64,000 nt of DNA from a virus. The notes under the pieces were generated by a model. The model was not told the DNA's origin. It saw nothing but the letters and a program-made list of their open reading frames with translations, and did not search any database. The translations under genes and the position numbers were made by a program. Location of the stretch: the IMG/VR virus record IMGVR_UViG_3300025000_001646, positions 1 through 64,000 of that record; one strand, given 5' to 3'. Of the stretch, positions 1 to 64,000 are shown one piece after another. The first letter of the stretch is position 1; each line of letters opens with the position of its first letter.

Positions 1-2
1 AC

Positions 3-2441
3 CCGAGTGGCTGATACGATGTTTTACCAATGATTAAGCACCACGACGGGCAAATGGCAAAAGCTGCCCTTTGTCAATTCTTAGAGTTAGGAAATAATGG
101 AACTGGTAGTTGGGCATTAAGTCAAGATCAATCATCTTGGCTTATGATGGCAATACAATCTCTTCTTGATGACATTGCCGCTACTTTTGACAGTTATGTA
201 ATAGCTCCTCTTATAGATTGGAATTTTGGCACACAAGCCTACCCTAGACTTTCTTTTGAGCAAACAAATTCTCAATCCAAACAATTAATGATACAAGCCT
301 TTCAAGCTATTCTTGGTCAAGGCTCTTTACCTTCTGATTTTGTTAATGAAATTATTAACAAAGCGGCTGTTGAACTTAATCTTGAATATGAACCAAAAAC
401 TAAAGAAGAGTTTGAAGCTGAAACAAAAGAACCAGAGGAAGAACCAGAAGCTCCAGTAGAAGAACAAATAGAAGAACCAGAAGAAGTTATTGAAGATGAA
501 TGAGAGACAGAAGATGAATTAAACAATCAAGTTGAAGAAAAAAATACAGAACTTGAAGATTTATATAATAAATTAGACTCTAAAGAGAAAGAATTAAAAT
601 GAGAAATTGAAAAAGGTTTAGTTGATAGAGGTAAGGCTATTTCTGAGGCTCTTAAAGAATATTGGAGAAAAAAAGGTAAGAAAAAAGAAGAAGAACCAAA
701 GTGAAGAGAAAAAAAATGAAATACTCCAGATGAAAGAAAAGCTAGAGTTGCTTGAATGAAACAAAGAGCAGAGTCTTGAAAAGTAGAAAGACTTACAAAT
801 ATAGTAAAAGAACAAGACAAGGCTATTTCTTGAGCTAAAGATTTGCTTAGACAACTTTCTAATACAAAATCAATAACTAAAGACAAGGCACTTAAAGATA
901 AACTTTTGTGAGAAATTGCTAAACAAAAAGAAGTAATTGCTCAAATGCTTTGAAAAAAATCTGAATTAAAAGATAATCTTTCTGGTGCAAAATCAGAAGA
1001 AAAAGCTATTAAAGCAAAAGAAAAAGAAAAGGCTAAAGCTCAAAAAGAAAGAGAAAAAGAAGCTAAAAGAAAAGAAAGAGATGCTAAACAAAAAGAGAAA
1101 GAAAAAGCTAAGGCAGAAAAAGAAAAGGTTAAACAGAAAAGAGACAAAATAAAAGAAGAAATTTCATCTATACAATCAGAGATAGCAAGATTAAATATAA
1201 AGGCTTCTGATGCTAAAGATAAATGAGCAAAAGAAAAAATAAAAAATGAAATTAATAGAAAGAAAGAAGAAATATTGGCTAAAAAAGAATGATTTAAAAA
1301 TCTTTCAGAAAATGATAGTGATTTTGTTGAATTATATGATGATTGGTCGTTTGAATATGACTCTTGCATAGATTTATTGGATGAAGTAGCAAAAGAAAAA
1401 AAATACTGGAGACCAATGACTAAATATGAAGAAAGAGTAAATTTTGAAGCAATAGAAAAAGAAATGGACAAATGAGAAGATGAAACTAAGAAAAAACTTT
1501 GAGAAATTATAGACAAACAAAGAAGAGACTTGGCTAATCAAATCACAGAAATTCTAAAATCTTGAGACCCTAAAAAACTAGACACACTTACAATTAAATA
1601 CCAGAATGAATATAGCAAAGCTATTGGAGAAACTTACAAAAAGTTATTTGAGGAAGGAAAAAGAAGAGCTGCTGATGAAATTAAAGTCCCTGCTCCTTGA
1701 AATAATAAAGAAGTCAAAGACTTTATAGAACAAAAAATTAAATATTCTACTGATGTTCATCAAGAAAATATTTTGAAGCAAATAAAAGCTCCAATATTAG
1801 AAAAGTTAAAAAATAAAATTCAACTTTCTGATTTAGACGATGCAATGGATATTCTTTTCAATACAGACGAGCTTTCTGACACTGTTGAAGACATTATTTC
1901 AGCAACAGTGGTAGCAGAATCTTTTAACACTTGAAGAGATTTAGTTTTTAAAGCTAATGACGACCAAATATATGGTTATGAGTATTCAGCTTTGATGGAT
2001 TCTGATACTTGCGACTATTGTGCTAGTCTAGATTGAAGGGTTGTAGAGCCAAATAGTCCAGAATTTGAACAATATAGTCCAATTCAACATTTTAATTGCA
2101 GATGTATTTGGGTAGCAATACTTAAAGATGAAGAAGAACCACCAGAATTTACTGGTGTACCAAATTCAATTCCTCCTTCTACTCTTTCGACTTTCAAAAA
2201 TCTTACTACAATAATTCCTCTAAAGACTAATAAATCGGCTGTAAATATGGCCAAAAAAGAATTAGAAAGACTTGAGAGAGACACTGAAAGGTACGAAGAA
2301 AACGAAATATACGAAGACAGGGTAAAAACTAATAAGAAAAAAATAAAACAGCTTAAAAGGTCTGTTTGACTTTCAGATGAACAACAAGATGCCTTGAAAG
2401 ATTTTATTTCAGAAATTAACTCTTTAAATCTAAATGACTAA
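3..2441 (+). CDS. Portal protein (Mu gp29/DUF935-like, 5' partial) fused via a long charged coiled coil to a Mu gpF/SPP1 gp7-like head morphogenesis domain; TGA=Gly
   Basis: One frame open to TAA 2439-2441 if TGA is sense. N-terminal part LCQFLELG...GSWALS...IAPLIDWNFG resembles Mu-type portals. C-terminal YEYSALMDSDTCDYCASLD(TGA)RV...QHFNCRCIW is the gpF/gp7 signature. Confidence 0.85.
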
Positions 2442-3471
2442 AATAAGTGAATTAAAAAAATCGGTAGAAAAACTTGTCAAGAAATTTACTTGAGAAGATT
2501 TTATTGTAGAGCTAAAAGAAAAAGATGCTTTACAAGTACAAGATGAAATCGAGAGTAAGTTACAAGGAGAATCTGTTTCAGAAATTCTTAATCTTATTGA
2601 AATAAACAAGTGAATAAGAAAATTAAATGAAGCTATTTGAATGCTTGATATTCAGCAACAAGATTTTTCAGAAATTACTGATGAGATTAAGTTACTCCAA
2701 GACTACGTGAATGCAATAGCAATTCCAAACGAAGTAACTGTAAAAAACTTTCCAGCTAAACAAGTAATTGAATGAGAAGTTAAAATCAAAGATGAAGTAA
2801 GCATTAAAGACTTGAAAAAACTTTCTGATTCTCTTTTGGAGATTAAGAAGGCTATTGATGAAGGCAATAAAAAAGAAATGAAAATTGACAAAGTAGATTT
2901 TAATTGAGATGTAAATGTCAAAAATATAGGAAAGATCGAGAAAGTACTTTGAGAAATACAAGGATTGCTTTCTAAAATTAATACAGTAAAAACACAAAAG
3001 GTTGAAGTGGTAAATCAATTAAGAGAAAGAGAATTTCCTACAACAATGAAAGTAATTCTTGATTGAGTAAGTCTTGATGCTGTAAATAAATCAGATTTTC
3101 CTCTTCCAGTTAGGCTTAGTGATGGAGAAAAATTTTATAATGGTATGGCAAAGGCAGTCGGTGGTGCTATTATGGCATCTCCTCGAACTACTTCTCTTGA
3201 GGGATTTTCTGGAACCTGTAAAAGTACCGCTGTAACTGTTTGATTAACGGCTGTTTTGCTTCCCACCTCTTCGCTTGGTTCAAGAAAAAGTATGGAAATA
3301 ACTAATAACTCTACTAACACAATATTTATAGGTTGAAGCGATGTAACAGTGGCTAATTGAGTGCCTTTATTTAAGAAATCTACTAAATCTATTCCTGCTT
3401 GAGATTGACTTTCTGTTTATGCTATTTCTGATGTGGCTGGAAATGATGTTCGTACTTTAGAAATAAGTTAA
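2434..3471 (+). CDS. Hypothetical virion-associated protein; TGA=Gly
   Basis: ATG 2434 overlaps the portal end; the frame is open to TAA with many internal TGA; beta-rich C-terminus RKSMEITNNSTNTIFIGGSDVT. Confidence 0.65.
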
Positions 3472-3483
3472 TCTTTATAAAAT

Positions 3484-6400
3484 ATGTCAAAAATAATATA
3501 TACCGACGATAATCCAGCTGGCAAACTTTCCTTGCAAGGAAAAATAGTAGCTGGCGGAACCTTAACTTGAGTCACCTGATTAAATTATGATGTTTCTTAC
3601 ACTCTTTCTGGAAAAGAATCTACCACAAATGAGACAACAGAATGAGTTTATGTGGCTTCTCCTTATAATTATTGTTATTTAACTGATTGAAATGATGATC
3701 AGCTACAAGATTCTGGTTGAAATAGATTATATTGAAGAATAACTTTATCTTGAAGCGTATGGACACTTTCTTTTTATTCAAGTATTGCCTGAGTAGAAAC
3801 TCCATATAATTTTATAGTAGCTCAAAATATTAAATGGTATTACCATCAACTTTATAGCAGGGATAATGTCCCAGCTATTTCTGATAACGAAATATATATT
3901 CCAGATGAAGTAATAGCAGTTGGCGGCCATGTCCAAAATACTGATACTGGTACTGACAAAACTTCTTGGGTGACTAATTCTTGAAGTGCTACACAAAAAG
4001 CAACGCTAGACACTAGCGATATGACCGCTAATAAAACGATTTGAGTAGAATCGTTAAATCAAACAGTTTTACATACTTCTAATTATAACAATCCTCATCA
4101 AGTTTCAGCCAATCAAATTGGTGCTGATAAAATAGTTGATGAGATTAATCAAAGTGCTACTCACGACATTAATTCCAATAATCTTTGATCAGATGTAGTT
4201 ACTTCTTCTGATAATGTGAATAAGTTAGCAGACATTTCATCTACTGGTGCTGAAATAGAGGATGCAGTTTCTAAAAGGCATAATCAAAATACTGATACTT
4301 GAACAAGTGAGACTGATTTTAACATTAATTCATCTTCTATCACTCAAAAGGCTACACTTGATACGAGTGATATGACAGCCAATAAATCATTATGAATAGA
4401 GGCTTTAAATCAAACAATTTTGCATACAACAAATTTCAATAATCCTCATCAAGTTAGTGCTAATCAAGTTTGAGCTGATGAAATTATAGACGAAATAAAT
4501 CTAAATTGAACTCACGATATTGATTCAAATAATTTGTCTTCTGATGTAGTTACTTCTGCCGACAATATTAGTAAATTAGCAGACATTACTTCTCCTTGAG
4601 CGGATATTGAAGATGCTGTAACTAAAAGGCATTCTCAAAATACGGACACTGGTACTACTGAAACTGATTTTGACATTAACTCTGGAAGTGTAACTCAAAA
4701 AGCTACACTCGATTCTAGTGATATGACTGCGAATAAGTCTCTTCGACTTAATGACTTATATGAGGCTGGAGAACACTGGGACAAATCAAATCATCCTTGG
4801 ATAGACAAATCACAAAGTTGGACTGAAAATCAAAATTTTGAAAAATGAATTAAGGCACAACATAATACTATTGATTGAGAATGAAGCGAATTAAAAATTG
4901 AATCAATTCAATTTGATTTAAATCCTTCAGTTGCTCGTGCAGAAGGTAAAGCTTTTTGGAATGCTGATGATTGAACTCTTAATCTTTGAATGCCTTGATC
5001 AAATGTAAATTTACAAGTAGGTCAAGAAACTCTAGTAAGATGTAAAGAAGCATCATGACAAACTATTCTTAATGGTAATGTTGTTTATATAAGTGGAGCT
5101 TCTGGAGACAGACCAGAGGTTACTTTAGCTGATGCTGATACTTATAACACTAGTTTTGTTCTCGGTATTGCCACTGAAGATTTTGTTGGTGCTACTGGTT
5201 ATGTAACTATAACTGGTATGGTAAGAGATGTTGATACTAGTGGAATGACAGAAGGTGCTGTAATATGGCTTTCTCAAACAGCTGGTGCTTTTACTACTAC
5301 TAGACCTACCGCTCCCGCAATTAGTATATTTTTGGGTTATATAGTAAAGGTTCACGCTGTTGAAGGTATAATAATAATCAGACCTACTCTTGTTCCTAGG
5401 CTACAAGCTCTTTCAGATGTATATCAGGAAACTCCTAGTGACAATGAAATACCTCAATGGAATCAAGCTAATGCTAGATTTGAACTTAACGATACTCCAG
5501 AATTTGCTGATGTAACTATCACTGGTCTATCTGGTTCAGGAGTGATAACTTCAACTAGCGTAGAAACTTCTCTTGAAAATATAGACGAAGCTCTTTTTAT
5601 TGCTCGTAAACCAACTGGTATAACACCAGAGGAAGCTGCTAAGTTTACTTTGGATTATGATTACGCTACACAAGTATTAACACTTACTAAAATAAGTAAT
5701 TGGTATTACTATTTCAAAGGTAGAAAAGTATTGGTAACTGGAAACATAGTTTGTACTGCTCATACTAACTCTTATGGAACTTATTTCTATTCGTTTAATG
5801 ACGCTACTGGTGCAGTAACTGTAAGCAACTCAGTATTCGACATATCTAACACTGTTCAAATAGCCTACGTACTTTATAACCCAACTGCTACTGATACTAT
5901 AAAAGGTATATGTTTTGAAGAAAGACATGGATTGCAAATGGATGGTAAGACTCACGAATATCTACACGAAACAAGAGGGACTATTTATGAGGAAGGTGGT
6001 GCTTTAGCTGATTATACTCCTTTAACAGATACAACAGCTGCTACTACCTACTCTCTAGCCTCTACCGTCTTTGATGATGAGGATAAAGAAATAACAACCG
6101 CAGCACAAGCAGACGGTTCTAATTATGTTCATATGTGGTATACTGCCGCAGGTCAACTTGATTGGTTAACTGCTCAACCACTTCCTTATCAAATAGCAAG
6201 TAATAATATAGTTTATAATCCAGTCGGTTCCGCTCTAGTACAAGTAACTACTAACAACAGATATTTTAATTTATATCCGATAGTCACTAACTCTGTATCG
6301 GCTACTTTTGATAATATCGTATTAATAGGTAGAGGACTTTATACTTCTCTTGCTTTGGCTCAAGCTGAATCTTTCAATACGTACTTCACAAGAGTTGGAC

Positions 6401-8814
6401 TTCTAGCTGAATTTGTCCCTATGTATAAGATAACAATGAGATACACTACCTCATATTCAACCACTACTGGAAAATCAAGAATAGAAGGTGTACAAACTCT
6501 AAGAGGTCTAGTCACAATCACTGGTGGAGTACCTCCTACCGATCACTTATCTTTGGCTAACTTAACTGGCGGTACTTATACAGACGGTGGACATACAAAT
6601 TTAACTCAACAAACTGTAGTCGCTTCAACTGCTCCTACAGTAGATAGTGATATAGACTCTTTTAAAGAAGGTTCTCATTGGATCAAGCAAGACACTAACA
6701 CTCTTTATCACTGTGTAGATAATGCTGACGGTGCTGCTGTTTGGTATGGTCAAAACCAAGGACTTCTCACTACTGACAATGTTACTTTTGGCAACATAAT
6801 TGCCAGTGGTGACTTAACTGTAAACGGCACAACTACAACTATAAATTCAACTACTCTTTCAGTAGAAGATAAAAACATAACAATGGGAGACGTAGACACT
6901 CCAACAGACGTAACCGCTGACGGAGGTGGTATCACTCTAAAAGGTGCTACCGATAAGACGATAACTTGGGACAACGCTAATGATAACTGGACTTCAAGTG
7001 AACACTGGAACTTAGTAACAGGTAAAGACTTTAAAATAAACAACGTAAGCGTATTAAATGCAACCACTCTTGGTTCAAGTGTAGTGGCTTCATCTCTTAC
7101 CAGCGTAGGAACTCTTGCTAATCTAACAGTAACAAACGCACCAACTTTTAGTGCGATGACTTTGGGTTCTGTTCTATTTGCTGGGACTGCTGGTTTACTA
7201 TCACAAGATAACGCTAACTTCTTTTGGGATAATACTAATAAGAGATTGGGTATAGCAACTGCAACACCAAGTACAAAATTGGATGTGGTTTTTGATGTGA
7301 ATACTGGTGTTCTATTTCAAGATAATAAAACAGATGCTACAGAAAAAGTATTTAGACTTGGAACAACGCATTATACAAACGCAGAAGAACCTTTTTATGC
7401 TTATAAAGCTGTTTCTTCATCAACAGTAAACAGTGTAGATATTGGTGGTGGTACTTCTTTTGGAAACGCAGCTACAGATATATATTTTTTTACTGCAGCT
7501 AATAATACAACAGTTACTGGTACTGAAAGAATGAGAATAACAAGTACTGGTACTATAGGTATAGGAACTACTGTGCCAAGGTCAACTTTAGATGTTTTAG
7601 GAACTGGTATAGTAAATACCAGAATAGCTAGTAACAGTAATATAGTTTCATTAAGAATAAATGGTACAGAAGCTTCTCCTACCGTTGTCGTAAATACAAA
7701 TATTATAGGTGTACTTAGCTTTCAAGGACAATATAGCTCAACTGTTGGAGAATTTATAACAGGAGCCCAAATAAGAGCAACTGCTGTCGGTGACTTTTCA
7801 AGCACAACAAATGCACCAACTGATTTAATATTTTACACAGCTAGCACAACTGCTGGGATAACAGAAAGAATGAGAATAGCCAGTTCTGGAAATGTAGGCA
7901 TAGGAACTTCTGCTCCTGATACGTTATTAGTAGTAGGAACTCCTCTAAACTCAACAGGAAATATTCCAGGTATAACCTTAGGAGCTAGTGCTGATAGGTT
8001 TATATCAATAGGTCAAGACAGCACTCATCTAATAAACATGAACTGGAGATATAACGCAACTGCTGGTAGTGCTTATGCTCAAATAAATACTTATGGTTAC
8101 TCTAATCCTATTCAAATAGACGCTTCTAATTTAATTCTACAAGCTAATTCTGCTGGAAAAGTAGGAATAGGAACTACTGCACCAAAAGACACACTTCATT
8201 TATCTAAAAGTGGTTACGGTAGAATATGTTCAACAAGAAGTATGTATCTCCAAGGAAACGCCTATGATGACGCTGGAACATGGAAGAGAATAGCAACAGA
8301 TTATGAACCAACATTGTTTATTATGATAGAAGATGGGTCTTTCGCATTTTTTAATTCTACTGCTGGTGCGGCAGATAGTGAAATTACTTGGACAGAAAAT
8401 TTTAAAATAACAACTACTGGTTCAATAACTACATTGCCAACTTATTCAGTAACAGTAGGAGCTACTAATAGAGATTTATATATAGATAATACTGGACTAA
8501 TAGGATATGTATCATCTATTAGAGAATCAAAAACAAATATTGAATATAACCCAGATACTTCTTGGATATATGATTTGAAACCAGCTGAATTTAATTACAG
8601 GAAAAAAGATAGTGAAGGTAAATATACTGACGAGATTGACGGCGATAAACAATACGGGTTGATTGCTGAAGATGTGAATGAGGTAAAACCAGAACTATGT
8701 TATAAAGACGGTAAAGAATTGAAAGGTGTAAATTATTCAAAACTTATACCAGTATTGTTAAAAGAAATACAAAACCTTAAAAAAGAAATTGATAACCTTA
8801 AACAACTATGATAA
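3484..8814 (+). CDS. Large fibre/receptor-binding protein (~1776 aa) with C-terminal peptidase S74 intramolecular chaperone
   Basis: ATG 3484 is in frame with ORF 5218..8811 when TGA=Gly; it ends TGA-TAA. It has GNVGIGT-type fibre repeats and C-terminal SSIRESKTNI...GLIAEDV...VNYSKLIPVLLKEIQ. Confidence 0.85.
3928..4760 (+). repeat. Intragenic 351-nt (117-aa) tandem repeat, about 2.3 copies
   Basis: HxQNTDTGT motif starts at 3928, 4279 and 4630; QKATLDxSDMTANK and NPHQVSANQ are repeated. Confidence 0.9.
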
Positions 8815-9047
8815 CTTGTGTCAATCCACGCATAATCAATGGAGGAGCTAAAATTAACCTCAACGCCAAAGACGGTGAAGGAAATCTAGTACCATCAATA
8901 ATCTGGAAAAAAGGGAAGACAGAACAAATAGAAACAGATACAATATCTGAAGACAGTACTCTGACTTATAACTCAATCGTAACTCAAAAAACAGAGACAG
9001 AATCTATCAAATACTTTCTAAAACTAACCAAAAATTTCTCTATCTAG
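8808..9047 (+). CDS. Small hypothetical protein, possible fibre accessory protein
   Basis: ATGA overlap with the fibre gene; 79 aa. Confidence 0.5.
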   Translation: MITCVNPRIINGGAKINLNAKDGEGNLVPSIIWKKGKTEQIETDTISEDSTLTYNSIVTQKTETESIKYFLKLTKNFSI

Positions 9048-9579
9048 GTATATACTTATAAATATTATTATTTTTTATATGATAAATATTTTGCTTTGTT
9101 ACCTTATAAATTTTAGCTATACTAGTTTGGGATAATCCTTCTTTAATCATCCTTAAAATATCAATAACATCTTTTTCGGTTAATTTTCTTAAATGTTCCT
9201 CTTTTGTAAAAATATGATTTCTTTTTTTAAAATAACAATCTTTCATATTTTCTGATTGTGTACCTAAAAATAAATTTTCAAGCTTACTATTTTCTGGATT
9301 ATCATCTTTATGACAAACTAAAGTCTTTGTGTCATATCCTTTAAAATCTAATGGTAAATTATTAAATACTAAATAAACTAATCTATGAACACTAAATATT
9401 TTTGATTTACCATTTTTGCTTAAAATTGTTTTTAAATAACCTTTATACCCTATCATATTTTTCAATATCCTTTCTTTTTCCTTAAAATTATATTCTTTTC
9501 TAGAAATACTTTTAATTCTACCAAGATTAGATACTTGATAATTAGGATAGTCTGGAATAGTTTTAAATATTTCTTGCAT
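9040..9579 (-). CDS. NUMOD4-HNH homing endonuclease with C-terminal HTH
   Basis: MQEIFKTIPDYPNYQVSNLGRIKS (NUMOD4), VHRLV...VCHKDDNPENSKLENL...TQSENM (HNH_3). The likely start is ATG 9579 rather than 9636. No TGA. Confidence 0.9.
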   Translation of the reverse strand: MQEIFKTIPDYPNYQVSNLGRIKSISRKEYNFKEKERILKNMIGYKGYLKTILSKNGKSKIFSVHRLVYLVFNNLPLDFKGYDTKTLVCHKDDNPENSKLENLFLGTQSENMKDCYFKKRNHIFTKEEHLRKLTEKDVIDILRMIKEGLSQTSIAKIYKVTKQNIYHIKNNNIYKYIPR

Positions 9580-9741
9580 AATAAAAATAAAAATTACAAA
9601 AGCCAATTTACTACGGGAGGAATGTTTTGCGAACAAACCGCAGTAAACTGGCTATTATAAAACATCCCTCAATATGTTCGCATATATATTATATCAAAAA
9701 AAAATATATATATCAATATTATTAACAATTTTACTTACTAA

Positions 9742-10032
9742 ATGGAAAATATATCTATTACCCTACAAATTGGTACTATAATAGCAATCTTTTCTTCAAT
9801 TGCTGTCTTTTCTTGGAAAGTAGCAACACTCAAAAAAGACTTTGAAAATAAAATTGAAAGTCTTGAAAAAGCTAAAAAAGATGACCTAGAAGAGCATAAA
9901 GAATTTTGGAAAACTTTAGACAAACTAAAAGAAGCAGACCAAAAACAAGACTTACTCTCAATGGAAATAAAAACTAAGTTAGAATCTATTGAGGCTACTT
10001 TAATTGAAATTAAAGCTAATATGAAAAAATAA
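9742..10032 (+). CDS. Membrane-anchored coiled-coil protein (holin-like or accessory)
   Basis: One N-terminal TM helix followed by a coiled coil. Confidence 0.6.
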   Translation: MENISITLQIGTIIAIFSSIAVFSWKVATLKKDFENKIESLEKAKKDDLEEHKEFWKTLDKLKEADQKQDLLSMEIKTKLESIEATLIEIKANMKK

Positions 10033-10093
10033 TATTGAATTTTAATCAATAAAATGTTATAATTTTTGTAATATTATTAATTTTTTAAAAAAA

Positions 10094-10456
10094 ATGACAG
10101 AAAAAATCAAACTATTGAAACTTATCGAAAGTGAAAAATCACTAAAAGAATTTATTTCTATTCCTCTTGAGATTAAAAAGTCTTTTGCACTTTCAAAACT
10201 AATAGTAAAAGTAACAGAACAAATTAGTGCCTATAATGAAGCAAGAAATAATAAAGTATATGAATTGGGAGAAAAGAAAGAAAATTGACAAGTTTTTGTT
10301 AAAAATGAAAATCTTGAAGAATTTATGAAACAAATTAACGAACTTTCAGAACAAGAAGTAGAATTGGAAATTCCAGAAATTACTACTGATGACATTAAAT
10401 CTAAAGAAATTAAAACAGAAATTTTGGTTAATCTTAACTGGCTAATTAAAAAATAA
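10094..10456 (+). CDS. Hypothetical phage protein (DUF1617-like); TGA=Gly
   Basis: Track ORF 10094..10288 continues through one TGA to TAA 10454-10456. Confidence 0.65.
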
Positions 10457-10469
10457 TCTTAAAATAAAA

Positions 10470-11525
10470 ATGCTTACCTGTAATTATTGTTGAAGATCAA
10501 ATAATGTTGACAGAACTTATTGCTACTATTGCTGAAAGCCTCTTGAATGAACAAGCGTAAATCTTGGTGAATACATAAATAAAGACATGACTTCTAGTGA
10601 TATACCAGAGCTTCTTAAACCTTGAGCAAAAATCCTTCCTTATTATGAAGATAAAAAAAAGTATAAAGAAGGTAAAATAAAATATACTCTTAAAGGGTGT
10701 AATCTTACTATTTGAGATGATATTTTATGGAAAGTAGATACTCAAGAAGAAGACGAATGATTTGTAGAATTTGGTTACCAATGAGAAAATACAAACGAAT
10801 TTTTCTTTTCTGGCGGTAAAATAAAATGATTATATTTATTTAATAATCATTGAAACGGTTATACTATAGAAAAAACATATACTCCTTATGTGTTTAATAA
10901 AGGATGTATTCTTACTGATGAAAAATATTCTTTCTTGCCAGAAAAAATCTCTAAAGAAATACCTAGTGAATATCAATATTGGAATAAAGAAAATAAAAAT
11001 GAAGTAAAAAATAAATATGTAGAATATATTATTAAAAAATGAATAAAATTACCTAGTTTCGAACAAGAAGAACAAAAAGATGAATTAAATAATTTTACTT
11101 TACAAAAACATTTTTGGAAAGGTAGAATAAATAATTATTTTGACCTTAGATTTGATTTCAAAGATTGATGAAAATGGCTACACTTACAATTGAGAAAAGA
11201 CCCTATGCTTAAAGAGAAAATAAATTGCATATTAAATAATCAAGAAGTCAAAGATGAAGAATGGATTAAATTAATGAGCTATAACTGATATATGCCTCCA
11301 TTAGAGGAAGCAAGTAAGCTTAATCCAAACACTTTTCCAAACTCCTATAAAGAAAATCCTAGTAAAAATACACCTTGTTGGATTAATAAGAAAGATAATG
11401 GAAAAGCTAAAATCCTAAAAAATGAAGCAGATTATAAGCTGATTAGAATGGTTGGAAGCAACTTAAAATGAGATTTTGAATTTAAGAAAAAATGAGATTT
11501 GTGGATTATGAGCAAAATCGATTAA
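10470..11525 (+). CDS. Zinc-ribbon protein with LigD 3'-phosphoesterase-like region(s); TGA=Gly
   Basis: MLTCNYC(TGA)...YCYYC(TGA)KPL zinc ribbon. FTLQKHFWKG...FDLRF and NLK(TGA)DFEF..K(TGA)DLWIM resemble LigD PE-domain motifs. Confidence 0.6.
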
Positions 11526-11529
11526 TCAA

Positions 11530-11560
11530 AAGCCGACAACTAAACTTGTCGGCTTCTTCA
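11530..11560 (+). terminator. Hairpin, probable intrinsic terminator
   Basis: AAGCCGACAA-ctaaac-TTGTCGGCTT. Confidence 0.55.
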
Positions 11561-11599
11561 ATATAGTATTATAATATATATATAATAACATTATTTTTT

Positions 11600-13489
11600 A
11601 TGTTCAAATACCCTTTTAATTTTAGTAAAAAATACCAAGAAGAAAACAGTTGAGATTGGATTGTTGAATGAATAGCTGCTACTAACGACAAAGACCTACA
11701 GAATCACATTATAGAGACTAGTGCATTAAAAGACGCTAGCAAAGACCTAGAATGAAAAACAGTATTATTCAATCATGACCAAGAAAGGCCTATTGGAGTA
11801 GTAATGTCATCTAATTACGATGAAAAAGAAAAATGAATTATTGTTAAAATTAAAATTTCTAAAGAAGAAGGAGACATTTGGAAAAAAATAAATGACTGAA
11901 CTCTTAATTCCCTTTCAATCTCTGGAGAAATAGAGGATGCAAAGGAATGAGAAGAGGTTTTAAAAATAAAAAAAATGAAACTAAGTGAAGTTTCAATAGT
12001 GTCATTGCCAGCTAATCCAGAGGCTAAAACACTTAATTATTATATTTCTAAAAGTTTAAATAATATGAAAAATTTTAAAAAAGAGATGAGTATGGACGTT
12101 GCGATAACAGAATTAAATAGAATGAAAGATGAATTGAATTGACCTGATGCAGAAGTTGCTGGTTATATTGCTATGTTTTTAGAACAACATAAACAAAAAA
12201 TGATGTGAGAAAAAATGGAGGAAGAAGAAACTGAAGAGACTAAAACTACTGAAACAGAACTTTCAGAAAAAGAAAGTACAGTTTACTTATTAGATTCAGA
12301 ATGAGGTTTAGATGAATCAGACAAAGGTACTTTTAGAAAACAAGTTTTAAGAATTGGTAAATTTTTTCATAAAGGTGCTAAAAATGGTATTCTTAATATT
12401 ACTAAACAATCCCTAGAAAAAATCATTAAGAATTTTAAGAATAAAGTTATAGACAATGTAAGCGTACCAATTACGCATACCTCTGACCCAGCTATGAATA
12501 CTGGGGAAGTAAAAGACTTAATTTTAACTGAAACATGATTAGACGCTATTTTAGAAATTAAAGACAAAAGTATTACCAAAAAAATAAATAAATGATTAAT
12601 TCAAGCTGTTTCAGCATCTATTGAAGAGAATTACGAAGACAAAGAAACTGGAAAAAAAATGTGACCAGTTATTCGTCACGTAGCTCTAGTATCAGAACCA
12701 TATATTAAAAAAATGTCAGCATTTCAAGCAGTTTCGCTTAGTGATGCTGAAAATTATAATCTAGTTTATTTAGAAGAAGAAGAAAAAGTAGAAGAACAAA
12801 TTGAAGAGATTAAAGAAGAACCAAAAGAAGATTTAAAATATGTAATTAATAAATTAATGGAAAAAGTTTCTGCTCTTGAAGCTAAATTTACAGAATCTCC
12901 TAAAGAGGAAACACCAAAAGAGGAAGCAAAAGCCGAGTCTGATGTTGTTGAGTCCAAAGAAGAGGAAAAAATTGAGACTAAAGAAGAAGAAATAAAAGAA
13001 GAGCCTAAAGAAGAAGATTGAATAAAAGAAGCATTTGAAAAAGCAAAACAAACAGAAAAAGAAGAGAAGCAGGAGGAAGAGGAAGACGAGGAAACCGAAC
13101 TTAGTGACACTAAAGCATTAGAGCTTAGTGAAAGAGAACAAGAATTAGTTAAAAAAGAAGCCGAGATTACTTACAACAATTATTTGACACAAGGAAAAAT
13201 AACTCCTTCTCAAAAAGATGTTTTTATTTCTATATTAACATCTAAAACTTGAGCAATTGACTTGGCTGACAATTCTCAAGCAGACCCTAAGAGCTTGATT
13301 AAAGAGTTCTTGGACAAACAGCCTAAGATTTACGACTTCAATGAAATAGGTACTACTCTTGAAAACGAAGCTAAAAACCATAATTCTGTAAATCTCTCAA
13401 GAGATGAAAGAAAGCTATTGGTTGAAACGCTTTGAATGACAGAAAAAGATGCCTTAGAAACAGTAATAGAAGCACGTAAAAATAAATAA
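11600..13489 (+). CDS. Prohead protease/scaffold: HK97-type (S78) protease + Mu gpI-type protease + acidic scaffold; TGA=Gly
   Basis: IVE(TGA)IAAT...VLFNHDQERPIG...LSEVSIVSLPANPEA (HK97 type), then QVLRIGKFFH...VPITH...AVSASI...VIRHVALVSEPYIKKM (Mu type), then an E/K-rich scaffold; single open frame. Confidence 0.85.
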
Positions 13490-13514
13490 TTATTATATAA
13501 CTTATTTTCTTATT

Positions 13515-13934
13515 ATGGCAGTATTAACAGCAGCATATGATGCAAAAAGAAAAGATGGTGAAATCATCGCCTACAAAATAGACGTCACCAAAATTTATAA
13601 AGGTGCATTAGTATGCGAAAATTCATCTGGATATGCAGTAAATGGTGCAGATGCAGCAAACTACACTTTCCTATGAGTAGCTTACGAAACAGTAGACAAT
13701 TCTACAGGTTCAGCTGGTGATTTAAACATTCGTGTTTACAAAACTGGTACTTTCGTTATTCCTAAGGAAGGAGGTGGAGCTTTGCAAACTGATATTGGTC
13801 TAGCTATGTACGTAGAAGACAATCATTCAGTAAATCCTACTGGAGAATCTACTAACAGCGTTCTTGCTGGTTATGTTGTAGAAGTTCCAGACAGTTCTAA
13901 TTTAAGAATTAGAATTGATCGTGCAGTTCAGTAA
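13515..13934 (+). CDS. Capsid cement/decoration protein (DUF2190-like); one TGA=Gly
   Basis: KIYKGALV...TFL(TGA)VAYE...VYKTGTF; lies between the protease and capsid genes. Confidence 0.75.
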
Positions 13935-13968
13935 TTTTATTTTTTATTAATTAACTTTTTAAATCTAT

Positions 13969-14913
13969 ATGGATTTAGTAAGATCAGATTTAACAAATCT
14001 ATTGAAAGCTGGTATGAAAAAGGAATTTTTCAAGGCTTTCGAATCAGAAGAAACTGCTTATAAAGCAATCGTAACTGAAACTTCTTCTGATAAAAATCAA
14101 GAAGTTTATCCATTTTTAGGTTCTTCTCCTACAATTTCTGAATGGAAAGATGAGAGAAAACCAGTTGGAATGACTGAATATTCTAAAACAATCGTAAACT
14201 ATGATTGGGAAGGAAGTCTAGGAGTTGAAACAAATGCTATTGACGATGAACAATATGGTCAAATCAAACTTCGGGTTCAAGATTTAGGTGGTCAATTTGC
14301 TCGTTTCTATGATGAATTAGTTTTCTCTTTAGTAAGAATGGGTAATTCTACTTCTGCTACTGCTGGAACAATTCTTGAAGGAAAAAGTATTACCGCTTAT
14401 GATGGAAAAGCTATGTTTGCAAATGATCATTCAGAAGGTGATTCAGGAACTATAGACAACTATGGAACTACTGCTTTTGGATCTAATGAACTTAAAGCAA
14501 TTATCACTGCTATGATGAAATTCAAAAATGACAAGGGTCGTTATGCTGGAATTACACCAAATCTTTTGGCAGTTTCTCCAGATGTTAAATGGGATGCTAT
14601 GGAAAAATTAAACTCTGTATATTACCCAGAAGAAGGAACAACCACTTCTAAAATGTCAAACAACGTATTGAAAGGTGCTTTGGATTTGATTGTTTCTCCT
14701 TGGTTAACTGACACAAACGATTATTTCGTTTTTGACACTACTAAGGCAATTAAACCAATCATTCTTCAAACTCGTAAAACTCCAGAATTTACTGCTCTAG
14801 ACACTGGTACTGAATCATTGTTTATGAGAAAACGTATTTTCTACGGAGTAGATGCTCGTATTGGTATTGGTTGGTCAAACTATAGACTTGGTTATGGAGA
14901 ATTTGTTGCTTAG
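13969..14913 (+). CDS. Major capsid protein, Mu gpT-like
   Basis: YPFLGSSPTISEWKDER...AIDDEQYGQI...YDGKAMFANDH...KPIILQTRK...FYGVDAR; no internal TGA. Confidence 0.9.
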   Translation: MDLVRSDLTNLLKAGMKKEFFKAFESEETAYKAIVTETSSDKNQEVYPFLGSSPTISEWKDERKPVGMTEYSKTIVNYDWEGSLGVETNAIDDEQYGQIKLRVQDLGGQFARFYDELVFSLVRMGNSTSATAGTILEGKSITAYDGKAMFANDHSEGDSGTIDNYGTTAFGSNELKAIITAMMKFKNDKGRYAGITPNLLAVSPDVKWDAMEKLNSVYYPEEGTTTSKMSNNVLKGALDLIVSPWLTDTNDYFVFDTTKAIKPIILQTRKTPEFTALDTGTESLFMRKRIFYGVDARIGIGWSNYRLGYGEFVA

Positions 14914-14922
14914 TTAGAAATT

Positions 14923-14956
14923 AAAAGAAGGGATCAGAAATGGTCTCTTCTTTTTT
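14923..14956 (+). terminator. Intrinsic terminator after the capsid gene
   Basis: AAAAGAAGGGATCA-gaaa-TGGTCTCTTCTTTT followed by T run. Confidence 0.75.
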
Positions 14957-15319
14957 GACTTTTGATTTTTACTTTGTTATACTATTTATAGATTTTACAA
15001 TGCGGTTTGTAAAATCATAGCGGATTTCAAAATGGTTAAGAAAAGACTTGGTGAGTCAATTTCTCTATTAGAGAAAATCCAAGCCTTTTCTTATTATAAA
15101 ATATTTTTATATTTAGTAAAGTGAAAAGATGCTAAGAATTTTCTTTTTTTCTAAAAAAGTAATATAATTATTTTAAGATTAATAGCACAATCTTTAAAAT
15201 AAAGTATTAAGTCGTTTTATGTAATCGCTGGGAAGATTGTGCTAACTTTGATCCCAGCGATTTTTTGTTTTACATATCCATATAATATCCATAATCTAAA
15301 CTGACTCAATGTCGAATAT

Positions 15320-15570
15320 GGTATTGGTGTTGACTAGCGAAATCCGTTAGGGAAGAGTAGACTCGGTAAACATACCGCAAATCTTCTTTTAAAGAATTAA
15401 TAGGTTAGTGTATAACCGCACCCCCTTACACTATTACAATAAAAAATCTATTAATACATGGCGGGGTTCAATTAATGCAATTGACTGGACTAGGCAGAAC
15501 CTATTATTGTAATATAGGAAATAATCCCTGCCATTCAGAGCTTAAGAAAATTCCTAACGAGTAGTACCGA
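15320..15570 (+). ncRNA. Candidate structured ncRNA in a ~1-kb non-coding gap
   Basis: Locally GC-richer, with long-range complementary pairs CGTTAGG/CCTAACG, TAGGTT/AACCTA, TATTACAATAA/TTATTGTAATA and ATGGCGGGG/CCCTGCCAT; no ORF. Strand is inferred. Confidence 0.45.
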
Positions 15571-15871
15571 AAAAAAGAGTTATTCTTTTTCTTTTCCTTT
15601 AACCAGGAAGCCTGGACTGTTTTTAAATTTTTAAGAATTTTTCCTAAAAAAAACAAAATAAAAAGGCTAAACAAATAAGATTAAAAAAAGTAATAGCAAA
15701 AAACAAAGAAAGAGTAATAATAGAAGAAAAAAGAAATCTCCAAAAAAACCAAACCTAGTTACTACAAGAAACCTACATTTGGAAAAACAATGTAAGAGTA
15801 GTAATTAACAGGTTGGAATTTTTTTTATTTAGAATATTATATAAAAAAACTAGAAAAATATAAAAATTCTA

Positions 15872-15900
15872 TTGATTTTGTAAAATTCTACTGTTAAAAT
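15872..15900 (+). promoter_or_regulatory. sigma70-like promoter, probably leaderless, of the glycosylation operon
   Basis: TTGATT-17 bp-TAAAAT, followed by ATAATTA and ATG 15908. Confidence 0.6.
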
Positions 15901-15907
15901 ATAATTA

Positions 15908-16693
15908 ATGATTGAAAAAATAATTAAAGATCGAGCAGATGTGCATATAATAACTCTTAATTATAAGAGGTTAGATTGCACTAAAGAATTATTAAAATCA
16001 CTTAGGAAAAATATTTCTTGAGTAGATTATATCGTTACTATAGTAAATAACGATGATGACGAAGAAGCTAATGAATGGATTAAAAAACAAGAAGATTGTA
16101 ATTACATCCTAGATACTGGCAATCTAGGTTTTTCTCGTTGAAATAATTTAGCTTTTGAAAAAGTAAAATCAAAATATACGCTCTTTATTAACAATGACAT
16201 TACTGTTAATAAAGGCTTTTTGAAAAAGATGATTGAGAGTATTGAAAAAGAAGAAATTAATGCTGCTGTCGGTTGTAAAATAGTCCACCCAGAAACTAAA
16301 AAAATAATGCATGCTGGTATTATATTTAATACCGCTGGTTTACCATTAGAAAGATGAAAATGAATACCAAATAATAATAAACTATTCGTAAATGAATATG
16401 AACCTATGAATGCTTGTACTGCGGCTTGTCTTTTAGTTAGATCAAAAATATTTGATTTTTTTAGATGATTTGATCCTACTTATGTAAATGGTTGGGAAGA
16501 CAATGATTTTAACATGAGAATGAGAGAAAGAGGATACCAAATAATCTATAATTGATGAGTTTTGGTTTACCATCTTGAATCTGCTTCGCCTTGAAGACAC
16601 TTAAAAGAAAAAGAAAATGTAGATTTATTCATTCAAAGATGGATTAAAACTGGAAAAGTATTTAAAATAACTTCTTGTAACCTCAAAAAATAA
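15908..16693 (+). CDS. Glycosyltransferase family 2; TGA=Gly
   Basis: IITLNY...NLGFSR(TGA)NN...LFINND...ACLLV...WEDND. Confidence 0.85.
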
Positions 16694-17508
16694 TGAATAT
16701 TTCAATAATCATACCAACTTATAATAGACCAGACTTACTTAGGCTTTGTCTGACTTCTTTATTGAATCAGAATTGTAGAAATTTTGAGGCTATTGTTGTA
16801 GATGATTGAAGTAGTGAAGACATTATGTGAGTAGTAAAGGAATTTGAAAATGTACTTGAAATAAAATATTTTTGGCAAAAAGATTTATGATTTAGAGCTG
16901 GTGAAGCTAGAAATTTTGGTGCTAGAATTTCTAACACTGATAATTTTCTTTTTTTAGATAGTCATATAGTCTTGAATAAATTTGCAGTGGCACACTATAT
17001 AAACTATGCAAAAGCTAATCCAGACCTTACTATTCTTGGTAGATATGATTGGCTTGCTCCTATGAGAATTGGTTATGCTGATTTATTTATTCACTGGGAT
17101 CAAATTATTAATAACGAATTACCAAAAACTAAAATAGAATGAGAAATAGGTTATATAGGCAAAGACCCTAGAACACTTAAAATAGAAACAGTCATTGAAA
17201 AATGGGGAACTGATTGTTTTAGTGGTAACCTTTTTATACCTCGAAAACAATTTGAGGAAATAGGTGGCTTTGATATAGCAATACAATGACACGGTGGCGA
17301 AGACCCAGAGCTTGGAATGAGATTAGAAAAAGCTGGTTACAAAGCTTTATTTTCAGAAAATGTTATAGGCTACCATATTTACCATAAGAGAAATCAAGAA
17401 GAAAATATTAAAAGTTTAGAAAAAAATGTGGCTTATATAGCAGAAAAACATGGTAAGGATTTTAAAGAACTTCTTGACATACTTAGTCGCAGAAAACAAT
17501 ATACTTAA
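16693..17508 (+). CDS. Glycosyltransferase family 2; TGA=Gly
   Basis: MNISIIIPTYNR...VVDD(TGA)S...RNFGA...FLDS...HGGED. Confidence 0.9.
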
Positions 17509-17520
17509 TCTTTTTAAAAA

Positions 17521-18558
17521 ATGTTTAAATTTTCGGTAATAATACCAGCATATAATTTTCCAAATCATCTTGACTGTTGTTTGATGGCTTTGACTAGACA
17601 AACTTTCAAAGATTTTGAAGTTATAGTAGTAGATGATTGAAGCAAAGAAAGTTTGAAAGTAATTACAGACAAATACACAGACAAACTTCCATTAACTTAT
17701 ATTAGAAACGAAAAAGAAAAAGACATCTGGAAGGCGGGGCAAGCTAGAAATATTGGAATAAACTTTGCTAAAGACCACGAATCTACTTATTTTCTTTTCT
17801 TGGACAGCCACGTTGCTCTTAATCCTCTTGCAATGGAGTATTACAACGAATATTCAATTAGACATCCAAACACTGTTATTATAGGCAAATATAATTGGAT
17901 GCCTCCTATGATTATAATTCCCGAAGACATAGAAAAAAGATTTAAAGATTTTACTGAAAGAAAACTTCCACTTGACCCTAAAAATGAAGACTTGGGATTA
18001 ATATGTGAAGACCCTAGGTGAACTAATACTTGGATTAAAAAAGAAAGACAAGCTCCAGATGAAAATAAAGGTAGTCAATGGGGGCTAGGTGCTTGGACTG
18101 GTAATGTTTGTTACCCGAAAGAAGCTATTATGAAAATTGGTGGATTTTTAGACATACTAGAAAATCATAATGGAGAAGATGGTTGTTTAGGTGTAGCTGT
18201 AGAAAGACTTGGTTATTGGGCTTGCTTCTCTGACGAGGTTATAGGTTACCATATTTGGCATAATAGACCAAAAGACGCTAACAAACACACCCTAGACAAT
18301 ATAGATTTTATAGATTATGTCCATCTTATTGGTAAGTTTTGGAAATTTAATGACAGTGAAAGAAACTTAATCAAAGAAGATGTTAGAAGAGTAGCTAACG
18401 GCGAACAACCTTTAGAGCTTAATAAATCAGAAAGACAAAATCCTTGAAGTTTACATCTTCAAAATCCTAAACTACTTTTAGAAAGAATAGAAATTTTTGA
18501 AAATTCTACCTCTCCTTATGTTTTTAACTATAAAAATATATGACATCCAGTCTCTTAA
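17521..18558 (+). CDS. Glycosyltransferase family 2 (paralog of 16693..17508); TGA=Gly
   Basis: FSVIIPAYN...VVDD(TGA)S...ARNIG...FLDSH...NGEDG. Confidence 0.9.
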
Positions 18559-19361
18559 TAACGAGCTATAAAAGAACGGCACTATTGAGAAGGTCGCTAC
18601 TTACTTACAAAACTTTTCCCGATGAAATTATAGTAATCAATGATTGAGGTTGAGATAATTTGCTGGATTTAGTTAAAGAAAAATCACAAGAAATAAAAGT
18701 GAAATGGAAATATTATGACAACTGACCAAAAGAGTATGGTAATTGTGCTAAGGCTAGAAATATTTGATTAAAAATAGCTGAATGAGATATATTGATGACT
18801 ACCGAGCCAGAGCTTATGTTTATTTCAGACCCTATTAAGCAAGCCTTAGATTATTTTGAGAAAGACAAAAATATTAGTCTAGCCTCTGGAACGGTTTATT
18901 TTTCTCAAAAATATTCTCAAACAGACTTAATTGAACAACTAGACTGGAATGATGTAAACAAGGCTATGGAAGTAGTAAATAAATATGCTAAAAAATATTA
19001 TACAGGCTATGTCTCTAATAATTGAGACATCTATTATGTAGAAGACAATCAAGCACCTTTCTTTTGAGCTTACTGGCGAGAAGATTTACTAGAGCAAAAA
19101 GGATGGAACGAAGATTTTGTTTTTTGGTGAAATGAAGACAACGAATTACAACATAGACTTGAAATGTCTCCAAACAGAATAAAACATAGCAACTTTTCAG
19201 ATATTAAAGTTTTCCACCAATTCCACGAAAGACCGCCTCAAAAAGCAATGTGAGATTGTAACCAATGACTATTAGACAGATTAAACTTGGAACAAAAATT
19301 TACTTGTAACGAATGAGATTGGTGAAAATATGACTCTTCTAAAATTATAACTTTTAATTAA
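18540..19361 (+). CDS. Glycosyltransferase family 2; TGA=Gly
   Basis: SLLITSYKR...IIVIND(TGA)G...ARNI(TGA)LK...FW(TGA)NEDN. Confidence 0.85.
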
Positions 19362-19362
19362 A

Positions 19363-20445
19363 ATGAAAATTCTTATTACAGGTTGAGCTGGATTTATTGG
19401 CTCAAACATAGCAAAAAAAGCTATTGAAAAATGACACTCTGTTATTGCTTTTGATAATCTTTGTAGAGAAGGCACAGAGGAAAATGTAAAAATACTTAAG
19501 GAAGTTAGTTATAATCATCCTATAATTAAATGAGATTATATTATTAATCCATATAAATTAGTTAGATGAGACATTAGGAGCGATGCCGACATTGACAAGT
19601 TAGTAAAGAATGAAGATTTTGATGCTATTATTCACATGGCCGCTAATCCTGGTGTGCCTTGGTCTACAATGTATCCTAAATATGATTTTGAACAAAACGC
19701 TCTTGGTACTTTGAATATGTTAGAAGTAGCAAGAAAATTAAATATTCCTTTTATTTATGCCTCTACAAACAAGACTTTTGATTGTTCTTTAAATGACATA
19801 CCAGAAACAGAAGGAGAAAAAAGGTATGACTGGGATTTGACTGGATTAGAGATTAAAGGCATAACAGAAAAAGGCGTAGATCATCACTTCAATACAACTA
19901 GCCCAGAAGGTTCTCAACACTCAAATTATGGAGTGTCTAAATTAACTGGGGATTTATATTGTCAAGATTATTTCAGAACTTATGGTGTAAAGACTGTTAT
20001 AAATCGTATGAGCTGCATATACGGTTTAATGCAAAAAGGCTGTGAAGACCAGTGATGGGTCGACTATTTTGTTAGAAAAATTGCTTTTGGTGATTGAAAA
20101 TTAAATATATATGGTAACGGAAAACAAGTTAGAGATTTGCTTTTTGGCGAAGATGTGGCTGAACTTTATATTACTGAATTAGAAAATATAGACAAATGTG
20201 CTGGAGAAGTATTTGTTATAGGTGGTGGAAGAGAAAATTCTATGTCTTTAATTGAAGTAATTGAAGAAATAGAAAAACAGAGTGGAAAAAAGTCAGAACT
20301 TAAATTTGACAAACCAAGACCCGCTGACCATAATATTTTTTACTGTTCGACAGAAAAAGCAGAAAGAATTTTAGGTTGGAAACCAAAAATAAGTATCAGT
20401 GAAGGTATTGCTAAAATGATTAATCAATATAACTTTTCTAAATAA
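19363..20445 (+). CDS. NAD-dependent sugar epimerase, CDP-paratose 2-epimerase (RfbE)-like; TGA=Gly
   Basis: MKILITG(TGA)AGFIGS, YASTNK, SNYGVSK, RMSCIYG...EDQ(TGA)WV, GNGKQVRD. Confidence 0.85.
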
Positions 20446-21072
20446 ATGAAACTTTCAGAAAATTTACAAAGCGAACTTAAAAGCTGGGTAGATGCAGATG
20501 ACGAAAATAAACTTGAAAGAGAATATATAAGATACCATAGAATGATTGAAGAGATGCTTTTAAACAAATTAAACTTAGCAAAAAGAAGTGTATTAGATAT
20601 TGGTTGCTGACCTTATTCAATATTAAATTTATTAGATTGTAAAAAAAAGACAGTTATAGACCCTCTTATTGATGATTATAATAAACATTTTGGTTTTAAT
20701 CCAGAAATTAATTATGTAAAATGAGTAGGAGAAAAAATGCCTTTTGAAAAAAATAGTTTTGATTTAGTAATAACAATGAACTCGCTAGACCATTGTGAAA
20801 ATCCAGATGAAGTAATTAAAGAAATCAGAAGAGTAATAAAACCAAGCGGATATTTAGCAATTCATATTTGTATTAACAACGCCATAAACAACCCACACCC
20901 TAGCCACAAAATCAATATAAATAGCGAATGGCTACATAATAGACTAGACGATATGTTTGAAACTGTCAGCGAAAAAGTAGTGCCTTATTGATGGCAGATT
21001 GACAAAACAACAGGAAAAAGATGACAGCCAGCTATTGCTTTACTTATGCGAAATTGTAACTTTAACAAATAA
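20446..21072 (+). CDS. Class I SAM-dependent methyltransferase; TGA=Gly
   Basis: VLDIGC(TGA)P motif I; MPFEKNSFDLV...NSLDH...RVIKPSG. Confidence 0.85.
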
Positions 21073-21248
21073 TGAAAAAAACTTGCAATCAATGTAAAGA
21101 AGAAATGATTCTTATAGACAATCTAGAAATTTTTGAGAAGAAAAAGAAAGAAAGTAAGTCTATATTTAGAGCCTATGTTTGCAGGAATCCTAAATGCCCA
21201 AACTATGCTTTATTACAAATTCCTTTAGAGGAAATGACTAAAAATTAA
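21072..21248 (+). CDS. Small Cys-rich (zinc-binding) protein
   Basis: CNQC...CRNPKC; TAATG overlap with the upstream gene. Confidence 0.5.
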   Translation: MKKTCNQCKEEMILIDNLEIFEKKKKESKSIFRAYVCRNPKCPNYALLQIPLEEMTKN

Positions 21249-21260
21249 TTTTATTTATTT

Positions 21261-21410
21261 ATGAAAAAAGAAGAAAAAATTAAAATACCTCAAATTGAAA
21301 TATCTCAAAAAGTAATTGATGTATTAACATTAGACGAATTGAAAATAACAGTAAATTTATCAAAAATACTTATAAAAAATCATCCATTAATAAAAATTAA
21401 AATTTCATAA
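21261..21410 (+). CDS. Small hypothetical protein
   Basis: 49-aa ORF with a T-rich leader. Confidence 0.4.
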   Translation: MKKEEKIKIPQIEISQKVIDVLTLDELKITVNLSKILIKNHPLIKIKIS

Positions 21411-21435
21411 TATTTAATATATAAATAATTTACCT

Positions 21436-22287
21436 ATGAAAAAACCATTAATCTGATTTATTTGACAAGGTTGGATTGGAAAAAATTATTCTGATGACCT
21501 TGAAAATAGATGTTATGAAGTTATTAGATACTCTCTTGATCCTCAATATATTTGAAACAAAGACAAAATAAAAGACGCCGACATTGTATTTTTAGCTGTT
21601 CCTACTCCAAGCACTCCAGAATGATTTGACTTTTCAATTGTTAGAGAATGATTGAGTCTTGTTTGAGATTGAAAAATAGCCGTTATTAAGTCTACAATCT
21701 TGCCTTGAACTACCGACAAATTACAAGCAGAATTTCCAGAAATTTATCTTTTTCACTCTCCAGAATTTTTGGCAGAGGCTACAGCTAAACAAGATGTAGA
21801 AAATCCAGACAGAAATATAGTTGGCTATACAGAAAAATCTCAATGTAAGGCTAGTGATGTTATGAGCGTTCTTCCAGTAGCTCCTTATGAGAAAATAATT
21901 CCAGTTAAAGAAGCAGAACTTATTAAATATGGCGGAAATTGTTTTTTCTATTTTAAGGTTATTTATTGAAATTTGCTTTATGACATGGCTAAGAAACTTT
22001 GACTTGATTATGAAATAGTACTAGATTGAGTATATAATGACAAAAGAATCGGCAGGACACACCTCAATCCTATTCATAAAAATTGAAGATGAGCTGGAGG
22101 CCACTGCTTCGTCAAAGACCTTTGTGCCTTCTACGAACTATATTCTAAAATTAATTCAGAAGACAAAGAAGGTATAGAACTTTTGAGAAAACTACAGGAA
22201 AAAAATATTAAACTTATGAAGGATTCAAACAAAGATTTAGATTTATTGAAAGGAGTATATTGAGAAAATTTAACTTTAAACTTTTAA
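21436..22287 (+). CDS. UDP-glucose/GDP-mannose dehydrogenase family protein (short form); TGA=Gly
   Basis: I(TGA)FI(TGA)QGWIG, AVPTP, IKSTILP(TGA)T, SPEFL, AELIKY, catalytic (TGA)AGGHCFVKD. Confidence 0.9.
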
Positions 22288-23226
22288 ATGATATTAGTCA
22301 CTGGTGGTTATTGATTTATTGGTAGCAATTATATAAAACACTTAATCGAGAAATGAGAAAGTGTTATTAATATTGATAAACTTACTTATGCTTGAGATGT
22401 TTCTAATCTTCCAGAAAGTGACAAAATAAAGAATTTTCAAATTGACATTAATGACAAGAATTTAGTATATGATGTATTAAAAGAATACAAGCCAGAAACA
22501 ATTATACACTTCGCAGCCGACAGTCACGTGGACAATTCGATTCAAGACCCTAGCCCTTTCATAGTCAATAATATTCTTGGAACTTATAACTTACTAGAGG
22601 CTCTTAGAAAATATGGAAAAGCTAAAAAAATAATTATAATTAGCACTGACGAAGTGTATTGAAGCACCGAATATTGGGGTGTAGAAGAAGATTATAGATT
22701 TGAGCCAAACTCTCCATATTCAGCCTCTAAGGCTTCTGCCGAATGCTTAGCTTATTCCTATTACAAGACTTTTGACTTACCTATTATTATAACAAGAAGC
22801 TCTAATGTTTATTGACCTAACCAACAAGAAGAGAAGCTAATACCTAAAATAATTTCCAAATCATTAGATAAATCGGAAATTCCGATTTATTGAAATGGTA
22901 AAAATAAACGCTGGTGGTTGTCTGTATATGATTTGTGTAATGCTCTTGATTTATTAATTAAAAAAGGAAAAGTTTGAGAAAAATATAATATAAAATGAGA
23001 CTCTGAACTTTCTTCATTACAGATTGCTAAAATATTTAAAAAAACAATGTGAGATGATTTGAAAATTAAGTTTGTAGCTGACAGAAAAGCACACGACAAG
23101 AGGTATAATATTAATGACAGCAAGATTAGAGAATTATGATTTAGGAATAAACATAAATTTAAGAAAGAATCGAGAAATTTGGTATTTAATTTTATTACTA
23201 AACTTTTTGAAAAATGGAAGGATTAA
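22288..23226 (+). CDS. rmlB: dTDP-glucose 4,6-dehydratase; TGA=Gly
   Basis: MILVTGGY(TGA)FIGSN, DKLTYA(TGA), [18 protein letters not shown](TGA), [11 protein letters not shown]. Confidence 0.9.
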
Positions 23227-24107
23227 CTTTCGTTGAAAATTTCGCTTATGAAAGAGATTGAAAAAGATGCCGACACTGTGGCACCAATGAGAATATAAAA
23301 ATTTATAAAATAGATGAAAAGAAAATAACTAGAACAGCAGGAGTAGACAATCTTATTACTCTTTGTAAAGATTGTTACAATAAAAAATTCTTTAATGAAG
23401 AAGAAAATGTTTGTTGAGTAATTTTAGCTGGTTGAAAAGGCACAAGGATGGCTCCAATAACTAATTTCTTAAATAAACACGAATTACCAGTAGGCAATAG
23501 ACCAATGGTTTTTCATCCTCTTTTCACTCTTAGAGAATTATGAATTAAAAATGTATTAGTTATTTTCGAGCGGTATAATACTGGAAGAATGATTGAGGCT
23601 CTAGGTAATGGAAGAGAATTTGGAATGGAAATAACTTATAGAATACAGCATTGAGCGGGTGGTATTGCAGACGCTCTTAGTCTAGCTAAAGATTTTGTTT
23701 GAAATAGAAATTTTTATGTTATTCTTGGAGACAATATTTTTGACAATAACGAGATTGGAAAATTTAAAAAATCTGTTAATCCAAAAGTATTCATTAAACA
23801 AGTAGCCAATCCAGATGAATATTGAATTGGGGAAATTATAGATTGAAAAATAAATAGGATTATAGAAAAGCCTAAACAATATATAGGTAATATGGCGGTA
23901 ACTGGACTTTACCATTATACTCCAGATGTATTCGACATTATTCAATGATTAAGACCTTCTTGAAGAGATGAGCTTGAAATAACAGACATAAACAATTACT
24001 ACTTAAAAGAATGAAAACTTGATTATGAAATTATAGAAAGTTATTGGGTTGACTCTTGATGCAATCTTTCATCATATATAGAAGCTAATAAAATTTTTAA
24101 TCTTTAA
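23214..24107 (+). CDS. rmlA: Glucose-1-phosphate thymidylyltransferase with an N-terminal degenerate HNH-like zinc domain; TGA=Gly
   Basis: ERD(TGA)KRCRHCG...DNLITLCKDC in frame with (TGA)VILAG(TGA)KGTRMAP...ILGDNIF...EKP...RDELEITD. Confidence 0.85.
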
Positions 24108-24112
24108 AAAAT

Positions 24113-25081
24113 ATGAAAATATTAATTACTGGCGGGGCTTGATTTATAGGATCTAGTCTAGCACAAAAACTTTTAACAAGAGAATGAATAGAAGAGATTG
24201 TTATAATTGACAATTTGAGTACTGGGAATAAAAACAATATTCCTAAAGATGAAAAAATTAAGTTTATTGAATGAGATGCTGGAGACACTGAATTAATTAA
24301 AGACTATGATTTTGACGAGATTTATCACTTAGCTAGTGCCGCTTCTCCAAAGAAATACCAGATTTATGCAATTGAGACTATGATTGTAAACGCAGAAGCT
24401 ACCAGAAAACTTCTTGATTATTGCGTAAGACAATTAAAAGAAAAGAAAAGAAAAGTCAAATTTCTATTCGCTTCTACTAGTGAAATTTATTGAGAACCAA
24501 TTAGTCATCCTCAATCTGAAACAGATCTTTCAAGAATAAATATTAATTGACCTAGAGCTTGTTACGATGTTTCAAAAGCTTATGGAGATGTTTTGACAAG
24601 ATTATATGCAGAAGAAAAAAAGATTGACACCAAAATAGTGCGAATTTTTAACACTTATTGACCTGCTTTAGATAAAAAAGATGGAAGAATAATTTGCAAT
24701 TTTATTGAACAGGCTAAGAAAAAAGAACCATTTACAATTTATGGAGCTTGAAACCAAACAAGATCTTTCTCTTATGTAGATGACACTGTTGATGGAATAT
24801 TGACTGTAATGGAAAAAGGTAAATCTGGGGAAGTATATAATGTTGGTAATCCATTTCAAGAATTTACAGTAGAATCAGTTGCCAGAATAATTTGTAAAAT
24901 ATTCCGAAATGAATATAGTGTTATTCGAAGAGATTTACCACAAGATGATCCTAGCAAACGAAAACCATCTATAAATAAAATACAATCTTTAGACTGGAAT
25001 CCTAAAGTAAATATATATACAGGAATAAAAAAAATGATTGGAGAAGAACTCCTTTCCGAAATAGAATCATTTACAAAATAA
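24113..25081 (+). CDS. UDP-glucuronate decarboxylase (UDP-xylose synthase)-like; TGA=Gly
   Basis: TGGA(TGA)FIGS, HLASAASPKKY, FASTSEIY(TGA), (TGA)PRACYD, RIFNTY(TGA)P, QTRSFSYVDD, PQDDPSKRKP. Confidence 0.9.
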
Positions 25082-25093
25082 TCTTAAAAAAAA

Positions 25094-25420
25094 ATGAAAT
25101 TCAAAATTACTGACAAGAATTGAAAAATAGTAAATTCAGCAAAATTTACAATTGAAGATTGAGAAATTAAAAAACTTATTGTAGATAAAGAACCAGATGA
25201 AATTGATTTTTCTAAAAATAAATTAGATCTTTACAAAGAGTTAGATGCAGATCAATTTAATATTGAAATGTTTGATGAAAAACCAAATGAAGAAAAAGTT
25301 GAAGAGAAAAAAGAAGAGCAAAAAATTGAAGAAAATAAAGAGGAAAAAGTTGAAGAAAAACCAGAAGAAAAAAAAGAGGAAGTAAAAGAAGAGCCTAAAG
25401 AAGAGCTAAAAAGTGAATAA
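25094..25420 (+). CDS. Hypothetical protein with acidic E/K-rich tail; TGA=Gly
   Basis: Open frame with two TGA; low-complexity C-terminus. Confidence 0.6.
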
Positions 25421-26156
25421 TTACTTATTAGGAAAAGATTGATTTATTGGAAGTAAATTAGCAGAGAGGCTTGAAAATCTCTCTGTTTTTGAATGAGATT
25501 TTTTGAAAGACCAATTTGATTTAAAAGGAATAGACTATGTCTTTCACTATATTTCTACAACAGTACCTTTTTGATCATTCGCAGAAAAAGACATATATGA
25601 AAATTTGCTTAATACTATTAGACTTCTCAATGCTTGTGTATTGAATAAAGTAAAGAAAATTATTTTTCCGTCTAGTGGTTGAAGCCTATGCGAAGAGCCA
25701 AAAAGCTCCCACGCTATAATCAAACGAACTATTGAGGATTTTCTTAAGTATTACCAAAGACAATATTGACTTGATTATTTAATTCTAAGGTATACGAATG
25801 TTTATGGTTACAATGAAAGACAAAATATTTGATTAATTAATAATATGATTAGATGTGCTTTGCATTGAGACATTTTTTTACAATATTGAGACTTAAAAAA
25901 GAATTATATTTATATCGATGACGCTATTGACGAAACAATTAAAAATTTAGACAGAAAAAATGAAACTATTTTAATTGGTGGACAGACTTACAGAGCAAGC
26001 GAAATTGAAAAAATAATCAATAAAAATTATTGAAATATTAGAATAGAACATTTAGAACCGTCAAAATTTGATGTAGAATATTTTTGACCAGAATTTATTA
26101 CTAATACTACTATAGAAAATGGAATTAAAAAAATTGCGAATAGGTATATTGGCTAA
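25413..26156 (+). CDS. NAD-dependent epimerase/dehydratase; TGA=Gly
   Basis: GTG start; LLGKD(TGA)FIGS, FPSSG(TGA)S, ILRYTNVYG. Confidence 0.8.
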
Positions 26157-27132
26157 TTGTATTGAAGTTCCACCTCTTTCTTATGGATGAATTGAAAGGG
26201 TTATTTTTCATACAGTTGAAACATTAAATTGACTTGGTTATGATGTTGTTTTGTTTGCTCCAAAATGAAGTAAAGTAAGTTGTAAACTGGTAGAAGTTAG
26301 TTGATGGAATGATGAGACAGATGTTTTTTACGAGGCTTTTAAGAAAGAAAATGAAATAAAACCTTTTGATATTTTGCACGACTTTAACGCTTCGGGCTAC
26401 AAGAACCCAGAAAGATTTAAACATAATTATTGTTGCACAATTATTTCTTCTGGCTATTGAACAGGAGTAGTCAATGAGCCAAACCCTATTTTTCAAAGTC
26501 AAGCACAATTAAATTGAGCAAGAGAATTTATAAAAGACCTAGATGCTCCAGTAGTTTATAATTGATTAGACAACGAAAAAATAGTATATAACGAAAACAA
26601 AGATGATTATTTTTTATATTTAGGAAGGTACGATTGGCAAAAAGTCCCACATATAGCAATTGAGGCAGTTAAAAAGGCTTGAGTGCCTTTGGTAATGTGC
26701 TGATACAATGCAGATGACAAATACTATAAAGAAAAAGTTGAGCCGTTTTTTGACTGAAAACAAATAATTAATCTGGGAGCAGTTAGTGAAGATATACAGT
26801 CAAGATTATTAAGTGAAGCCAAAGCACTTTTATTTCCTTCCAATTGGAGAGAATGTTTGGCAATAGTTTTATTACAAGCTCTAGCAAGTTGAACTCCTAT
26901 AATAGCAGAAACTTTTGACTGAAAAAATTGTATTCCAGAAGTAATTGAAAATTGAAAAGAAGGTTTTATTGTTAAGTGAAGCTATGAAATGGCAGAGGCT
27001 ATTAATAATATAGACAAAATTAAACACATGGATTGTCGTGTTAAGGCAGACAGTCTTTTTACTAGACAAAAAATGGTTGAAGGTTACTTAAAAATCTATT
27101 ATATATTATTGGAAAACAAAAAAACCTCTTAA
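26119..27132 (+). CDS. Glycosyltransferase family 4; TGA=Gly
   Basis: VPPLSYG(TGA)IERV, VVYN(TGA)LD, YLGR, ECLAIVLLQALAS(TGA)TPII. Confidence 0.9.
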
Positions 27133-27222
27133 TTAAAAGAGGCTTATTTGCTAATCTAATCTATAAAACCAATCAAACATTAACACCAAAATAATTATAG
27201 CAATTATAAATTTAAAAATCAA

Positions 27223-28011
27223 ATGAAAATTTCAATTTGTATGGCGGTTTTCAATCGGGCTGAACTTTTGAAAAATGCTATCAAATCTCTTTCTATACAA
27301 ACAAGAATACCAGATGAAATAGTAATAGTAGATGATTGAAGTGACGCTAAAAATGATTTAAAACTTGTTTTAGATAATTTTCCTTGATTAAATATAAAAC
27401 TACTAAGAAGAGAATCAAAACTATGGAATAACCCTCCTATACCTCTAAATTGAAGTGTCAAGAATGCTACTTGAGATTTAATAATCTTTTCTTTCCCAGA
27501 CATAATTCATTACAATTTCGATAATATAGAAAGATTGGAAAAAATGTTTGAAGAAAATAGTAATCAATGTATTGTAGGAGCTAAGATTTATTGGCAAGGC
27601 AAAGATGTTCTTTTACCAGAGAATATAGTAGAAAATCCTAAACTTATTGACGATTTTAATGTAAAGACTTGGTATAACTGATTTGTTTCAAAAGATGATG
27701 AGGTTGTAATTACAGAAGACTTGCAAACCAGCAATATAATGGCAGTTACTAGAGAAAATTTTATTAAGTTATGAGGTTTTGATGAAGAACTTTCACAAAG
27801 TTATTGACACGAAGACAGCGAATTTCTTAATCGTTGCCATAACAACGAAATAAAAGTAAGTAGAGACAATTCTATAATATGAATACACCAGTGGCACAAA
27901 AGACCACCAGTTTATGCTGTGGCTAATTTAGAGAGTAAAAGAGATTATTTAAATGCTAGAAGAAAAATATTAACCGCTAATGATTGAAAAGATTGGGGTA
28001 ATCTTATTTAA
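27223..28011 (+). CDS. Glycosyltransferase family 2; TGA=Gly
   Basis: ISICMAVFNR...IVDD(TGA)SD...L(TGA)GFDE...Y(TGA)HEDSE. Confidence 0.88.
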
Positions 28012-28357
28012 GCATATTTTCGATTAGATTTATAGCTTCCTCTGCTCCATAACATATTTCAGCTTGAACATTTTCAATCGTATTTAGATTATTAATCCAT
28101 TCTTTTTGAGCCTTTCTAACAACGCTAAGGCTTTTTTTCTGTCTTTTCATCTCTATAAATATTAGTGCAGGCTCTTTTTTAGGTAAAATAATCATTAAAT
28201 CTGGAAGACCAGCATTCAATCCCATTGCCTTATTCTTTCTTTTTTGATTCCAAGAAGTAGTGAAAGTTGAATTAGGTATTGCCGTAAATTTAATATTCTT
28301 CATATTGAGCCAGTTAGCAAGCATTATTTGCTCTTCTTCCTCTAGTGGTATATTCAT
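28004..28357 (-). CDS. VRR-NUC domain nuclease
   Basis: EEEEQ...AIPN...GLNAGLPDL...FIEMKR...QKEW. Confidence 0.85.
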   Translation of the reverse strand: MNIPLEEEEQIMLANWLNMKNIKFTAIPNSTFTTSWNQKRKNKAMGLNAGLPDLMIILPKKEPALIFIEMKRQKKSLSVVRKAQKEWINNLNTIENVQAEICYGAEEAINLIENMLK

Positions 28358-28479
28358 AATAAATAAAGGTTATTTCTCTAATTATAGCAGTATTTTAATG
28401 AAAATAAAGTATATTATAAAATATTTTGTAAAAAAGTAAATAAAAAGTGTAAAAAAAAGTGATTTTCTTTAAAAAAAAC

Positions 28480-28508
28480 TTGATTTTGTTAAAAAAAAGG
28501 ATTATAAT
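28480..28508 (+). promoter_or_regulatory. Strong early promoter P1
   Basis: A-tract, TTGATT-17 bp-TATAAT. Confidence 0.8.
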
Positions 28509-28607
28509 GGTTATGTTATTAAATAAAAAGTTCATTAAAATAACGATTTATGCAGGAAATAATCCTAAAGATTATGACTTGCACCTATTATTTAAACTTA
28601 TTTTATT

Positions 28608-30030
28608 ATGAAAAAAATCAATCTAGCAACTTTTAAATCATTTTTAAAGAAAAATGAAGGAAATGTATTCTTCAAACAAGAAACAGATGTAATTAGTGAC
28701 GAAGGAAGTTTTCAGATTGATGGAAAAGAAACAGAAACAAGTTTAGAAAAAGTTTATGATCAAAACATTTTAACTTATTCTGGAAATTATTTTTCAGAAA
28801 TAGAAAATGGATTTAATGTTTACAACTGTTGTGGATCTTGGAATTTTTACACTAAATAACCTTATATTTTTATGGAAAATTTTTTTGAAAATCTTAAAAA
28901 TTGGAATAATTTAACAAAAGATGAAAAAAGACAAATTTCAGATCAAACAAGAAAACTTTTCAATATGAATATTGATATCTATGATGAATGTTTTGAGATT
29001 TATGTTTTTACTGAAAGTTTGAAAACGAAAACCGTAAAAACAAAAATAAAACCCGAGGAAATAACAATGGAAAAAATTTTGAAAGCTAGTGAAAAAGTAG
29101 AAAAGCTTTTAAATGTAGACACAAAGGACTTTATAAACATTGCTAAAATAATTAGAAAAGAAGTTAATCTCGGAACTTATGTATCAAGCTATGGACTAGG
29201 TATTGATACTTTACTTTTAAAAGAAGAACATAAACAAAAAATAAGAGATTATTTGAATAAAAACAAAATAGAGTTTAGAGAGGAATACAGTCAAGCAAGC
29301 TTGGTTTACCGTTTTATATTCTCTAAAAACAAAGATAACATTATAAAAATTAAAAATATTATTTAACATTATTTATTTATGAATTTAAACAATCTTACAA
29401 GCATAAGTGTTCATTCAATCAAAATAAAAGATTTTTATAAAGGATTTATAGAAGTAACTCATAAACAAGGAAAAGAAATTATAAATCAAAAATATTATTC
29501 AAAAATAAAAAGGCTTAATAAAGAAGATGCCAAAAATGATGCCAAAACGGCTGTATTGGAAAGTTTTCACTTAGGATGTATTCCAGAATTTTAATATTTA
29601 ATCTTACTTATTTATGAAAACAATAAAGAATACTGATTATAGATTTTATGATACAGAAAATTATAAAGGAAATGGTTATGTGATTTTTAAAAAAGAATTT
29701 CTAAAACATTTTGATTTAGAATTTCAAGAAAAAGGAACAAAAATGAATTTAACTGAAGAGGCAATTAATTCAACAATAGAACAAAATATAAATATTGAAA
29801 ATTTTCAAACTATAGATGATTTTTTAAAAAAAGGAACTAAAATAATAATTGAAAAAGAAAGAGAATTAATTAAATTAAGAAAAAACTGGTATAATAGAAT
29901 TTTTATTGAAATATTAAGAAATAAAAAAATAATGTTTATTGAAAGTGAAAATAAATTATATATTTACTATTATAAAGACAATACAGAAGGAACTATTTTA
30001 GGAGGAGTAATAATGAAAATTAATCTTTAA
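28608..30030 (+). other. Four small early hypothetical genes (28608-28859, 28872-29366, 29379-29594, 29614-30030)
   Basis: Tightly packed TGA-free ORFs, most preceded by TAAC(C/A)TT...TTTATG leaders. Confidence 0.7.
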
Positions 30031-30036
30031 AAAAAT

Positions 30037-30414
30037 ATGCAAACATTTTTACCATATTCAGACTTTAAAAAATCAGCTAAAAGTCTTGATTATAGAAGGC
30101 TAGGCAAACAACGAGTGGAATGTTACCAAATATTAAGAGCAAATTTAGGAATTACAAGTGGTTGGATTAATCATCCAATCACTAAAATGTGGAAAGGATT
30201 TGAATATTGCTTATTACAATACACTCTTGCTATATGTGATGAATGGATTGGAAAAGGTTATAAAGACACAATCAAGCAAAAGGTTTTAGATTTAGGAATA
30301 AAAAAATCAAATAAAAAACCTAGATTTCTAGGTAATAAATACTTCTACGAAAACTACCAGAAAATCCTTTTAGAGAAAAATTACAATTACTATTCTAATA
30401 TTTTTAAAATATGA
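30037..30414 (+). CDS. Pyrimidine-dimer DNA glycosylase family (MSMEG_6728-like)
   Basis: MQTFLPY...LDYRRLGKQRVECYQI...HPITKMWKG; ends in TGA with ATGA overlap. Confidence 0.85.
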   Translation: MQTFLPYSDFKKSAKSLDYRRLGKQRVECYQILRANLGITSGWINHPITKMWKGFEYCLLQYTLAICDEWIGKGYKDTIKQKVLDLGIKKSNKKPRFLGNKYFYENYQKILLEKNYNYYSNIFKI

Positions 30415-31961
30415 TTAATAAAAATTTTTACCCTACTCCAGAAAAATTGATTTACAAAATGGTTTTTCTGGAAAATATTAAGACAATTCTCGAGCCTAGT
30501 GCTGGTAAGGGAGATATTGTTGATTTTATAAAAAAAAGAAACGAAAAACTAGACATTGATTGTATAGAGAACGATGAGATGTTACAAAACATTCTGAAAG
30601 GCAAAAAGCATAAACTAATTCACGATGATTTTTTGACTTTTGAAACTAATAAAAAATATGAATTGATCATTGCTAATCCTCCTTTCGATGAAGGAGATAA
30701 ACATTTAAAAAAGATGATTGAATTGCAAGAAAGAACAGGAGGAAAAATAGTTTGTCTTCTTAATGCAGAGACTTTAAAAAATGATTATAGTAATTTAAGA
30801 AAAGAATTAAAACAAAAACTAGAAAAATATAATGCAGAAATAGAATATTTGCAAGGCGAATTTGAAGAGGCTGAAAGAAAGACAAGTGTAGAAGTTGCAT
30901 TAATTAAAGTTGAAATTCCAGAAAAAAATGTGGATAGCTTAATTTTAGAAAATTTAAAAAAGGAGGTAATTAATGAAGACATTTTTGAAAATACAGAAAT
31001 TGTAGAAAATAATTTTTTAAATCAAATAATTAGCAGATACAAGTTTGAGGAAAAAGCTGGTTTACAATTAATTAAAGAATGGAAAAAACTTGAGCCTTTT
31101 ATTAAAGATAAGATTAATCCAAAAAAAGAGGATTATTGTAAATCAATAATCAATTTAGAAATAGAAGGAGCGAGTAAATATTCTGATAACTGGAATAATT
31201 CATATATTGAACAATTAAGATTAAAATATTGGAAGACTTTATTTGAAAATAACGAATTTATTAGAAATTTTACATCTAATATTAGAAGTGATTTATTTGC
31301 TAAAATAGAGTCTTTGAAAGATTATGAATTTTCTTTATTTAATATTGAGCAAATAAAAAATGATATTAATAAAAATTTAGAAGTTGGAATTGAAAAAACT
31401 ATTTTGGATTTATTTGAAAAATGTACTCAAGAATATTCTTATTATCCAGAATGTAAAAAGAATATCCACTATTATAACGGTTGGTGTACTAACAAGGCAC
31501 ATAAAATAAATAAAAAAATAATATTGCCTATTAATGGATTCTCTAGGTATTATGATGACGGAAGACTGGAAACATACAGACTTTCTCCAGAATTATTTGA
31601 TATGGAAAAAGTCTTTAATTATTTAGATGCATCAAAAACAACATCAAATATAAGTTTTTTGTTGGAAAGAGCTAATCAAGAAAAAAACTATAAAATAGAA
31701 TTGAAATATTTCAATTTAACATTTTATAAAAAAGGAACTTGTCATATAGAATTTACTAATCTTGATTTACTAGAAAAATTTAATATTTTTGGTTCTCAAA
31801 GAAAAAAATGGCTACCACCAAATTATGGAAAAACAAAATACGAAGATATGAATAAACAAGATCAAGACACGATTAATGAATTTCAAGGAAAAGAGAAATA
31901 CAATGAGGTTATTAACAATAAAGACAAATTCATAATAGAAAATAATAGGCTATTTTTATAA
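30411..31961 (+). CDS. DNA adenine methyltransferase with DUF4942-like C-terminus
   Basis: FYPTP, ILEPSAGKG, IANPPF, YKKGTCHIEF. Confidence 0.85.
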   Translation: MINKNFYPTPEKLIYKMVFLENIKTILEPSAGKGDIVDFIKKRNEKLDIDCIENDEMLQNILKGKKHKLIHDDFLTFETNKKYELIIANPPFDEGDKHLKKMIELQERTGGKIVCLLNAETLKNDYSNLRKELKQKLEKYNAEIEYLQGEFEEAERKTSVEVALIKVEIPEKNVDSLILENLKKEVINEDIFENTEIVENNFLNQIISRYKFEEKAGLQLIKEWKKLEPFIKDKINPKKEDYCKSIINLEIEGASKYSDNWNNSYIEQLRLKYWKTLFENNEFIRNFTSNIRSDLFAKIESLKDYEFSLFNIEQIKNDINKNLEVGIEKTILDLFEKCTQEYSYYPECKKNIHYYNGWCTNKAHKINKKIILPINGFSRYYDDGRLETYRLSPELFDMEKVFNYLDASKTTSNISFLLERANQEKNYKIELKYFNLTFYKKGTCHIEFTNLDLLEKFNIFGSQRKKWLPPNYGKTKYEDMNKQDQDTINEFQGKEKYNEVINNKDKFIIENNRLFL

Positions 31962-32032
31962 TAATATTATAAAATAAAAGTATAAAAAAACAAGACTTTT
32001 TATAAAAAAAGAAAAGAAAATGCAAAAAAAAC

Positions 32033-32061
32033 TTGATTTTTATAAAAAAAAAGAGTATAAT
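32033..32061 (+). promoter_or_regulatory. Strong early promoter P2
   Basis: TTGATT-17 bp-TATAAT, near-identical to P1/P4/P6. Confidence 0.8.
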
Positions 32062-32235
32062 TAATTCAGAAAACGATTAGGAAATTAAAAAACCTGTAAA
32101 AAATCGTTTCACAAACAAAAGATTCTCTCCTACCGATTAATCTTTAGGAAGGTTTCTACCAACTAGCTCTTTAAAATAACGATTAAATATGAAATATTGA
32201 GCCTAAAGCTAAAAATATTTAACCTTTACTTTTAT

Positions 32236-33219
32236 ATGAATGCAACAACAAAAAAATTTTTATGGTTTTATTTAGGAATCATAAATAACGGATCAAAAAA
32301 ATTGATAGTTTCTATTAGATTGAGAAAAATTAATGCTCTAAGAGATGCTTTGGATAAGATAGATGACTTGAAAAATGTATCTATTATTTAACCTTACTTT
32401 TATATGACAAAAGATCAAGCAAAAGAAACAATAGATCAACTTGGAGGACAATCAAGGCTGAATGCTATGATTGGAACAAAAAATTTTTGTTATGGAAATG
32501 ATGGAGTAGGATTTATGTTTAAAGGAAGCAAAATAGCTAATTGTTGCAAAATTAATATTAATTCAATGGATTTATATGACATAAAATTTCTAAAAATGGG
32601 AAAAAATTTGAAAAAAATCAAAGAAATAAAAGATGTCTATAGCAATCAATTAATCAATATTTTCCAACAAGAAACTGGTCTAGCACTTCATTTATAATCT
32701 AACATTACTTATTTTATGGAAATCAAACAAAATTTAAAAGAATATTTAATAAAACTTAGAGAAGAAAGAAACAAAATAATGGACAGAAACAAATTCAATA
32801 CTTATTCAAGATGGACTCAAGACGACAGAGAACAATTTAAAACATTTAAAAATGGAATAGAAGTTTTAAAAGAAATTATTTAAACTTATTATTTTATGTC
32901 AATGATTAAAAATTTTCAATCACACGAAGAGGAAATGATTGAAAGATTAGAGGAAGACACTTATGAGCAAGACAGTTTAGATAAAGATCAACAACGAGAA
33001 GATGACATTAACGCTTATTTTGAAAATACATTAGACGAACACTGGGAATAATTTAATTCTTAACTTACTTATTTTATGAAAAAAATTACCAAAAAAATGA
33101 AAATAATTGCATTAAAAAAGATTTATGGTTATGACAATGTAACAGCACAAAAGGCACTTACAAGATTAACTATAAGAGATGAAAAAGAGATTAAAGACTT
33201 TTATAAAACTAAAGAATAA
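32236..33219 (+). other. Cluster of small early hypothetical genes (including 32404-32697)
   Basis: Short TGA-free ORFs with a shared leader motif. Confidence 0.6.
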
Positions 33220-33246
33220 TTTTTGAGTTTAGTAAACTGAAAAGAT

Positions 33247-33365
33247 TTTACTTTTTTAAAAAAAAGGAATATAATAAGTAGTGGAATAAGTTTACCTCAG
33301 TTATTGATAATATCGATATAATACTGCCCGAGAACTTATTCCAAAACTGAGCTCGGGCAGTTTTG
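33247..33365 (+). promoter_or_regulatory. Promoter P3 plus structured attenuator-like leader of the replication operon
   Basis: TTTACT-17 bp-TATAAT; hairpin ACTGCCCGAG/CTCGGGCAGT+TTT whose loop is complementary to the transcript 5' end. Confidence 0.65.
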
Positions 33366-33389
33366 TATTGTAACTTTAATTTTATTATT

Positions 33390-34277
33390 ATGAGACAAAT
33401 AAGAAAACAGCCATTTTGTTGGCAGGAAAAAAAAATAAATAGATTAATAAGAGAAAAATTTAAAGAAAGAGATAGAGTAAAAATGCTATTACTTTATTCT
33501 ACAATTACAGAAATTGATAGTGATTTTAATGGAAAAGACATAAAATATTATACTAAAACTATTTCTACATATAGCGGATTAAATAAAGGATTTATTCCTA
33601 CTGGTCTAAAATACTTAGAAGAAATGAATATAATAAAAATTATAGAAGATAGAAATAATGGTAAATTTAAAGGAAAAAGATTAATTTTTACTCCAGAAAA
33701 AATAAAAGAAACGAACGAAAACACCATTACTGATTTTGATGCTAACGGTGAAAACATTAATGGAAAAGAATACACATCAGAAGATAGTCTTATAAAAGAA
33801 GATAGTCTTATAGAAGAAAATAATAATAATATTAATAATAAAAATTTTCAAAAAAAAGAAATTATCGATTTTACCAAACAGGAAAATCAAGAACAAAAAG
33901 AAATTCCTAAAGAATATCAAGAAGCTCATAATCTTATTGAGTCTTATAAAATCGAAGACTGTCTTAATTATGAATTAGTTACTAAAAAAGGATTTAGTTC
34001 TATGGAATTAATGGGTTATGTAGAAAGAATGTGTCTTTGGTTGACTGAAAGCGATAAAGCAAAAAGAAGACCTAAAAGAATAACAAGTTTATTATTGAAT
34101 ACTTTTAGCAAAGACCGTGTTGACTGGAGTTTATTAACACTAGAAGAGAAATATTTAAAGAGTGGAAACTTATTGAGAAAAGAACTTAGGAAAACACATA
34201 CATCAAGCGAAACTTGTGATATTCTCGACCAACTTTGGAGAAAAACTGACGTACACCCAGATGATGGTTCAAGATAA
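33390..34277 (+). CDS. Putative replication initiator
   Basis: N-terminal wHTH-like segment and low-complexity linker with an 18-bp direct repeat; directly upstream of the helicase; ATG at 33390. Confidence 0.6.
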   Translation: MRQIRKQPFCWQEKKINRLIREKFKERDRVKMLLLYSTITEIDSDFNGKDIKYYTKTISTYSGLNKGFIPTGLKYLEEMNIIKIIEDRNNGKFKGKRLIFTPEKIKETNENTITDFDANGENINGKEYTSEDSLIKEDSLIEENNNNINNKNFQKKEIIDFTKQENQEQKEIPKEYQEAHNLIESYKIEDCLNYELVTKKGFSSMELMGYVERMCLWLTESDKAKRRPKRITSLLLNTFSKDRVDWSLLTLEEKYLKSGNLLRKELRKTHTSSETCDILDQLWRKTDVHPDDGSR

Positions 34278-34294
34278 TTTAACCTTTTATTCTT

Positions 34295-35452
34295 ATGGAA
34301 TATGAAGAAGCTCTAATTTCTTCTTTGCTTATAGACCCAGAAAGTGTTAAACAGATTGACGGATTCAAATCTGAATACATACAAAATTACAATTTTAAAA
34401 AAATTTTTGTAGCCTTTGTAAAAGTTCTAAAACAAGGAAAAATACCAGATTTAATTCTTATGAAAGAATATCTAGATGAAGATACTCAAATGTTGGCTTG
34501 TGAATTAATGGCAAATGATGTAATACCATTTAATATTAGGGAATATGCAGAGAAAATTATTGAAGAATACAAGATAAAAATATTAGAACTTCTGGGAAAA
34601 GATTTAACAAATGGTCTTGATGTTGTAAACAAGATTAATGAAGTAAAAGAAATAAGTTTGAAACAAAAACATAAAGAAAAAGAACTTAAAAATAATTATA
34701 TTTGGAATACAGAAGGACTTAATTTGAAATTTCCAATCATTAAGAGAAACAAGGCAACTATGATTTATGGAGATAGTTACAGTGGTAAGACGACATTTTG
34801 TTTTGATATGGCAGTTAAAAATGGAAATATTGGGCATAAAATTTTATTTGTAAGTCTTGAAATGGAAACTAGTGACATTTATTTTGATATAGCAAGGCGT
34901 TATTCTGGAATTACGATTGAGGAAGAAAGAGACAAAAAAATCCCAGAGAGTAAGCAATTTGCTTTTAATAATAAAATTAAATATTTAAAAGAGCAAACCA
35001 ATTTATTCATCGAGGGAGCAATAATAGGCAACGATTTAACCTTTAGTCAGATTGAAAAAATAATAGACAAGTATAATGACATTGATTTAATATTCATTGA
35101 TAACTTTGACTTAATCAGAAGTGAAAGAAACGAAACCGAAATGGACAGAAATGCCAATGTAAGTAAACGAATAGTAAACTTTACCAGAACGAGAAAAATA
35201 CCAATAATAGTAATTCATCATACAAATAAGAAAGATAATAAAGGAAACAACTCAATGCGTGGTAGCCAGAAAATAATGGATAACTTTGATAATGTGATTA
35301 AACTAAACAGAGACGAAATAGACACAAACCTTTTTGTTGAAAAAGCTAGAGGGTATGACAAGACACAACATAGAGTAAAATTTTGGAAAGGAACTTTTCT
35401 TGATGAAGATGAGGATGATGACGAAATAACAATAGATCAACTTCCTTTTTAG
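34295..35452 (+). CDS. DnaB-like replicative helicase
   Basis: EEALISSLL N-domain, Walker A GDSYSGKTT, FVSLEM, Walker B LIFIDNF, IHH, RGSQKI. Confidence 0.85.
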   Translation: MEYEEALISSLLIDPESVKQIDGFKSEYIQNYNFKKIFVAFVKVLKQGKIPDLILMKEYLDEDTQMLACELMANDVIPFNIREYAEKIIEEYKIKILELLGKDLTNGLDVVNKINEVKEISLKQKHKEKELKNNYIWNTEGLNLKFPIIKRNKATMIYGDSYSGKTTFCFDMAVKNGNIGHKILFVSLEMETSDIYFDIARRYSGITIEEERDKKIPESKQFAFNNKIKYLKEQTNLFIEGAIIGNDLTFSQIEKIIDKYNDIDLIFIDNFDLIRSERNETEMDRNANVSKRIVNFTRTRKIPIIVIHHTNKKDNKGNNSMRGSQKIMDNFDNVIKLNRDEIDTNLFVEKARGYDKTQHRVKFWKGTFLDEDEDDDEITIDQLPF

Positions 35453-35540
35453 TGATATTTATTAAAATTTGATGTTATTTTGGACTTTTATTTAAAAAAT
35501 AATATATTACACTATTTTAAAAAATAATCTCTTAAAAACG

Positions 35541-36227
35541 ATGCTAACGATTAAAAATAAAAAACTTATTTATGAAATAGATTTTGAACCAGAAAATTTT
35601 TATTTAGTTAATGAAAATGGAGTATTTGGAGACTACGAATCTGGAGTTTGGAGCTTGAATCATAAAATTGACAGAAGCTACAAAGGAAAAACACCAGATG
35701 TCGGCTGTCCTATTTTTTATTTAGACTTTGAAGAATTTAATCAACTATTTAATTTAAAAGGACTAGAAATAGTCTGGATTTAACCTTTATTTATTTTATG
35801 GAAAAAATTATTATACCAAAAGAAACAACTACAATTAAAGAATTAAAAATAGACAGAAACTGTAAATATGAAATAACAATAGAATTTTATGACGATGAAA
35901 CATTTAATCAATTATTAAAACTTCATCAAAAAAGCAATGGAAGATTAGGAGAATTTCAAGGAGAAATTATTATTAAATAACATTATTTATTTTATGAGCG
36001 GTGGATACTTTGAATATAAACAAGATTATTTAACAGAATTAGCAGAAGAATTATTGCCAGAAGAAAGAATATATGAATTTGGAAAATATAATTTAAAAAG
36101 ACTTAGTAAATTATTATTAGAATTAGAACAAATTATACACGATATTGATTGGCACTTGTGTAGTGATGAAGAAATAGAAAATCCAGAAATGTGGTTAAGA
36201 GACAAACTTAATAACCTTAAAATATAA
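35541..36227 (+). other. Three small hypothetical genes
   Basis: ORFs 35541-35783, 35798-35980 and 35994-36227. Confidence 0.6.
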
Positions 36228-37462
36228 TGAATATATTTATAACTTCTGATACACATTTTAGTCACACTAAAATAATTGAACTAGGAAGACCACCAGACTA
36301 TGAAGAAAAAATTAAAAAAGAATTAATTAAAAGAGTTAAGCCAGATGATATTCTTATTCATTTGGGAGATATCTGTATTGGTAATGACTTAGAAAATAAC
36401 AATTGGTTTAAAAAGAATTTAAAATGTAGAACTTTTTTGGCACGGGGAAATCACGATAGACAGAGCTTAGAATGGTATTTATTAAATGGTTGGGATTCTG
36501 TTTCAGATAGACTAGACTTGAAATTTTACGGGAAGACTTTTTGTTTTACCCATGAACCTATTCCCTGGGATGGAAAATATGATCTGAATATTCATGGTCA
36601 CTTACACGATAATGGACATAGAGAGGAAGAATACCAGTTACATTCTCGAAACAAACTAATTTCTTTGGAGGAACTAAAATATAAACCTAAAAAATTTAAC
36701 ATTAATCTTACTAAAAAAGATATGCAATTCAGACTACGAAGAGTTTGGAATAAAGTAAAAGAGCTTGGATACAATCCATATTACATAGGACTATATGGTA
36801 GCCAAAATTATGGACTAGATACTGAAACTTCTGATTTTGATTTTAAAGCTATTATTTTACCAACGTTAGATGATTTAGTTTGTAAGACAAAACCAGTTTC
36901 TACTGTAGTGGATTTTGAAGGAGGAGAAATCGACATCAAAGATATTAGAACTTACATAGAAAGTGCCATAAAAGTAAATGTAAATTTTATAGAAATATTA
37001 AGTACAGAATTTTATTTGGGAGATAAAGATATAAAGAAATTTTTTACTCCATTATTAGATGAACTTGGCACACAATACACTAGGTCGTTATTAGGAATGG
37101 CAAAAATGAAATACATAGCTCTCAAGCACGAATACCCTAGCAAGGAATACGAAATAAAAACCTATGGTTATGACCCAAAACAACTACATCACATTAAAAG
37201 ACTTAGAATATTAGCTGAAAGATATTTGAAAGGAAACTATAGTTTCAAGCATACTGGAAAAGAAAGACTTGATTTATTGAAACTAAAGTCTGGAATTTAT
37301 ACTCTTGAAGAAGCAGAAAAAATTGCTAATAAAGAAATAAAAAAATTAGAAAAAATAGTGGATAATTATAAAAAAGAAGATATTTACGAGACTAAAGAAA
37401 AAATGGTAAAATTTAGCCAAGAAATAATTAAAAATTGTATAAAATTTAACATTTTAATATAA
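36227..37462 (+). CDS. Calcineurin-like phosphoesterase fused to a Pol-beta-type nucleotidyltransferase
   Basis: SDTHF, HLGD, GNHD, THEP, HGHLH, then LYGSQNYGLDTETSDFD and YDPKQLHHIKRL. Confidence 0.8.
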   Translation: MNIFITSDTHFSHTKIIELGRPPDYEEKIKKELIKRVKPDDILIHLGDICIGNDLENNNWFKKNLKCRTFLARGNHDRQSLEWYLLNGWDSVSDRLDLKFYGKTFCFTHEPIPWDGKYDLNIHGHLHDNGHREEEYQLHSRNKLISLEELKYKPKKFNINLTKKDMQFRLRRVWNKVKELGYNPYYIGLYGSQNYGLDTETSDFDFKAIILPTLDDLVCKTKPVSTVVDFEGGEIDIKDIRTYIESAIKVNVNFIEILSTEFYLGDKDIKKFFTPLLDELGTQYTRSLLGMAKMKYIALKHEYPSKEYEIKTYGYDPKQLHHIKRLRILAERYLKGNYSFKHTGKERLDLLKLKSGIYTLEEAEKIANKEIKKLEKIVDNYKKEDIYETKEKMVKFSQEIIKNCIKFNILI

Positions 37463-38035
37463 TATGAAAGAATCAAAAATAAACGAATTATACGCAGAAA
37501 ATAAAATATTGAAAAAAGAATTAAAAAATAGAATAAAAAGAACAGAAACAGCAATATTATTGGCTTTTAATTTAGTTGATTACCCAGAGGAAAAAGCTAT
37601 TGAAGAAATGAAAACTATAATGATTTCATGTAATTTATATTAACTTTACTTTATTATGGAAAAAACAATTAAAGAAATGATTAATTACATAATAGAAAAT
37701 GGAAATAAGGAGCAAATAAAAAGAATGATTGAAATAGCTAAAGAAATTAACAAAGATTTTACTAAAGAGGAAATAAAAGAATTTTCTAAAAAATCTAAAA
37801 TTTAACTTTACTATTTTATGGGTCATCATCTAAAACAAAATCACAAGACTTATTATGAGTACTTAGAAGAAGTAAGAAAAAAAGACAAAGATTATATTGG
37901 TTATGATAGAAGATATTTAACTGGAAAATTTAATTTTTGGGAAGACATTAAGAGAGGTTTTGGAGAAAAATTTGGTTTTAAGAGACGTATTATTAATGAA
38001 AAAGTGTAAAAAAAACGTAAAAAGTGAAAAAAAAC

Positions 38036-38064
38036 TTGATTTTTATAAAAAAAAAGATTATAAT
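38036..38064 (+). promoter_or_regulatory. Strong early promoter P4
   Basis: TTGATT-17 bp-TATAAT. Confidence 0.8.
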
Positions 38065-38422
38065 ATTAATATACAATGATCTTTTAAATAACAAATCAAT
38101 ATTTTATGAAAAGCATGGTGTCGTGAGTTTTCTCTTATGTGGTCAGTAATATATTCCTTTAAAGGCAATTTCAGGACAATATATGAAGAACGTACGAGAG
38201 AAAAGCGGAGGCGACTTAAATCAACCGCAAAAAACTAGCCTATTTTAAAATTAACATTATTTTAGATATGCCAGATATATTAAAAGACCTTGAAAAACAA
38301 TTAGAAAAAGCTCTAGAAGATAGAGCAGATGGTGAAGTTATAAAAGCATTAATTAGAATAATAGAAATTATTAAAAATAAAAACAAAAATACAAATAATT
38401 AGAAATATAATTTTAAAAAAAT

Positions 38423-38707
38423 ATGTATGGAATTGCGAAATTCGCCGATAAAACAAAATTTTCTCGGCACATTATAAAGAAATTAATTGAGGTAGGATTC
38501 TTAACACCAGTAAATCTTGGAGACAAGAATTGCAAATATATGTTCAATGAAAGTGATATAATTAAATGTAATAATTTAGTAACAATAGATTATATTAAAG
38601 AAAAAACTAATATGAGTTATGATATTATTTTGACTAAATTTAAAGATAAAAAAATAATAAAAGGAAAATTGCTTTTTAACAAAGAACAAATAGATAAATT
38701 TTTATGA
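38423..38707 (+). CDS. MerR/excisionase-like HTH protein
   Basis: MYGIAKFADKT...LIEVGFLTP...YMFNESD; ends in TGA. Confidence 0.55.
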   Translation: MYGIAKFADKTKFSRHIIKKLIEVGFLTPVNLGDKNCKYMFNESDIIKCNNLVTIDYIKEKTNMSYDIILTKFKDKKIIKGKLLFNKEQIDKFL

Positions 38708-38723
38708 TTAATTTCACAAAGCA

Positions 38724-39350
38724 ATGAACCAAATTAAATTACCAGAGACTAGGGTGTTAAGATTTACCGAGACTAAGATTGGTCTCAATATTACTTTAGA
38801 ATTGCAAGAAATAGACCTAACATCAGAAACTAGAGAAACTTTCAGAAATTGGTATAAAGATGGAACTAGTTTGACTGGAATATTAGGAAGCGTTGATGCT
38901 CTACCTAGACAGCAAGAAATGAAAAAATCTCAAAGACTGCATAGAATAATAGCAGTAGCAAGCAAATATATGGGAAAAACACCAGAAGAAATAGAAAAAG
39001 TAATAAAAGAAAAAAACAACATAAGTCATTTTGACGACCTTACGGAAGACAAACTTGATGAATTAATAACTGGATATAAAACTTATATACCAGACGACAG
39101 ATATAATTCTTATTTATATTAACCTTACAATTTTATGGAATTAGGAATAATTGTTTGGGCTTTACTTGTCATTTGGACAGTATATTTAGCCAACAAAAAT
39201 GGAAGAAATCAAATAATCGCATTAATAGCTGGAATATTTTTAGGACTATTAGCAGTTATAATTTATGCAATAATGGGAAAAACTCAAGAATTAAAAGATG
39301 AAGATTTTATTAAAAAAATGGAAGCATATAAAAATATTGAAAAAAAATAA
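38724..39350 (+). other. Hypothetical protein (38724-39122) and small two-TM membrane protein (39135-39350)
   Basis: ORF track; hydrophobic helices in the second ORF. Confidence 0.6.
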
Positions 39351-39628
39351 TGGGAAGAAATACAGTTAGATATATTGACAAAAAAACCGCAGAAGAAGTA
39401 TTGGAAAGAGATAGATATTGTTGTGCTTTATGTAGAAGCAACTTCAAATTGGAAATCCATCATATACATTATGGCATAAATGCTGAATATGTCAAGGAAA
39501 GAAATAATTCTGATAGACTAATAACATTATGCGGTAATTGTCATTATTCAATACATAACACTAAAGGAGGTCAAGGGATAAGAGAGGCTTGTATTAAGTA
39601 TATAAACGAAATTTATGATATAATATAA
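39350..39628 (+). CDS. HNH endonuclease
   Basis: ERDRYCCALC...LEIHHI...LITLCGNCH. Confidence 0.85.
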   Translation: MGRNTVRYIDKKTAEEVLERDRYCCALCRSNFKLEIHHIHYGINAEYVKERNNSDRLITLCGNCHYSIHNTKGGQGIREACIKYINEIYDII

Positions 39629-39675
39629 CTTATAAGATAAAAACAAAAATAGTTTATCACTAATATTATTGATTT

Positions 39676-40080
39676 ATGATTTTTGAATTACTTGTTAGCC
39701 TGATAATTAGTAGACCAATAGAAATAGATTTTAAACATTACTTAGAACCTCACAAACAAGTGCAAGTAAAACAAACATTTGGTGAATGTGTAGCCTTTGT
39801 TAAGAAAAAACTTGGTATAAAAGAACATCTCGGTGTTCAATACGCTAAGCAAATAGTAAATTTACCACAGTTTAAAAAAATAACAGACCCTAGGGGAGGA
39901 GACATCGTAGTCGCCCCTAAAATATCAAAGACTGGACATGTTTCTTACATCTTATACAACGAAAATGGTCGTTTAAGAATACAAGATTCTAATCTATTCG
40001 GAGATAAAGTTGTGAGGGAATACTGGCTAGATTCTTATTTCAAGAGTAGTCAGGTAGTTTTCTTGCGTTATAATATTTAA
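39676..40080 (+). CDS. CHAP-domain protein (cell-wall hydrolase-like)
   Basis: GECVAFV...GDIVV...GHVSYI...DSN. Confidence 0.65.
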   Translation: MIFELLVSLIISRPIEIDFKHYLEPHKQVQVKQTFGECVAFVKKKLGIKEHLGVQYAKQIVNLPQFKKITDPRGGDIVVAPKISKTGHVSYILYNENGRLRIQDSNLFGDKVVREYWLDSYFKSSQVVFLRYNI

Positions 40081-40235
40081 CCTTAATTTTTATGTCATAC
40101 ATAACACCTCCACCTTTGATGGTGGAAAAGAAGAAAGAGAAGTTAAAAGATAAGATTATTACTCATCTAGGATACTTTTTTCTTTTCTTGCTAACTTTTT
40201 GTTTTATAGTAGATTTTTTTAACCTTAAATAAATT

Positions 40236-40643
40236 ATGAGAGAAATAAAGTTTAGAGGAATGAATTATGAGACAAATGAATGGGTATATGGTGGTTATTA
40301 TAAAGGAACTAGAGTAAACGAGGAAAATGTTAATATAACCACAAAATTATCTGATTGTTATGTAGCAGAAAATATAATATTTGATGGATTAATATATTAT
40401 ATACAAAATGGAGAAACAATAGGTCAATATACAGGATTTAAAGACAAGAATGGAGTAGAAATTTACGAAGGCGATATTATAAAAATGAATTCAAAAGGAA
40501 TAAATTTTATAGGATATATAGAATATAATAACGGAAGATATATTGTTAGAAGAAGATCAATGCTGGATGGTTTTTATGATTTACATATTCAAAATTTAGA
40601 ATTAATAGGTAATATATACGAATATAAAGAACTTATTAATTAA
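40236..40643 (+). CDS. YopX family protein
   Basis: MREIKFRG...GQYTGFKDKNGVEIYEGDI...IGNIYE. Confidence 0.9.
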   Translation: MREIKFRGMNYETNEWVYGGYYKGTRVNEENVNITTKLSDCYVAENIIFDGLIYYIQNGETIGQYTGFKDKNGVEIYEGDIIKMNSKGINFIGYIEYNNGRYIVRRRSMLDGFYDLHIQNLELIGNIYEYKELIN

Positions 40644-40655
40644 CATTTATAATAT

Positions 40656-42223
40656 ATGGACACTAATATAGGAGACTGCGAAATATGCAGAAAAGAGCCA
40701 GAACTTAGCGAATATATATATAAAAAATGTTTTTTTGAAACAGATAATCCTAGAAAAGCACAGGAACATTTTAGTCAAACAGGACATAATGTTAAACACT
40801 TTATTAAAGTAGTAAAAACCTGGAAAAAAGATATTTTATTTCATAAATATATTTGCCAATGAATTTATATCAAAAACTAGACTATTCACAACCAATACAA
40901 AGCGTAGAGATAAAATCATCTCATTCTTGTATATTTCCAGTATGGAGACTGATAGTCAATAAACAAGAACTTGATTTTTGGGACAGAAAAACAGAGCATA
41001 GAGATGGACTTACTAAAGAAGAATTGAAAGAAAAACTTATTAATTTATATCCTAAACTTTCAAAACATTTATGCCACCAGATATCTTAATTGATGATACG
41101 ACTATTGATAAAATAAATATAAAACAAGATACCGATTATACCACTACAGGAGGAATTTTAATACAATAAAATCCTATAATAGATATTTTTGCGGATACAT
41201 TTTGTGATAATGATATTGCGGAAATAAGTAAGCAAAAAGCAGAAAAATTAAGAAATTTAATATATCCTATAATTTAATATAACTATGTATTATATTTCAG
41301 AAACAGCACCAATAGGAAGCTATGTTTGTATTAGAGAAGACGGAGGAGAACTTATTTGGTGGCAAATAAGAGATAAACAAGGAGAAAGCTTTCTTATTAA
41401 ATACCAAGATTTTACTAGAGTAATACCAATCGGTAGCGAAATAGTATCTTGGAGAAAACATAAAATTTAACCTTACCTAACAATGAATAAAGAAGAATTG
41501 GAAGATATTGTAATGTTGAGAATTATTGAAGATGCAGAATTTTTTAATAGCAAGATTATAATATCTGCAGAAAAGTTAAGAAATTATTTTAAAGAATATA
41601 TTGATATAATAATTAAAAATGTAATAATTGACTTGGATTGTGATTATAAACAATTAAAAGATTTTGATAAATATAAAAGTAATGAATATTTAAATGGATT
41701 TACGGATGGAGAATGTTGTTATGATAAAAAACTCAAACAAAAAGCTAAAGAACTTTATAATATAACATTATAAAACATTATGGGAGATGATACTTATATT
41801 GAAGTACCAATCAAATGGCTCGAACGATTATCAGAATATTCTAAAAAAGCTAATAAAGAATTTGAAGAAGAAGATATAATATTTCAAGTTGGAGTAGTAC
41901 AATTGATAGGATATTCTAGTTCAGTTGATAGCATTATAAAATATGAAAAACATATTACTAAATAACCTTATCTAACAATGGATAAAAAAGAAATGATAAA
42001 AATGATTAGTGAATACTTTGACGAATGTAATTTATCAGCACATAAAGAAATTGAAAAATTTATTTTTGAAACTATAATCCCAGAAGTATTAAATAGTGTG
42101 ATGCCAGAAATAGAAGAACATATTTGTAGATTCAATGATGGTGAATGTAAGTGTGAATGCTTCGTTAAGTTTGAAGAATGTATCAAACAAAAATCTAAAG
42201 AACTTTATAATATAACCTTATAA
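40656..42223 (+). other. Run of small hypothetical early genes, including two partial paralogs (41483-41773, 41978-42223)
   Basis: ORF track; the two paralogs share the C-terminus KQK(A/S)KELYNITL. Confidence 0.65.
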
Positions 42224-42227
42224 ACTT

Positions 42228-43328
42228 ATGATTACACTTTGTGATTTAAACAAATCACTGATTAAAAAAGCTAAAAAACTGAAAGGAGAAATAGAATTTA
42301 AAGCAGTATGTGGAGATATATTTGAATATCAAAAAAAGAATGGTGGACTGATAGCAACTGCCTCTAATCCTAGTTTCAATATGGGAGGAGGATTAGATGG
42401 AAAGATCGCAAAAAGATTTCCAGAAGAAGTAAAACAAGCTAAAGAGTTTATGTATACTGATAATTTATTCTTTACTGTTACGGTTGACAATGAATTAAAA
42501 TCTTCAAGAGAAATAATAAAAAGAGCATTAGCAGGATGTTATGCTTATAGAAGCATAAACATTATTATTAGTGGATTCGGTACAGGTATAGGAGGATTAG
42601 ATGAAGATATTTTTATAGAAGAATTAGAATGTATTATTAATGCTGACTTGAGACATGCTAACTTGGGAGGTGCTGACTTGGGAGGTGCTAACTTGGGATA
42701 TGCTGACTTGGGAGGTGCTAACTTGAGAGGTGCTAACTTGGGAGGTGCTAACTTGAGAGGTGCTAACTTGAGAGGTGCTAACTTGGGAGGTGCTAACTTG
42801 AGAGGTGCTGACTTGAGAGGTGCTGACTTGGTAGGTGCTAACTTGGGAGGTGCTAACTTGAGAGGTGCTGACTTGAGACATGCTAACTTGGGAGGTGCTG
42901 ACTTGAGAGGTGCTGACTTGGGAGGTGCTAACTTGGGAGGTGCTAACTTGAGAGGTGCTGACTTGAGAGGTGCTGAAACAGATAACGTTATAGTTGACGA
43001 AAGAACTTGTTTCTTTTCATTACAATGTCCAGAAGAAGGTAGTTTTATAGGTTGGAAAAAGTGTAGAGATGGTAAAATAGTAAAACTACTAATCACAGAA
43101 AAAGCTAAAAGAAGTAGTGCTACTACTAGAAAATGTAGAGCATCTGAGGTTGTAGTTTTAGAAATAGATGGTAAAAAGACAGGAATAGCAGTATCTCTTC
43201 AAGATGAGAAGTTTATTTATAAAGTAGGAAAAACTATTAAAATAAAAGACTTTGACGAAGATAGATGGAATGAGTGTTCGTCAGGTATACACTTCTTTAT
43301 CACCAAAAAAGAATCTATTAATTATTAA
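42228..43328 (+). CDS. Macro-like domain + pentapeptide repeats + DUF5758-like domain
   Basis: GDI...[14 protein letters not shown]...GFGTGIGG (macro domain); A(N/D)L(R/G)G repeats; [12 protein letters not shown]...KCRAS...CSSGIHFF. Confidence 0.85.
42641..42975 (+). repeat. 15-nt tandem repeat encoding pentapeptide repeats
   Basis: GCT(A/G)ACTTG(A/G)GAGGT, about 22 copies. Confidence 0.95.
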
Positions 43329-43342
43329 CCTTATAAAACATT

Positions 43343-43843
43343 ATGCAAGAATTAGATCAAATTAAAAAAGCCTTTGATACTTTTATTTCACAGGCAGAAA
43401 CCTTTGTTGAGAAACAGAAAGTCAAGGAAGAATATAAAAGATGGAGAGGGAAGGAAGGAGAAGAGTATTTTTGTATAGATGACAATGGAGATATTTATGA
43501 CGATAATGATTTTAATAATAAAGAAGATAATTTTAGATACAACACTGGTAACTACTTCCAAACAGAAAAAGAAGCAGAACAATACCGTGATAGACTACTG
43601 GCTACTACTAAAGTAAATGATAGGATAGATGAACTGAACGAAGATTGGAAGCCTGATTGGAATACTTATGAACAATGCAAATATTTAATCGTATATTCTA
43701 TATAAAATGGTGTTTTTGTTTATGATTATACTTTTAGGATTAAAAATGATTTGAAATTAAATTATATGAAATCGTAAGAAGTAGCATACCGAATCATCAA
43801 AGAACTAGAACCAGAATTAAAAATAATTTTTAATATTGTTTAG
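43343..43843 (+). pseudogene. Phage protein interrupted by two in-frame TAA codons
   Basis: The frame continues past TAA 43703 and TAA 43775 with plausible sequence (YMKS*EVAYRIIKELEPELKIIF) to TAG 43841, abutting the next gene. Confidence 0.55.
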
Positions 43844-43845
43844 AT

Positions 43846-46345
43846 ATGACTGAAAAATTAAAAGACAAAATATTTACAGTATCAATGATATTATTAATTG
43901 TATTTCTATTTTCTTTATTGATATTTATTTGGTCTGGACAAGAATGTAAAATGGTATTAATTAAAGGAAAAATAGAATCAGTTTATTATCAACCATCATC
44001 TTTCAGAACAGGAGAAAGTTGGAGCGGATTACTTAGAAAAGATGATGGAACTTTAGAAGAATTCTACAGTAATAAAATAGTACAACCTGGTATGAATTTT
44101 GAATACGATAAAGAAGTTTGTATTTATTAACATATGAGCGACAAACTTTTTAGTCAATCATATTTAATAAAATATGAGAGACAAAATATTACTTAACATT
44201 AATTAACTTATGGTAAATAAATTGACTAAAAGAGAAAGAGAATTATTTGATTTATTACAAGAATTCCCATTAATTACTACCAAAGAATTACAAAATAAAA
44301 TGAAAGTAGGAAAGAGTTTTATTTCTCAATATATAGATAGACTTAAAAAGAAAGGATATATCTTGAACAATATGTCAATATCTAAAAAAATTAATAAAAC
44401 TAATTTAACAGAAATAATAAAGATAATAGAAAAGAATAATAGGAAATTAATCAGAGAATTACAATCATTATCATTTAACTTTATTTAACTTATGAGAAAA
44501 CCAGTACAAAAAAATAACTGGATGTTATTAGTAACATTAGCTACCATAGTTATCCTATGTGTATTCATGTTAGTCAGGAGTGGAGTAGCCTTATCCAAAA
44601 TTAAGATGTTTCAAGAAGAGCAAAAGAAGGCAGAACAGATTAAGAACTTGAGTAATGAGAAGATCAGTTATCTTACAGAGATCAAAGATTTAATCGAAGA
44701 GAAGAAAGTGATACAAGAGAAACTATCGGCAGTAGAGAAGCGTATTGAGACACACGATAAGAAGATCAAGGAATTGGAGACCAAGATCAATACGATCATC
44801 GGAATACCTACTCAAGTAGATCAGGTATCAAAAATCTAGTGCTATCGTCGAAAGACCTAGTCGGTAGCACAATTAAAAAGGAGGAGGCAACTGAAAAAAA
44901 ACCATACAAGATTGGAGCAAGCGATAAACAAAACGAATATTTGCATTATGCTTGGATGATAAGCAAGAACGAAGATTTTATTTACACATTGCTAGCCGAG
45001 AATGGACAAGTAAATCATGACAGAAAACATACAGTTTCTTATTGGAGGTGTCACTCTTGGAAAAATGGAGTAACTATAAAAGGAAAATGGTATGGAAATG
45101 TTATAGACAAATCTTATTGTCAATTACCAGAACCAAAAGGATATTGGAGATTAGGAAACGACTGGGGATTTTGTGGTACATCTGATTCATATCAACCTAT
45201 AGTAAGATACGATGATAGATTTATGAAAGATCCTGGTTGGCAACTAGATCAGTGTTGGAATTTCTTTAGAAACGGAACTAGAATTTATGGTAAAGATAAG
45301 ATAAATGAAACAAAGAATCAAGTGGTATGGAAATAATATTTAACCTTATTTAATTTATGACAAAAAAAATAACATTATCAGAAATATTTTTCTGTACAAT
45401 GTTCATATTAATTTTAGTTTTTAGTGGATATTCTGCTATAAAACTATCAAAACAAAAAACTGTTTGTAATTATGACTATTCTACAAAAGATTATAAAAAT
45501 AACTATGAAAGAAGAATAGGAAAAATAAACAAAGTAAATAATGGAACAGTTGAAGTTATTCTTATGGATAGTTCTCTTCAAAGATTCTATACACCATATT
45601 ACTGGACAAAAGAAGATGATAATTATATTAAAAAATTTGAAGGAAAACTAGTTGAATTTTCTTATATAAGATTGGGAGATTTTAATTTTGAAATATCTCA
45701 AATAGAAGAAGTCATTATTTAACCTTATTTAATTATGAAAACTCAAGAAATTATTACAGCTATTGCCACCCTAGCTATAGTTACTTTCGTTGGTGGTGTG
45801 TGTGTTATTATAGCACTTATAGCTTGTGGATTATCAATAACATTTTACTAATAATATTTTATTTTTATGACTGATTTTGACCTTGTAGAACAAATCGTAG
45901 CAATTTTTTATGAATATTATAGTAAAAGCACTGAATTAGAAAGAAAAAAACAACTAAACAACGCTTACGACGAAGCAAGAGAAATATTGAAAGAATATAT
46001 AGAACAAGAAAAATATAAATGGGAACAAAAAAATTTTAAAAAATAACCTTATTTTATTTTATGGAAATCGAAACTGTAAAAAACAATGTTAAAAAAATAC
46101 TATCAAAATACAAAGAAACAAGAAATGATGATGGAAAATTACTAGATAATTACTATAATGAATATTTTATTAATTATTTTGATGAAAGAATTGAGAATTA
46201 TAATAACAAATGCTCAATTGAAACTATTATTAGAATGAGAAGATTTTGGCAATCGAGAGGGGAATATTTACCTACACTTAAAACAATAATGAGAAGAAGA
46301 AGGCTTGCCAATAAATTCAAACTTTATTTTAGAAAACTTAAATAG
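43846..46345 (+). other. Early/middle genes: membrane proteins (43846, 44492, 45357), wHTH protein (44210-44488), hypotheticals (44839-45336, 46061-46345)
   Basis: ORF track; TM helices; LTKRERELFDLL...SQYIDRLKKKGYI HTH. Confidence 0.65.
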
Positions 46346-46355
46346 ATTTTATGGC

Positions 46356-46410
46356 TTGAATTAGATTGAGTTATCTTAGATTATATTAATTTCTATTAAA
46401 TTACTTTTAT
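46356..46410 (+). repeat. 5-nt periodic array 1 (11 TT-NNN units)
   Basis: ttgaa ttaga ttgag ttatc ttaga ttata ttaat ttcta ttaaa ttact tttat. Confidence 0.8.
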
Positions 46411-46431
46411 TATTTTATTTTTATTTATTTT

Positions 46432-46974
46432 ATGAAATACAATTTTACTATTAAATTTACATCTCAATACTTACAGGCTAGATTTTCAGATGAAGCAAAG
46501 GAAGGTTTATTGGAAAATGCTAGAAAAACAGTTATTAAAGACGTAAAAGATGAAGATGAGATGTGGTTAAGATTTTCTTATTTTGACAAAAATGGTTATT
46601 ATATACCTGGAGAACAAATATATATGGCTTTAGTTTATTCTGGAAAAGATTTTAAAATGAAATCAAGCAGATGCAATATTTCAAATTATATTAAAGCAAA
46701 TCTTATTGTTAGCGAATTTAATTATTTAGGAAAGAAAAAACCAGATGAATTAATTGTTTCCTATGTAAAAAGAAAGGATGGTAGTAGAGTAAAGGTTATT
46801 CACCCATCTTTTAAACAAGGAACAGAATGTGATTTTGAAATTGATTTTATTGATGATTATCCAGAAAAAGAACTTAAACTACTTATAGAAAATGCAGGAA
46901 AAAGATGTGGAATAGGAGCAAGAAGACCAAGATTTGGAAGATTTGAAGTTACAAGTTTTAAAAAAGCAAAATAA
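46432..46974 (+). CDS. Stand-alone Cas7/RAMP-like protein
   Basis: N-terminal beta strand, YYIPGEQI (cf. RAMP iPgssik), C-terminal Gly loop CGIGARRPRFGRFEV; 180 aa; no other cas genes in the window. Confidence 0.7.
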   Translation: MKYNFTIKFTSQYLQARFSDEAKEGLLENARKTVIKDVKDEDEMWLRFSYFDKNGYYIPGEQIYMALVYSGKDFKMKSSRCNISNYIKANLIVSEFNYLGKKKPDELIVSYVKRKDGSRVKVIHPSFKQGTECDFEIDFIDDYPEKELKLLIENAGKRCGIGARRPRFGRFEVTSFKKAK

Positions 46975-46975
46975 A

Positions 46976-47153
46976 TTGGTTTACATTTGATTAAATTAGA
47001 TTAAATTCCCTTAAATTAAATTTAGTTGAATTTACACTAGCTAGATTATGTCTAGCTAGATGTGAGTTTGACTCACTAATTTATTGGATTAAATTTAATT
47101 ATATTTCGTTAGATTGATTTTGATTATTTTATATTAAATTAAATTAAATTTGT
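46976..47153 (+). repeat. 5-nt periodic arrays 2 (12 units, 46976-47035) and 3 (14 units, 47084-47153) separated by two hairpins
   Basis: ttggt ttaca tttga ttaaa ttaga ttaaa ttccc ttaaa ttaaa tttag ttgaa tttac; hairpins CTAGCTAGA/TCTAGCTAG and GTGAGT/ACTCAC; ttgga ttaaa tttaa ttata tttcg ttaga ttgat tttga ttatt ttata ttaaa ttaaa ttaaa tttgt. Confidence 0.85.
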
Positions 47154-47206
47154 ATTTTTTTATAAAAAAGGTATATAATATTAATAGACAATAACTTTTA
47201 AAAAAT

Positions 47207-47398
47207 ATGAAAATCAAAGTAAAGAATAAATTTCGTTCTTGATATATACCTATTCACGCTTGACAGACTTTTGATAATGTTAGAGAAAATAAATGAAAAT
47301 ATTTTATTAATACAAAATATTATGATTCAAATTATAAAGATTATAAAGAAAAAACAATTACCTATCTAAAAGAGGAAATTATAATATTAGAGGATTAG
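47207..47398 (+). CDS. Small hypothetical protein with three TGA=Gly codons inside the early region
   Basis: MKIKVKNKFRS(TGA)YIPIHA(TGA)QTFDNVRENK(TGA)KYF...; candidate promoter TTGTAT-18 bp-TATAAT at 47150-47179. Confidence 0.55.
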
Positions 47399-47457
47399 GT
47401 TTCAGACTTGGAAAGCCCAAATTTACATATATTATAAATTTTAACTTTCACTATTTT

Positions 47458-47688
47458 ATGAAAGGACTAAAAGAGGAAATTTTACAACTTAAGAAGGAGA
47501 AAAATTCATTGTTGAAAGACAACAAGAATTTGACTAAGATTAATGATGGACTTCTTGAAGAAAACGAAAAATTAGCTAATATTGGAGCAGACTTGTATAA
47601 GAAGTATAAGAAGGTTTGCTCACAGATAGCAACTATGTTAAACGAAAAAAGATGGGGTAAAAAAGTTGCTGTAAAAAAGAAGAAATAA
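47458..47688 (+). CDS. Coiled-coil hypothetical protein
   Basis: ORF track. Confidence 0.6.
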   Translation: MKGLKEEILQLKKEKNSLLKDNKNLTKINDGLLEENEKLANIGADLYKKYKKVCSQIATMLNEKRWGKKVAVKKKK

Positions 47689-47725
47689 AATTATTAGACT
47701 GGTTTAAACGAACCAGTCTATTTAT

Positions 47726-47791
47726 GTCGCCTACTCGAGCGTATTATTTAATTAATAATATGAGTCTGGAAAAACCAGACGGGCGACTCCA
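47726..47791 (+). ncRNA. tRNA-like element lacking a normal D arm
   Basis: Acceptor GTCGCCT/GGGCGAC + T-CCA; 5-bp/7-nt arm GTCTG-GAAAAAC-CAGAC; central AT-rich hairpin. Confidence 0.45.
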
Positions 47792-47792
47792 A

Positions 47793-47859
47793 CGAGAAGT
47801 AGTTTAAGGAAAACATTAGCTACAAGCTAATAATCTAGGGTCGATACCTAGCTTCTCGA
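47793..47859 (+). tRNA. Degenerate tRNA-like gene, apparent anticodon ACA
   Basis: CGAGAAG/CTTCTCG acceptor, GTTT/AAAC D stem, ATTAG-CTACAAG-CTAAT anticodon arm, CTAGG-GTCGATA-CCTAG T arm. Confidence 0.55.
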
Positions 47860-47885
47860 AAAAATCTTAATTAAAGGAGTTTAAC

Positions 47886-48692
47886 ATGAAGGAAAACAAG
47901 AAATTAGAATTAGTAAAGCAATTTTCTGAAAAAGAATTGGCTACTATTATTCAAAAACAAACTCAGAGAATAGAATCAGTTTACCAGCCAAAAGCTACTA
48001 AGAAGAAATTTAAGGTTGCTATTGTGTCTGATACACATCTAGGATCAAAAGTTTGTAAACTTGAATATCTCAATGATGCTTATGACATAATTGAGAAAGA
48101 ACATATTAAGACGGTGTTACACGGAGGAGATAATTTTGACGGAAATGGATTTGTGTATAAGGGGCATATCTATGAATTGTCTATCATAGGTTTTGACAAT
48201 CAGTTAAAATTTGGAGTAGAAAATTACCCAAAAAGAAAAGGTGTTAAAACTTATATGATTGCAGGAAACCATTGCTGTAGCTGGAAAGACGCAGATATTG
48301 TTCAAGCCTTTGCAAAAGAAAGAAGCGATATTGTTTATTTAGGTCAGTATTTGGCAGATGTAGTATTGAATGGTGTTAAATTTAGATTAATTCATCCCAT
48401 CAAATCTTCGGCATATGCTTTGACATATTTTTGCCAGAAGGAACTCGAAGCTATACCAAGTGGAGAAAAACCACAAGTATATATTCGAGCGCATAGTCAC
48501 ACTGCCTATTCTTTCTTCTACAGAAACATCTATGCTTTCGGAGCAGGTTCATTTCAAGGAGCTACAGATCTTACTAATAGACTTGGTATTAATGTAGTCA
48601 ATGGTTTCTGGATATTAGATATTGAAGTCAATGATGATGAATTGAACTCAATCAAGACTTTATCTTCTAAATTTATCCCGTATTACAATTAA
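47886..48692 (+). CDS. Calcineurin-like metallophosphoesterase
   Basis: SDTHLGS, HGGDNFDG, AGNH, AHSH. Confidence 0.85.
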   Translation: MKENKKLELVKQFSEKELATIIQKQTQRIESVYQPKATKKKFKVAIVSDTHLGSKVCKLEYLNDAYDIIEKEHIKTVLHGGDNFDGNGFVYKGHIYELSIIGFDNQLKFGVENYPKRKGVKTYMIAGNHCCSWKDADIVQAFAKERSDIVYLGQYLADVVLNGVKFRLIHPIKSSAYALTYFCQKELEAIPSGEKPQVYIRAHSHTAYSFFYRNIYAFGAGSFQGATDLTNRLGINVVNGFWILDIEVNDDELNSIKTLSSKFIPYYN

Positions 48693-48701
48693 GGAGGTAA
48701 T

Positions 48702-49973
48702 ATGAAATTAATTATCGAATGTTCATGTTGTGGAAAAGAAGTTACAATTAATGTGCAAGGCAGTGAGAGCATGAGAGAGATGACAGAGAAAGCCATATTT
48801 TGTCACTGTAAAATTAGAAAAATTAAGGAGGCAAGGAAATAAAATTATTTTAAAAAATGAATAAAAACTAGAATAATAATTCTAGCAATTGTAATCAAGG
48901 AGGAAAAAAATGAAAAAAATTTTATTATTGATTGTATTGTTTTTAACAATTAGCTGTTTAAGTACTTCCGTTGTTAATATTACAATGGATGGGAAAATGG
49001 TATATTTTTCTTCAAATAAGCCAGAATGGATTAACAAAGAAGGAATTATAAAAGAAACAAAAGATTTTAAACTTATTTGTTATAAAGATTCTGGTGATAC
49101 TGTTGAAGAAGCAATTCTTAAAATACAGGAAAGAATAAAAGAAAAAGGTTATATTTACAATGTTATTGTTTTATATAACAAAAAATATACTGTTTATATG
49201 TTATTTATTGAATTAAAAGGGAGGTTAATATGAAAAAGGTTTATGTTTGTTCTCCTTATCGAAGTAATATTGAACTTAATACAAAAAGAGCTAAACAATA
49301 TGGAAGAGCTATAATATTTGAAGGAAAAATACCAGTAATACCACATTTACTTTATACACAATTTTTAGATGATGAAAAAGACATTGAAAGAATAATTGGA
49401 CTTAATATAGCTATTCATCTTATGCTTGAATGTGATGAGATTTATGTTTTTTCTGAAAATAATTACATTTCTGATGGAATGAAAGAAGAAATAAAAGTAT
49501 GGTTTAAGGAGAAAAATATAAAACCAATTACAATTCTTCCATATAACTGGGGGGAAAAATATGGATAAATAAAATTAAAATTATTTTATGGAGGTGATGA
49601 TATGGATTCAAAAATAGATTATAATTCTTTTTTTAGCACTTATATCAGAATGCAAGCAGAGCTTTACAACCATATTAAATTTTTCGATGGTAATACTCTT
49701 ATAACAAGACATTTGGCAATAACTGGAATGTTTGCAGAAGTTTACTCTTGGTTAGCAGAAACTGGAATAGGTCAAGCTTGCTATATTATTATAGAACTTG
49801 CCAAAGATAAAGAATTTGTAAAAATGATTGACGAAGAAAAATGGAAAATTTCGGAAAAAGAAAACCACGATATTTACCCCAACGAAATGGATAAACTTTC
49901 TAAGCCAATAAAAGAATATGTAAAAATAAAATATAAAAAATATTTCAAAGATAAAAAATCTATTGAAATATAA
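48702..49973 (+). other. Genes with Shine-Dalgarno sites: small Cys protein, putative lipoprotein (48910-49233), DUF4406/DUF7768-like protein (49230-49568), hypothetical (49602-49973)
   Basis: GGAGG upstream of each; LTISC lipobox-like motif; KKVYVCSPYR...PHLLYTQFLDD...ECDEIYV. Confidence 0.7.
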
Positions 49974-49976
49974 TTA

Positions 49977-50006
49977 AAGGTCAATCTATCAAGATTGGCT
50001 TTTTTT
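49977..50006 (+). terminator. Intrinsic terminator
   Basis: AAGGTCAATCT-atca-AGATTGGCTT followed by T run. Confidence 0.65.
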
Positions 50007-50129
50007 ATACACAAAAACCCCCAAATGGAGGTTCCTGTGCTATTTTATGAAAAACACTAAAAAATTATAATCTATATAAAATTAAAAGTAAAATTTTATA
50101 AAAAAATAACAAGAAAATAACAAAAAAAC

Positions 50130-50158
50130 TTGATTTTTATAAAAAAAAAGAGTATAAT
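50130..50158 (+). promoter_or_regulatory. Strong early promoter P6
   Basis: TTGATT-17 bp-TATAAT. Confidence 0.8.
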
Positions 50159-50189
50159 TAAAATATATTATTTAATTTAAACTATTTTT

Positions 50190-50801
50190 ATGGAAAACAA
50201 TTATTATGAGAATCTATCAAAAGTAGATGTCTCTGGATTGCTTGAAAAGAAAAGCAATCTTTCTTATCTTTCTTGGGCCCATGCAATAGATCAAGTTCTT
50301 AAGAGGTATCCAGACATGATTTATGAGATTATTAAGTATGACGGAAAACCATATTATATGGATGAGACAGGAGCAATGGTTTATACTAAAGTTACTATCG
50401 AAGGAGTAACTAGAGAAATGTGGCTTCCTGTTATGGACGGAGCTAATAAGACAATGAAAAAAGAAGCCTATACATATAAGACTAAATTTGGTGATAAACA
50501 AGTAGAGGCAATCTCAATGTTTGACGTAAATAAGACAATAATGAGATGTTTAGTTAAAAACTTAGCAATGTTTGGTCTAGGAATAAGTGTTTATGCTGGG
50601 GAAGATTTACCACTTATAGACGAGACAGAAAAAACCATTGAAGAAAAAGCAATAAATACTTTTGGAAAACCATTTGATATAATGGTACAAGAACAAAATA
50701 AAGAATTACACGGAAAATGCCCAAAATGTGGGGCTTCTATGATTAAGAGTAAAACAACAGGAAACGTATTTTGTCAAGATAGGTGTTGGTCGAAAAAATA
50801 A
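50190..50801 (+). CDS. Sak3/DUF1071 single-strand annealing protein with C-terminal zinc finger
   Basis: LSYLSWA...EMWLPVMD...NKTIMRCLVKNLAMFGLGISVYAGEDLP. Confidence 0.9.
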   Translation: MENNYYENLSKVDVSGLLEKKSNLSYLSWAHAIDQVLKRYPDMIYEIIKYDGKPYYMDETGAMVYTKVTIEGVTREMWLPVMDGANKTMKKEAYTYKTKFGDKQVEAISMFDVNKTIMRCLVKNLAMFGLGISVYAGEDLPLIDETEKTIEEKAINTFGKPFDIMVQEQNKELHGKCPKCGASMIKSKTTGNVFCQDRCWSKK

Positions 50802-50812
50802 TCTTACTTTTT

Positions 50813-51361
50813 ATGAATAAAATTTCTCGTGATTTTTATGTCAAAAGGGGAGAAAGAGAAATGCTTTATCAGTTTACTACCAACTCAGACATTTTTAATT
50901 GTAAAAAACCAATCTATAAAATGTTAAAAGAAATATTTATAAAAGGTATTCCAGAAGAAGTAATAGGATATCAATCTATAAGTGAAGGAGAATTATTGAA
51001 TATTAACAAGGAAAGAGAAGAGAAAGGATTTATTTGTCTAGCTGACAATTATGAAAATAGAGGTAATAAACAACACGAATTTGTGCAGAATAACTTTATA
51101 GAACAAGACGACTACTTATTAGGAATAGAAGTGCCAGTATGGTCTCATAAACTTAAAATTTTTGGACATATAGACATTTTAAGATTAGTAGATAATAAAA
51201 TACAGATACTTGATTTCAAGCCTAAAGCACACCAAGAAAAAAAAGCTCCTAGTCAAGTATTCAGATATGGAGTTTGCATTGCTGAAATGATTGGTTGTAG
51301 TATTAAAGATTTAGAAATGTATTATTTTGATGATAAAAACTGTTTTAAAATTTTACTTTAA
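50813..51361 (+). CDS. PD-(D/E)XK nuclease
   Basis: EVPVW...GHIDIL...ILDFKP...QVFRY; probable ATG at 50813. Confidence 0.8.
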   Translation: MNKISRDFYVKRGEREMLYQFTTNSDIFNCKKPIYKMLKEIFIKGIPEEVIGYQSISEGELLNINKEREEKGFICLADNYENRGNKQHEFVQNNFIEQDDYLLGIEVPVWSHKLKIFGHIDILRLVDNKIQILDFKPKAHQEKKAPSQVFRYGVCIAEMIGCSIKDLEMYYFDDKNCFKILL

Positions 51362-51369
51362 CTTATTTT

Positions 51370-51726
51370 ATGAATAATCTTGAAGAATTAATTGATTTAT
51401 GTGGATAGAATTTCAAGATGAATTTATTAATATAAGTAAGTTTTCTTGTATATTTAAAAAAGAAAAAACTTAATGAATTTTTCGATGAATTTATTATTTA
51501 CCATTATTGGAACAGAAAATTAGAAGAAAAATTAGAAAAAAAACAAAAAATGACTAAAGAAGAAATACAAAAAATGAAAGACCCTATTTTATTTGGAATG
51601 ATTAAAGAATCTAATAGACTTTATTTTATAGATGATTGGGAAGATGAATATTGTGATTTAACTTTTGATGAAATAATAGATGTAATTGGAGAAAATAAAC
51701 TTACTAAAAATATTAACCTTAATTAA
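51370..51726 (+). pseudogene. Frameshifted or truncated remnant of a phage gene
   Basis: ATG 51370 hits TAG after 12 codons; a coherent C-terminus KDPILFGMIKESNRLYFIDDWEDEYCDLTFDE lies in another frame. Confidence 0.45.
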
Positions 51727-51728
51727 TT

Positions 51729-52774
51729 ATGGAACATATTAAACCATTTTATACTGGAATGACTAAAGATGGGGCTATAACTTGTTTAAGAAACAAGTTA
51801 TATATAATGCAGCTTAATAATGGAAATAGTTTTGAAAATTATGATTTATTTAAAGTTTCTACTCAAGTTGCTATTGATATTGTTACTAAATATATTCCTT
51901 ATGAAGAAAATTGTGATAAAACAGAAAAATTAAAAAATGGTAATGGAGGAAATGGTGCGTATAATATGAAAGAAGAAATAGAAAATCTAAAAAAAGAAAT
52001 TAAAGAAATAAAAAGAATGAAATTATTAGAACTTGAAGCACAAATAGAAGCTAAAAAAAATTGGGGAGAACATACAGAGGAATACTGGAAAAAATTTAAC
52101 AATTAACATTATTTTATTTTATGTTAGAACAGATTAACACTACTAATCTTGAGTTACAAATTAAAGATACTCAAGAAAAATCAAACAATATATTGATAAC
52201 TAATGAAGAACAATTATTACAAGCTACTGACTTTTTAGGCAATGTAAAAAAACTCTATAAGAATGCAGAGGAGGAAAGAAAAGAAATTACAAAACCTCTC
52301 AACGATTCTTTAAAGGCTATTAATAAAAAATACAAAATAATTACAGAACCATTATTGGCTCTTGAAAGTAAGCTAAAAACACTTATTACAGCTTATTTAA
52401 AGAATAAAGATGAGCAAGACAGAAAAATAGTTGAAGAAGAAAGAAAATTACTGGAAGCAAAAAGGATAGAACTTGAAGAACAAGAAAAAAACGCTAACAA
52501 AGAAGAGCTAGCACTCATAGAAACGCAAAAAAACAGCCTAGAACAGCAGGAAATACTAAATATGGTAGATAATAAGCTAAACAATCAAATACGTACAGAA
52601 AACACTTTAATTAGCAAAAAGAAGGTATGGAAATTCGATGTTGTAGATATTTATAAAATTCCAAATAAATATTTGATTTTAGATGAAAAAAAAGTTGCAG
52701 AAGATATTAGAAATGGTATAATAGAGATTGAAGGATTAAAGATATATCAAGAAGAAATAATAGCAGTTAGATAG
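51729..52774 (+). other. Two hypothetical genes (51729-52106; 52121-52774, coiled-coil, recombination-module type)
   Basis: ERKEITKPL...WKFDVVD...IEGLKIYQE. Confidence 0.65.
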
Positions 52775-52943
52775 TTATAAAAACTTCTGTATCTCACTAA
52801 TATAAAAATAAATATTTTTAAAAAATAAATATATCAATATTTTAGATGATTTACGGAGGTGAATAAAAAAGAAAAAGCAGGTATCCAATATAATCAATTA
52901 TAGATTGCTTATTGGTATTAATCCTGCTTTTTTTTTATAAAAA

Positions 52944-53129
52944 TTATTTCTCTGTCAAAATTTTATAAAAGTTTCTCAAAACACTTAACAGAGAAGTCCA
53001 AGCCACAACTTGAATAATTTCTGGAGTAAGTCAGTTCTCTATATTAGCAACAGCCAATAAACCTGCAATGAAACAAGTTATATAAGTTTTTGCAAACGAA
53101 TAGAGATGTTGTAGAATTTTTTCTTTCAT
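52944..53129 (-). CDS. Putative holin (two TM); one TGA=Gly
   Basis: MKEKILQHLYSFAKTYITCFIAGLLAVANIEN(TGA)LTPEIIQVVAWTSLLSVLRNFYKILTEK; downstream of the M23 gene. Confidence 0.65.
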
Positions 53130-53133
53130 AGAA

Positions 53134-53238
53134 TTAAAAAAGGTTTAAAATAGAATTATATAAAAATGATACTATTCCAAAAATTTCTAATATACATAGA
53201 ATCATATATATTAATATGAAATATAAAAATACTTTCAT
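53134..53238 (-). CDS. 34-aa hydrophobic peptide in the lysis cassette
   Basis: TAATG overlap with the M23 stop; MKVFLYFILIYMILCILEIFGIVSFLYNSILNLF. Confidence 0.45.
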   Translation of the reverse strand: MKVFLYFILIYMILCILEIFGIVSFLYNSILNLF

Positions 53239-53729
53239 TAGTATTTAGAGATTTTATGTTGTAGAATCCATCATTTTCAAAAGCAATCGACAAATCATCC
53301 ATAGCCATTATATACATTTATAACATTTCATTTTTCATCTTTATATCTTAATCACCAATGTAGATGTGGTTTTCATTTAGCACAACCACTGTCTCAAGTC
53401 TTGGCTATTAATTGTCATTGAGTAACTTTTGAATTATGAGTAATTAAAATTTCCGATAAATGAGCTAAAACTGTTTGTCTTCTCTTGGCTCAAAATTCTT
53501 CTGTTATATAAATATATTTACCATATCCGTCTATTTCATAGCCAGTGGTTAATATTCAATCAAATGAAGCAAATACTTCTGTTCATATAGGAGTTTTTAG
53601 GTCTACTCAATTGTGTCAAGAAAGTCACCATTTTGCATAAAAAGGTGTTTTTGTTTTTTGGTCAATCCAAGTATTGCCGAAAGGATTGTATTTTGAATCA
53701 AAACCTTCTTTAACTGGTGCAATAATCAT
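53238..53729 (-). CDS. M23 family peptidase (endolysin); 14 TGA=Gly codons in 163 aa
   Basis: HN(TGA)VDL (HxxxD), GYGKYI, LAHLS, KT(TGA)DSG, PHLHW (HxH). Confidence 0.9.
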
Positions 53730-53798
53730 ATAAAAATAAAGTTAAGTCTATATATATTATACTCTTTTTAAGAATATACAACAAGATTGAAAAAAACC

Positions 53799-53827
53799 TT
53801 GAAATAATAATTTAAAAGTTGTAGAAT
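53799..53827 (+). promoter_or_regulatory. sigma70-like promoter, probably leaderless, of the phosphonate operon
   Basis: TTGAAA-17 bp-TAGAAT, followed by ATAATTA and ATG 53835. Confidence 0.6.
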
Positions 53828-53834
53828 ATAATTA

Positions 53835-54866
53835 ATGAAAATTATAAATAAGTCATACAGACCAAAGGTTTTATTCCATTATTCAAATGAGTTTCACTAT
53901 TGCTGATTTGACGATTTAATGATTGAGTTAAGAAAAGATTTTGAGGTTACTAGTTTTTTTGATAGAAGAGTAAACGAAAATGAATATATTTGAATATTAA
54001 GATGTGTAAATCCAGATATTATAATTGATGTAGAATGGGACAGGAGAACAATGGAAAGTGAATTTAAAGACAAAATAAGAATACAATTGCCACATTGACT
54101 AGTATCTAAACATTATATGTATTGAGTGATTTGGAATAATTTTAGATATAATAAAACAATCACTTCTTGACCAGAAATTACTAAACAATTTATTGAAAGA
54201 GGATTGATTCCAAAAGAAAATTTGCTTGAATTAGGTTACCCGAAAATTGACAGACTACATAATGGATTTTATGACAAAGAAAAAATAAAAGAAAATTTAT
54301 GAATAAAAAATAATCTTAAAACTATTCTATACGCTCCTACATTCAAAGAATTTTCTTCTTTCAATTATTTTATTGAAGAAGATGAGGAGTATTTTTATAA
54401 AAGAATAAATTATTTAGCGAATAATTACAACATTATAATTAAGTTACACGCTTGAACACCAAACGAAAAATTTAAGCCGTATTTATTTGGAGAAAATGTT
54501 TACTTAATTTTTGATTATGATATTAGACCTTACCAATACTTAGCTGATATATGTATTTCTGATTTGTCTTCCGTAATATTTGAGTTTGCTTCACAAAACA
54601 AGCCAGTAATACTCCTTAGACCTTATGAAGATAACATTATAGACAAAAATTGAATAGAATGGACTATGAAAGACATAGGGACTAATTGTAAAAATTTAGA
54701 AGATTTAGAGAAGGCAGTTATGGAATATGATAAAAACCCAGAAAAAGACAGTGAAATCAGAGAAAAGTATAACAAACAAATATTTAAAAACTTATGATTT
54801 TCCAGTAAAATTCTAGCAAATAATATTCTAAAATTATATGAATCTAATAGTGCTTTCAGCTGGTAG
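53835..54866 (+). CDS. CDP-glycerol glycerophosphotransferase (TagF/TagB) family protein; TGA=Gly
   Basis: QLPH(TGA), LGYPKID, ILYAPTF, IKLH, ISDLSSVIFEF...KPVI. Confidence 0.85.
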
Positions 54867-55488
54867 ATGAAGTAGGCTTAGACCACTAACAGACAACAAA
54901 CCAAAGGTACTATTGAAAATAAACTGAAAGACTATATTAGAAATGCTAAAAGAAAATGTTTGAGCCGAAAAAAATGTTGTAGTGACTTGATATCTTTGAG
55001 AAAAAATTGAAGAAAATAAGGTTACAAATGATTTATGGTATGAAAATGGTTCGTCTAGTAGTCTTTATTTGGCTAGAAACTACTTAAAATGAGATACAAT
55101 GATAGTTTATGGCGATATGATTATAGACAAAGAAGACTTTGAAGAAATGAAAAATCAAGATTGTATATTGGTAGATGACAAAGAAAAATGAGATGATTAT
55201 GATGAATATGTAAACAAAGACAGTCTTTGACTTAAATATAGAAGCGAGATTTGAGAATGTGAAAGATTTTTGTGAGCAATACATCTAAAAGAAGAAACTG
55301 CTAAAAAACTTTATAAATATTTTAAACCTTGAATGTTAAATTATAAGATTTGATTAGCCGACTTAATATGAGATTTTTTTGATGCTAACAATATAGACTT
55401 CAAAAAAGTTAAAGCTAAAAATAAATGGTTTGAATTAGACAAAATTCAAGATTATATAAATGCAAAAATATATTTTAATGATTATTAA
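54838..55488 (+). CDS. Cytidylyltransferase (LicC/PntC-like NTP transferase); TGA=Gly
   Basis: LSAGR(TGA)SRLRPLTDNKPKVLL, VYGD, WFELD; phosphonate operon context. Confidence 0.8.
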
Positions 55489-55491
55489 AAA

Positions 55492-56370
55492 ATGAAACTT
55501 CCTAAAATAAATTTTCAAGAAAAACTTAACTTAAAATGACAAGTTATAATCACTACATTTGATACTGGATTAAAAGACAATGAAATTATAATGATTTCAG
55601 AAGAGCCTAGCAAAGAAGAATTAGACAAAATAGTTTTTCAAACAATTACTGACACTATTTATGCTATTGGTGGTGGATCAGCTATTGATTGAGCTAAATA
55701 CCTATGCAATAAAGAAGGTAAAAAATTAATAGCAATACCAACAACTTTTTCTGGATCGGCTTCCTCTAGTCACTTAGTATTGAAAGAAAACTGAAAGAAA
55801 AAAGGTTATTCTGGAAATGAATACATACCAGATGAAGTAATAATCATCAACGATTTGCTTTACACTTTACCAGCTAAAACTTTCTTTTATTCTCTTATAG
55901 ATTGTTTTGCACATTCGCAAGAGGCTGTTAGAAGCAATAAGAATAATTTTATTATAGAATTAATTTCTGAAAATATTATAGGAACTTTTGGTAATGTTTT
56001 ACAAATGAAATTTGAGGACTTTATAAAACTTGATGAAAATAAAATGGAAGAAGAAAAAGCATTATTAGTTAGAGATTTTGGAAAAGTTTTATTAGTTATT
56101 TCTCTTTATGCTAGTTATATATTAAGTGAAGCTGGGACTAATTTACCACATGCAATTTCTTATGCTATTAGCAATTATGGACTTTCACATTGAGAAGCTA
56201 TAGCAATAGTTTATGGACTTAATGACAGAAGAATGAAAGACCTTTGAATAGAATTTGATTTAGAAAAAATGACAGATGAAATTTTATTAGATAGACACCA
56301 TTTAGACAATTTTCCTTGAGAAATTTCTAAGGATTTAATATTTAATACACTTAAAAAACTTTATGAATAG
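55492..56370 (+). CDS. Iron-containing alcohol dehydrogenase, putative phosphonoacetaldehyde reductase; TGA=Gly
   Basis: AIGGGSAID(TGA)AK, AIPTT, DCFAHSQE, GTNLPHAISY, H(TGA)EA. Confidence 0.8.
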
Positions 56371-57142
56371 GATTATTGGTTGCCATAATGCAATGACGGC
56401 TATATTATGAGAAGAGGCTTGATTTGATATGCTTTGGGCTTCTTGATTCGAGATTTGCACTTCTAAATGAATACCAGACAAGGATATACTTACTCAAACA
56501 GAATTTCTTGATGCTTTTAGAGAAATTAAAAACTCAGTTAAAATACCAGTAATTATAGATGCTGATACTGGTGGGACTTTAGAACAACTTAAAAGAATGA
56601 TTACTTTTTATAATCAAATTTGAATAGATTGAATATGTATAGAAGACAAGAAATTTCCAAAGACTAATAGTTTTATTGAAAAATGACAAGAACTTGAAGA
56701 AATAGATTTGTTTTGTAAAAAAATAAAGTTATTGAGCAAAGAATTTTCTGGAATGATTTTTGCTAGAATAGAAGCACTTATTGCTGGAAAATGAGAAGAT
56801 GAAGCTATAAAAAGAGCTAAGGAATATATAAAAGCTGGTGCTAATGTTATTTTAATTCATTCAAAAAGCGAAACTCCAGATGAAATAGTCTCTTTTTGCA
56901 GAAGGTATAAGAAGGAATGACTTACTATTCCTATTGCAATTATTCCAACAAAATATACAAGTTTTACTGAAAATTACATAAAAAAATACCCTCAAATTAA
57001 ATATGTTATTTATGCTAATCAATGAATAAGATCTTCAATAAAAGCAATAAAAGAAACTTATAAAAAGATTTTAAAAGATTGAGGCGTAAATAATTTAAAT
57101 ATTTCTACTCTTGATGACTGTTTTAAAATACAATGATTATAG
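56363..57142 (+). CDS. aepX: Phosphoenolpyruvate mutase; TGA=Gly
   Basis: LWAS(TGA)F, DADTG, diagnostic EDKKFPKTNS, ARIEALIAG, LIHSK, IYANQ. Confidence 0.92.
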
Positions 57143-57438
57143 GCGTTCCATATTCTGGCTGTGATTTTAAAGACGCTATTTATTTTCCTAGAGAAAATAG
57201 TGCTTTAGGTTATGCTATTTGAGCTAGACTAGCTTGAAAGGATGTTACTGTATTTATGCAAAACTCTTGATTATGGCATATATGAGATTTATTTTCCTCT
57301 TTCTTAATTCCTAGCAAACTTAAATGAATAAAATTTATTATTAACAACAGAAAAGAGCCAGAGCATCACAAGCATTCTTTTGAAAATATAAATAATCTCT
57401 TAAAAATTTATGGAATTGAAAATGCCGAACTTAACTAG
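57133..57438 (+). CDS. Phosphonopyruvate decarboxylase alpha subunit (split, ComD-like); TGA=Gly
   Basis: GVPYS...RENSALGYAI(TGA)ARLA(TGA)K...FMQNS(TGA)L...EPEHH. Confidence 0.8.
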
Positions 57439-57889
57439 AAGCACAGCTATATTGTCTATTGCAAAATTAAAATATGATGAACCATTAGTTATAGCATCAA
57501 CTTGATTAAATTCAAAAGCTCTTTATTCTTTAGGTCATCGAGACAGATTTTTATATAATAGATGAGCATATTGAGAAACTTGAATAATAGCATTAGGTAT
57601 TGCCGAGAATACTAATAAAGAAGTAGTAGTAATTGATTGAGACGGTAGTTTTCTGGCTTGATTTGCTAATTACCCGATTATATTAGAAAGGAAGCCTAAA
57701 AATTTGCATTATTATATTTTAAGAAACTGAAAAACACAGACTACTTGATGACAACCTCTTATACAATTTCCTAAATTAGACAAATACTTTACTATTTTTG
57801 ATATAGACGAAGACGACAGAAAGCCTCAAAACATAGAAATTACTATTGAAGAAAATGTAAAATCTTTTATGGAATATTTAAAATCTTAA
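57422..57889 (+). CDS. Phosphonopyruvate decarboxylase beta subunit (TPP-binding, ComE-like); TGA=Gly
   Basis: IAST(TGA), ALGIA, VID(TGA)DGS, N(TGA)KTQTT(TGA)(TGA)QP. Confidence 0.82.
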
Positions 57890-57898
57890 TTTTATTTT

Positions 57899-58336
57899 AT
57901 GATTAACGGTGTAAAAATTATTGACGTTAATAGATTCTGGGATGACAGATGATTTTTTGCAGAGGTATGGAGGAAGTCTCAACAATGAGAAATGGCTCAA
58001 ATGTCTTTCACTAAAACTTACCCTTGAGTTGTCAAGGCTTTTCACTACCACGAAAAACAAGATGATTTATGGTTTTGTGTAGAAGGAAATCTAAGAGTAG
58101 TTTTAAAAGACCTTAGAGAAGACTCTCCTACTTTTAATGAAGTGCAAACTATTTATATTGGTGAAAAATCTCAAGCAGTTTATATTCCTAAAATGGTAGC
58201 TCACGGTTATAAAGTTATGGGAGAAAAGCCAGCTAAACTTATTTATTTGACAACACAAGAATATGATGTAAAAAATCCAGACGAGAAAAGAATACCTTAT
58301 GACGAATTTTATGATTGGAAAACAGTTTTTAAGTAA
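57899..58336 (+). CDS. rmlC: dTDP-4-dehydrorhamnose 3,5-epimerase; TGA=Gly
   Basis: DDR(TGA)FFAE, P(TGA)VVKAFHYH, DLREDSPTF, IPKMVAHGY. Confidence 0.88.
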
Positions 58337-58344
58337 AAAATCTA

Positions 58345-58373
58345 TTGTTTTTATAAATTACTATTGGTAGAAT
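58345..58373 (+). promoter_or_regulatory. Promoter of the tRNA gene
   Basis: TTGTTT-17 bp-TAGAAT with TG extension, 12 nt upstream of the tRNA. Confidence 0.55.
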
Positions 58374-58385
58374 AATTATAGATAT

Positions 58386-58460
58386 GCGGGGATGAGGTAA
58401 AGTCTAGCCTGAATCGCTTCAACCGATTAAGTAGGGGATAGTCTCCCCTTCTCCGCTCCA
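58386..58460 (+). tRNA. tRNA-Gly(UCA), TGA-decoding
   Basis: Full cloverleaf: GCGGGGA/TCTCCGC, AGGT/GCCT, AATCG-CT TCA AC-CGATT, 4-nt variable loop, AGGGG/CCCCT, U73, encoded CCA; anticodon 58419-58421. Confidence 0.88.
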
Positions 58461-58475
58461 ATAATTTTTATTTTT

Positions 58476-59357
58476 ATGGGATCATCAAAGCACGGATTAA
58501 AGCCAAATCAAATATCAGTAAAAAGAAAAAGCACTAAAGTAAAAGGTGTTTCTCGTTTAAATCATTGGTCTACTATTTCAAAAATGAATATTGAAGATAA
58601 GAAAGTAAATGGTTATGTAACTAATATAACTAATATAAAAGGAAATACATTTTGGTGGTATTCTAAAGGAAGAAAAACTTGTTTAGACACAGGACTTAAA
58701 TGTGATCCAGATGGTTATAATAGATGGAATACTTATGAAAATCACCTAATAAGAAAAAAGAGATTTAAAAATCGTGTCAGAAAAAATACTATTTAATTTT
58801 ATATTTTTATGGCTCAACACATTGGAATGATATTGGAAGATGAAGATGGAAAATTAATTAAAGACTCTAAATTAAATTTTCAAGATGTTTTAGATAAATG
58901 TGATGTTAGTGATAATGAATGGTTAGGCACAATAGATGAATATGGAAATACTGTATTTAATAATATTCAAATACCTATAATAATTAATGAATTAAAAGAA
59001 TTACCAGTAGAAGAAGAAAATTATACATTAATTAATAAATTTATAAAATTTTTAGAGCAAGCAGAGGATCACGAATATATAAAATTTATTGGAGATTAAC
59101 TTTTAATTTATATGATTATAGAAATACCAGATATAAAAGACCGTAATGGAAAAACAGTAAGAATGGGAGATGTTATATATTTTCCAGAACAAAGTCTTCA
59201 CAATACATTGGTTAGATGGGATGAGGAAGAATTTTGTTTAGTACCTTTTAATTATAAATATTATTATTATAAAGACCAAGAAACTGGAAAAATGTGTCCT
59301 TTTGAAATAGTAGGAAATATAAAAGAAGAACCAAATTTACAATATGGAAGAGATTAA
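58476..59357 (+). other. Three small TGA-free genes (58476-58796, 58809-59099, YopX-like 59112-59357)
   Basis: ORF track; KDRNGKTVRMGDVI...EIVGNI in the third. Confidence 0.65.
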
Positions 59358-59376
59358 TATTTAATTTTATTTTACC

Positions 59377-59562
59377 ATGCCAATAATGCCTTGTGTAAGC
59401 GAAAAAAAGAAAGGTTTTAAATATTGAGAAACTTGAAATTGTTATACCTATGAAGAAGGTAATAAAACTAGTGAAGAAAATGCTAGAGAACAAGCAATCA
59501 AGCAATGACAAGCTATTGAGATTAGCAGACTTAAAAAATATAAAATAACCATTAAAAAATAA
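59377..59562 (+). CDS. Small phage protein; TGA=Gly
   Basis: MPIMPC...KGFKY(TGA)ET(TGA)NCYTY...AIKQ(TGA)QAI. Confidence 0.65.
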
Positions 59563-60279
59563 ATGAAAAAATTTATAATAATATTAAAGGATTTATGAAT
59601 GGGATTATTGATTGCTGGTGTAATTATTTTAGCTTTATTAATTCCTAGCTTTTTGTTAATGATTTCTTGGAATTTAGGATTGGCAACTTTATTCACTAGC
59701 TTACCTAAAATGAATTTAATACAAGCAATTTTTATTGGAGGATTTTTCCATATTTTGACTTATAAATCAACTATTACAAAAACTGAAATTAAAGATATAT
59801 TTAAAAAATAATGATTAATAATGAAATTTATAACGAATTTTTAAATGATAATAACTTATATGAATTTAAAGATAAAACAGGTAAAAAATTTACTTTAGAT
59901 TTAAAAAATATTCATATAATAGAAAAAGTAAATAGTGGAATAGGAGATGAAGGATATGATGATAATAATTATTCTCTATATATAGTTAATAAAAAGAATA
60001 AAAACAATCCTTTATTTCCAAATTTCTTAAAAGATGAAAAAGAAAGAGATAGAATATTCGATGAAATAATAAATACAAAACTTAATCAAGAAGTAAAACA
60101 ATTTAAAAAATAATTTTATATATTTTATGAATACAGACATTGAAAACTGATTCATTCCAGAACAAACAAAAACAGAAACCAATCCAGATGGTGAGAGAAT
60201 AGAAGATTATATTGTAAATCAATTGGCCAGAATAGAGCATCTATTAATAACATTATTAGAGCAATGAAAAAAATCTTAG
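59563..60279 (+). other. Membrane protein (to 59811), hypothetical 59811-60113 and small recoded ORF 60127-60279
   Basis: ORF track plus manual reading. Confidence 0.55.
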
Positions 60280-61079
60280 TTTTTGGTGCTAATGGGATGC
60301 TAGGGAAAGACTTGGTAAAAATAGATTGATTTAAAATTTACCCAGACTATAAAACAGACATTACTAATTGATTACAAGTATTTATAAAGACTTTATTGGT
60401 TAGACCAGATTACATAATTAATTGTGCCGCTTATACTGATGTTGATTGAGCCGAGAATGATGACAATGTTTGAAAATGCTGGAGTGTTAATTCTTGTAGT
60501 AAATTGGTCGGTATATGTAAACTTTTTAATACACCTCTTGTAGCATTTTCTACTGATTATGTTTTTAATTGAAAGAAAAAAGAAGGCTATTCAGAAGACG
60601 AAAAACTTCATAATAATAGACCTCTTGAAATATATTGAATGAGTAAATGGATAATGGAATTTAACATATTAAAAAATCTCAAGAAATATTATATTATTAG
60701 GATTTCATCTCTTTTCGGGAAAAATGGTAAGAATTTCGTAGACTTAATCTTAAATTATGAGAAAGAAATAAACGTGCTTTGAAATAATAAAATGAAACCT
60801 ACTTATACAGTAGATTTAGCAGAGAATGTTAAAAAACTTTTACAACTAGAATATCCTTATTGAACATACCACTTCACAAACGAATGAGCTTGCTCTTGGT
60901 ATGAATTTGCTAAAGAAATAAATAAATACAGAACACAACCAATCAAAATAAACAAGGTAGATGAATTTAAAAGACCAGCCGAGAGACCTCAATATTCTGA
61001 ATTGATTAATAATTCACCTTTAAAAATGAGGCACTGGAAAGAATCTCTCAAAGATTATATTTCTAACATTAAAAAGTAA
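60264..61079 (+). CDS. rmlD: dTDP-4-dehydrorhamnose reductase; TGA=Gly
   Basis: VFGANGMLG, INCAAYTDVD(TGA)AE, STDYVFN(TGA), Y(TGA)MSK, PTYTVDLA, AERPQYS. Confidence 0.9.
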
Positions 61080-61697
61080 ATGACAGAAGAATTTATTCAG
61101 TCTATTAATTGGCACAAAGGCGACCCTATAATAATTAATCCCCTAAAAGATGATCCAGCTATTCCTAATAATCAAGAAGGCTCTTTTTGTGTTGATTTAG
61201 GTTGTGGTAAGAATAAAAGAGAAGGATTTATTGGAGTAGATCAAGCTCCAGACGGAGTAGGCGATATTCAAATCAGACTTGATATATTAAACGACAAATT
61301 ACCTTTCGAAGATAGTTCTGTTGACTGTCTTTTTGCATCACATATAGTCGAACATATAGGCGAAGGCAAAATGATTGCTTTTATGGATGAGTGTTATAGG
61401 GTATTAAAACCTTATGGACTTTTTGAAATTATAGCTCCAGTTTACAATTCTAGTGATGCTTATAGACACCCAGATCATAAGAGATTTATTCATCCAGAAC
61501 TTTGGGGATTTTGGGATCCAGCTAACTGTCAAGAAGACAGAGAATGTTATGGAGTAAAAGCTAAATTCACTCTCGCTATTAATGAAGAAGAAAGAATATT
61601 TGGAGACAGTGAAGAGCCAATGATACTTAGAAAATGTCAGCCTATGAACTTTGTATATAAGAATGGCAATTTTGTTACTCTAGTAGCTATTAAATAA
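61080..61697 (+). CDS. Class I SAM-dependent methyltransferase
   Basis: DLGCG...LPFEDSSVD...HIVEH...RVLKPYG; TGA-free. Confidence 0.85.
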   Translation: MTEEFIQSINWHKGDPIIINPLKDDPAIPNNQEGSFCVDLGCGKNKREGFIGVDQAPDGVGDIQIRLDILNDKLPFEDSSVDCLFASHIVEHIGEGKMIAFMDECYRVLKPYGLFEIIAPVYNSSDAYRHPDHKRFIHPELWGFWDPANCQEDRECYGVKAKFTLAINEEERIFGDSEEPMILRKCQPMNFVYKNGNFVTLVAIK

Positions 61698-61709
61698 TTT
61701 TACATTAAA

Positions 61710-62243
61710 ATGAAATTTCTAACTCCTAAAAATAAACCAAAAGAAGTAAAAAGAATCAAACCAAATAGCAAGAATTATGTAATGAATATTACTGGAGAAA
61801 TAAGTGAAAATACCTTTGTAGATTGGAGATTTGCAGAAAAAGACAACGATTTAGTTTTCAATATAAATTCTTATGGTGGAGATTTAACAACAGCAATGAA
61901 TATATATGAAAGAATGAGAAAAGAAAAAAGAAAAAAAATATGCAAATCTTTTGGAGGAGTAGAGTCTGCCGCTATAAATATTTTTGTAGCAGGAGATGAA
62001 AGAATAGCAGGAATAAACGATGTTTTTATGATTCATAATGGAAAAGTAAATAACAAGACAATAGATGAATTACAATTTTTTATGGATTATGCAAATAGAT
62101 GTTCTGTAATAATAAGCAAAAGACTTTCTGACATAAGTATTAGACCTTTTGAGTTTTGGATGGACTTATTCACTAATGGAAAGAATAACTACTTCACAGG
62201 ACAGGAGATGTACGATTTAGGTGTAGTTACAGAGCTTATATAG
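61710..62243 (+). CDS. ClpP-like protease
   Basis: INSYGGD, ESAA, FMIH. Confidence 0.75.
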   Translation: MKFLTPKNKPKEVKRIKPNSKNYVMNITGEISENTFVDWRFAEKDNDLVFNINSYGGDLTTAMNIYERMRKEKRKKICKSFGGVESAAINIFVAGDERIAGINDVFMIHNGKVNNKTIDELQFFMDYANRCSVIISKRLSDISIRPFEFWMDLFTNGKNNYFTGQEMYDLGVVTELI

Positions 62244-62352
62244 ACAAGAATAAAAATTATGACGTAATAAGAAGTTGGTAGTACAAAGTATTAAAACAGT
62301 ATTTTTGCATTAATCAAGTTTTTTTTAATAAATATTAACTTTTTTTAATAAA

Positions 62353-62876
62353 ATGAATAAATTTGAAACAATAAGATATAAAATATATTATTGTTTTTTA
62401 AAAAAATCAAGAATATGGACTTATTTTAGAGAAGAATTTTTAAATAATTTATTATTTGAATTAGAAAGATTTGACATTGATAAAGAAAGTATTATTAAAA
62501 AATATAAAGATGAATTAATTAAAATAAGAAAAATAAACAAAAATTTATAATATGATTTTTTAATAAAATGACGAAAAAATCATTCAAAAATCTAATGGAA
62601 AAATTCATTGAGATTAAAGAAAATGTAGAAAATGTAAATAAAGCATTGAAAGTATTCGAGCCAGACTTTAATTACCTTTGCTTTAGTAAATACGAATATA
62701 TATTTTTAGACGCTCTAAAAGAAGCTATGAATGATGAGTATGACTGGATTGATTATTTCATATACGAATTAAATTTCGGGAAAAAAGCTAAAAAAGATTC
62801 TGTTACAGAAAAAGGCAAGAATATTCCTATTAAGACAATAGACAACCTTTATAATTTAATCACTAAAAATAAATGA
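62353..62876 (+). other. Two hypothetical genes (62353-62550, 62568-62876)
   Basis: ORF track. Confidence 0.6.
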
Positions 62877-63577
62877 AAATAAAATTTGCTTCTCTGGTAA
62901 TTCTTTCATTCAATCGTAGAAAGATGATGGAAAGATCACTTAATTCTTTATTCGCTAATACTACATTTCCCTATGAATTAATCGTTGTAGATGACGGTAG
63001 TCACGATGATGATACTGTAGACTACTTAATGAGACTTTATAGACTTGGAAAGATTTCAACTCTTATTCTTAATGGAGGAAAGAATATGGGCGTAGGTGTA
63101 GGAATAAATAGAGGATTTGATATTGCTCACGGAGACATTGTCTTGAAATTAGATGCCGACCTTGAATATGCTCCTGGTTGGTTAGAGAAGACAGTTAAGA
63201 TTATGGAGACATTTCCAGAAATAGGGGTAATGGGATTATTTAAATACTTCCACGAACCAGTAGACCATAGAAAAATGTTTATTAGAAGAGAAGAAAGAGA
63301 CGGAGTAGCTGTAGAAGTACATCAAGATTTCGTTGGCAGTGCTATGGTAATTACTAAAGAACTTTACAATAAGAAAGGAAAGTTTGGAGAATTTAGTGCG
63401 GCTTTTGCTGAAGACACTATTTGGAAAATGGCAAGAAAATCAGAAGGCTACTGGTTAGCTCTTCCAGAAGAAGACTTGGTTTATAACTTTGGCTTTGGTA
63501 GGATTACTTCAATTCTAGTTAATAACGATGGTACTGTTAGGGACATCGCTCAAGAACCTTTAATCTTTAATAAATAA
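62873..63577 (+). CDS. Glycosyltransferase family 2 (TGA-free)
   Basis: VILSFNR...VVDDGS...KLDAD. Confidence 0.9.
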   Translation: MKIKFASLVILSFNRRKMMERSLNSLFANTTFPYELIVVDDGSHDDDTVDYLMRLYRLGKISTLILNGGKNMGVGVGINRGFDIAHGDIVLKLDADLEYAPGWLEKTVKIMETFPEIGVMGLFKYFHEPVDHRKMFIRREERDGVAVEVHQDFVGSAMVITKELYNKKGKFGEFSAAFAEDTIWKMARKSEGYWLALPEEDLVYNFGFGRITSILVNNDGTVRDIAQEPLIFNK

Positions 63578-63580
63578 ATT

Positions 63581-63883
63581 ATGTTATATTATAATTTCGT
63601 TTTAATCGGTTGTGAAAACATAATAGAGATTGATATTTATAACTTTTTAAAAGAAAATAATTTTGAAGTTGTTAAAACAAAATTTGAAAGTACAATGGAA
63701 GAAAATAAACAAAACTATTTTATAGAATTTAAAGGAGAAAATGCTATACGAGAAAATTTCAAAAATTTAAAAACTAACGCAAGATTTATTATGGATTTTG
63801 AAGGTAAGGTAGAGGAAGAAGAAAAAGAAGGATGGATTATTAAAGGTCAAAAAATGTTATTCAGAGAATTAATTAATCAATAA
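63581..63883 (+). CDS. Hypothetical protein
   Basis: ORF track. Confidence 0.55.
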   Translation: MLYYNFVLIGCENIIEIDIYNFLKENNFEVVKTKFESTMEENKQNYFIEFKGENAIRENFKNLKTNARFIMDFEGKVEEEEKEGWIIKGQKMLFRELINQ

Positions 63884-63884
63884 T

Positions 63885-64000
63885 ATGAGAATTGCAGTAA
63901 TATGAGCATTTTCTACTTGAAAAACTACTTATGTTGAAAACTATAAAGGAAAAGAATTAAAAGCTATTAATCTTGAAAGATGATTTAATTCTCAAGAAGA
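63885..64000 (+). CDS. P-loop NTPase/kinase (3' partial); TGA=Gly
   Basis: MRIAVI(TGA)AFST(TGA)KTT = Walker A GxxxxGKT. Confidence 0.75.

Follow-up and report, generated by a model that had tools for sequence, protein, structure and literature searches.

A tailed groundwater phage that writes glycine as TGA in roughly half its genes, with a large early block free of this codon

The phage genome described here raises the question of how glycine can be written as TGA in virion, glycan and lysis genes when a long block of early genes carries almost no in-frame TGA, and whether such a division reflects a change of code during infection or the code of the host. The window analysed is a stretch of 64,000 nucleotides that opens an 84.5-kb phage record (IMGVR_UViG_3300025000_001646, an 84,486-bp contig with terminal repeats) obtained from groundwater metagenomes. 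The phage is complete and tailed, with a genome of about 84.4 kb; the record carries a completeness score of 72% despite its terminal repeats. A comparison of coding density under different codes had been suggested for this genome: ORFs of at least 100 aa cover 0.46 of the contig under table 11, and reading TGA through raises this fraction to 0.85. In practice, half of this genome is broken up by any gene caller that applies a single code.

The original prediction that TGA stands for glycine was borne out, the protein and repeat alignments showing it as the predicted glycine codon in about half of the genes. In the best PDB alignments, RmlB has G opposite 7 of its 10 X positions and GroEL opposite 7 of its 9, with W opposite none. 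In tblastn comparisons with 94 related loci, G lies opposite 354 of the 690 aligned X positions and W opposite 5, though the counts are not independent of one another. Within the tail-fibre gene, a 117-codon internal repeat pairs TGA in one copy with GGN in another. Several motifs had been named as carrying TGA at invariant glycines, and the check covered the Rossmann-type motif of RmlB only. The tally at TGA positions in one related locus, L035, was noisy (G 57, R 54, S 48). In the RmlA search, which returned no relative above 52% identity other than the phage's own copy, that copy appears at 96%, as though TGA were Trp.

The genes rich in TGA fall into the following regions (strand in parentheses, names from Pfam in block 1):

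1..28011 (+), TGA-rich block 1, with 4-24 in-frame TGA per gene
3-2441 (+), portal/Mu-F fusion, spanning the contig junction, in block 1
2434-3471 (+), gene in block 1
3484-8814 (+), tail fibre, in block 1
11600-13489 (+), prohead protease, in block 1
15908-28011 (+), 12-kb glycan operon with GT2 genes, GT4, RmlA, RmlB, UDP-sugar dehydrogenase, epimerases and a methyltransferase
52944..53729 (-), lysis cassette, an M23 peptidase plus a small ORF with 1 TGA
53238-53729 (-), the M23 peptidase, with 14 TGA in 163 codons
53835..58336 (+), TGA-rich phosphonate operon (TagF-like transferase, nucleotidyltransferase, Fe-ADH, PEP mutase, TPP enzyme pieces), then RmlC
60264..61079 (+), recoded RmlD with 9 TGA and TGA-free genes on both sides

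The recoded set comprises 49 genes and 15,450 codons, of which 470 are TGA (30.4 per 1000 codons), and TGA makes up 0.39 of the glycine codons in these genes. GGA is the sole codon that TGA has replaced there, and most GGA has been turned into TGA. The in-frame load reaches 35 TGA per essential gene. Genes of this kind can be translated in full only in a setting that decodes UGA as glycine. The base 3' of sense TGA follows the background (T 0.21 vs 0.22) and thus gives no hint of escape from a release factor.

The remaining genes are largely free of TGA and lie in several separate stretches:

5218..8811 (+), C-terminal 1,197 codons of the tail fibre, TGA-free, with higher G+C (0.34-0.38)
13969-14913 (+), major capsid gene (Mu gpT-like), 0 TGA and 26 GGN, within the TGA-rich block
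28004..52774 (+), main TGA-free block of 53 called genes for replication/recombination, including a DUF4942 methyltransferase, DnaB-like helicase, two metallophosphatases, pentapeptide/DUF5758 protein, Sak annealing protein and exonucleases
30037-30414 (+), DenV-like glycosylase, in the main block
58476..60113 (+), small genes, mostly TGA-free, with the exceptions of ORFs 59377-59562 (3 TGA) and 59563-59811 (1 TGA)
61080..63883 (+), TGA-free block 3, with a methyltransferase, ClpP-like protein, GT2 (62873-63577) and small ORFs

The division between TGA-rich and TGA-free genes is far beyond chance. The TGA-free set contains 66 genes and 8,603 codons, in which about 262 TGA would be expected at the recoded-gene rate, and its longest gene run, 21, was reached in none of 100,000 permutations. 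The main block (28004-52774) holds 6,832 codons, including 343 GGN of which 227 are GGA, and the reported lack of internal TGA across the early genes was confirmed, the sole exception being a 63-codon ORF (47207-47398) with 3 TGA. Out-of-frame TGA is abundant within the same genes; thus, the trinucleotide itself is not depleted. GC3 is nearly the same in the recoded (0.193) and the TGA-free (0.184) genes, and apart from the replacement of GGA the two sets use synonymous codons alike. These observations show that the TGA-free set is under selection against TGA.

The division follows the stage of infection only in part. As had been proposed, virion and lysis genes are rich in TGA and the early block is free of it, but the capsid, GT2, methyltransferase, ClpP-like protein and fibre C-terminus are TGA-free as well. 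The neighbour of the capsid gene (13515-13934) has 1 TGA and 13 GGN. Four other relatives recoded at TGA likewise avoid it in their capsid genes, which contain 0, 0, 1 and 3 TGA. The tail-fibre gene is itself divided, its N-terminal 578 codons carrying 23 TGA together with the 117-codon repeats; a module of about 110 aa from its C-terminal part is 72-79% identical in phages whose fetched loci need no TGA read-through. Promoter and terminator scans at two block boundaries gave site numbers no higher than those of shuffled sequences.

Whether TGA also serves as a stop in the early genes bears directly on a change of code. Four early genes had been said to end in TGA, and the triplets do exist (30412-14, 38705-07, 40860-62 and 49231-33), joined by two further terminal TGAs at 28609-11 and 62874-76; their use as stops was not demonstrated. 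Five of the six sit in an ATGA equal to, or in frame with, the start of the next gene, the one at 38705-38707 not being located at a start. The junctions are as follows:

30411, 28608, 40859, 49230 and 62873 (+), ATGA start/stop junctions in TGA-free genes, with the next TAA/TAG 2-39 codons on
18540, 8808, 57133 and contig position 78132 (+), ATGA junctions in recoded genes, read through, with TAA/TAG 1-7 codons on

Such cases are equally rare in the two sets (6 in TGA-free genes vs 4 in recoded genes), and with read-through a TAA or TAG closes every gene of the two sets (44 TGA-free and 46 recoded). No gene here needs TGA as a terminator. In G404, a standard-code relative, 21 of 97 genes end in TGA. 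With no sense TGA and a TAA/TAG backup, the early genes would give nearly identical proteins whether code 11 or code 25 applied. A standard-code start to infection is therefore unsupported, since no gene requires a TGA stop and early and late terminal TGAs are alike. The DenV-like protein, when read through its TGA, had no match in PDB that would place its true C-terminus.

Two tRNA genes lie in the window:

58386..58460 (+), tRNA with anticodon UCA, found by ARAGORN, with a cloverleaf fold and encoded CCA
47793..47859 (+), second tRNA, anticodon ACA, discriminator A73, found by ARAGORN and by the Rfam tRNA model (49.1 bits), in the TGA-free block

The bacterial tRNA-Gly identity set consists of G1-C72, C2-G71, G3-C70 and U73; a bacterial tRNA-Gly also has C35 and C36 in its anticodon, and bacterial GlyRS uses C36. 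By sequence and folds, the acceptor of the tRNA(UCA) has G1-C72, C2-G71, G3-C70 and U73, the glycine acceptor identity, which upholds the claim that the phage has a tRNA of its own for TGA; its anticodon has C35 and, instead of C36, A36. The loops are non-canonical (D loop AAAGUCUA and T loop AUAGUCU, the canonical elements being GG and TTC), and the Rfam tRNA model did not report 58386-58460 at its gathering score. Because the canonical D and T loops are absent and this score was not reached, the tRNA(UCA) is unlikely to be the sole decoder of at least 470 codons. A blastn search of the phage collection with the tRNA(UCA) gave no match, and an IMG/VR scan with tRNA patterns gave matches that were set aside as chance, since among the matches listed ARAGORN found a tRNA(tca) in none of the 80 loci examined. 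Searches with tRNA patterns also had no match in sets of five and three code-25 genomes, but the patterns were too strict for this to count as evidence that such a tRNA is missing. No release-factor domains were found in the phage; PCRF hits numbered one in each of five code-25 genomes of the Gracilibacteria class and two or three in each of four standard-code genomes reached through the loci, and none of these genomes is linked to the phage.

The relatives of this phage differ in code. The nearest capsid relatives (50-57% identity) use the standard code with TGA as stop, as does the 84.6-kb G404 (39% identity in TerL, 44% in the capsid). Three distant relatives read TGA as glycine and carry TGA in 35 of 41, 39 of 46 and 38 of 45 genes (84-85%), with no tRNA gene; with the same gene caller, 62 of 116 genes (53%) contain internal TGA here. 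In sampled bacterial regions of code 25, 148 of 158 genes contain TGA, and TGA makes up 0.41-0.48 of glycine codons in sampled code-25 genome regions of the same G+C (0.26-0.27); the EF-Tu gene has none in three of five code-25 genomes. Single-protein scans with TerL, the methyltransferase and DnaB found no relatives, and the closest relative of any early gene in the searches had 55-65% identity over part of one protein.

A host was sought among 401 genomes of the Gracilibacteria class. Sixty stretches around Cas1 were fetched, and a crude, own-made array finder gave 503 spacers from 45 arrays near Cas1 in 53 of the 401 genomes. The best spacer matches had 5 mismatches in 25-29 bases or 7 in 33-34, and shuffled spacers matched just as closely. 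A DNA search with positions 48001-64000 gave short, weak matches among the best two candidates per genome, a depth at which spacers could escape. The capsid family occurs in three of the 401 genomes (G001, G003 and G153), of which G001 and G003 possess both release factors, and it is common to two standard-code Peribacteria genomes and TGA=Gly phages. Early gene 33363-34277 has a 69-71% nucleotide match to three code-25 genomes and was rejected as a host link, its N-terminal domain being too widespread, including in prophages of Fusobacterium and Clostridium, which are standard-code bacteria.

Our preferred reading, to which we give a probability of about 0.5, is that the host itself reads UGA as glycine and that the early modules are code-neutral. 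The host would be a Gracilibacteria/Absconditabacteria-type Patescibacterium without RF2; TGA would mean glycine all through infection, with no need for a code change; the phage tRNA-Gly(UCA) would supplement supply for the TGA-heavy late genes; and the early modules would be 'bilingual', as in TGA-free phages predicted on Gracilibacteria. We infer this host code from several lines of evidence: TGA=Gly is the reassignment of code 25, no gene depends on a TGA stop (unlike in G404), the TGA share of glycine codons comes near that of code-25 genomes, the base after sense TGA gives no hint of release-factor escape, the odd loops of the tRNA(UCA) make it weak as a sole decoder, RSA-ATP1 and the phages of Liu et al. 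(see below) provide precedents, and the groundwater source adds weak support. In addition, capsid avoidance in uniformly recoded relatives that lack a tRNA, together with EF-Tu genes lacking TGA, indicates that avoidance is normal in highly expressed genes there. However, neither CRISPR nor DNA searches linked the phage to the 401 class genomes, the capsid relatives at 50-57% and G404 use the standard code, and the share of genes with TGA is well below that of the three recoded relatives and of code-25 bacteria. This phage also has its own tRNA where those relatives have none, recent import of the early genes is disfavoured by equal synonymous usage in both sets, and no known force would keep TGA out of 53 consecutive genes in a cell that always decodes UGA as glycine, so that this reading leaves their lack of TGA unexplained. 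The original prediction had offered a code-25 host, with mosaicism or a dual host range, as the alternative to a late switch; this alternative was judged at least as likely as the switch.

Alternatively, the host may have RF2, the standard code and no tRNA that reads UGA, with the phage making UGA mean glycine only late, through its own tRNA-Gly(UCA), a possibility that we consider real but rather less likely. Early genes would be translated under the standard code, host GlyRS would charge the tRNA, RF2 would be silenced or outcompeted, and only then would the virion, glycan and lysis genes be completed, a gate on late genes of the Borges type but with glycine. Such a switch predicts the absence of sense TGA from 53 consecutive early genes, the abundance of TGA in lysis and virion genes, and a phage-borne tRNA(UCA) of the kind missing from the three uniformly recoded relatives; it fits the standard code of the nearest relatives, and the restriction of the codon-usage difference to GGA->TGA points to selection rather than import. 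The recoded share of 53% also falls within the 26-71% given for phages on standard hosts in the account of Borges et al. (bioRxiv 10.1101/2021.08.26.457843). Nevertheless, TGA terminators are no commoner in early than in late genes, no release-factor gene was found in the phage, essential genes carry up to 35 TGAs without context bias, the tRNA(UCA) is non-canonical and lacks C36, TGA->Gly in a phage on a standard-code host is unreported in the literature searched, and RSA-ATP1, as described, shows the same traits with a code-25 host. An improbable compromise is a mixed host range of code-25 and standard-code cells, in which neutral early genes could start infection in either and the phage tRNA would serve the late genes. 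It would account at once for the neutral early genes, the genome-wide removal of TGA terminators, the tRNA and the glycine meaning, and it gains from the capsid family shared by two standard-code Peribacteria genomes and TGA=Gly phages and from the broadened host range that Liu et al. propose for TGA-free phages of these bacteria. In a standard-code host, though, the phage would still need to defeat RF2. Code-25 lineages are deeply diverged from their standard-code kin and phage host ranges are usually narrow, which also speaks against a mixed range. It is very improbable that the TGA-free stretches have no function and came in from standard-code phages too recently to have acquired TGA. The TGA-free, higher-G+C fibre C-terminus with its 72-79% identical module in many phages, and the domain of 33363-34277 widespread in prophages of standard-code bacteria, would fit such a mosaic, but at least five separate stretches would all need to have arrived recently, not one of the main block's 227 GGA codons has changed to TGA though recoded genes converted most of theirs, the stretches do not differ from the remaining genome in GC3 or synonymous usage, and the searches found no close relative of any early gene.

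If the host is of standard code, this phage would represent a new kind of phage-driven code change and the first stage-specific recoding of a stop to glycine, and a true late switch would offer a possible route for code 25 to arise or spread. If the host is of code 25, strong unexplained selection keeps its early genes legible in both codes. This has a bearing on the evolution of such codes and on the passage of phages between hosts that differ in code.

Glycine insertion at UGA in a standard-code cell has a laboratory counterpart in the UGA suppressors derived from Gly-tRNA of E. coli, in which a tRNA-Gly with anticodon UCA inserts glycine; these are weak and laboratory-made, whereas at least 470 codons here depend on UGA=Gly. 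Among natural systems, block-wise codes in phages have been described with Mgcod (bioRxiv 10.1101/2022.06.29.495998), and the account of Borges et al. covers stage-specific recoding (TAG=Gln, TGA=Trp) in phages on standard-code hosts. This phage resembles the latter in the concentration of the recoded stop in virion and lysis genes and its absence from early genes, in its suppressor tRNA, in its standard-code relatives and in its low G+C. It differs in that the amino acid is glycine, that TGA is not a regular terminator of its early genes, and that TGA is absent from the capsid gene too and from some other genes that are not early. With code-25 phages (Borges et al.; Liu et al. 2023, PMC10746230), whose hosts are assumed to be Absconditabacteria or Gracilibacteria, it shares TGA=Gly, frequent at conserved glycines, but here only 53% of genes contain TGA, compared to about 90% in the part of Borges et al. 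that treats such phages, the distribution is block-wise and the phage has its own tRNA. According to the available text of Liu et al., 34 of 38 predicted Gracilibacteria phages have no in-frame TGA; the early block resembles these 'code-11-compatible' phages in lacking in-frame TGA and having other stops near gene ends, although they are described as TGA-free throughout and only about half of the genes are so here.

The closest published precedent, judged by its description, appears to be RSA-ATP1 (bioRxiv 10.1101/2024.03.08.584096), a tailed phage that was assigned an Absconditicoccaceae host, encodes a tRNA-Gly(TCA) and has UGA in 39 of 65 ORFs. As in the present phage, there is a dedicated tRNA-Gly for TGA and only part of the ORFs contain the codon; in the published account as available, however, RSA-ATP1 is a 39-kb phage with four tRNAs and no metabolic genes, and a block-wise split is not among the features described. 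Its authors speculate, in that account, that it descends from suppressor-tRNA phages of standard-code hosts. [quoted passage not shown]

The fraction of the contig covered by open reading frames (ORFs) of at least 100 aa was 0.46 under table 11, 0.85 with TGA read through and 0.53 with TAG read through. With a self-trained gene caller, whose scoring was blind to TGA and GGN, in-frame TGA was found in 63 of 129 genes. Genes with at least three TGAs (n = 49; 15,450 codons) contained 470, or 30.4 per 1000 codons; at that rate, the TGA-free genes (n = 66; 8,603 codons) would be expected to contain approximately 262. The longest TGA-free run comprised 21 genes, a length that was not reached once when the gene labels were shuffled 100,000 times, and the claimed division into TGA-rich and TGA-free genes is therefore real. 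In the main TGA-free block (28004-52774), 53 genes were called (6,832 codons; 343 GGN, including 227 GGA), and out-of-frame TGA, counted in both other frames, was common. Internal TGA occurred there only in a 63-codon ORF (47207-47398; 3 TGA), and the only other TGAs in called genes were close to where genes 38423-38737 and 40656-40880 end; ORFs 28459, 30037 and 48910, which have terminal TGAs, were excluded from the called set by the overlap rule. The 63-codon ORF, located in a mostly non-coding stretch close to the tRNA with anticodon ACA, and two ORFs at 59377-59811 (3 and 1 TGA) are small plus-strand ORFs, putative genes, with TGA in otherwise TGA-free stretches. Genes fell on the two sides as follows.

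TGA-rich, virion: portal/Mu-F, prohead protease, terminase, tail tube, tape measure (35 TGA)
TGA-rich, sugar: five GT2, one GT4, RmlA-D, sugar dehydrogenase, epimerases
TGA-rich, other: PEP-mutase operon; M23 peptidase (14 TGA in 163 codons); GroEL; TAGT-like transferase (16 TGA, 0 GGN)
TGA-free: replication and recombination genes
TGA-free: major capsid gene (0 TGA, 26 GGN)
TGA-free, within 61080-63883: methyltransferase, ClpP-like gene, GT2
TGA-free: tail-fibre gene, final 1,197 codons

The split does not simply follow the distinction between early and late genes. The replication block is TGA-free, as originally described, but so are the capsid, GT2, methyltransferase and ClpP-like genes and the tail-fibre C-terminus. 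Abundant virion proteins are poor in TGA (capsid neighbour, 1 TGA and 13 GGN; tail tube, 2 TGA and 26 GGN), and RmlD (9 TGA) is flanked by TGA-free genes. The tail-fibre gene (3484-8814, plus strand) is chimeric, with 578 N-terminal codons containing 23 TGAs and 117-codon repeats, and a C-terminal part of higher G+C that ends in TGA-TAA; an approximately 110-aa module shares 72-79% identity with many phages for which the loci sampled are independent of TGA read-through. The sugar and phosphonate gene sets (15908-28011, 53835-58336 and 60264-61079) are unusually large for a phage, comprising GT2 genes, GT4, PEP mutase, TPP-enzyme pieces, Fe-ADH and a TagF-like transferase, with RmlA-D scattered over three places in the genome. 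GroEL (Cpn60, E 1.6e-67; full length, 9 TGA) is phage-encoded outside the window, at contig 76170-77771 (L001:12170-13771).

The claim that TGA encodes glycine was borne out by several lines of evidence. In the best PDB alignments, glycine stood opposite 7 of 10 TGA-encoded residues in RmlB, one of which is the nucleotide-binding motif's second glycine, and opposite 7 of 9 in GroEL, where tryptophan stood opposite none. Local tblastn searches of 94 related loci placed glycine at 354 of 690 aligned positions, followed by lysine (45), with tryptophan at 5, the same column being repeated across many loci; against the standard-code relative G404 alone, it was opposite 26 of 62. Two copies of the 117-codon repeat pair TGA with glycine three times, serine twice and alanine once, and a third has glycine at one of the TGA/serine columns. 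Codon usage was compared between 44 TGA-free genes (7,368 codons) and 46 genes with at least three TGAs (15,252 codons); GC3 (0.193 and 0.184, respectively) and the synonymous families were similar, glycine excepted. Glycine codons were 0.61 GGA, 0.31 GGT and 0 TGA in the former set, and 0.24, 0.28 and 0.39 in the latter. TGA has replaced only GGA among the glycine codons, a single G-to-T step.

Early genes had also been described as avoiding TGA or using it as a stop; the avoidance stands, and stop use was not supported. Six terminal TGAs lie in TGA-free stretches, all within ATGA: those at 28608, 30411, 49230 and 62873 form the next gene's start, that at 40859 is in frame with the following gene, and that at 38704 is not a start. 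TAA or TAG follows 2-39 codons downstream, which we estimate to be about the random expectation for such composition. Similar junctions occur in genes surely reading TGA as sense (8808, 18540, 57133 and contig 78132), and terminal TGA is about equally frequent in both gene sets; therefore the fair wording is that early genes avoid TGA, and the genome as a whole has shed TGA as a terminator, junction relics aside. In G404, 21 of 97 genes end in TGA, several as ATGA overlaps. The DenV-like protein has 125 aa to its TGA, its Pfam domain stops at residue 79, and its read-through tail resembles out-of-frame sequence; a PDB search found no relative fixing its C-terminus.

Many proteins related to the capsid protein are 50-57% identical to it, and their IMG/VR loci (G+C approximately 0.30) show ORF coverage nearly unchanged by TGA as stop and ORFs often ending in TGA (9 of 18 in locus L004, 5 of 11 in L029). 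G404 (84,644 bases), plainly of standard code with tRNA genes only for Val and Ile, has in common with this phage the terminase (39%), capsid (44%), tail tube (41.5%) and three early proteins (34-55%). Three smaller relatives (G405-G407; 34-37 kb, capsids 37-40% identical) are TGA-recoded, with glycine the commonest residue opposite TGA. They carry TGA in 35 of 41, 39 of 46 and 38 of 45 genes along their entire genomes, compared with 62 of 116 in this phage with the same caller, and keep the capsid and its neighbour TGA-free; avoidance in the capsid gene is therefore general, and avoidance over whole blocks of genes is particular to this phage. No tRNA genes were found in these three genomes. 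A further phage-like locus with a related capsid gene (L091, JAOZRH010000054.1; 11,654 bases, G+C 0.29) is strongly TGA-recoded (ORF coverage 0.34 vs 0.90); it was binned, probably wrongly, in a MAG labelled Candidatus Neomarinimicrobiota with three release-factor domain (PCRF) hits.

ARAGORN identified two tRNA genes.

58386-58460, plus strand: tRNA, anticodon UCA, 3' of the phosphonate/RmlC operon and 5' of TGA-free genes
47793-47859, plus strand: tRNA, anticodon ACA, discriminator A73, in the early TGA-free block (Rfam, 49.1 bits)

The acceptor stem of the UCA tRNA is 7 bp long and contains the pairs G1-C72, C2-G71 and G3-C70; the discriminator is U, and CCA is encoded. These pairs and U73 make up the bacterial glycine identity set. 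The tRNA folds as a cloverleaf (-25.6 kcal/mol, z = -1.75), its D loop lacks GG, its T loop reads AUAGUCU, and the tRNA model of Rfam, applied with its gathering score as cut-off, did not report it. The ACA tRNA has a C32-G38 pair that could narrow its anticodon loop; A34 is rare among bacterial tRNAs.

The window comprises bases 1-64,000 of a single virus record. The full record (84,486 bases; G+C approximately 0.29; nearly all genes on the plus strand) has ends sharing a 127-base repeat, closing the assembly to approximately 84.4 kb; IMG/VR classes it as direct terminal repeats, with CheckV completeness of 72%. The portal/Mu-F frame (window 1-2441) crosses this terminal junction, so that the window opens inside a gene, and approximately 1 kb 3' of the capsid gene (14914-15907) lacks ORFs under both codes. 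Four sequencing runs labelled groundwater metagenome, all of a single study, contained every word sampled from 28001-38000 and may be the source of the phage; four further runs contained small shares. A capsid-alignment scan of species-representative genomes gave 16 loci, one of them a prophage on a contig of 500 kb labelled Candidatus Peribacteria, from a genome with two PCRF hits, and 401 genomes of that class were searched for the host. The capsid family occurred in three (G001, G003 and G153), and G001 and G003, the two checked, have both release factors. The early region had a single real match, in three TGA-recoded genomes (G+C 0.26), which was rejected as a host link because prophages of standard-code bacteria widely carry the shared domain. 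Cas1 was present in 53 of the 401 genomes; host assignment by CRISPR spacer, for which a purpose-made repeat finder drew 45 arrays with 503 spacers, gave no match better than shuffled spacers. Five code-25 genomes had one PCRF hit each, and in sampled regions TGA made up 0.41-0.75 of glycine codons and occurred in 148 of 158 genes. Entry of TGA into core genes varied widely among them: EF-Tu has 0 TGA in G318, G204 and G246 (rpoB match pieces, 3-5) and 5 and 12 in G072 and G190 (rpoB match pieces totalling approximately 56-64).

Selection must keep the TGA-free set without TGA. A mosaic without selection is very improbable, recent import being disfavoured because codon usage is equal in both sets, the TGA-free stretches are five and separate, and 0 of the 227 GGA codons of the main block have turned into TGA. 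The host would be a code-25 bacterium and the early modules of the phage code-neutral, a reading to which we assign a probability of approximately 0.5. A true switch of code in a standard-code host would directly explain the selection against TGA, and would also account for the phage-borne tRNA and for recoding in 53% of the genes; it is less probable than the code-25 reading, and counting against it are the glycine meaning of TGA, the equal loss of TGA terminators from early and late genes, a TGA share near that of code-25 genomes with the same G+C, the lack of context bias at 459 sense TGAs and the odd UCA tRNA. Infection of both code-25 and standard-code hosts seems improbable.

In Borges et al. 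(bioRxiv 10.1101/2021.08.26.457843), code-25 phages, whose code-25 hosts are assumed, carry in-frame TGA in approximately 90% of genes, and recoded phages of standard hosts in 26-71%. For Gracilibacteria and Absconditabacteria, Liu et al. (PMC10746230) predict phages of both kinds, TGA-rich and TGA-free. The available text of these reports and of the RSA-ATP1 paper (bioRxiv 10.1101/2024.03.08.584096) holds no description of a block-wise TGA=Gly split. RSA-ATP1 (39 kb), which has been linked to an Absconditicoccaceae host, is a code-25 precedent that also argues against a standard-code host for the present phage. According to that paper, RSA-ATP1 encodes its own tRNA-Gly(TCA), called the first in a patescibacterial phage, and uses UGA in only part of its ORFs (39 of 65), a likeness to the UCA tRNA and partial recoding of the phage described here.

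What the first reader, a model, noticed from the sequence alone, without database searches (positions are those of the whole stretch)
58386..58460. Phage-encoded tRNA-Gly with anticodon UCA and non-canonical D/T loops
Seen: a 75-nt cloverleaf with anticodon TCA, G1-C72/C2-G71/G3-C70, U73, encoded CCA and a candidate promoter of its own. Known: these are the bacterial GlyRS identity elements; the short variable loop and 7-bp acceptor stem exclude tRNA-Sec, and U73 argues against tRNA-Trp. The D loop (AAAGTCTA, no GG) and T loop (ATAGTCT instead of TTCRANY, with A54/T58 inverted) are aberrant, so standard scanners may miss it. Inference: this is the decoder for the recoded genes, and its remodelled elbow might evade host tRNA nucleases or alter its processing.
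Basis: partly seen in the sequence, partly recalled or inferred. Interest (0 to 1): 0.92.

Follow-up and report, generated by a model that had tools for sequence, protein, structure and literature searches.

The report
Phage glycine tRNA that reads TGA
An uncultured groundwater phage carries a real transfer RNA that most likely reads the stop codon TGA as glycine for its late genes, and the corner of this tRNA is rebuilt from matched base swaps.

Summary
ARAGORN calls a 75-nt cloverleaf with anticodon UCA at 58386-58460. None appeared in 2000 shuffles of the 75-mer, and none with that anticodon in 100 block-shuffled genomes. A covariance model built from 18 canonical Gly-type tRNA(UCA) genes scores it 45.2 bits. 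Rfam misses it even at E<=10.

TGA means glycine here. It aligns with Gly at 11 of 16 sites in the best solved-structure matches, never with Trp, and sits on two TerL glycines invariant in 27 of 27 homologues.

Recoding is partitioned. 54 of 64 non-early ORFs carry TGA (459 TGA against 858 GGN). The 24-kb replication block has 325 GGN and essentially no in-frame TGA, and uses TGA as a stop in ATGA overlaps.

The "aberrant" loops read as compensated swaps: G18-U55 kept, G19-C56 to U19-A56, U54-A58 to A54-U58.

No relative carries this tRNA, so covariation could not be tested. The host's genetic code is unresolved: I put a TGA=stop host at about 60%.

Code-25 phages and phage suppressor tRNAs are in print. 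This scan had already noted odd-elbow suppressor tRNAs and UGA-to-Gly cassettes on other DNA.

The parts
58386..58460 (+). tRNA gene, anticodon UCA (58419-58421), Gly-type acceptor stem, U73, encoded CCA
   Evidence: ARAGORN; custom covariance model 45.2 bits; cloverleaf is the MFE fold; shuffles
58399..58406 (+). D loop AAAGTCTA, read as A14 A15 A16 G18 U19 C20 U20a A21: G18 kept, G19 replaced by U
   Evidence: ARAGORN brackets; alignment to model R1 puts G on G18 and U on G19
58438..58444 (+). T loop ATAGTCT = A54 U55 A56 G57 U58 C59 U60: U55 and G57 kept, 54/58 swapped, C56 replaced by A
58345..58373 (+). weak candidate promoter: TTGTTT, 17 nt, TGgTAGAAT, ending 12 nt before the tRNA
   Evidence: read by eye; NOT reported by the promoter scan
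58465..58475 (+). T-rich tract (TTTTTATTTTT) directly after the CCA end; possible end of the transcript
   Evidence: sequence; no terminator called by the scan
57899..58336 (+). upstream neighbour: rmlC-like dTDP-sugar epimerase with 3 in-frame TGA, last gene of the recoded phosphonate/sugar operon
58476..58796 (+). downstream neighbour: 106-aa ORF without TGA, no known family
22288..23226 (+). dTDP-glucose 4,6-dehydratase with 10 in-frame TGA; 7 of 10 align with Gly in the best PDB match, including GxxGxxG, STDEVYG and YGP
19363..20445 (+). CDP-tyvelose-epimerase-like gene with 6 in-frame TGA; 4 of 6 align with Gly in the best PDB match
28608..52774 (+). early block (DnaB-like helicase, Sak annealing protein, exonuclease, methyltransferase): 325 GGN codons. 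The only 6 TGA 'in frame' lie in 4 small or read-through ORFs
30411..30414 (+). ATGA overlap: TGA ends ORF 30037-30414 while ATG starts the methyltransferase gene
49230..49233 (+). ATGA overlap: TGA ends ORF 48910-49233 while ATG, 8 nt after GGAGG, starts the next gene

Best explanation
The locus is a working phage tRNA-Gly with anticodon UCA. It is the adapter that lets ribosomes read the roughly 460 in-frame UGA codons of the phage's structural, lysis, chaperonin and glycan/phosphonate genes as glycine.

How it most likely works:
(1) It is transcribed from the 139-bp gap after the rmlC-like gene and matured with its encoded CCA (inferred).
(2) The host GlyRS charges it through G1-C72, C2-G71, G3-C70, purine 4/pyrimidine 69, U73 and C35. 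The phage has no GlyRS gene. A36 in place of the determinant C36 should lower efficiency (inferred from published determinants).
(3) U34-C35-A36 pairs with UGA.
(4) The L-shape is held by an elbow in which both partners of two tertiary pairs were changed together: U19-A56 for G19-C56, and A54-U58 for U54-A58. G18-U55 and the rest of the core are kept (shown in sequence, structure inferred).
(5) The replication and recombination genes hold no in-frame TGA and some end in TGA. I therefore read the tRNA as the switch from the host's code (TGA = stop) to the phage's late code (TGA = Gly). This is the Borges-type model with glycine in place of tryptophan.

Odds: a real tRNA that decodes UGA as Gly, about 0.85. 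That the host itself reads TGA as stop, about 0.6 given the first point.
For: The tRNA is real: ARAGORN, cloverleaf MFE, 0 of 2000 shuffles, 45.2 bits with model R1, a 53% G+C island. It is the only tRNA with a stop anticodon in the 84,486-bp record.

TGA = Gly:
- 11 of 16 TGA sites of two enzymes align with Gly in the best PDB match and 0 with Trp.
- In TerL, TGA lies on G33 and G300, which are Gly in 27 of 27 homologues. Pooled over all TerL TGA sites, homologues show Gly 40%, against 43% at GGN sites.
- In an internal 351-nt repeat, the partner codon of TGA is GGT in 4 of 9 pairs and never TGG.
- Reading TGA as Trp would give 3.6% Trp in late genes against 1.0% in early genes. One 245-aa late ORF has 16 TGA and no GGN.

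Identity: G1-C72, C2-G71, U73, C35 and R4/Y69 are the published eubacterial GlyRS determinants (PMC10464925, passages read).

Partition:
- 54 of 64 non-early + strand ORFs carry TGA (459 TGA against 858 GGN). The early block has 325 GGN, and its 6 'in-frame' TGA sit in 4 small or read-through ORFs.
- Codon usage is otherwise alike (r = 0.958, GC3 0.19 against 0.18), so the early block is not a foreign import.
- (GGA+TGA)/all Gly is 62% in late genes, against GGA at 65% in early genes.
- TGA stops in ATGA overlaps lie at 30412, 49231 and 62874.
- 58 of 106 ORFs (55%) are recoded. The Borges preprint gives 26-71% for phages on standard-code hosts and about 90% for code-25 phages.

Origin:
- The 80 IMG/VR TerL relatives kept (33-42% identity) are not TGA-recoded around TerL and hold no tRNA(tca).
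- The tRNA body is unlike the tRNA(UCA) of two TGA-recoded bacteria and four recoded phage contigs (best 50 of 72 positions).
Against: No expression, charging or proteome data exist for this phage.

There is a single sequence and no relative with this tRNA, so no covariation test of stems or elbow was possible.

A36 replaces the determinant C36, and a C36A change strongly lowered glycylation by a standard alpha2-beta2 GlyRS. Rfam's general tRNA model does not score the gene.

Against a TGA=stop host:
- Up to 35 TGA occur in one gene, with no release factor or recognisable RF2 countermeasure in the phage.
- The base after in-frame TGA matches the background, so there is no sign of avoiding strong termination contexts.
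- The sample is groundwater.
- The nearest named GroEL relatives are CPR bacteria, including Gracilibacteria, some of which read TGA as Gly.

The promoter is not supported.
Confidence: 0.6

Rival explanations
1. Same tRNA-Gly(UCA), but the host is a code-25 CPR bacterium (Gracilibacteria or Absconditabacteria) that already reads UGA as Gly and has no RF2. The phage copy only tops up supply for very TGA-rich late genes. It is a codon-usage helper, not a code switch.
For: The source is groundwater, a CPR-rich habitat (own knowledge). The best named GroEL hits at 45-49% identity are 8 Peregrinibacteria, 4 Gracilibacteria and 6 other Patescibacteria out of 23 named rows. Genes with up to 35 TGA are easy to translate without RF2. 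There is no RF gene or context bias. Code-25 phages are published and assumed to infect code-25 hosts. TGA-recoded IMG/VR contigs with Gly-type tRNA(UCA) exist (L182, L183, L185, L186), and one carries a tRNA nearly the same as a bacterial one.
Against: It does not explain why 325 Gly codons of the early block include essentially no TGA while 35% of late Gly codons are TGA, given otherwise equal codon usage. It also does not explain early genes ending in TGA inside ATGA overlaps, with the next in-frame stop 27-39 codons away. Only 55% of ORFs are recoded, against about 90% reported for such phages. The tRNA body is unlike the code-25 examples found. BLAST of the tRNA against 401 genomes of that class gave only chance matches, none in a tRNA. 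The GroEL tree does not place the phage (branch length 2.57). The nearest non-self PEP mutase is from Bacillus at 47%.
Confidence: 0.28
2. The tRNA is charged wholly or partly with another amino acid. Cys is the most plausible, because U73, C35 and A36 are CysRS determinants (own knowledge). Trp is the other option, as in code-4 phages. UGA would then be read ambiguously.
For: The anticodon UCA is one change from GCA (Cys) and from UCC (Gly). U73 is shared by tRNA-Cys and tRNA-Gly (own knowledge). A36 weakens GlyRS recognition. Public gene calls of this phage translate TGA as Trp, but that is only a pipeline default.
Against: TGA sits on invariant glycines: GxxGxxG, STDEVYG, YGP, DQGW, and TerL G33 and G300. 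Trp appears at only 3 of 216 homologue cells at TerL TGA sites. The 1-72, 2-71 and 3-70 pairs are the Gly set, and the bacterial Trp discriminator G73 (own knowledge) is absent.
Confidence: 0.05
3. The gene is a decayed or non-decoding tRNA-like element, such as a relic, an attachment-site remnant or a processing signal. Something else would read UGA: a host tRNA or an undetected phage RNA.
For: Near-universal G19, U54, C56 and A58 are all absent. Rfam does not score the gene. The fold z-score is only -1.75. Conservation cannot be shown because there is no relative.
Against: All four stems are intact. The anticodon matches the recoded codon exactly. U8, A14, A21, U33, A37, G18, U55, G57, G53-C61, CCA and the full Gly acceptor set are kept. 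The four 'lost' bases form two still-complementary pairs. It is full length, not a 3' fragment. The same single swaps occur in other predicted tRNAs. No other decoder is found in the record.
Confidence: 0.07

Closest known systems
Suppressor tRNAs of alternatively coded phages (TAG=Gln, code 15; TGA=Trp, code 4): crAss-like, Lak, Jade, Agate and others (Borges et al., bioRxiv 10.1101/2021.08.26.457843; passages read)
   Same: A phage-borne tRNA with a stop anticodon. The genome has low G+C. Structural and lysis genes are recoded while the DNA-replication genes stay in standard code. The share of recoded genes (55%) lies in their 26-71% range. The authors expected non-canonical suppressor tRNAs that escape detection.
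   Different: The amino acid is Gly. That paper states that only TAG-to-Gln and TGA-to-Trp are seen in phages whose code differs from the host's. No RF1 or synthetase module lies beside the tRNA. The habitat is groundwater, not gut. The host code was not determined here.
tRNA-Gly(UCA) of code-25 bacteria (SR1/Absconditabacteria and BD1-5 Gracilibacteria; Campbell et al. 2013 PNAS, recalled and seen only as a reference) and the code-25 phages presumed to infect them
   Same: Anticodon UCA, G1-C72/C2-G71/U73, and UGA at glycine positions. Phage contigs with such tRNAs exist in IMG/VR.
   Different: The two bacterial and four phage examples recovered here have canonical GG and TTCRA loops, but they were recovered with a pattern that required that T loop. 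They also share a body unlike this one (best 50 of 72). This phage leaves its early genes TGA-free and uses TGA stops there.
Glycine-inserting UGA suppressors derived from E. coli glyT tRNA-Gly(UCC) (Murgola and co-workers; recalled, not looked up)
   Same: A tRNA-Gly body with anticodon UCA works as an opal suppressor in a standard-code cell with the host GlyRS.
   Different: Those are laboratory mutants of a chromosomal gene, with low-level suppression and a canonical elbow.
Phage tRNAs whose loop changes escape host tRNA nucleases (PARIS/AriB, PMC11464382, and Retron-Eco7, PMC12673091: search listing only), and the T-loop nuclease CbCash (PMC13462974, passages read)
   Same: A phage tRNA differs from the host consensus at positions a defence nuclease reads. 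CbCash targets the UUC motif and loses activity on U54 or U55 mutants. This tRNA has A54-U55-A56.
   Different: Nothing links this phage or its host to such a nuclease. The anticodon loop still holds U33-U34-C35, a motif CbCash can also cut. The published escapes concern anticodon loops.

Membership tests
Eubacterial tRNA-Gly (substrate of GlyRS) | G1-C72 and C2-G71 (plus G3-C70) | tested here: met
   Sequence and ARAGORN drawing; determinants as listed in PMC10464925
Eubacterial tRNA-Gly (substrate of GlyRS) | Discriminator U73 | tested here: met
   T at 58457
Eubacterial tRNA-Gly (substrate of GlyRS) | C35 and C36 in the anticodon | tested here: not met
   C35 is present, but position 36 is A (anticodon UCA). 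A C36A change lowered glycylation by L. plantarum GlyRS. So this is not a canonical tRNA-Gly; the same departure defines the code-25 tRNA-Gly(UCA).
Eubacterial tRNA-Gly (substrate of GlyRS) | Purine 4 / pyrimidine 69 | tested here: met
   G4-C69; preference reported in PMC10464925
Eubacterial tRNA-Gly (substrate of GlyRS) | Is actually glycylated | not testable with these tools
   Needs an aminoacylation assay
tRNA-Gly(UCA) decoder of UGA=Gly (code 25 type) | Anticodon UCA on a Gly-type acceptor stem | tested here: met
   45.2 bits against model R1, built from 18 such tRNAs
tRNA-Gly(UCA) decoder of UGA=Gly (code 25 type) | In-frame UGA of the same genome falls on glycine positions | tested here: met
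   11 of 16 sites in the best PDB matches; TerL G33 and G300 in 27 of 27 homologues; internal repeat
tRNA-Gly(UCA) decoder of UGA=Gly (code 25 type) | Descent from the bacterial code-25 tRNA-Gly(UCA) lineage | tested here: inconclusive
   The best identity to any tRNA(UCA) recovered is 50 of 72. BLAST against 401 genomes of the class of a TGA-recoded MAG gave only non-tRNA chance hits. Only 2 bacterial code-25 examples were in hand.
Suppressor tRNA of an alternatively coded phage (code switch on a standard-code host) | Phage-encoded tRNA with a stop anticodon, plus in-frame stops in late genes | tested here: met
   Virus record with direct terminal repeats; portal, protease, tape measure and TerL genes recoded
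Suppressor tRNA of an alternatively coded phage (code switch on a standard-code host) | Early and replication genes compatible with the standard code | tested here: met
   TGA used as a stop at 30412 and 49231
Suppressor tRNA of an alternatively coded phage (code switch on a standard-code host) | The host reads the codon as stop | tested here: inconclusive
   No host was found: no CRISPR context at 5 short matches, the GroEL tree is unresolved, and the +4 context is neutral
tRNA-Sec | Long variable arm, 8+5 or 9+4 acceptor/T helices, G73 | tested here: not met
   4-nt variable loop, 7+5 helices, U73. ARAGORN's 'SeC' label follows from the anticodon alone. The Sec features are from own knowledge.
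tRNA-Trp(UCA) of code 4 | UGA at Trp positions; Trp-type acceptor with G73 | tested here: not met
   0 of 16 PDB-aligned sites and 3 of 216 TerL homologue cells are Trp; U73. The G73 rule is from own knowledge.
Rfam RF00005 (tRNA) | Score at or above the gathering threshold of 29 bits | tested here: not met
   No match at gathering score or at E<=10. The phage's other tRNA scores 49.1 bits.

The most novel reading that the evidence does not exclude
A third kind of phage-imposed code change. A phage of a host that reads TGA as stop would rewrite TGA to glycine for its late genes, using only one tRNA and the host's GlyRS. Until now only Gln at TAG and Trp at TGA have been reported for phages whose code differs from their host's. 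That tRNA's elbow would have been deliberately rebuilt (U19-A56, A54-U58, no UUC). It would keep its shape but no longer show the T-loop sequence that host nucleases or modification enzymes read.
Probability: 0.2. Interest if true: 0.85.

Novelty: new variant of a known kind. Interest (0 to 1): 0.6.

Why it matters
1. It supplies the missing part of a two-code phage genome: a plausible adapter for about 460 TGA=Gly codons.

2. If the host reads TGA as stop, GlyRS joins GlnRS and TrpRS as a synthetase that a phage can exploit for a code switch. Glycine-inserting opal suppression would then be a natural regulatory device.

3. Public protein collections hold this phage's proteins with Trp at every TGA. 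TGA=Gly phages are therefore probably hidden among 'code 4' phages, with every glycine motif mistranslated.

4. The tRNA is missed by Rfam. Borges et al. found suppressor tRNAs in only 35-40% of recoded phages and suspected non-canonical ones.

5. A natural tRNA with both 19-56 and 54-58 swapped is a ready test case. It can show how much of the 'universal' elbow sequence is needed for shape and how much for recognition by RNase P, TrmA/TruB, the ribosome and T-loop nucleases. It is also a possible orthogonal scaffold for engineered suppression.

Tried and rejected
Relatives of the tRNA, all without result:
- A pattern for the odd D, anticodon and T loops gave 11 hits in IMG/VR, none a tRNA by ARAGORN. 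A stricter form gave 0 hits in metagenome contigs.
- A pattern for a Gly-type acceptor, UCA and CCA with free loops gave 9 IMG/VR hits. 2 were already-known canonical tRNAs and 7 were not tRNAs.
- blastn against 50,697 GenBank phage records gave no match.

Relatives of the phage:
- Exact-peptide searches with TerL and the 106-aa neighbour found nothing. tblastn of TerL against GenBank phages found nothing.
- The best non-self TerL in 5.8 billion proteins is 43% identical.
- The 80 best of 224 IMG/VR TerL loci are neither recoded nor carry tRNA(tca) within the up to 10 kb fetched on each side. The tRNA lies 24 kb from TerL in this genome, so those flanks may simply not reach it.

Host:
- The GroEL exact-peptide scan of genome contigs found nothing.
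- The GroEL tree is uninformative; I used 22 of the 120 hits listed, which are 22 of the 23 rows carrying an organism name in the NCBI label (one row's label was cut off in the listing).
- A 20-kb BLAST (44001-64000 only, 20 of 84 kb) against 401 genomes gave AT-rich short matches. 5 were inspected and none lay in a repeat array.
- PEP mutase points to no CPR donor.
- The +4 context test was neutral.

Wasted or weak steps:
- One search was my mistake: the gap in the pattern was too long, so it missed even the known tRNA of G002 and returned only chance hits.
- (model R1 over 141 genomes) hit all tRNAs; only 2 of the 30 loci held a tRNA(tca).
- One search found only the query itself.
- So only two bacterial code-25 tRNA(UCA) genes were available for comparison. 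All canonical comparators were recovered with a pattern that demanded a canonical T loop, so they cannot show that odd elbows are absent elsewhere.

Sequencing runs: no RNA holder is listed. The contigs laid did not cover 58338-58504, and the two low-share runs hold only short identical pieces. Nothing can be said on expression or variants.

Considered and dropped:
- tRNA-Sec and tRNA-Trp (see the membership test).
- An attachment-site remnant: the gene is full length, and I saw no integrase in the partial annotation.
- A D-loop/T-loop kissing helix between the two AGUCU pentamers: possible on paper (4 of 5 antiparallel pairs), but the canonical-type reading explains the same letters.
- An RF2 inhibitor among the TGA-free small ORFs after the tRNA: no family hit and no usable Atlas hit.

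Not seen: supplementary files of papers were closed. Table S2 and the figure data of Borges et al., and the Zenodo tables of Liu et al., may list tRNA(UCA) genes of code-25 phages. Campbell et al. 2013 is not held and is cited from recall. My claim that TGA-to-Gly is not reported for phages on standard-code hosts rests on two searches and on the passages read.
Full report
WHAT IS THERE. The window is the first 64 kb of an 84,486-bp IMG/VR virus record with direct terminal repeats and 28.8% G+C. ARAGORN finds two tRNA genes in the whole record. One lies at 58386-58460 on the + strand: 75 nt with anticodon tca.
- a 7-bp acceptor stem beginning G1-C72, C2-G71, G3-C70, G4-C69;
- U73 and an encoded CCA;
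- a 4-bp D stem with loop AAAGTCTA;
- a 5-bp anticodon stem with loop CUUCAAC;
- a 4-nt variable loop;
- a 5-bp T stem with loop ATAGTCT.

The minimum-free-energy fold of the 75-mer is this cloverleaf, although the energy is only 1.75 SD better than shuffles.

IS IT CHANCE? ARAGORN found 1 tRNA, and none with tca, in 100 block-shuffled copies of the genome. It found none in 2000 shuffles of the 75-mer placed in its own flanks. The gene is a 53% G+C island in flanks of 25-27%. I built a covariance model from 18 other tRNA(UCA) genes with Gly-type acceptor stems, 8 from IMG/VR and 10 from GTDB genomes. It finds the gene end to end at 45.2 bits, rough E 2.5e-10. Rfam's general tRNA model reports nothing, either at its gathering score or at E<=10 on a 251-nt stretch. 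The same search gives the phage's other tRNA 49.1 bits. So the gene is real, and a standard Infernal/Rfam pass misses it. The promoter scan gave no site beside the gene. The TTGTTT-17-TGgTAGAAT that can be read by eye at 58345-58373 is weak evidence in so A+T-rich a genome.

WHAT TGA MEANS. Read with TGA as a sense codon, the fragmented regions close into long ORFs. They encode portal, prohead protease, tail fibre, tape measure, TerL, GroEL, an M23 lysis gene, glycosyltransferases, the dTDP-rhamnose enzymes and a phosphonate operon. I translated two enzymes with X at TGA and aligned them to solved structures.
- In the dTDP-glucose 4,6-dehydratase, 7 of 10 X face Gly in the best match. These include the first glycine motif GxxGxxG, STDEVYG, YGP and YG.G. 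The other three face Tyr, Lys and Asp.
- In the CDP-tyvelose-epimerase-like protein, 4 of 6 X face Gly (GGxGFxGS, HGDIR, DQGW). The other two face Arg and Leu.
- None faces Trp.

In an alignment of TerL with 27 homologues of 36-43% identity, two TGA sites lie on columns that are Gly in 27 of 27 sequences. A third is Gly in 18 of 19 filled cells. Pooled, TGA columns are 40% Gly, like the GGN columns (43%); Trp fills 3 of 216 cells. In a 351-nt internal repeat of the tail-fibre gene, the codon opposite a TGA is GGT in 4 of 9 pairs, TGA once, TCT twice, GCT once and CGA once. Composition agrees. Counting TGA as Trp would give late genes 3.6% Trp, against 1.0% in early genes. One 245-aa ORF has 16 TGA and no GGN at all. 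TGA therefore stands for glycine.

THE PARTITION. Of 64 + strand ORFs of 60 aa or more outside the block 28-53 kb, 54 hold in-frame TGA: 459 TGA against 858 GGN, so 35% of glycine codons. The 42 ORFs of the block 28608-52774 hold 325 GGN and 6 TGA in 4 ORFs. These ORFs include a DnaB-like helicase, a Sak annealing protein, an exonuclease, methyltransferases and a pentapeptide-repeat protein. On inspection, the 6 TGA are read-through tails behind a TGA stop or sit in one doubtful 63-aa ORF. The two gene sets otherwise use codons alike (r = 0.958 over 57 codons; GC3 0.19 and 0.18), so the early block is not a recent import. GGA+TGA makes up 62% of glycine codons in late genes, against 65% GGA in early genes, as if TGA had replaced GGA. 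Three TGA-free genes end in TGA inside an ATGA overlap with the next start codon: two of the early block (30412 and 49231) and one at 62874, in the TGA-free stretch downstream of the tRNA. For the two early-block genes, the next in-frame stop lies 39 and 27 codons away, inside the following gene. In all, 58 of 106 + strand ORFs (55%) are recoded.

WHO CHARGES IT, AND WHY GLYCINE. Passages of PMC10464925 list the eubacterial GlyRS determinants as G1-C72, C2-G71, C35, C36 and U73, with a preference for purine 4 and pyrimidine 69. The same passages report that a C36A change lowered glycylation and that a T-armless tRNA was not charged. The phage tRNA has every one of these except C36, which the anticodon UCA excludes. 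The same holds for the tRNA-Gly(UCA) of code-25 bacteria (Campbell et al. 2013, recalled). A long variable arm and G73 (Sec), or G73 with UGA at Trp sites (Trp), are absent. U73, C35 and A36 are also CysRS determinants (own knowledge). Some mischarging with Cys cannot be excluded from sequence, but the coding evidence leaves little room for it. The phage has no match to RF-1, tRNA-synt_2b or GlyQ domains in six frames. It must therefore use host GlyRS and host release factors.

THE ELBOW. In the alignment to model R1, the D loop reads A14 A15 A16 G18 U19 C20 U20a A21. The T loop reads A54 U55 A56 G57 U58 C59 U60. Measured against the textbook tertiary pairs (own knowledge: U8-A14, R15-Y48, G18-Psi55, G19-C56, T54-A58, G26-A44, G53-C61, purine 57), this tRNA keeps U8-A14, A15-U48, G18-U55, G26-A44, G57, A21 and G53-C61. 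It changes both members of two pairs: G19-C56 becomes U19-A56, and U54-A58 becomes A54-U58. So the four 'missing' universal bases form two pairs that stay complementary. This is what selection for an intact L-shape would leave and what decay would not. With one sequence it is an argument, not a test: by chance two pairs stay Watson-Crick about 1 time in 16.

- A54/T58: this tRNA, a tRNA-Lys of a high-GC phage contig, and a tRNA-Ser-like gene of a Gemmatimonadales MAG.
- A56: this tRNA and a phage tRNA-Cys whose D loop also lacks GG.

Each swap thus recurs, but rarely. Only this tRNA has both. The two loops also share the pentamer AGUCU, which I cannot explain.

WHY WOULD THE ELBOW CHANGE? This is inference only. 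The elbow and T loop are read by many proteins. A published defence nuclease, CbCash, cuts tRNAs in the T loop at the UUC motif and loses activity on U54 or U55 mutants (PMC13462974, passages). A54-U55-A56 lacks that motif, although the anticodon loop U33-U34-C35 still carries it. A54 also removes the m5U54 site. Earlier notes of this scan, which are AI notes on other DNA that I did not check, report odd-elbow opal suppressor tRNAs in crAss-like TGA=Trp phages. They also report recurrent A54/U58 and 19-56 swaps in phage tRNAs. My small count agrees with 'rare but recurrent'.

RELATIVES AND ORIGIN. I found no relative of the tRNA and no close relative of the phage. The best non-self TerL is 43% identical. 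The 80 IMG/VR TerL loci examined are standard-coded around TerL. TGA-recoded IMG/VR contigs with Gly-type tRNA(UCA) do exist (L182, L183, L185, L186). One of these tRNAs has nearly the same body as that of a TGA-recoded bacterial genome. The tRNA studied here matches the nearest of them at only 50 of 72 positions. It also has no BLAST relative in 401 genomes of that bacterial class. It therefore does not look like a recent capture from the code-25 tRNAs I could sample. That sample is small and was selected for canonical T loops.

THE HOST. The DNA comes from groundwater metagenomes. The phage GroEL has its best named matches (45-49%) among Peregrinibacteria, Gracilibacteria and other Patescibacteria, but the tree cannot place so long a branch. 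Its PEP mutase is nearest to Bacillus (47%).

For a host that reads TGA as stop:
- the all-or-none partition with equal codon usage;
- the TGA stops in ATGA overlaps;
- the 55% share of recoded genes, which lies in the range the Borges preprint gives for phages on standard-code hosts and well below its 90% for code-25 phages;
- the standard-coded relatives.

For a code-25 host:
- the habitat and the CPR-like GroEL;
- up to 35 TGA in one gene with no release-factor countermeasure;
- a neutral base after TGA.

I put the first at about 0.6.

WHAT IS KNOWN. Phage suppressor tRNAs and late-gene recoding are established for TAG=Gln and TGA=Trp. Code-25 phages are reported, with the hypothesis that they infect code-25 hosts. 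The same preprint states that only the Gln and Trp reassignments are seen where phage and host codes differ, and that non-canonical suppressor tRNAs probably escape detection. Liu et al. describe code-25 and code-11-compatible phages of Gracilibacteria and Absconditabacteria. The latter avoid TGA altogether, also as a stop. The present tRNA is therefore a new variant of a known kind. It is a Gly-type opal decoder with a doubly swapped elbow, in a phage that mixes TGA-free early genes (with TGA stops) and TGA=Gly late genes. The public protein collection holds this phage's TerL, GroEL and PEP mutase with Trp at every TGA, so its code was taken for code 4.

VERDICT. The reading as the glycine decoder of the recoded genes is well supported in silico (about 0.85). 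The code-switch role depends on the unresolved host (about 0.6). The nuclease-escape idea is untested. Interest 0.6.

Noticed in passing
window 47793-47859 (+): Second phage tRNA: 67 nt, anticodon ACA, A73, C1-G72, 5-nt D loop, T loop GTCGATA. Rfam scores it 49.1 bits. ACA is among the rarest anticodons in bacteria, 0.002% of tRNA genes according to PMC13092985. It lies in the TGA-free early block. If A34 were deaminated to inosine it could read UGU, UGC and UGA. Its identity and role are unknown.
   Followed up: partly
whole record; protein clusters P0001, P0121, P0241: The public protein collection holds this phage's TerL, GroEL and PEP mutase translated with Trp at every TGA: 8, 9 and 12 sites. 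The pipeline treated the phage as code 4, so every TGA-encoded glycine of these proteins is mistranslated in public data.
   Followed up: yes
window 58401-58405 and 58440-58444: The D loop and the T loop contain the same pentamer, AGTCT. Read antiparallel, the two copies could form 4 of 5 pairs. I have no explanation beyond the canonical-type elbow reading.
   Followed up: no
L104 596-666, L094 16-90, L095, L097, L100, L105, L114, L117 (GTDB genome contigs): Canonical tRNA genes with Gly-type acceptor stems and anticodon UCA occur in bacteria whose surrounding DNA is not TGA-recoded, for example a Streptococcus sp. and an Anaerolineaceae MAG. 10 of 33 pattern hits were tRNA(tca) by ARAGORN, and 8 of these 10 lie in standard-looking context. 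They may be natural glycine opal suppressors or parts of mobile elements.
   Followed up: partly
L182 5593-5667 (IMG/VR contig, 67 kb) and L213 1501-1575 (genome G169): A TGA-recoded phage contig carries a tRNA(UCA) whose D arm, anticodon arm and variable loop are identical, and whose T arm is nearly identical, to those of a TGA-recoded bacterial genome. This is a likely host-derived tRNA and a host link for that phage, in contrast with the tRNA studied here.
   Followed up: partly
window 53835-57889, 15908-28011; L013 12170-13771 (genome 76170-77771): The phage carries a phosphonate pathway (PEP mutase, split TPP decarboxylase, Fe-ADH, nucleotidyltransferase, TagF-like transferase). It also has a 12-kb glycosylation gene set with rmlA-D split over two places, and a full-length GroEL. 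All are TGA-recoded.
   Followed up: partly
window 58476-60113 and 61080-63883: Genes without TGA alternate with recoded ones (rmlD 60264-61079; 63885 onward) on one strand, just downstream of the tRNA. The TGA-free genes are four small ORFs of unknown family, a methyltransferase, a ClpP-like protease and a GT2. The small TGA-free ORFs next to the tRNA are the obvious place to look for accessory code-change factors; no family or Atlas hit was found.
   Followed up: partly
genome 79201-79938 (L013 15201-15938): A 245-aa glucosyltransferase-like ORF writes all 16 of its glycines as TGA and has no GGN codon.
   Followed up: no
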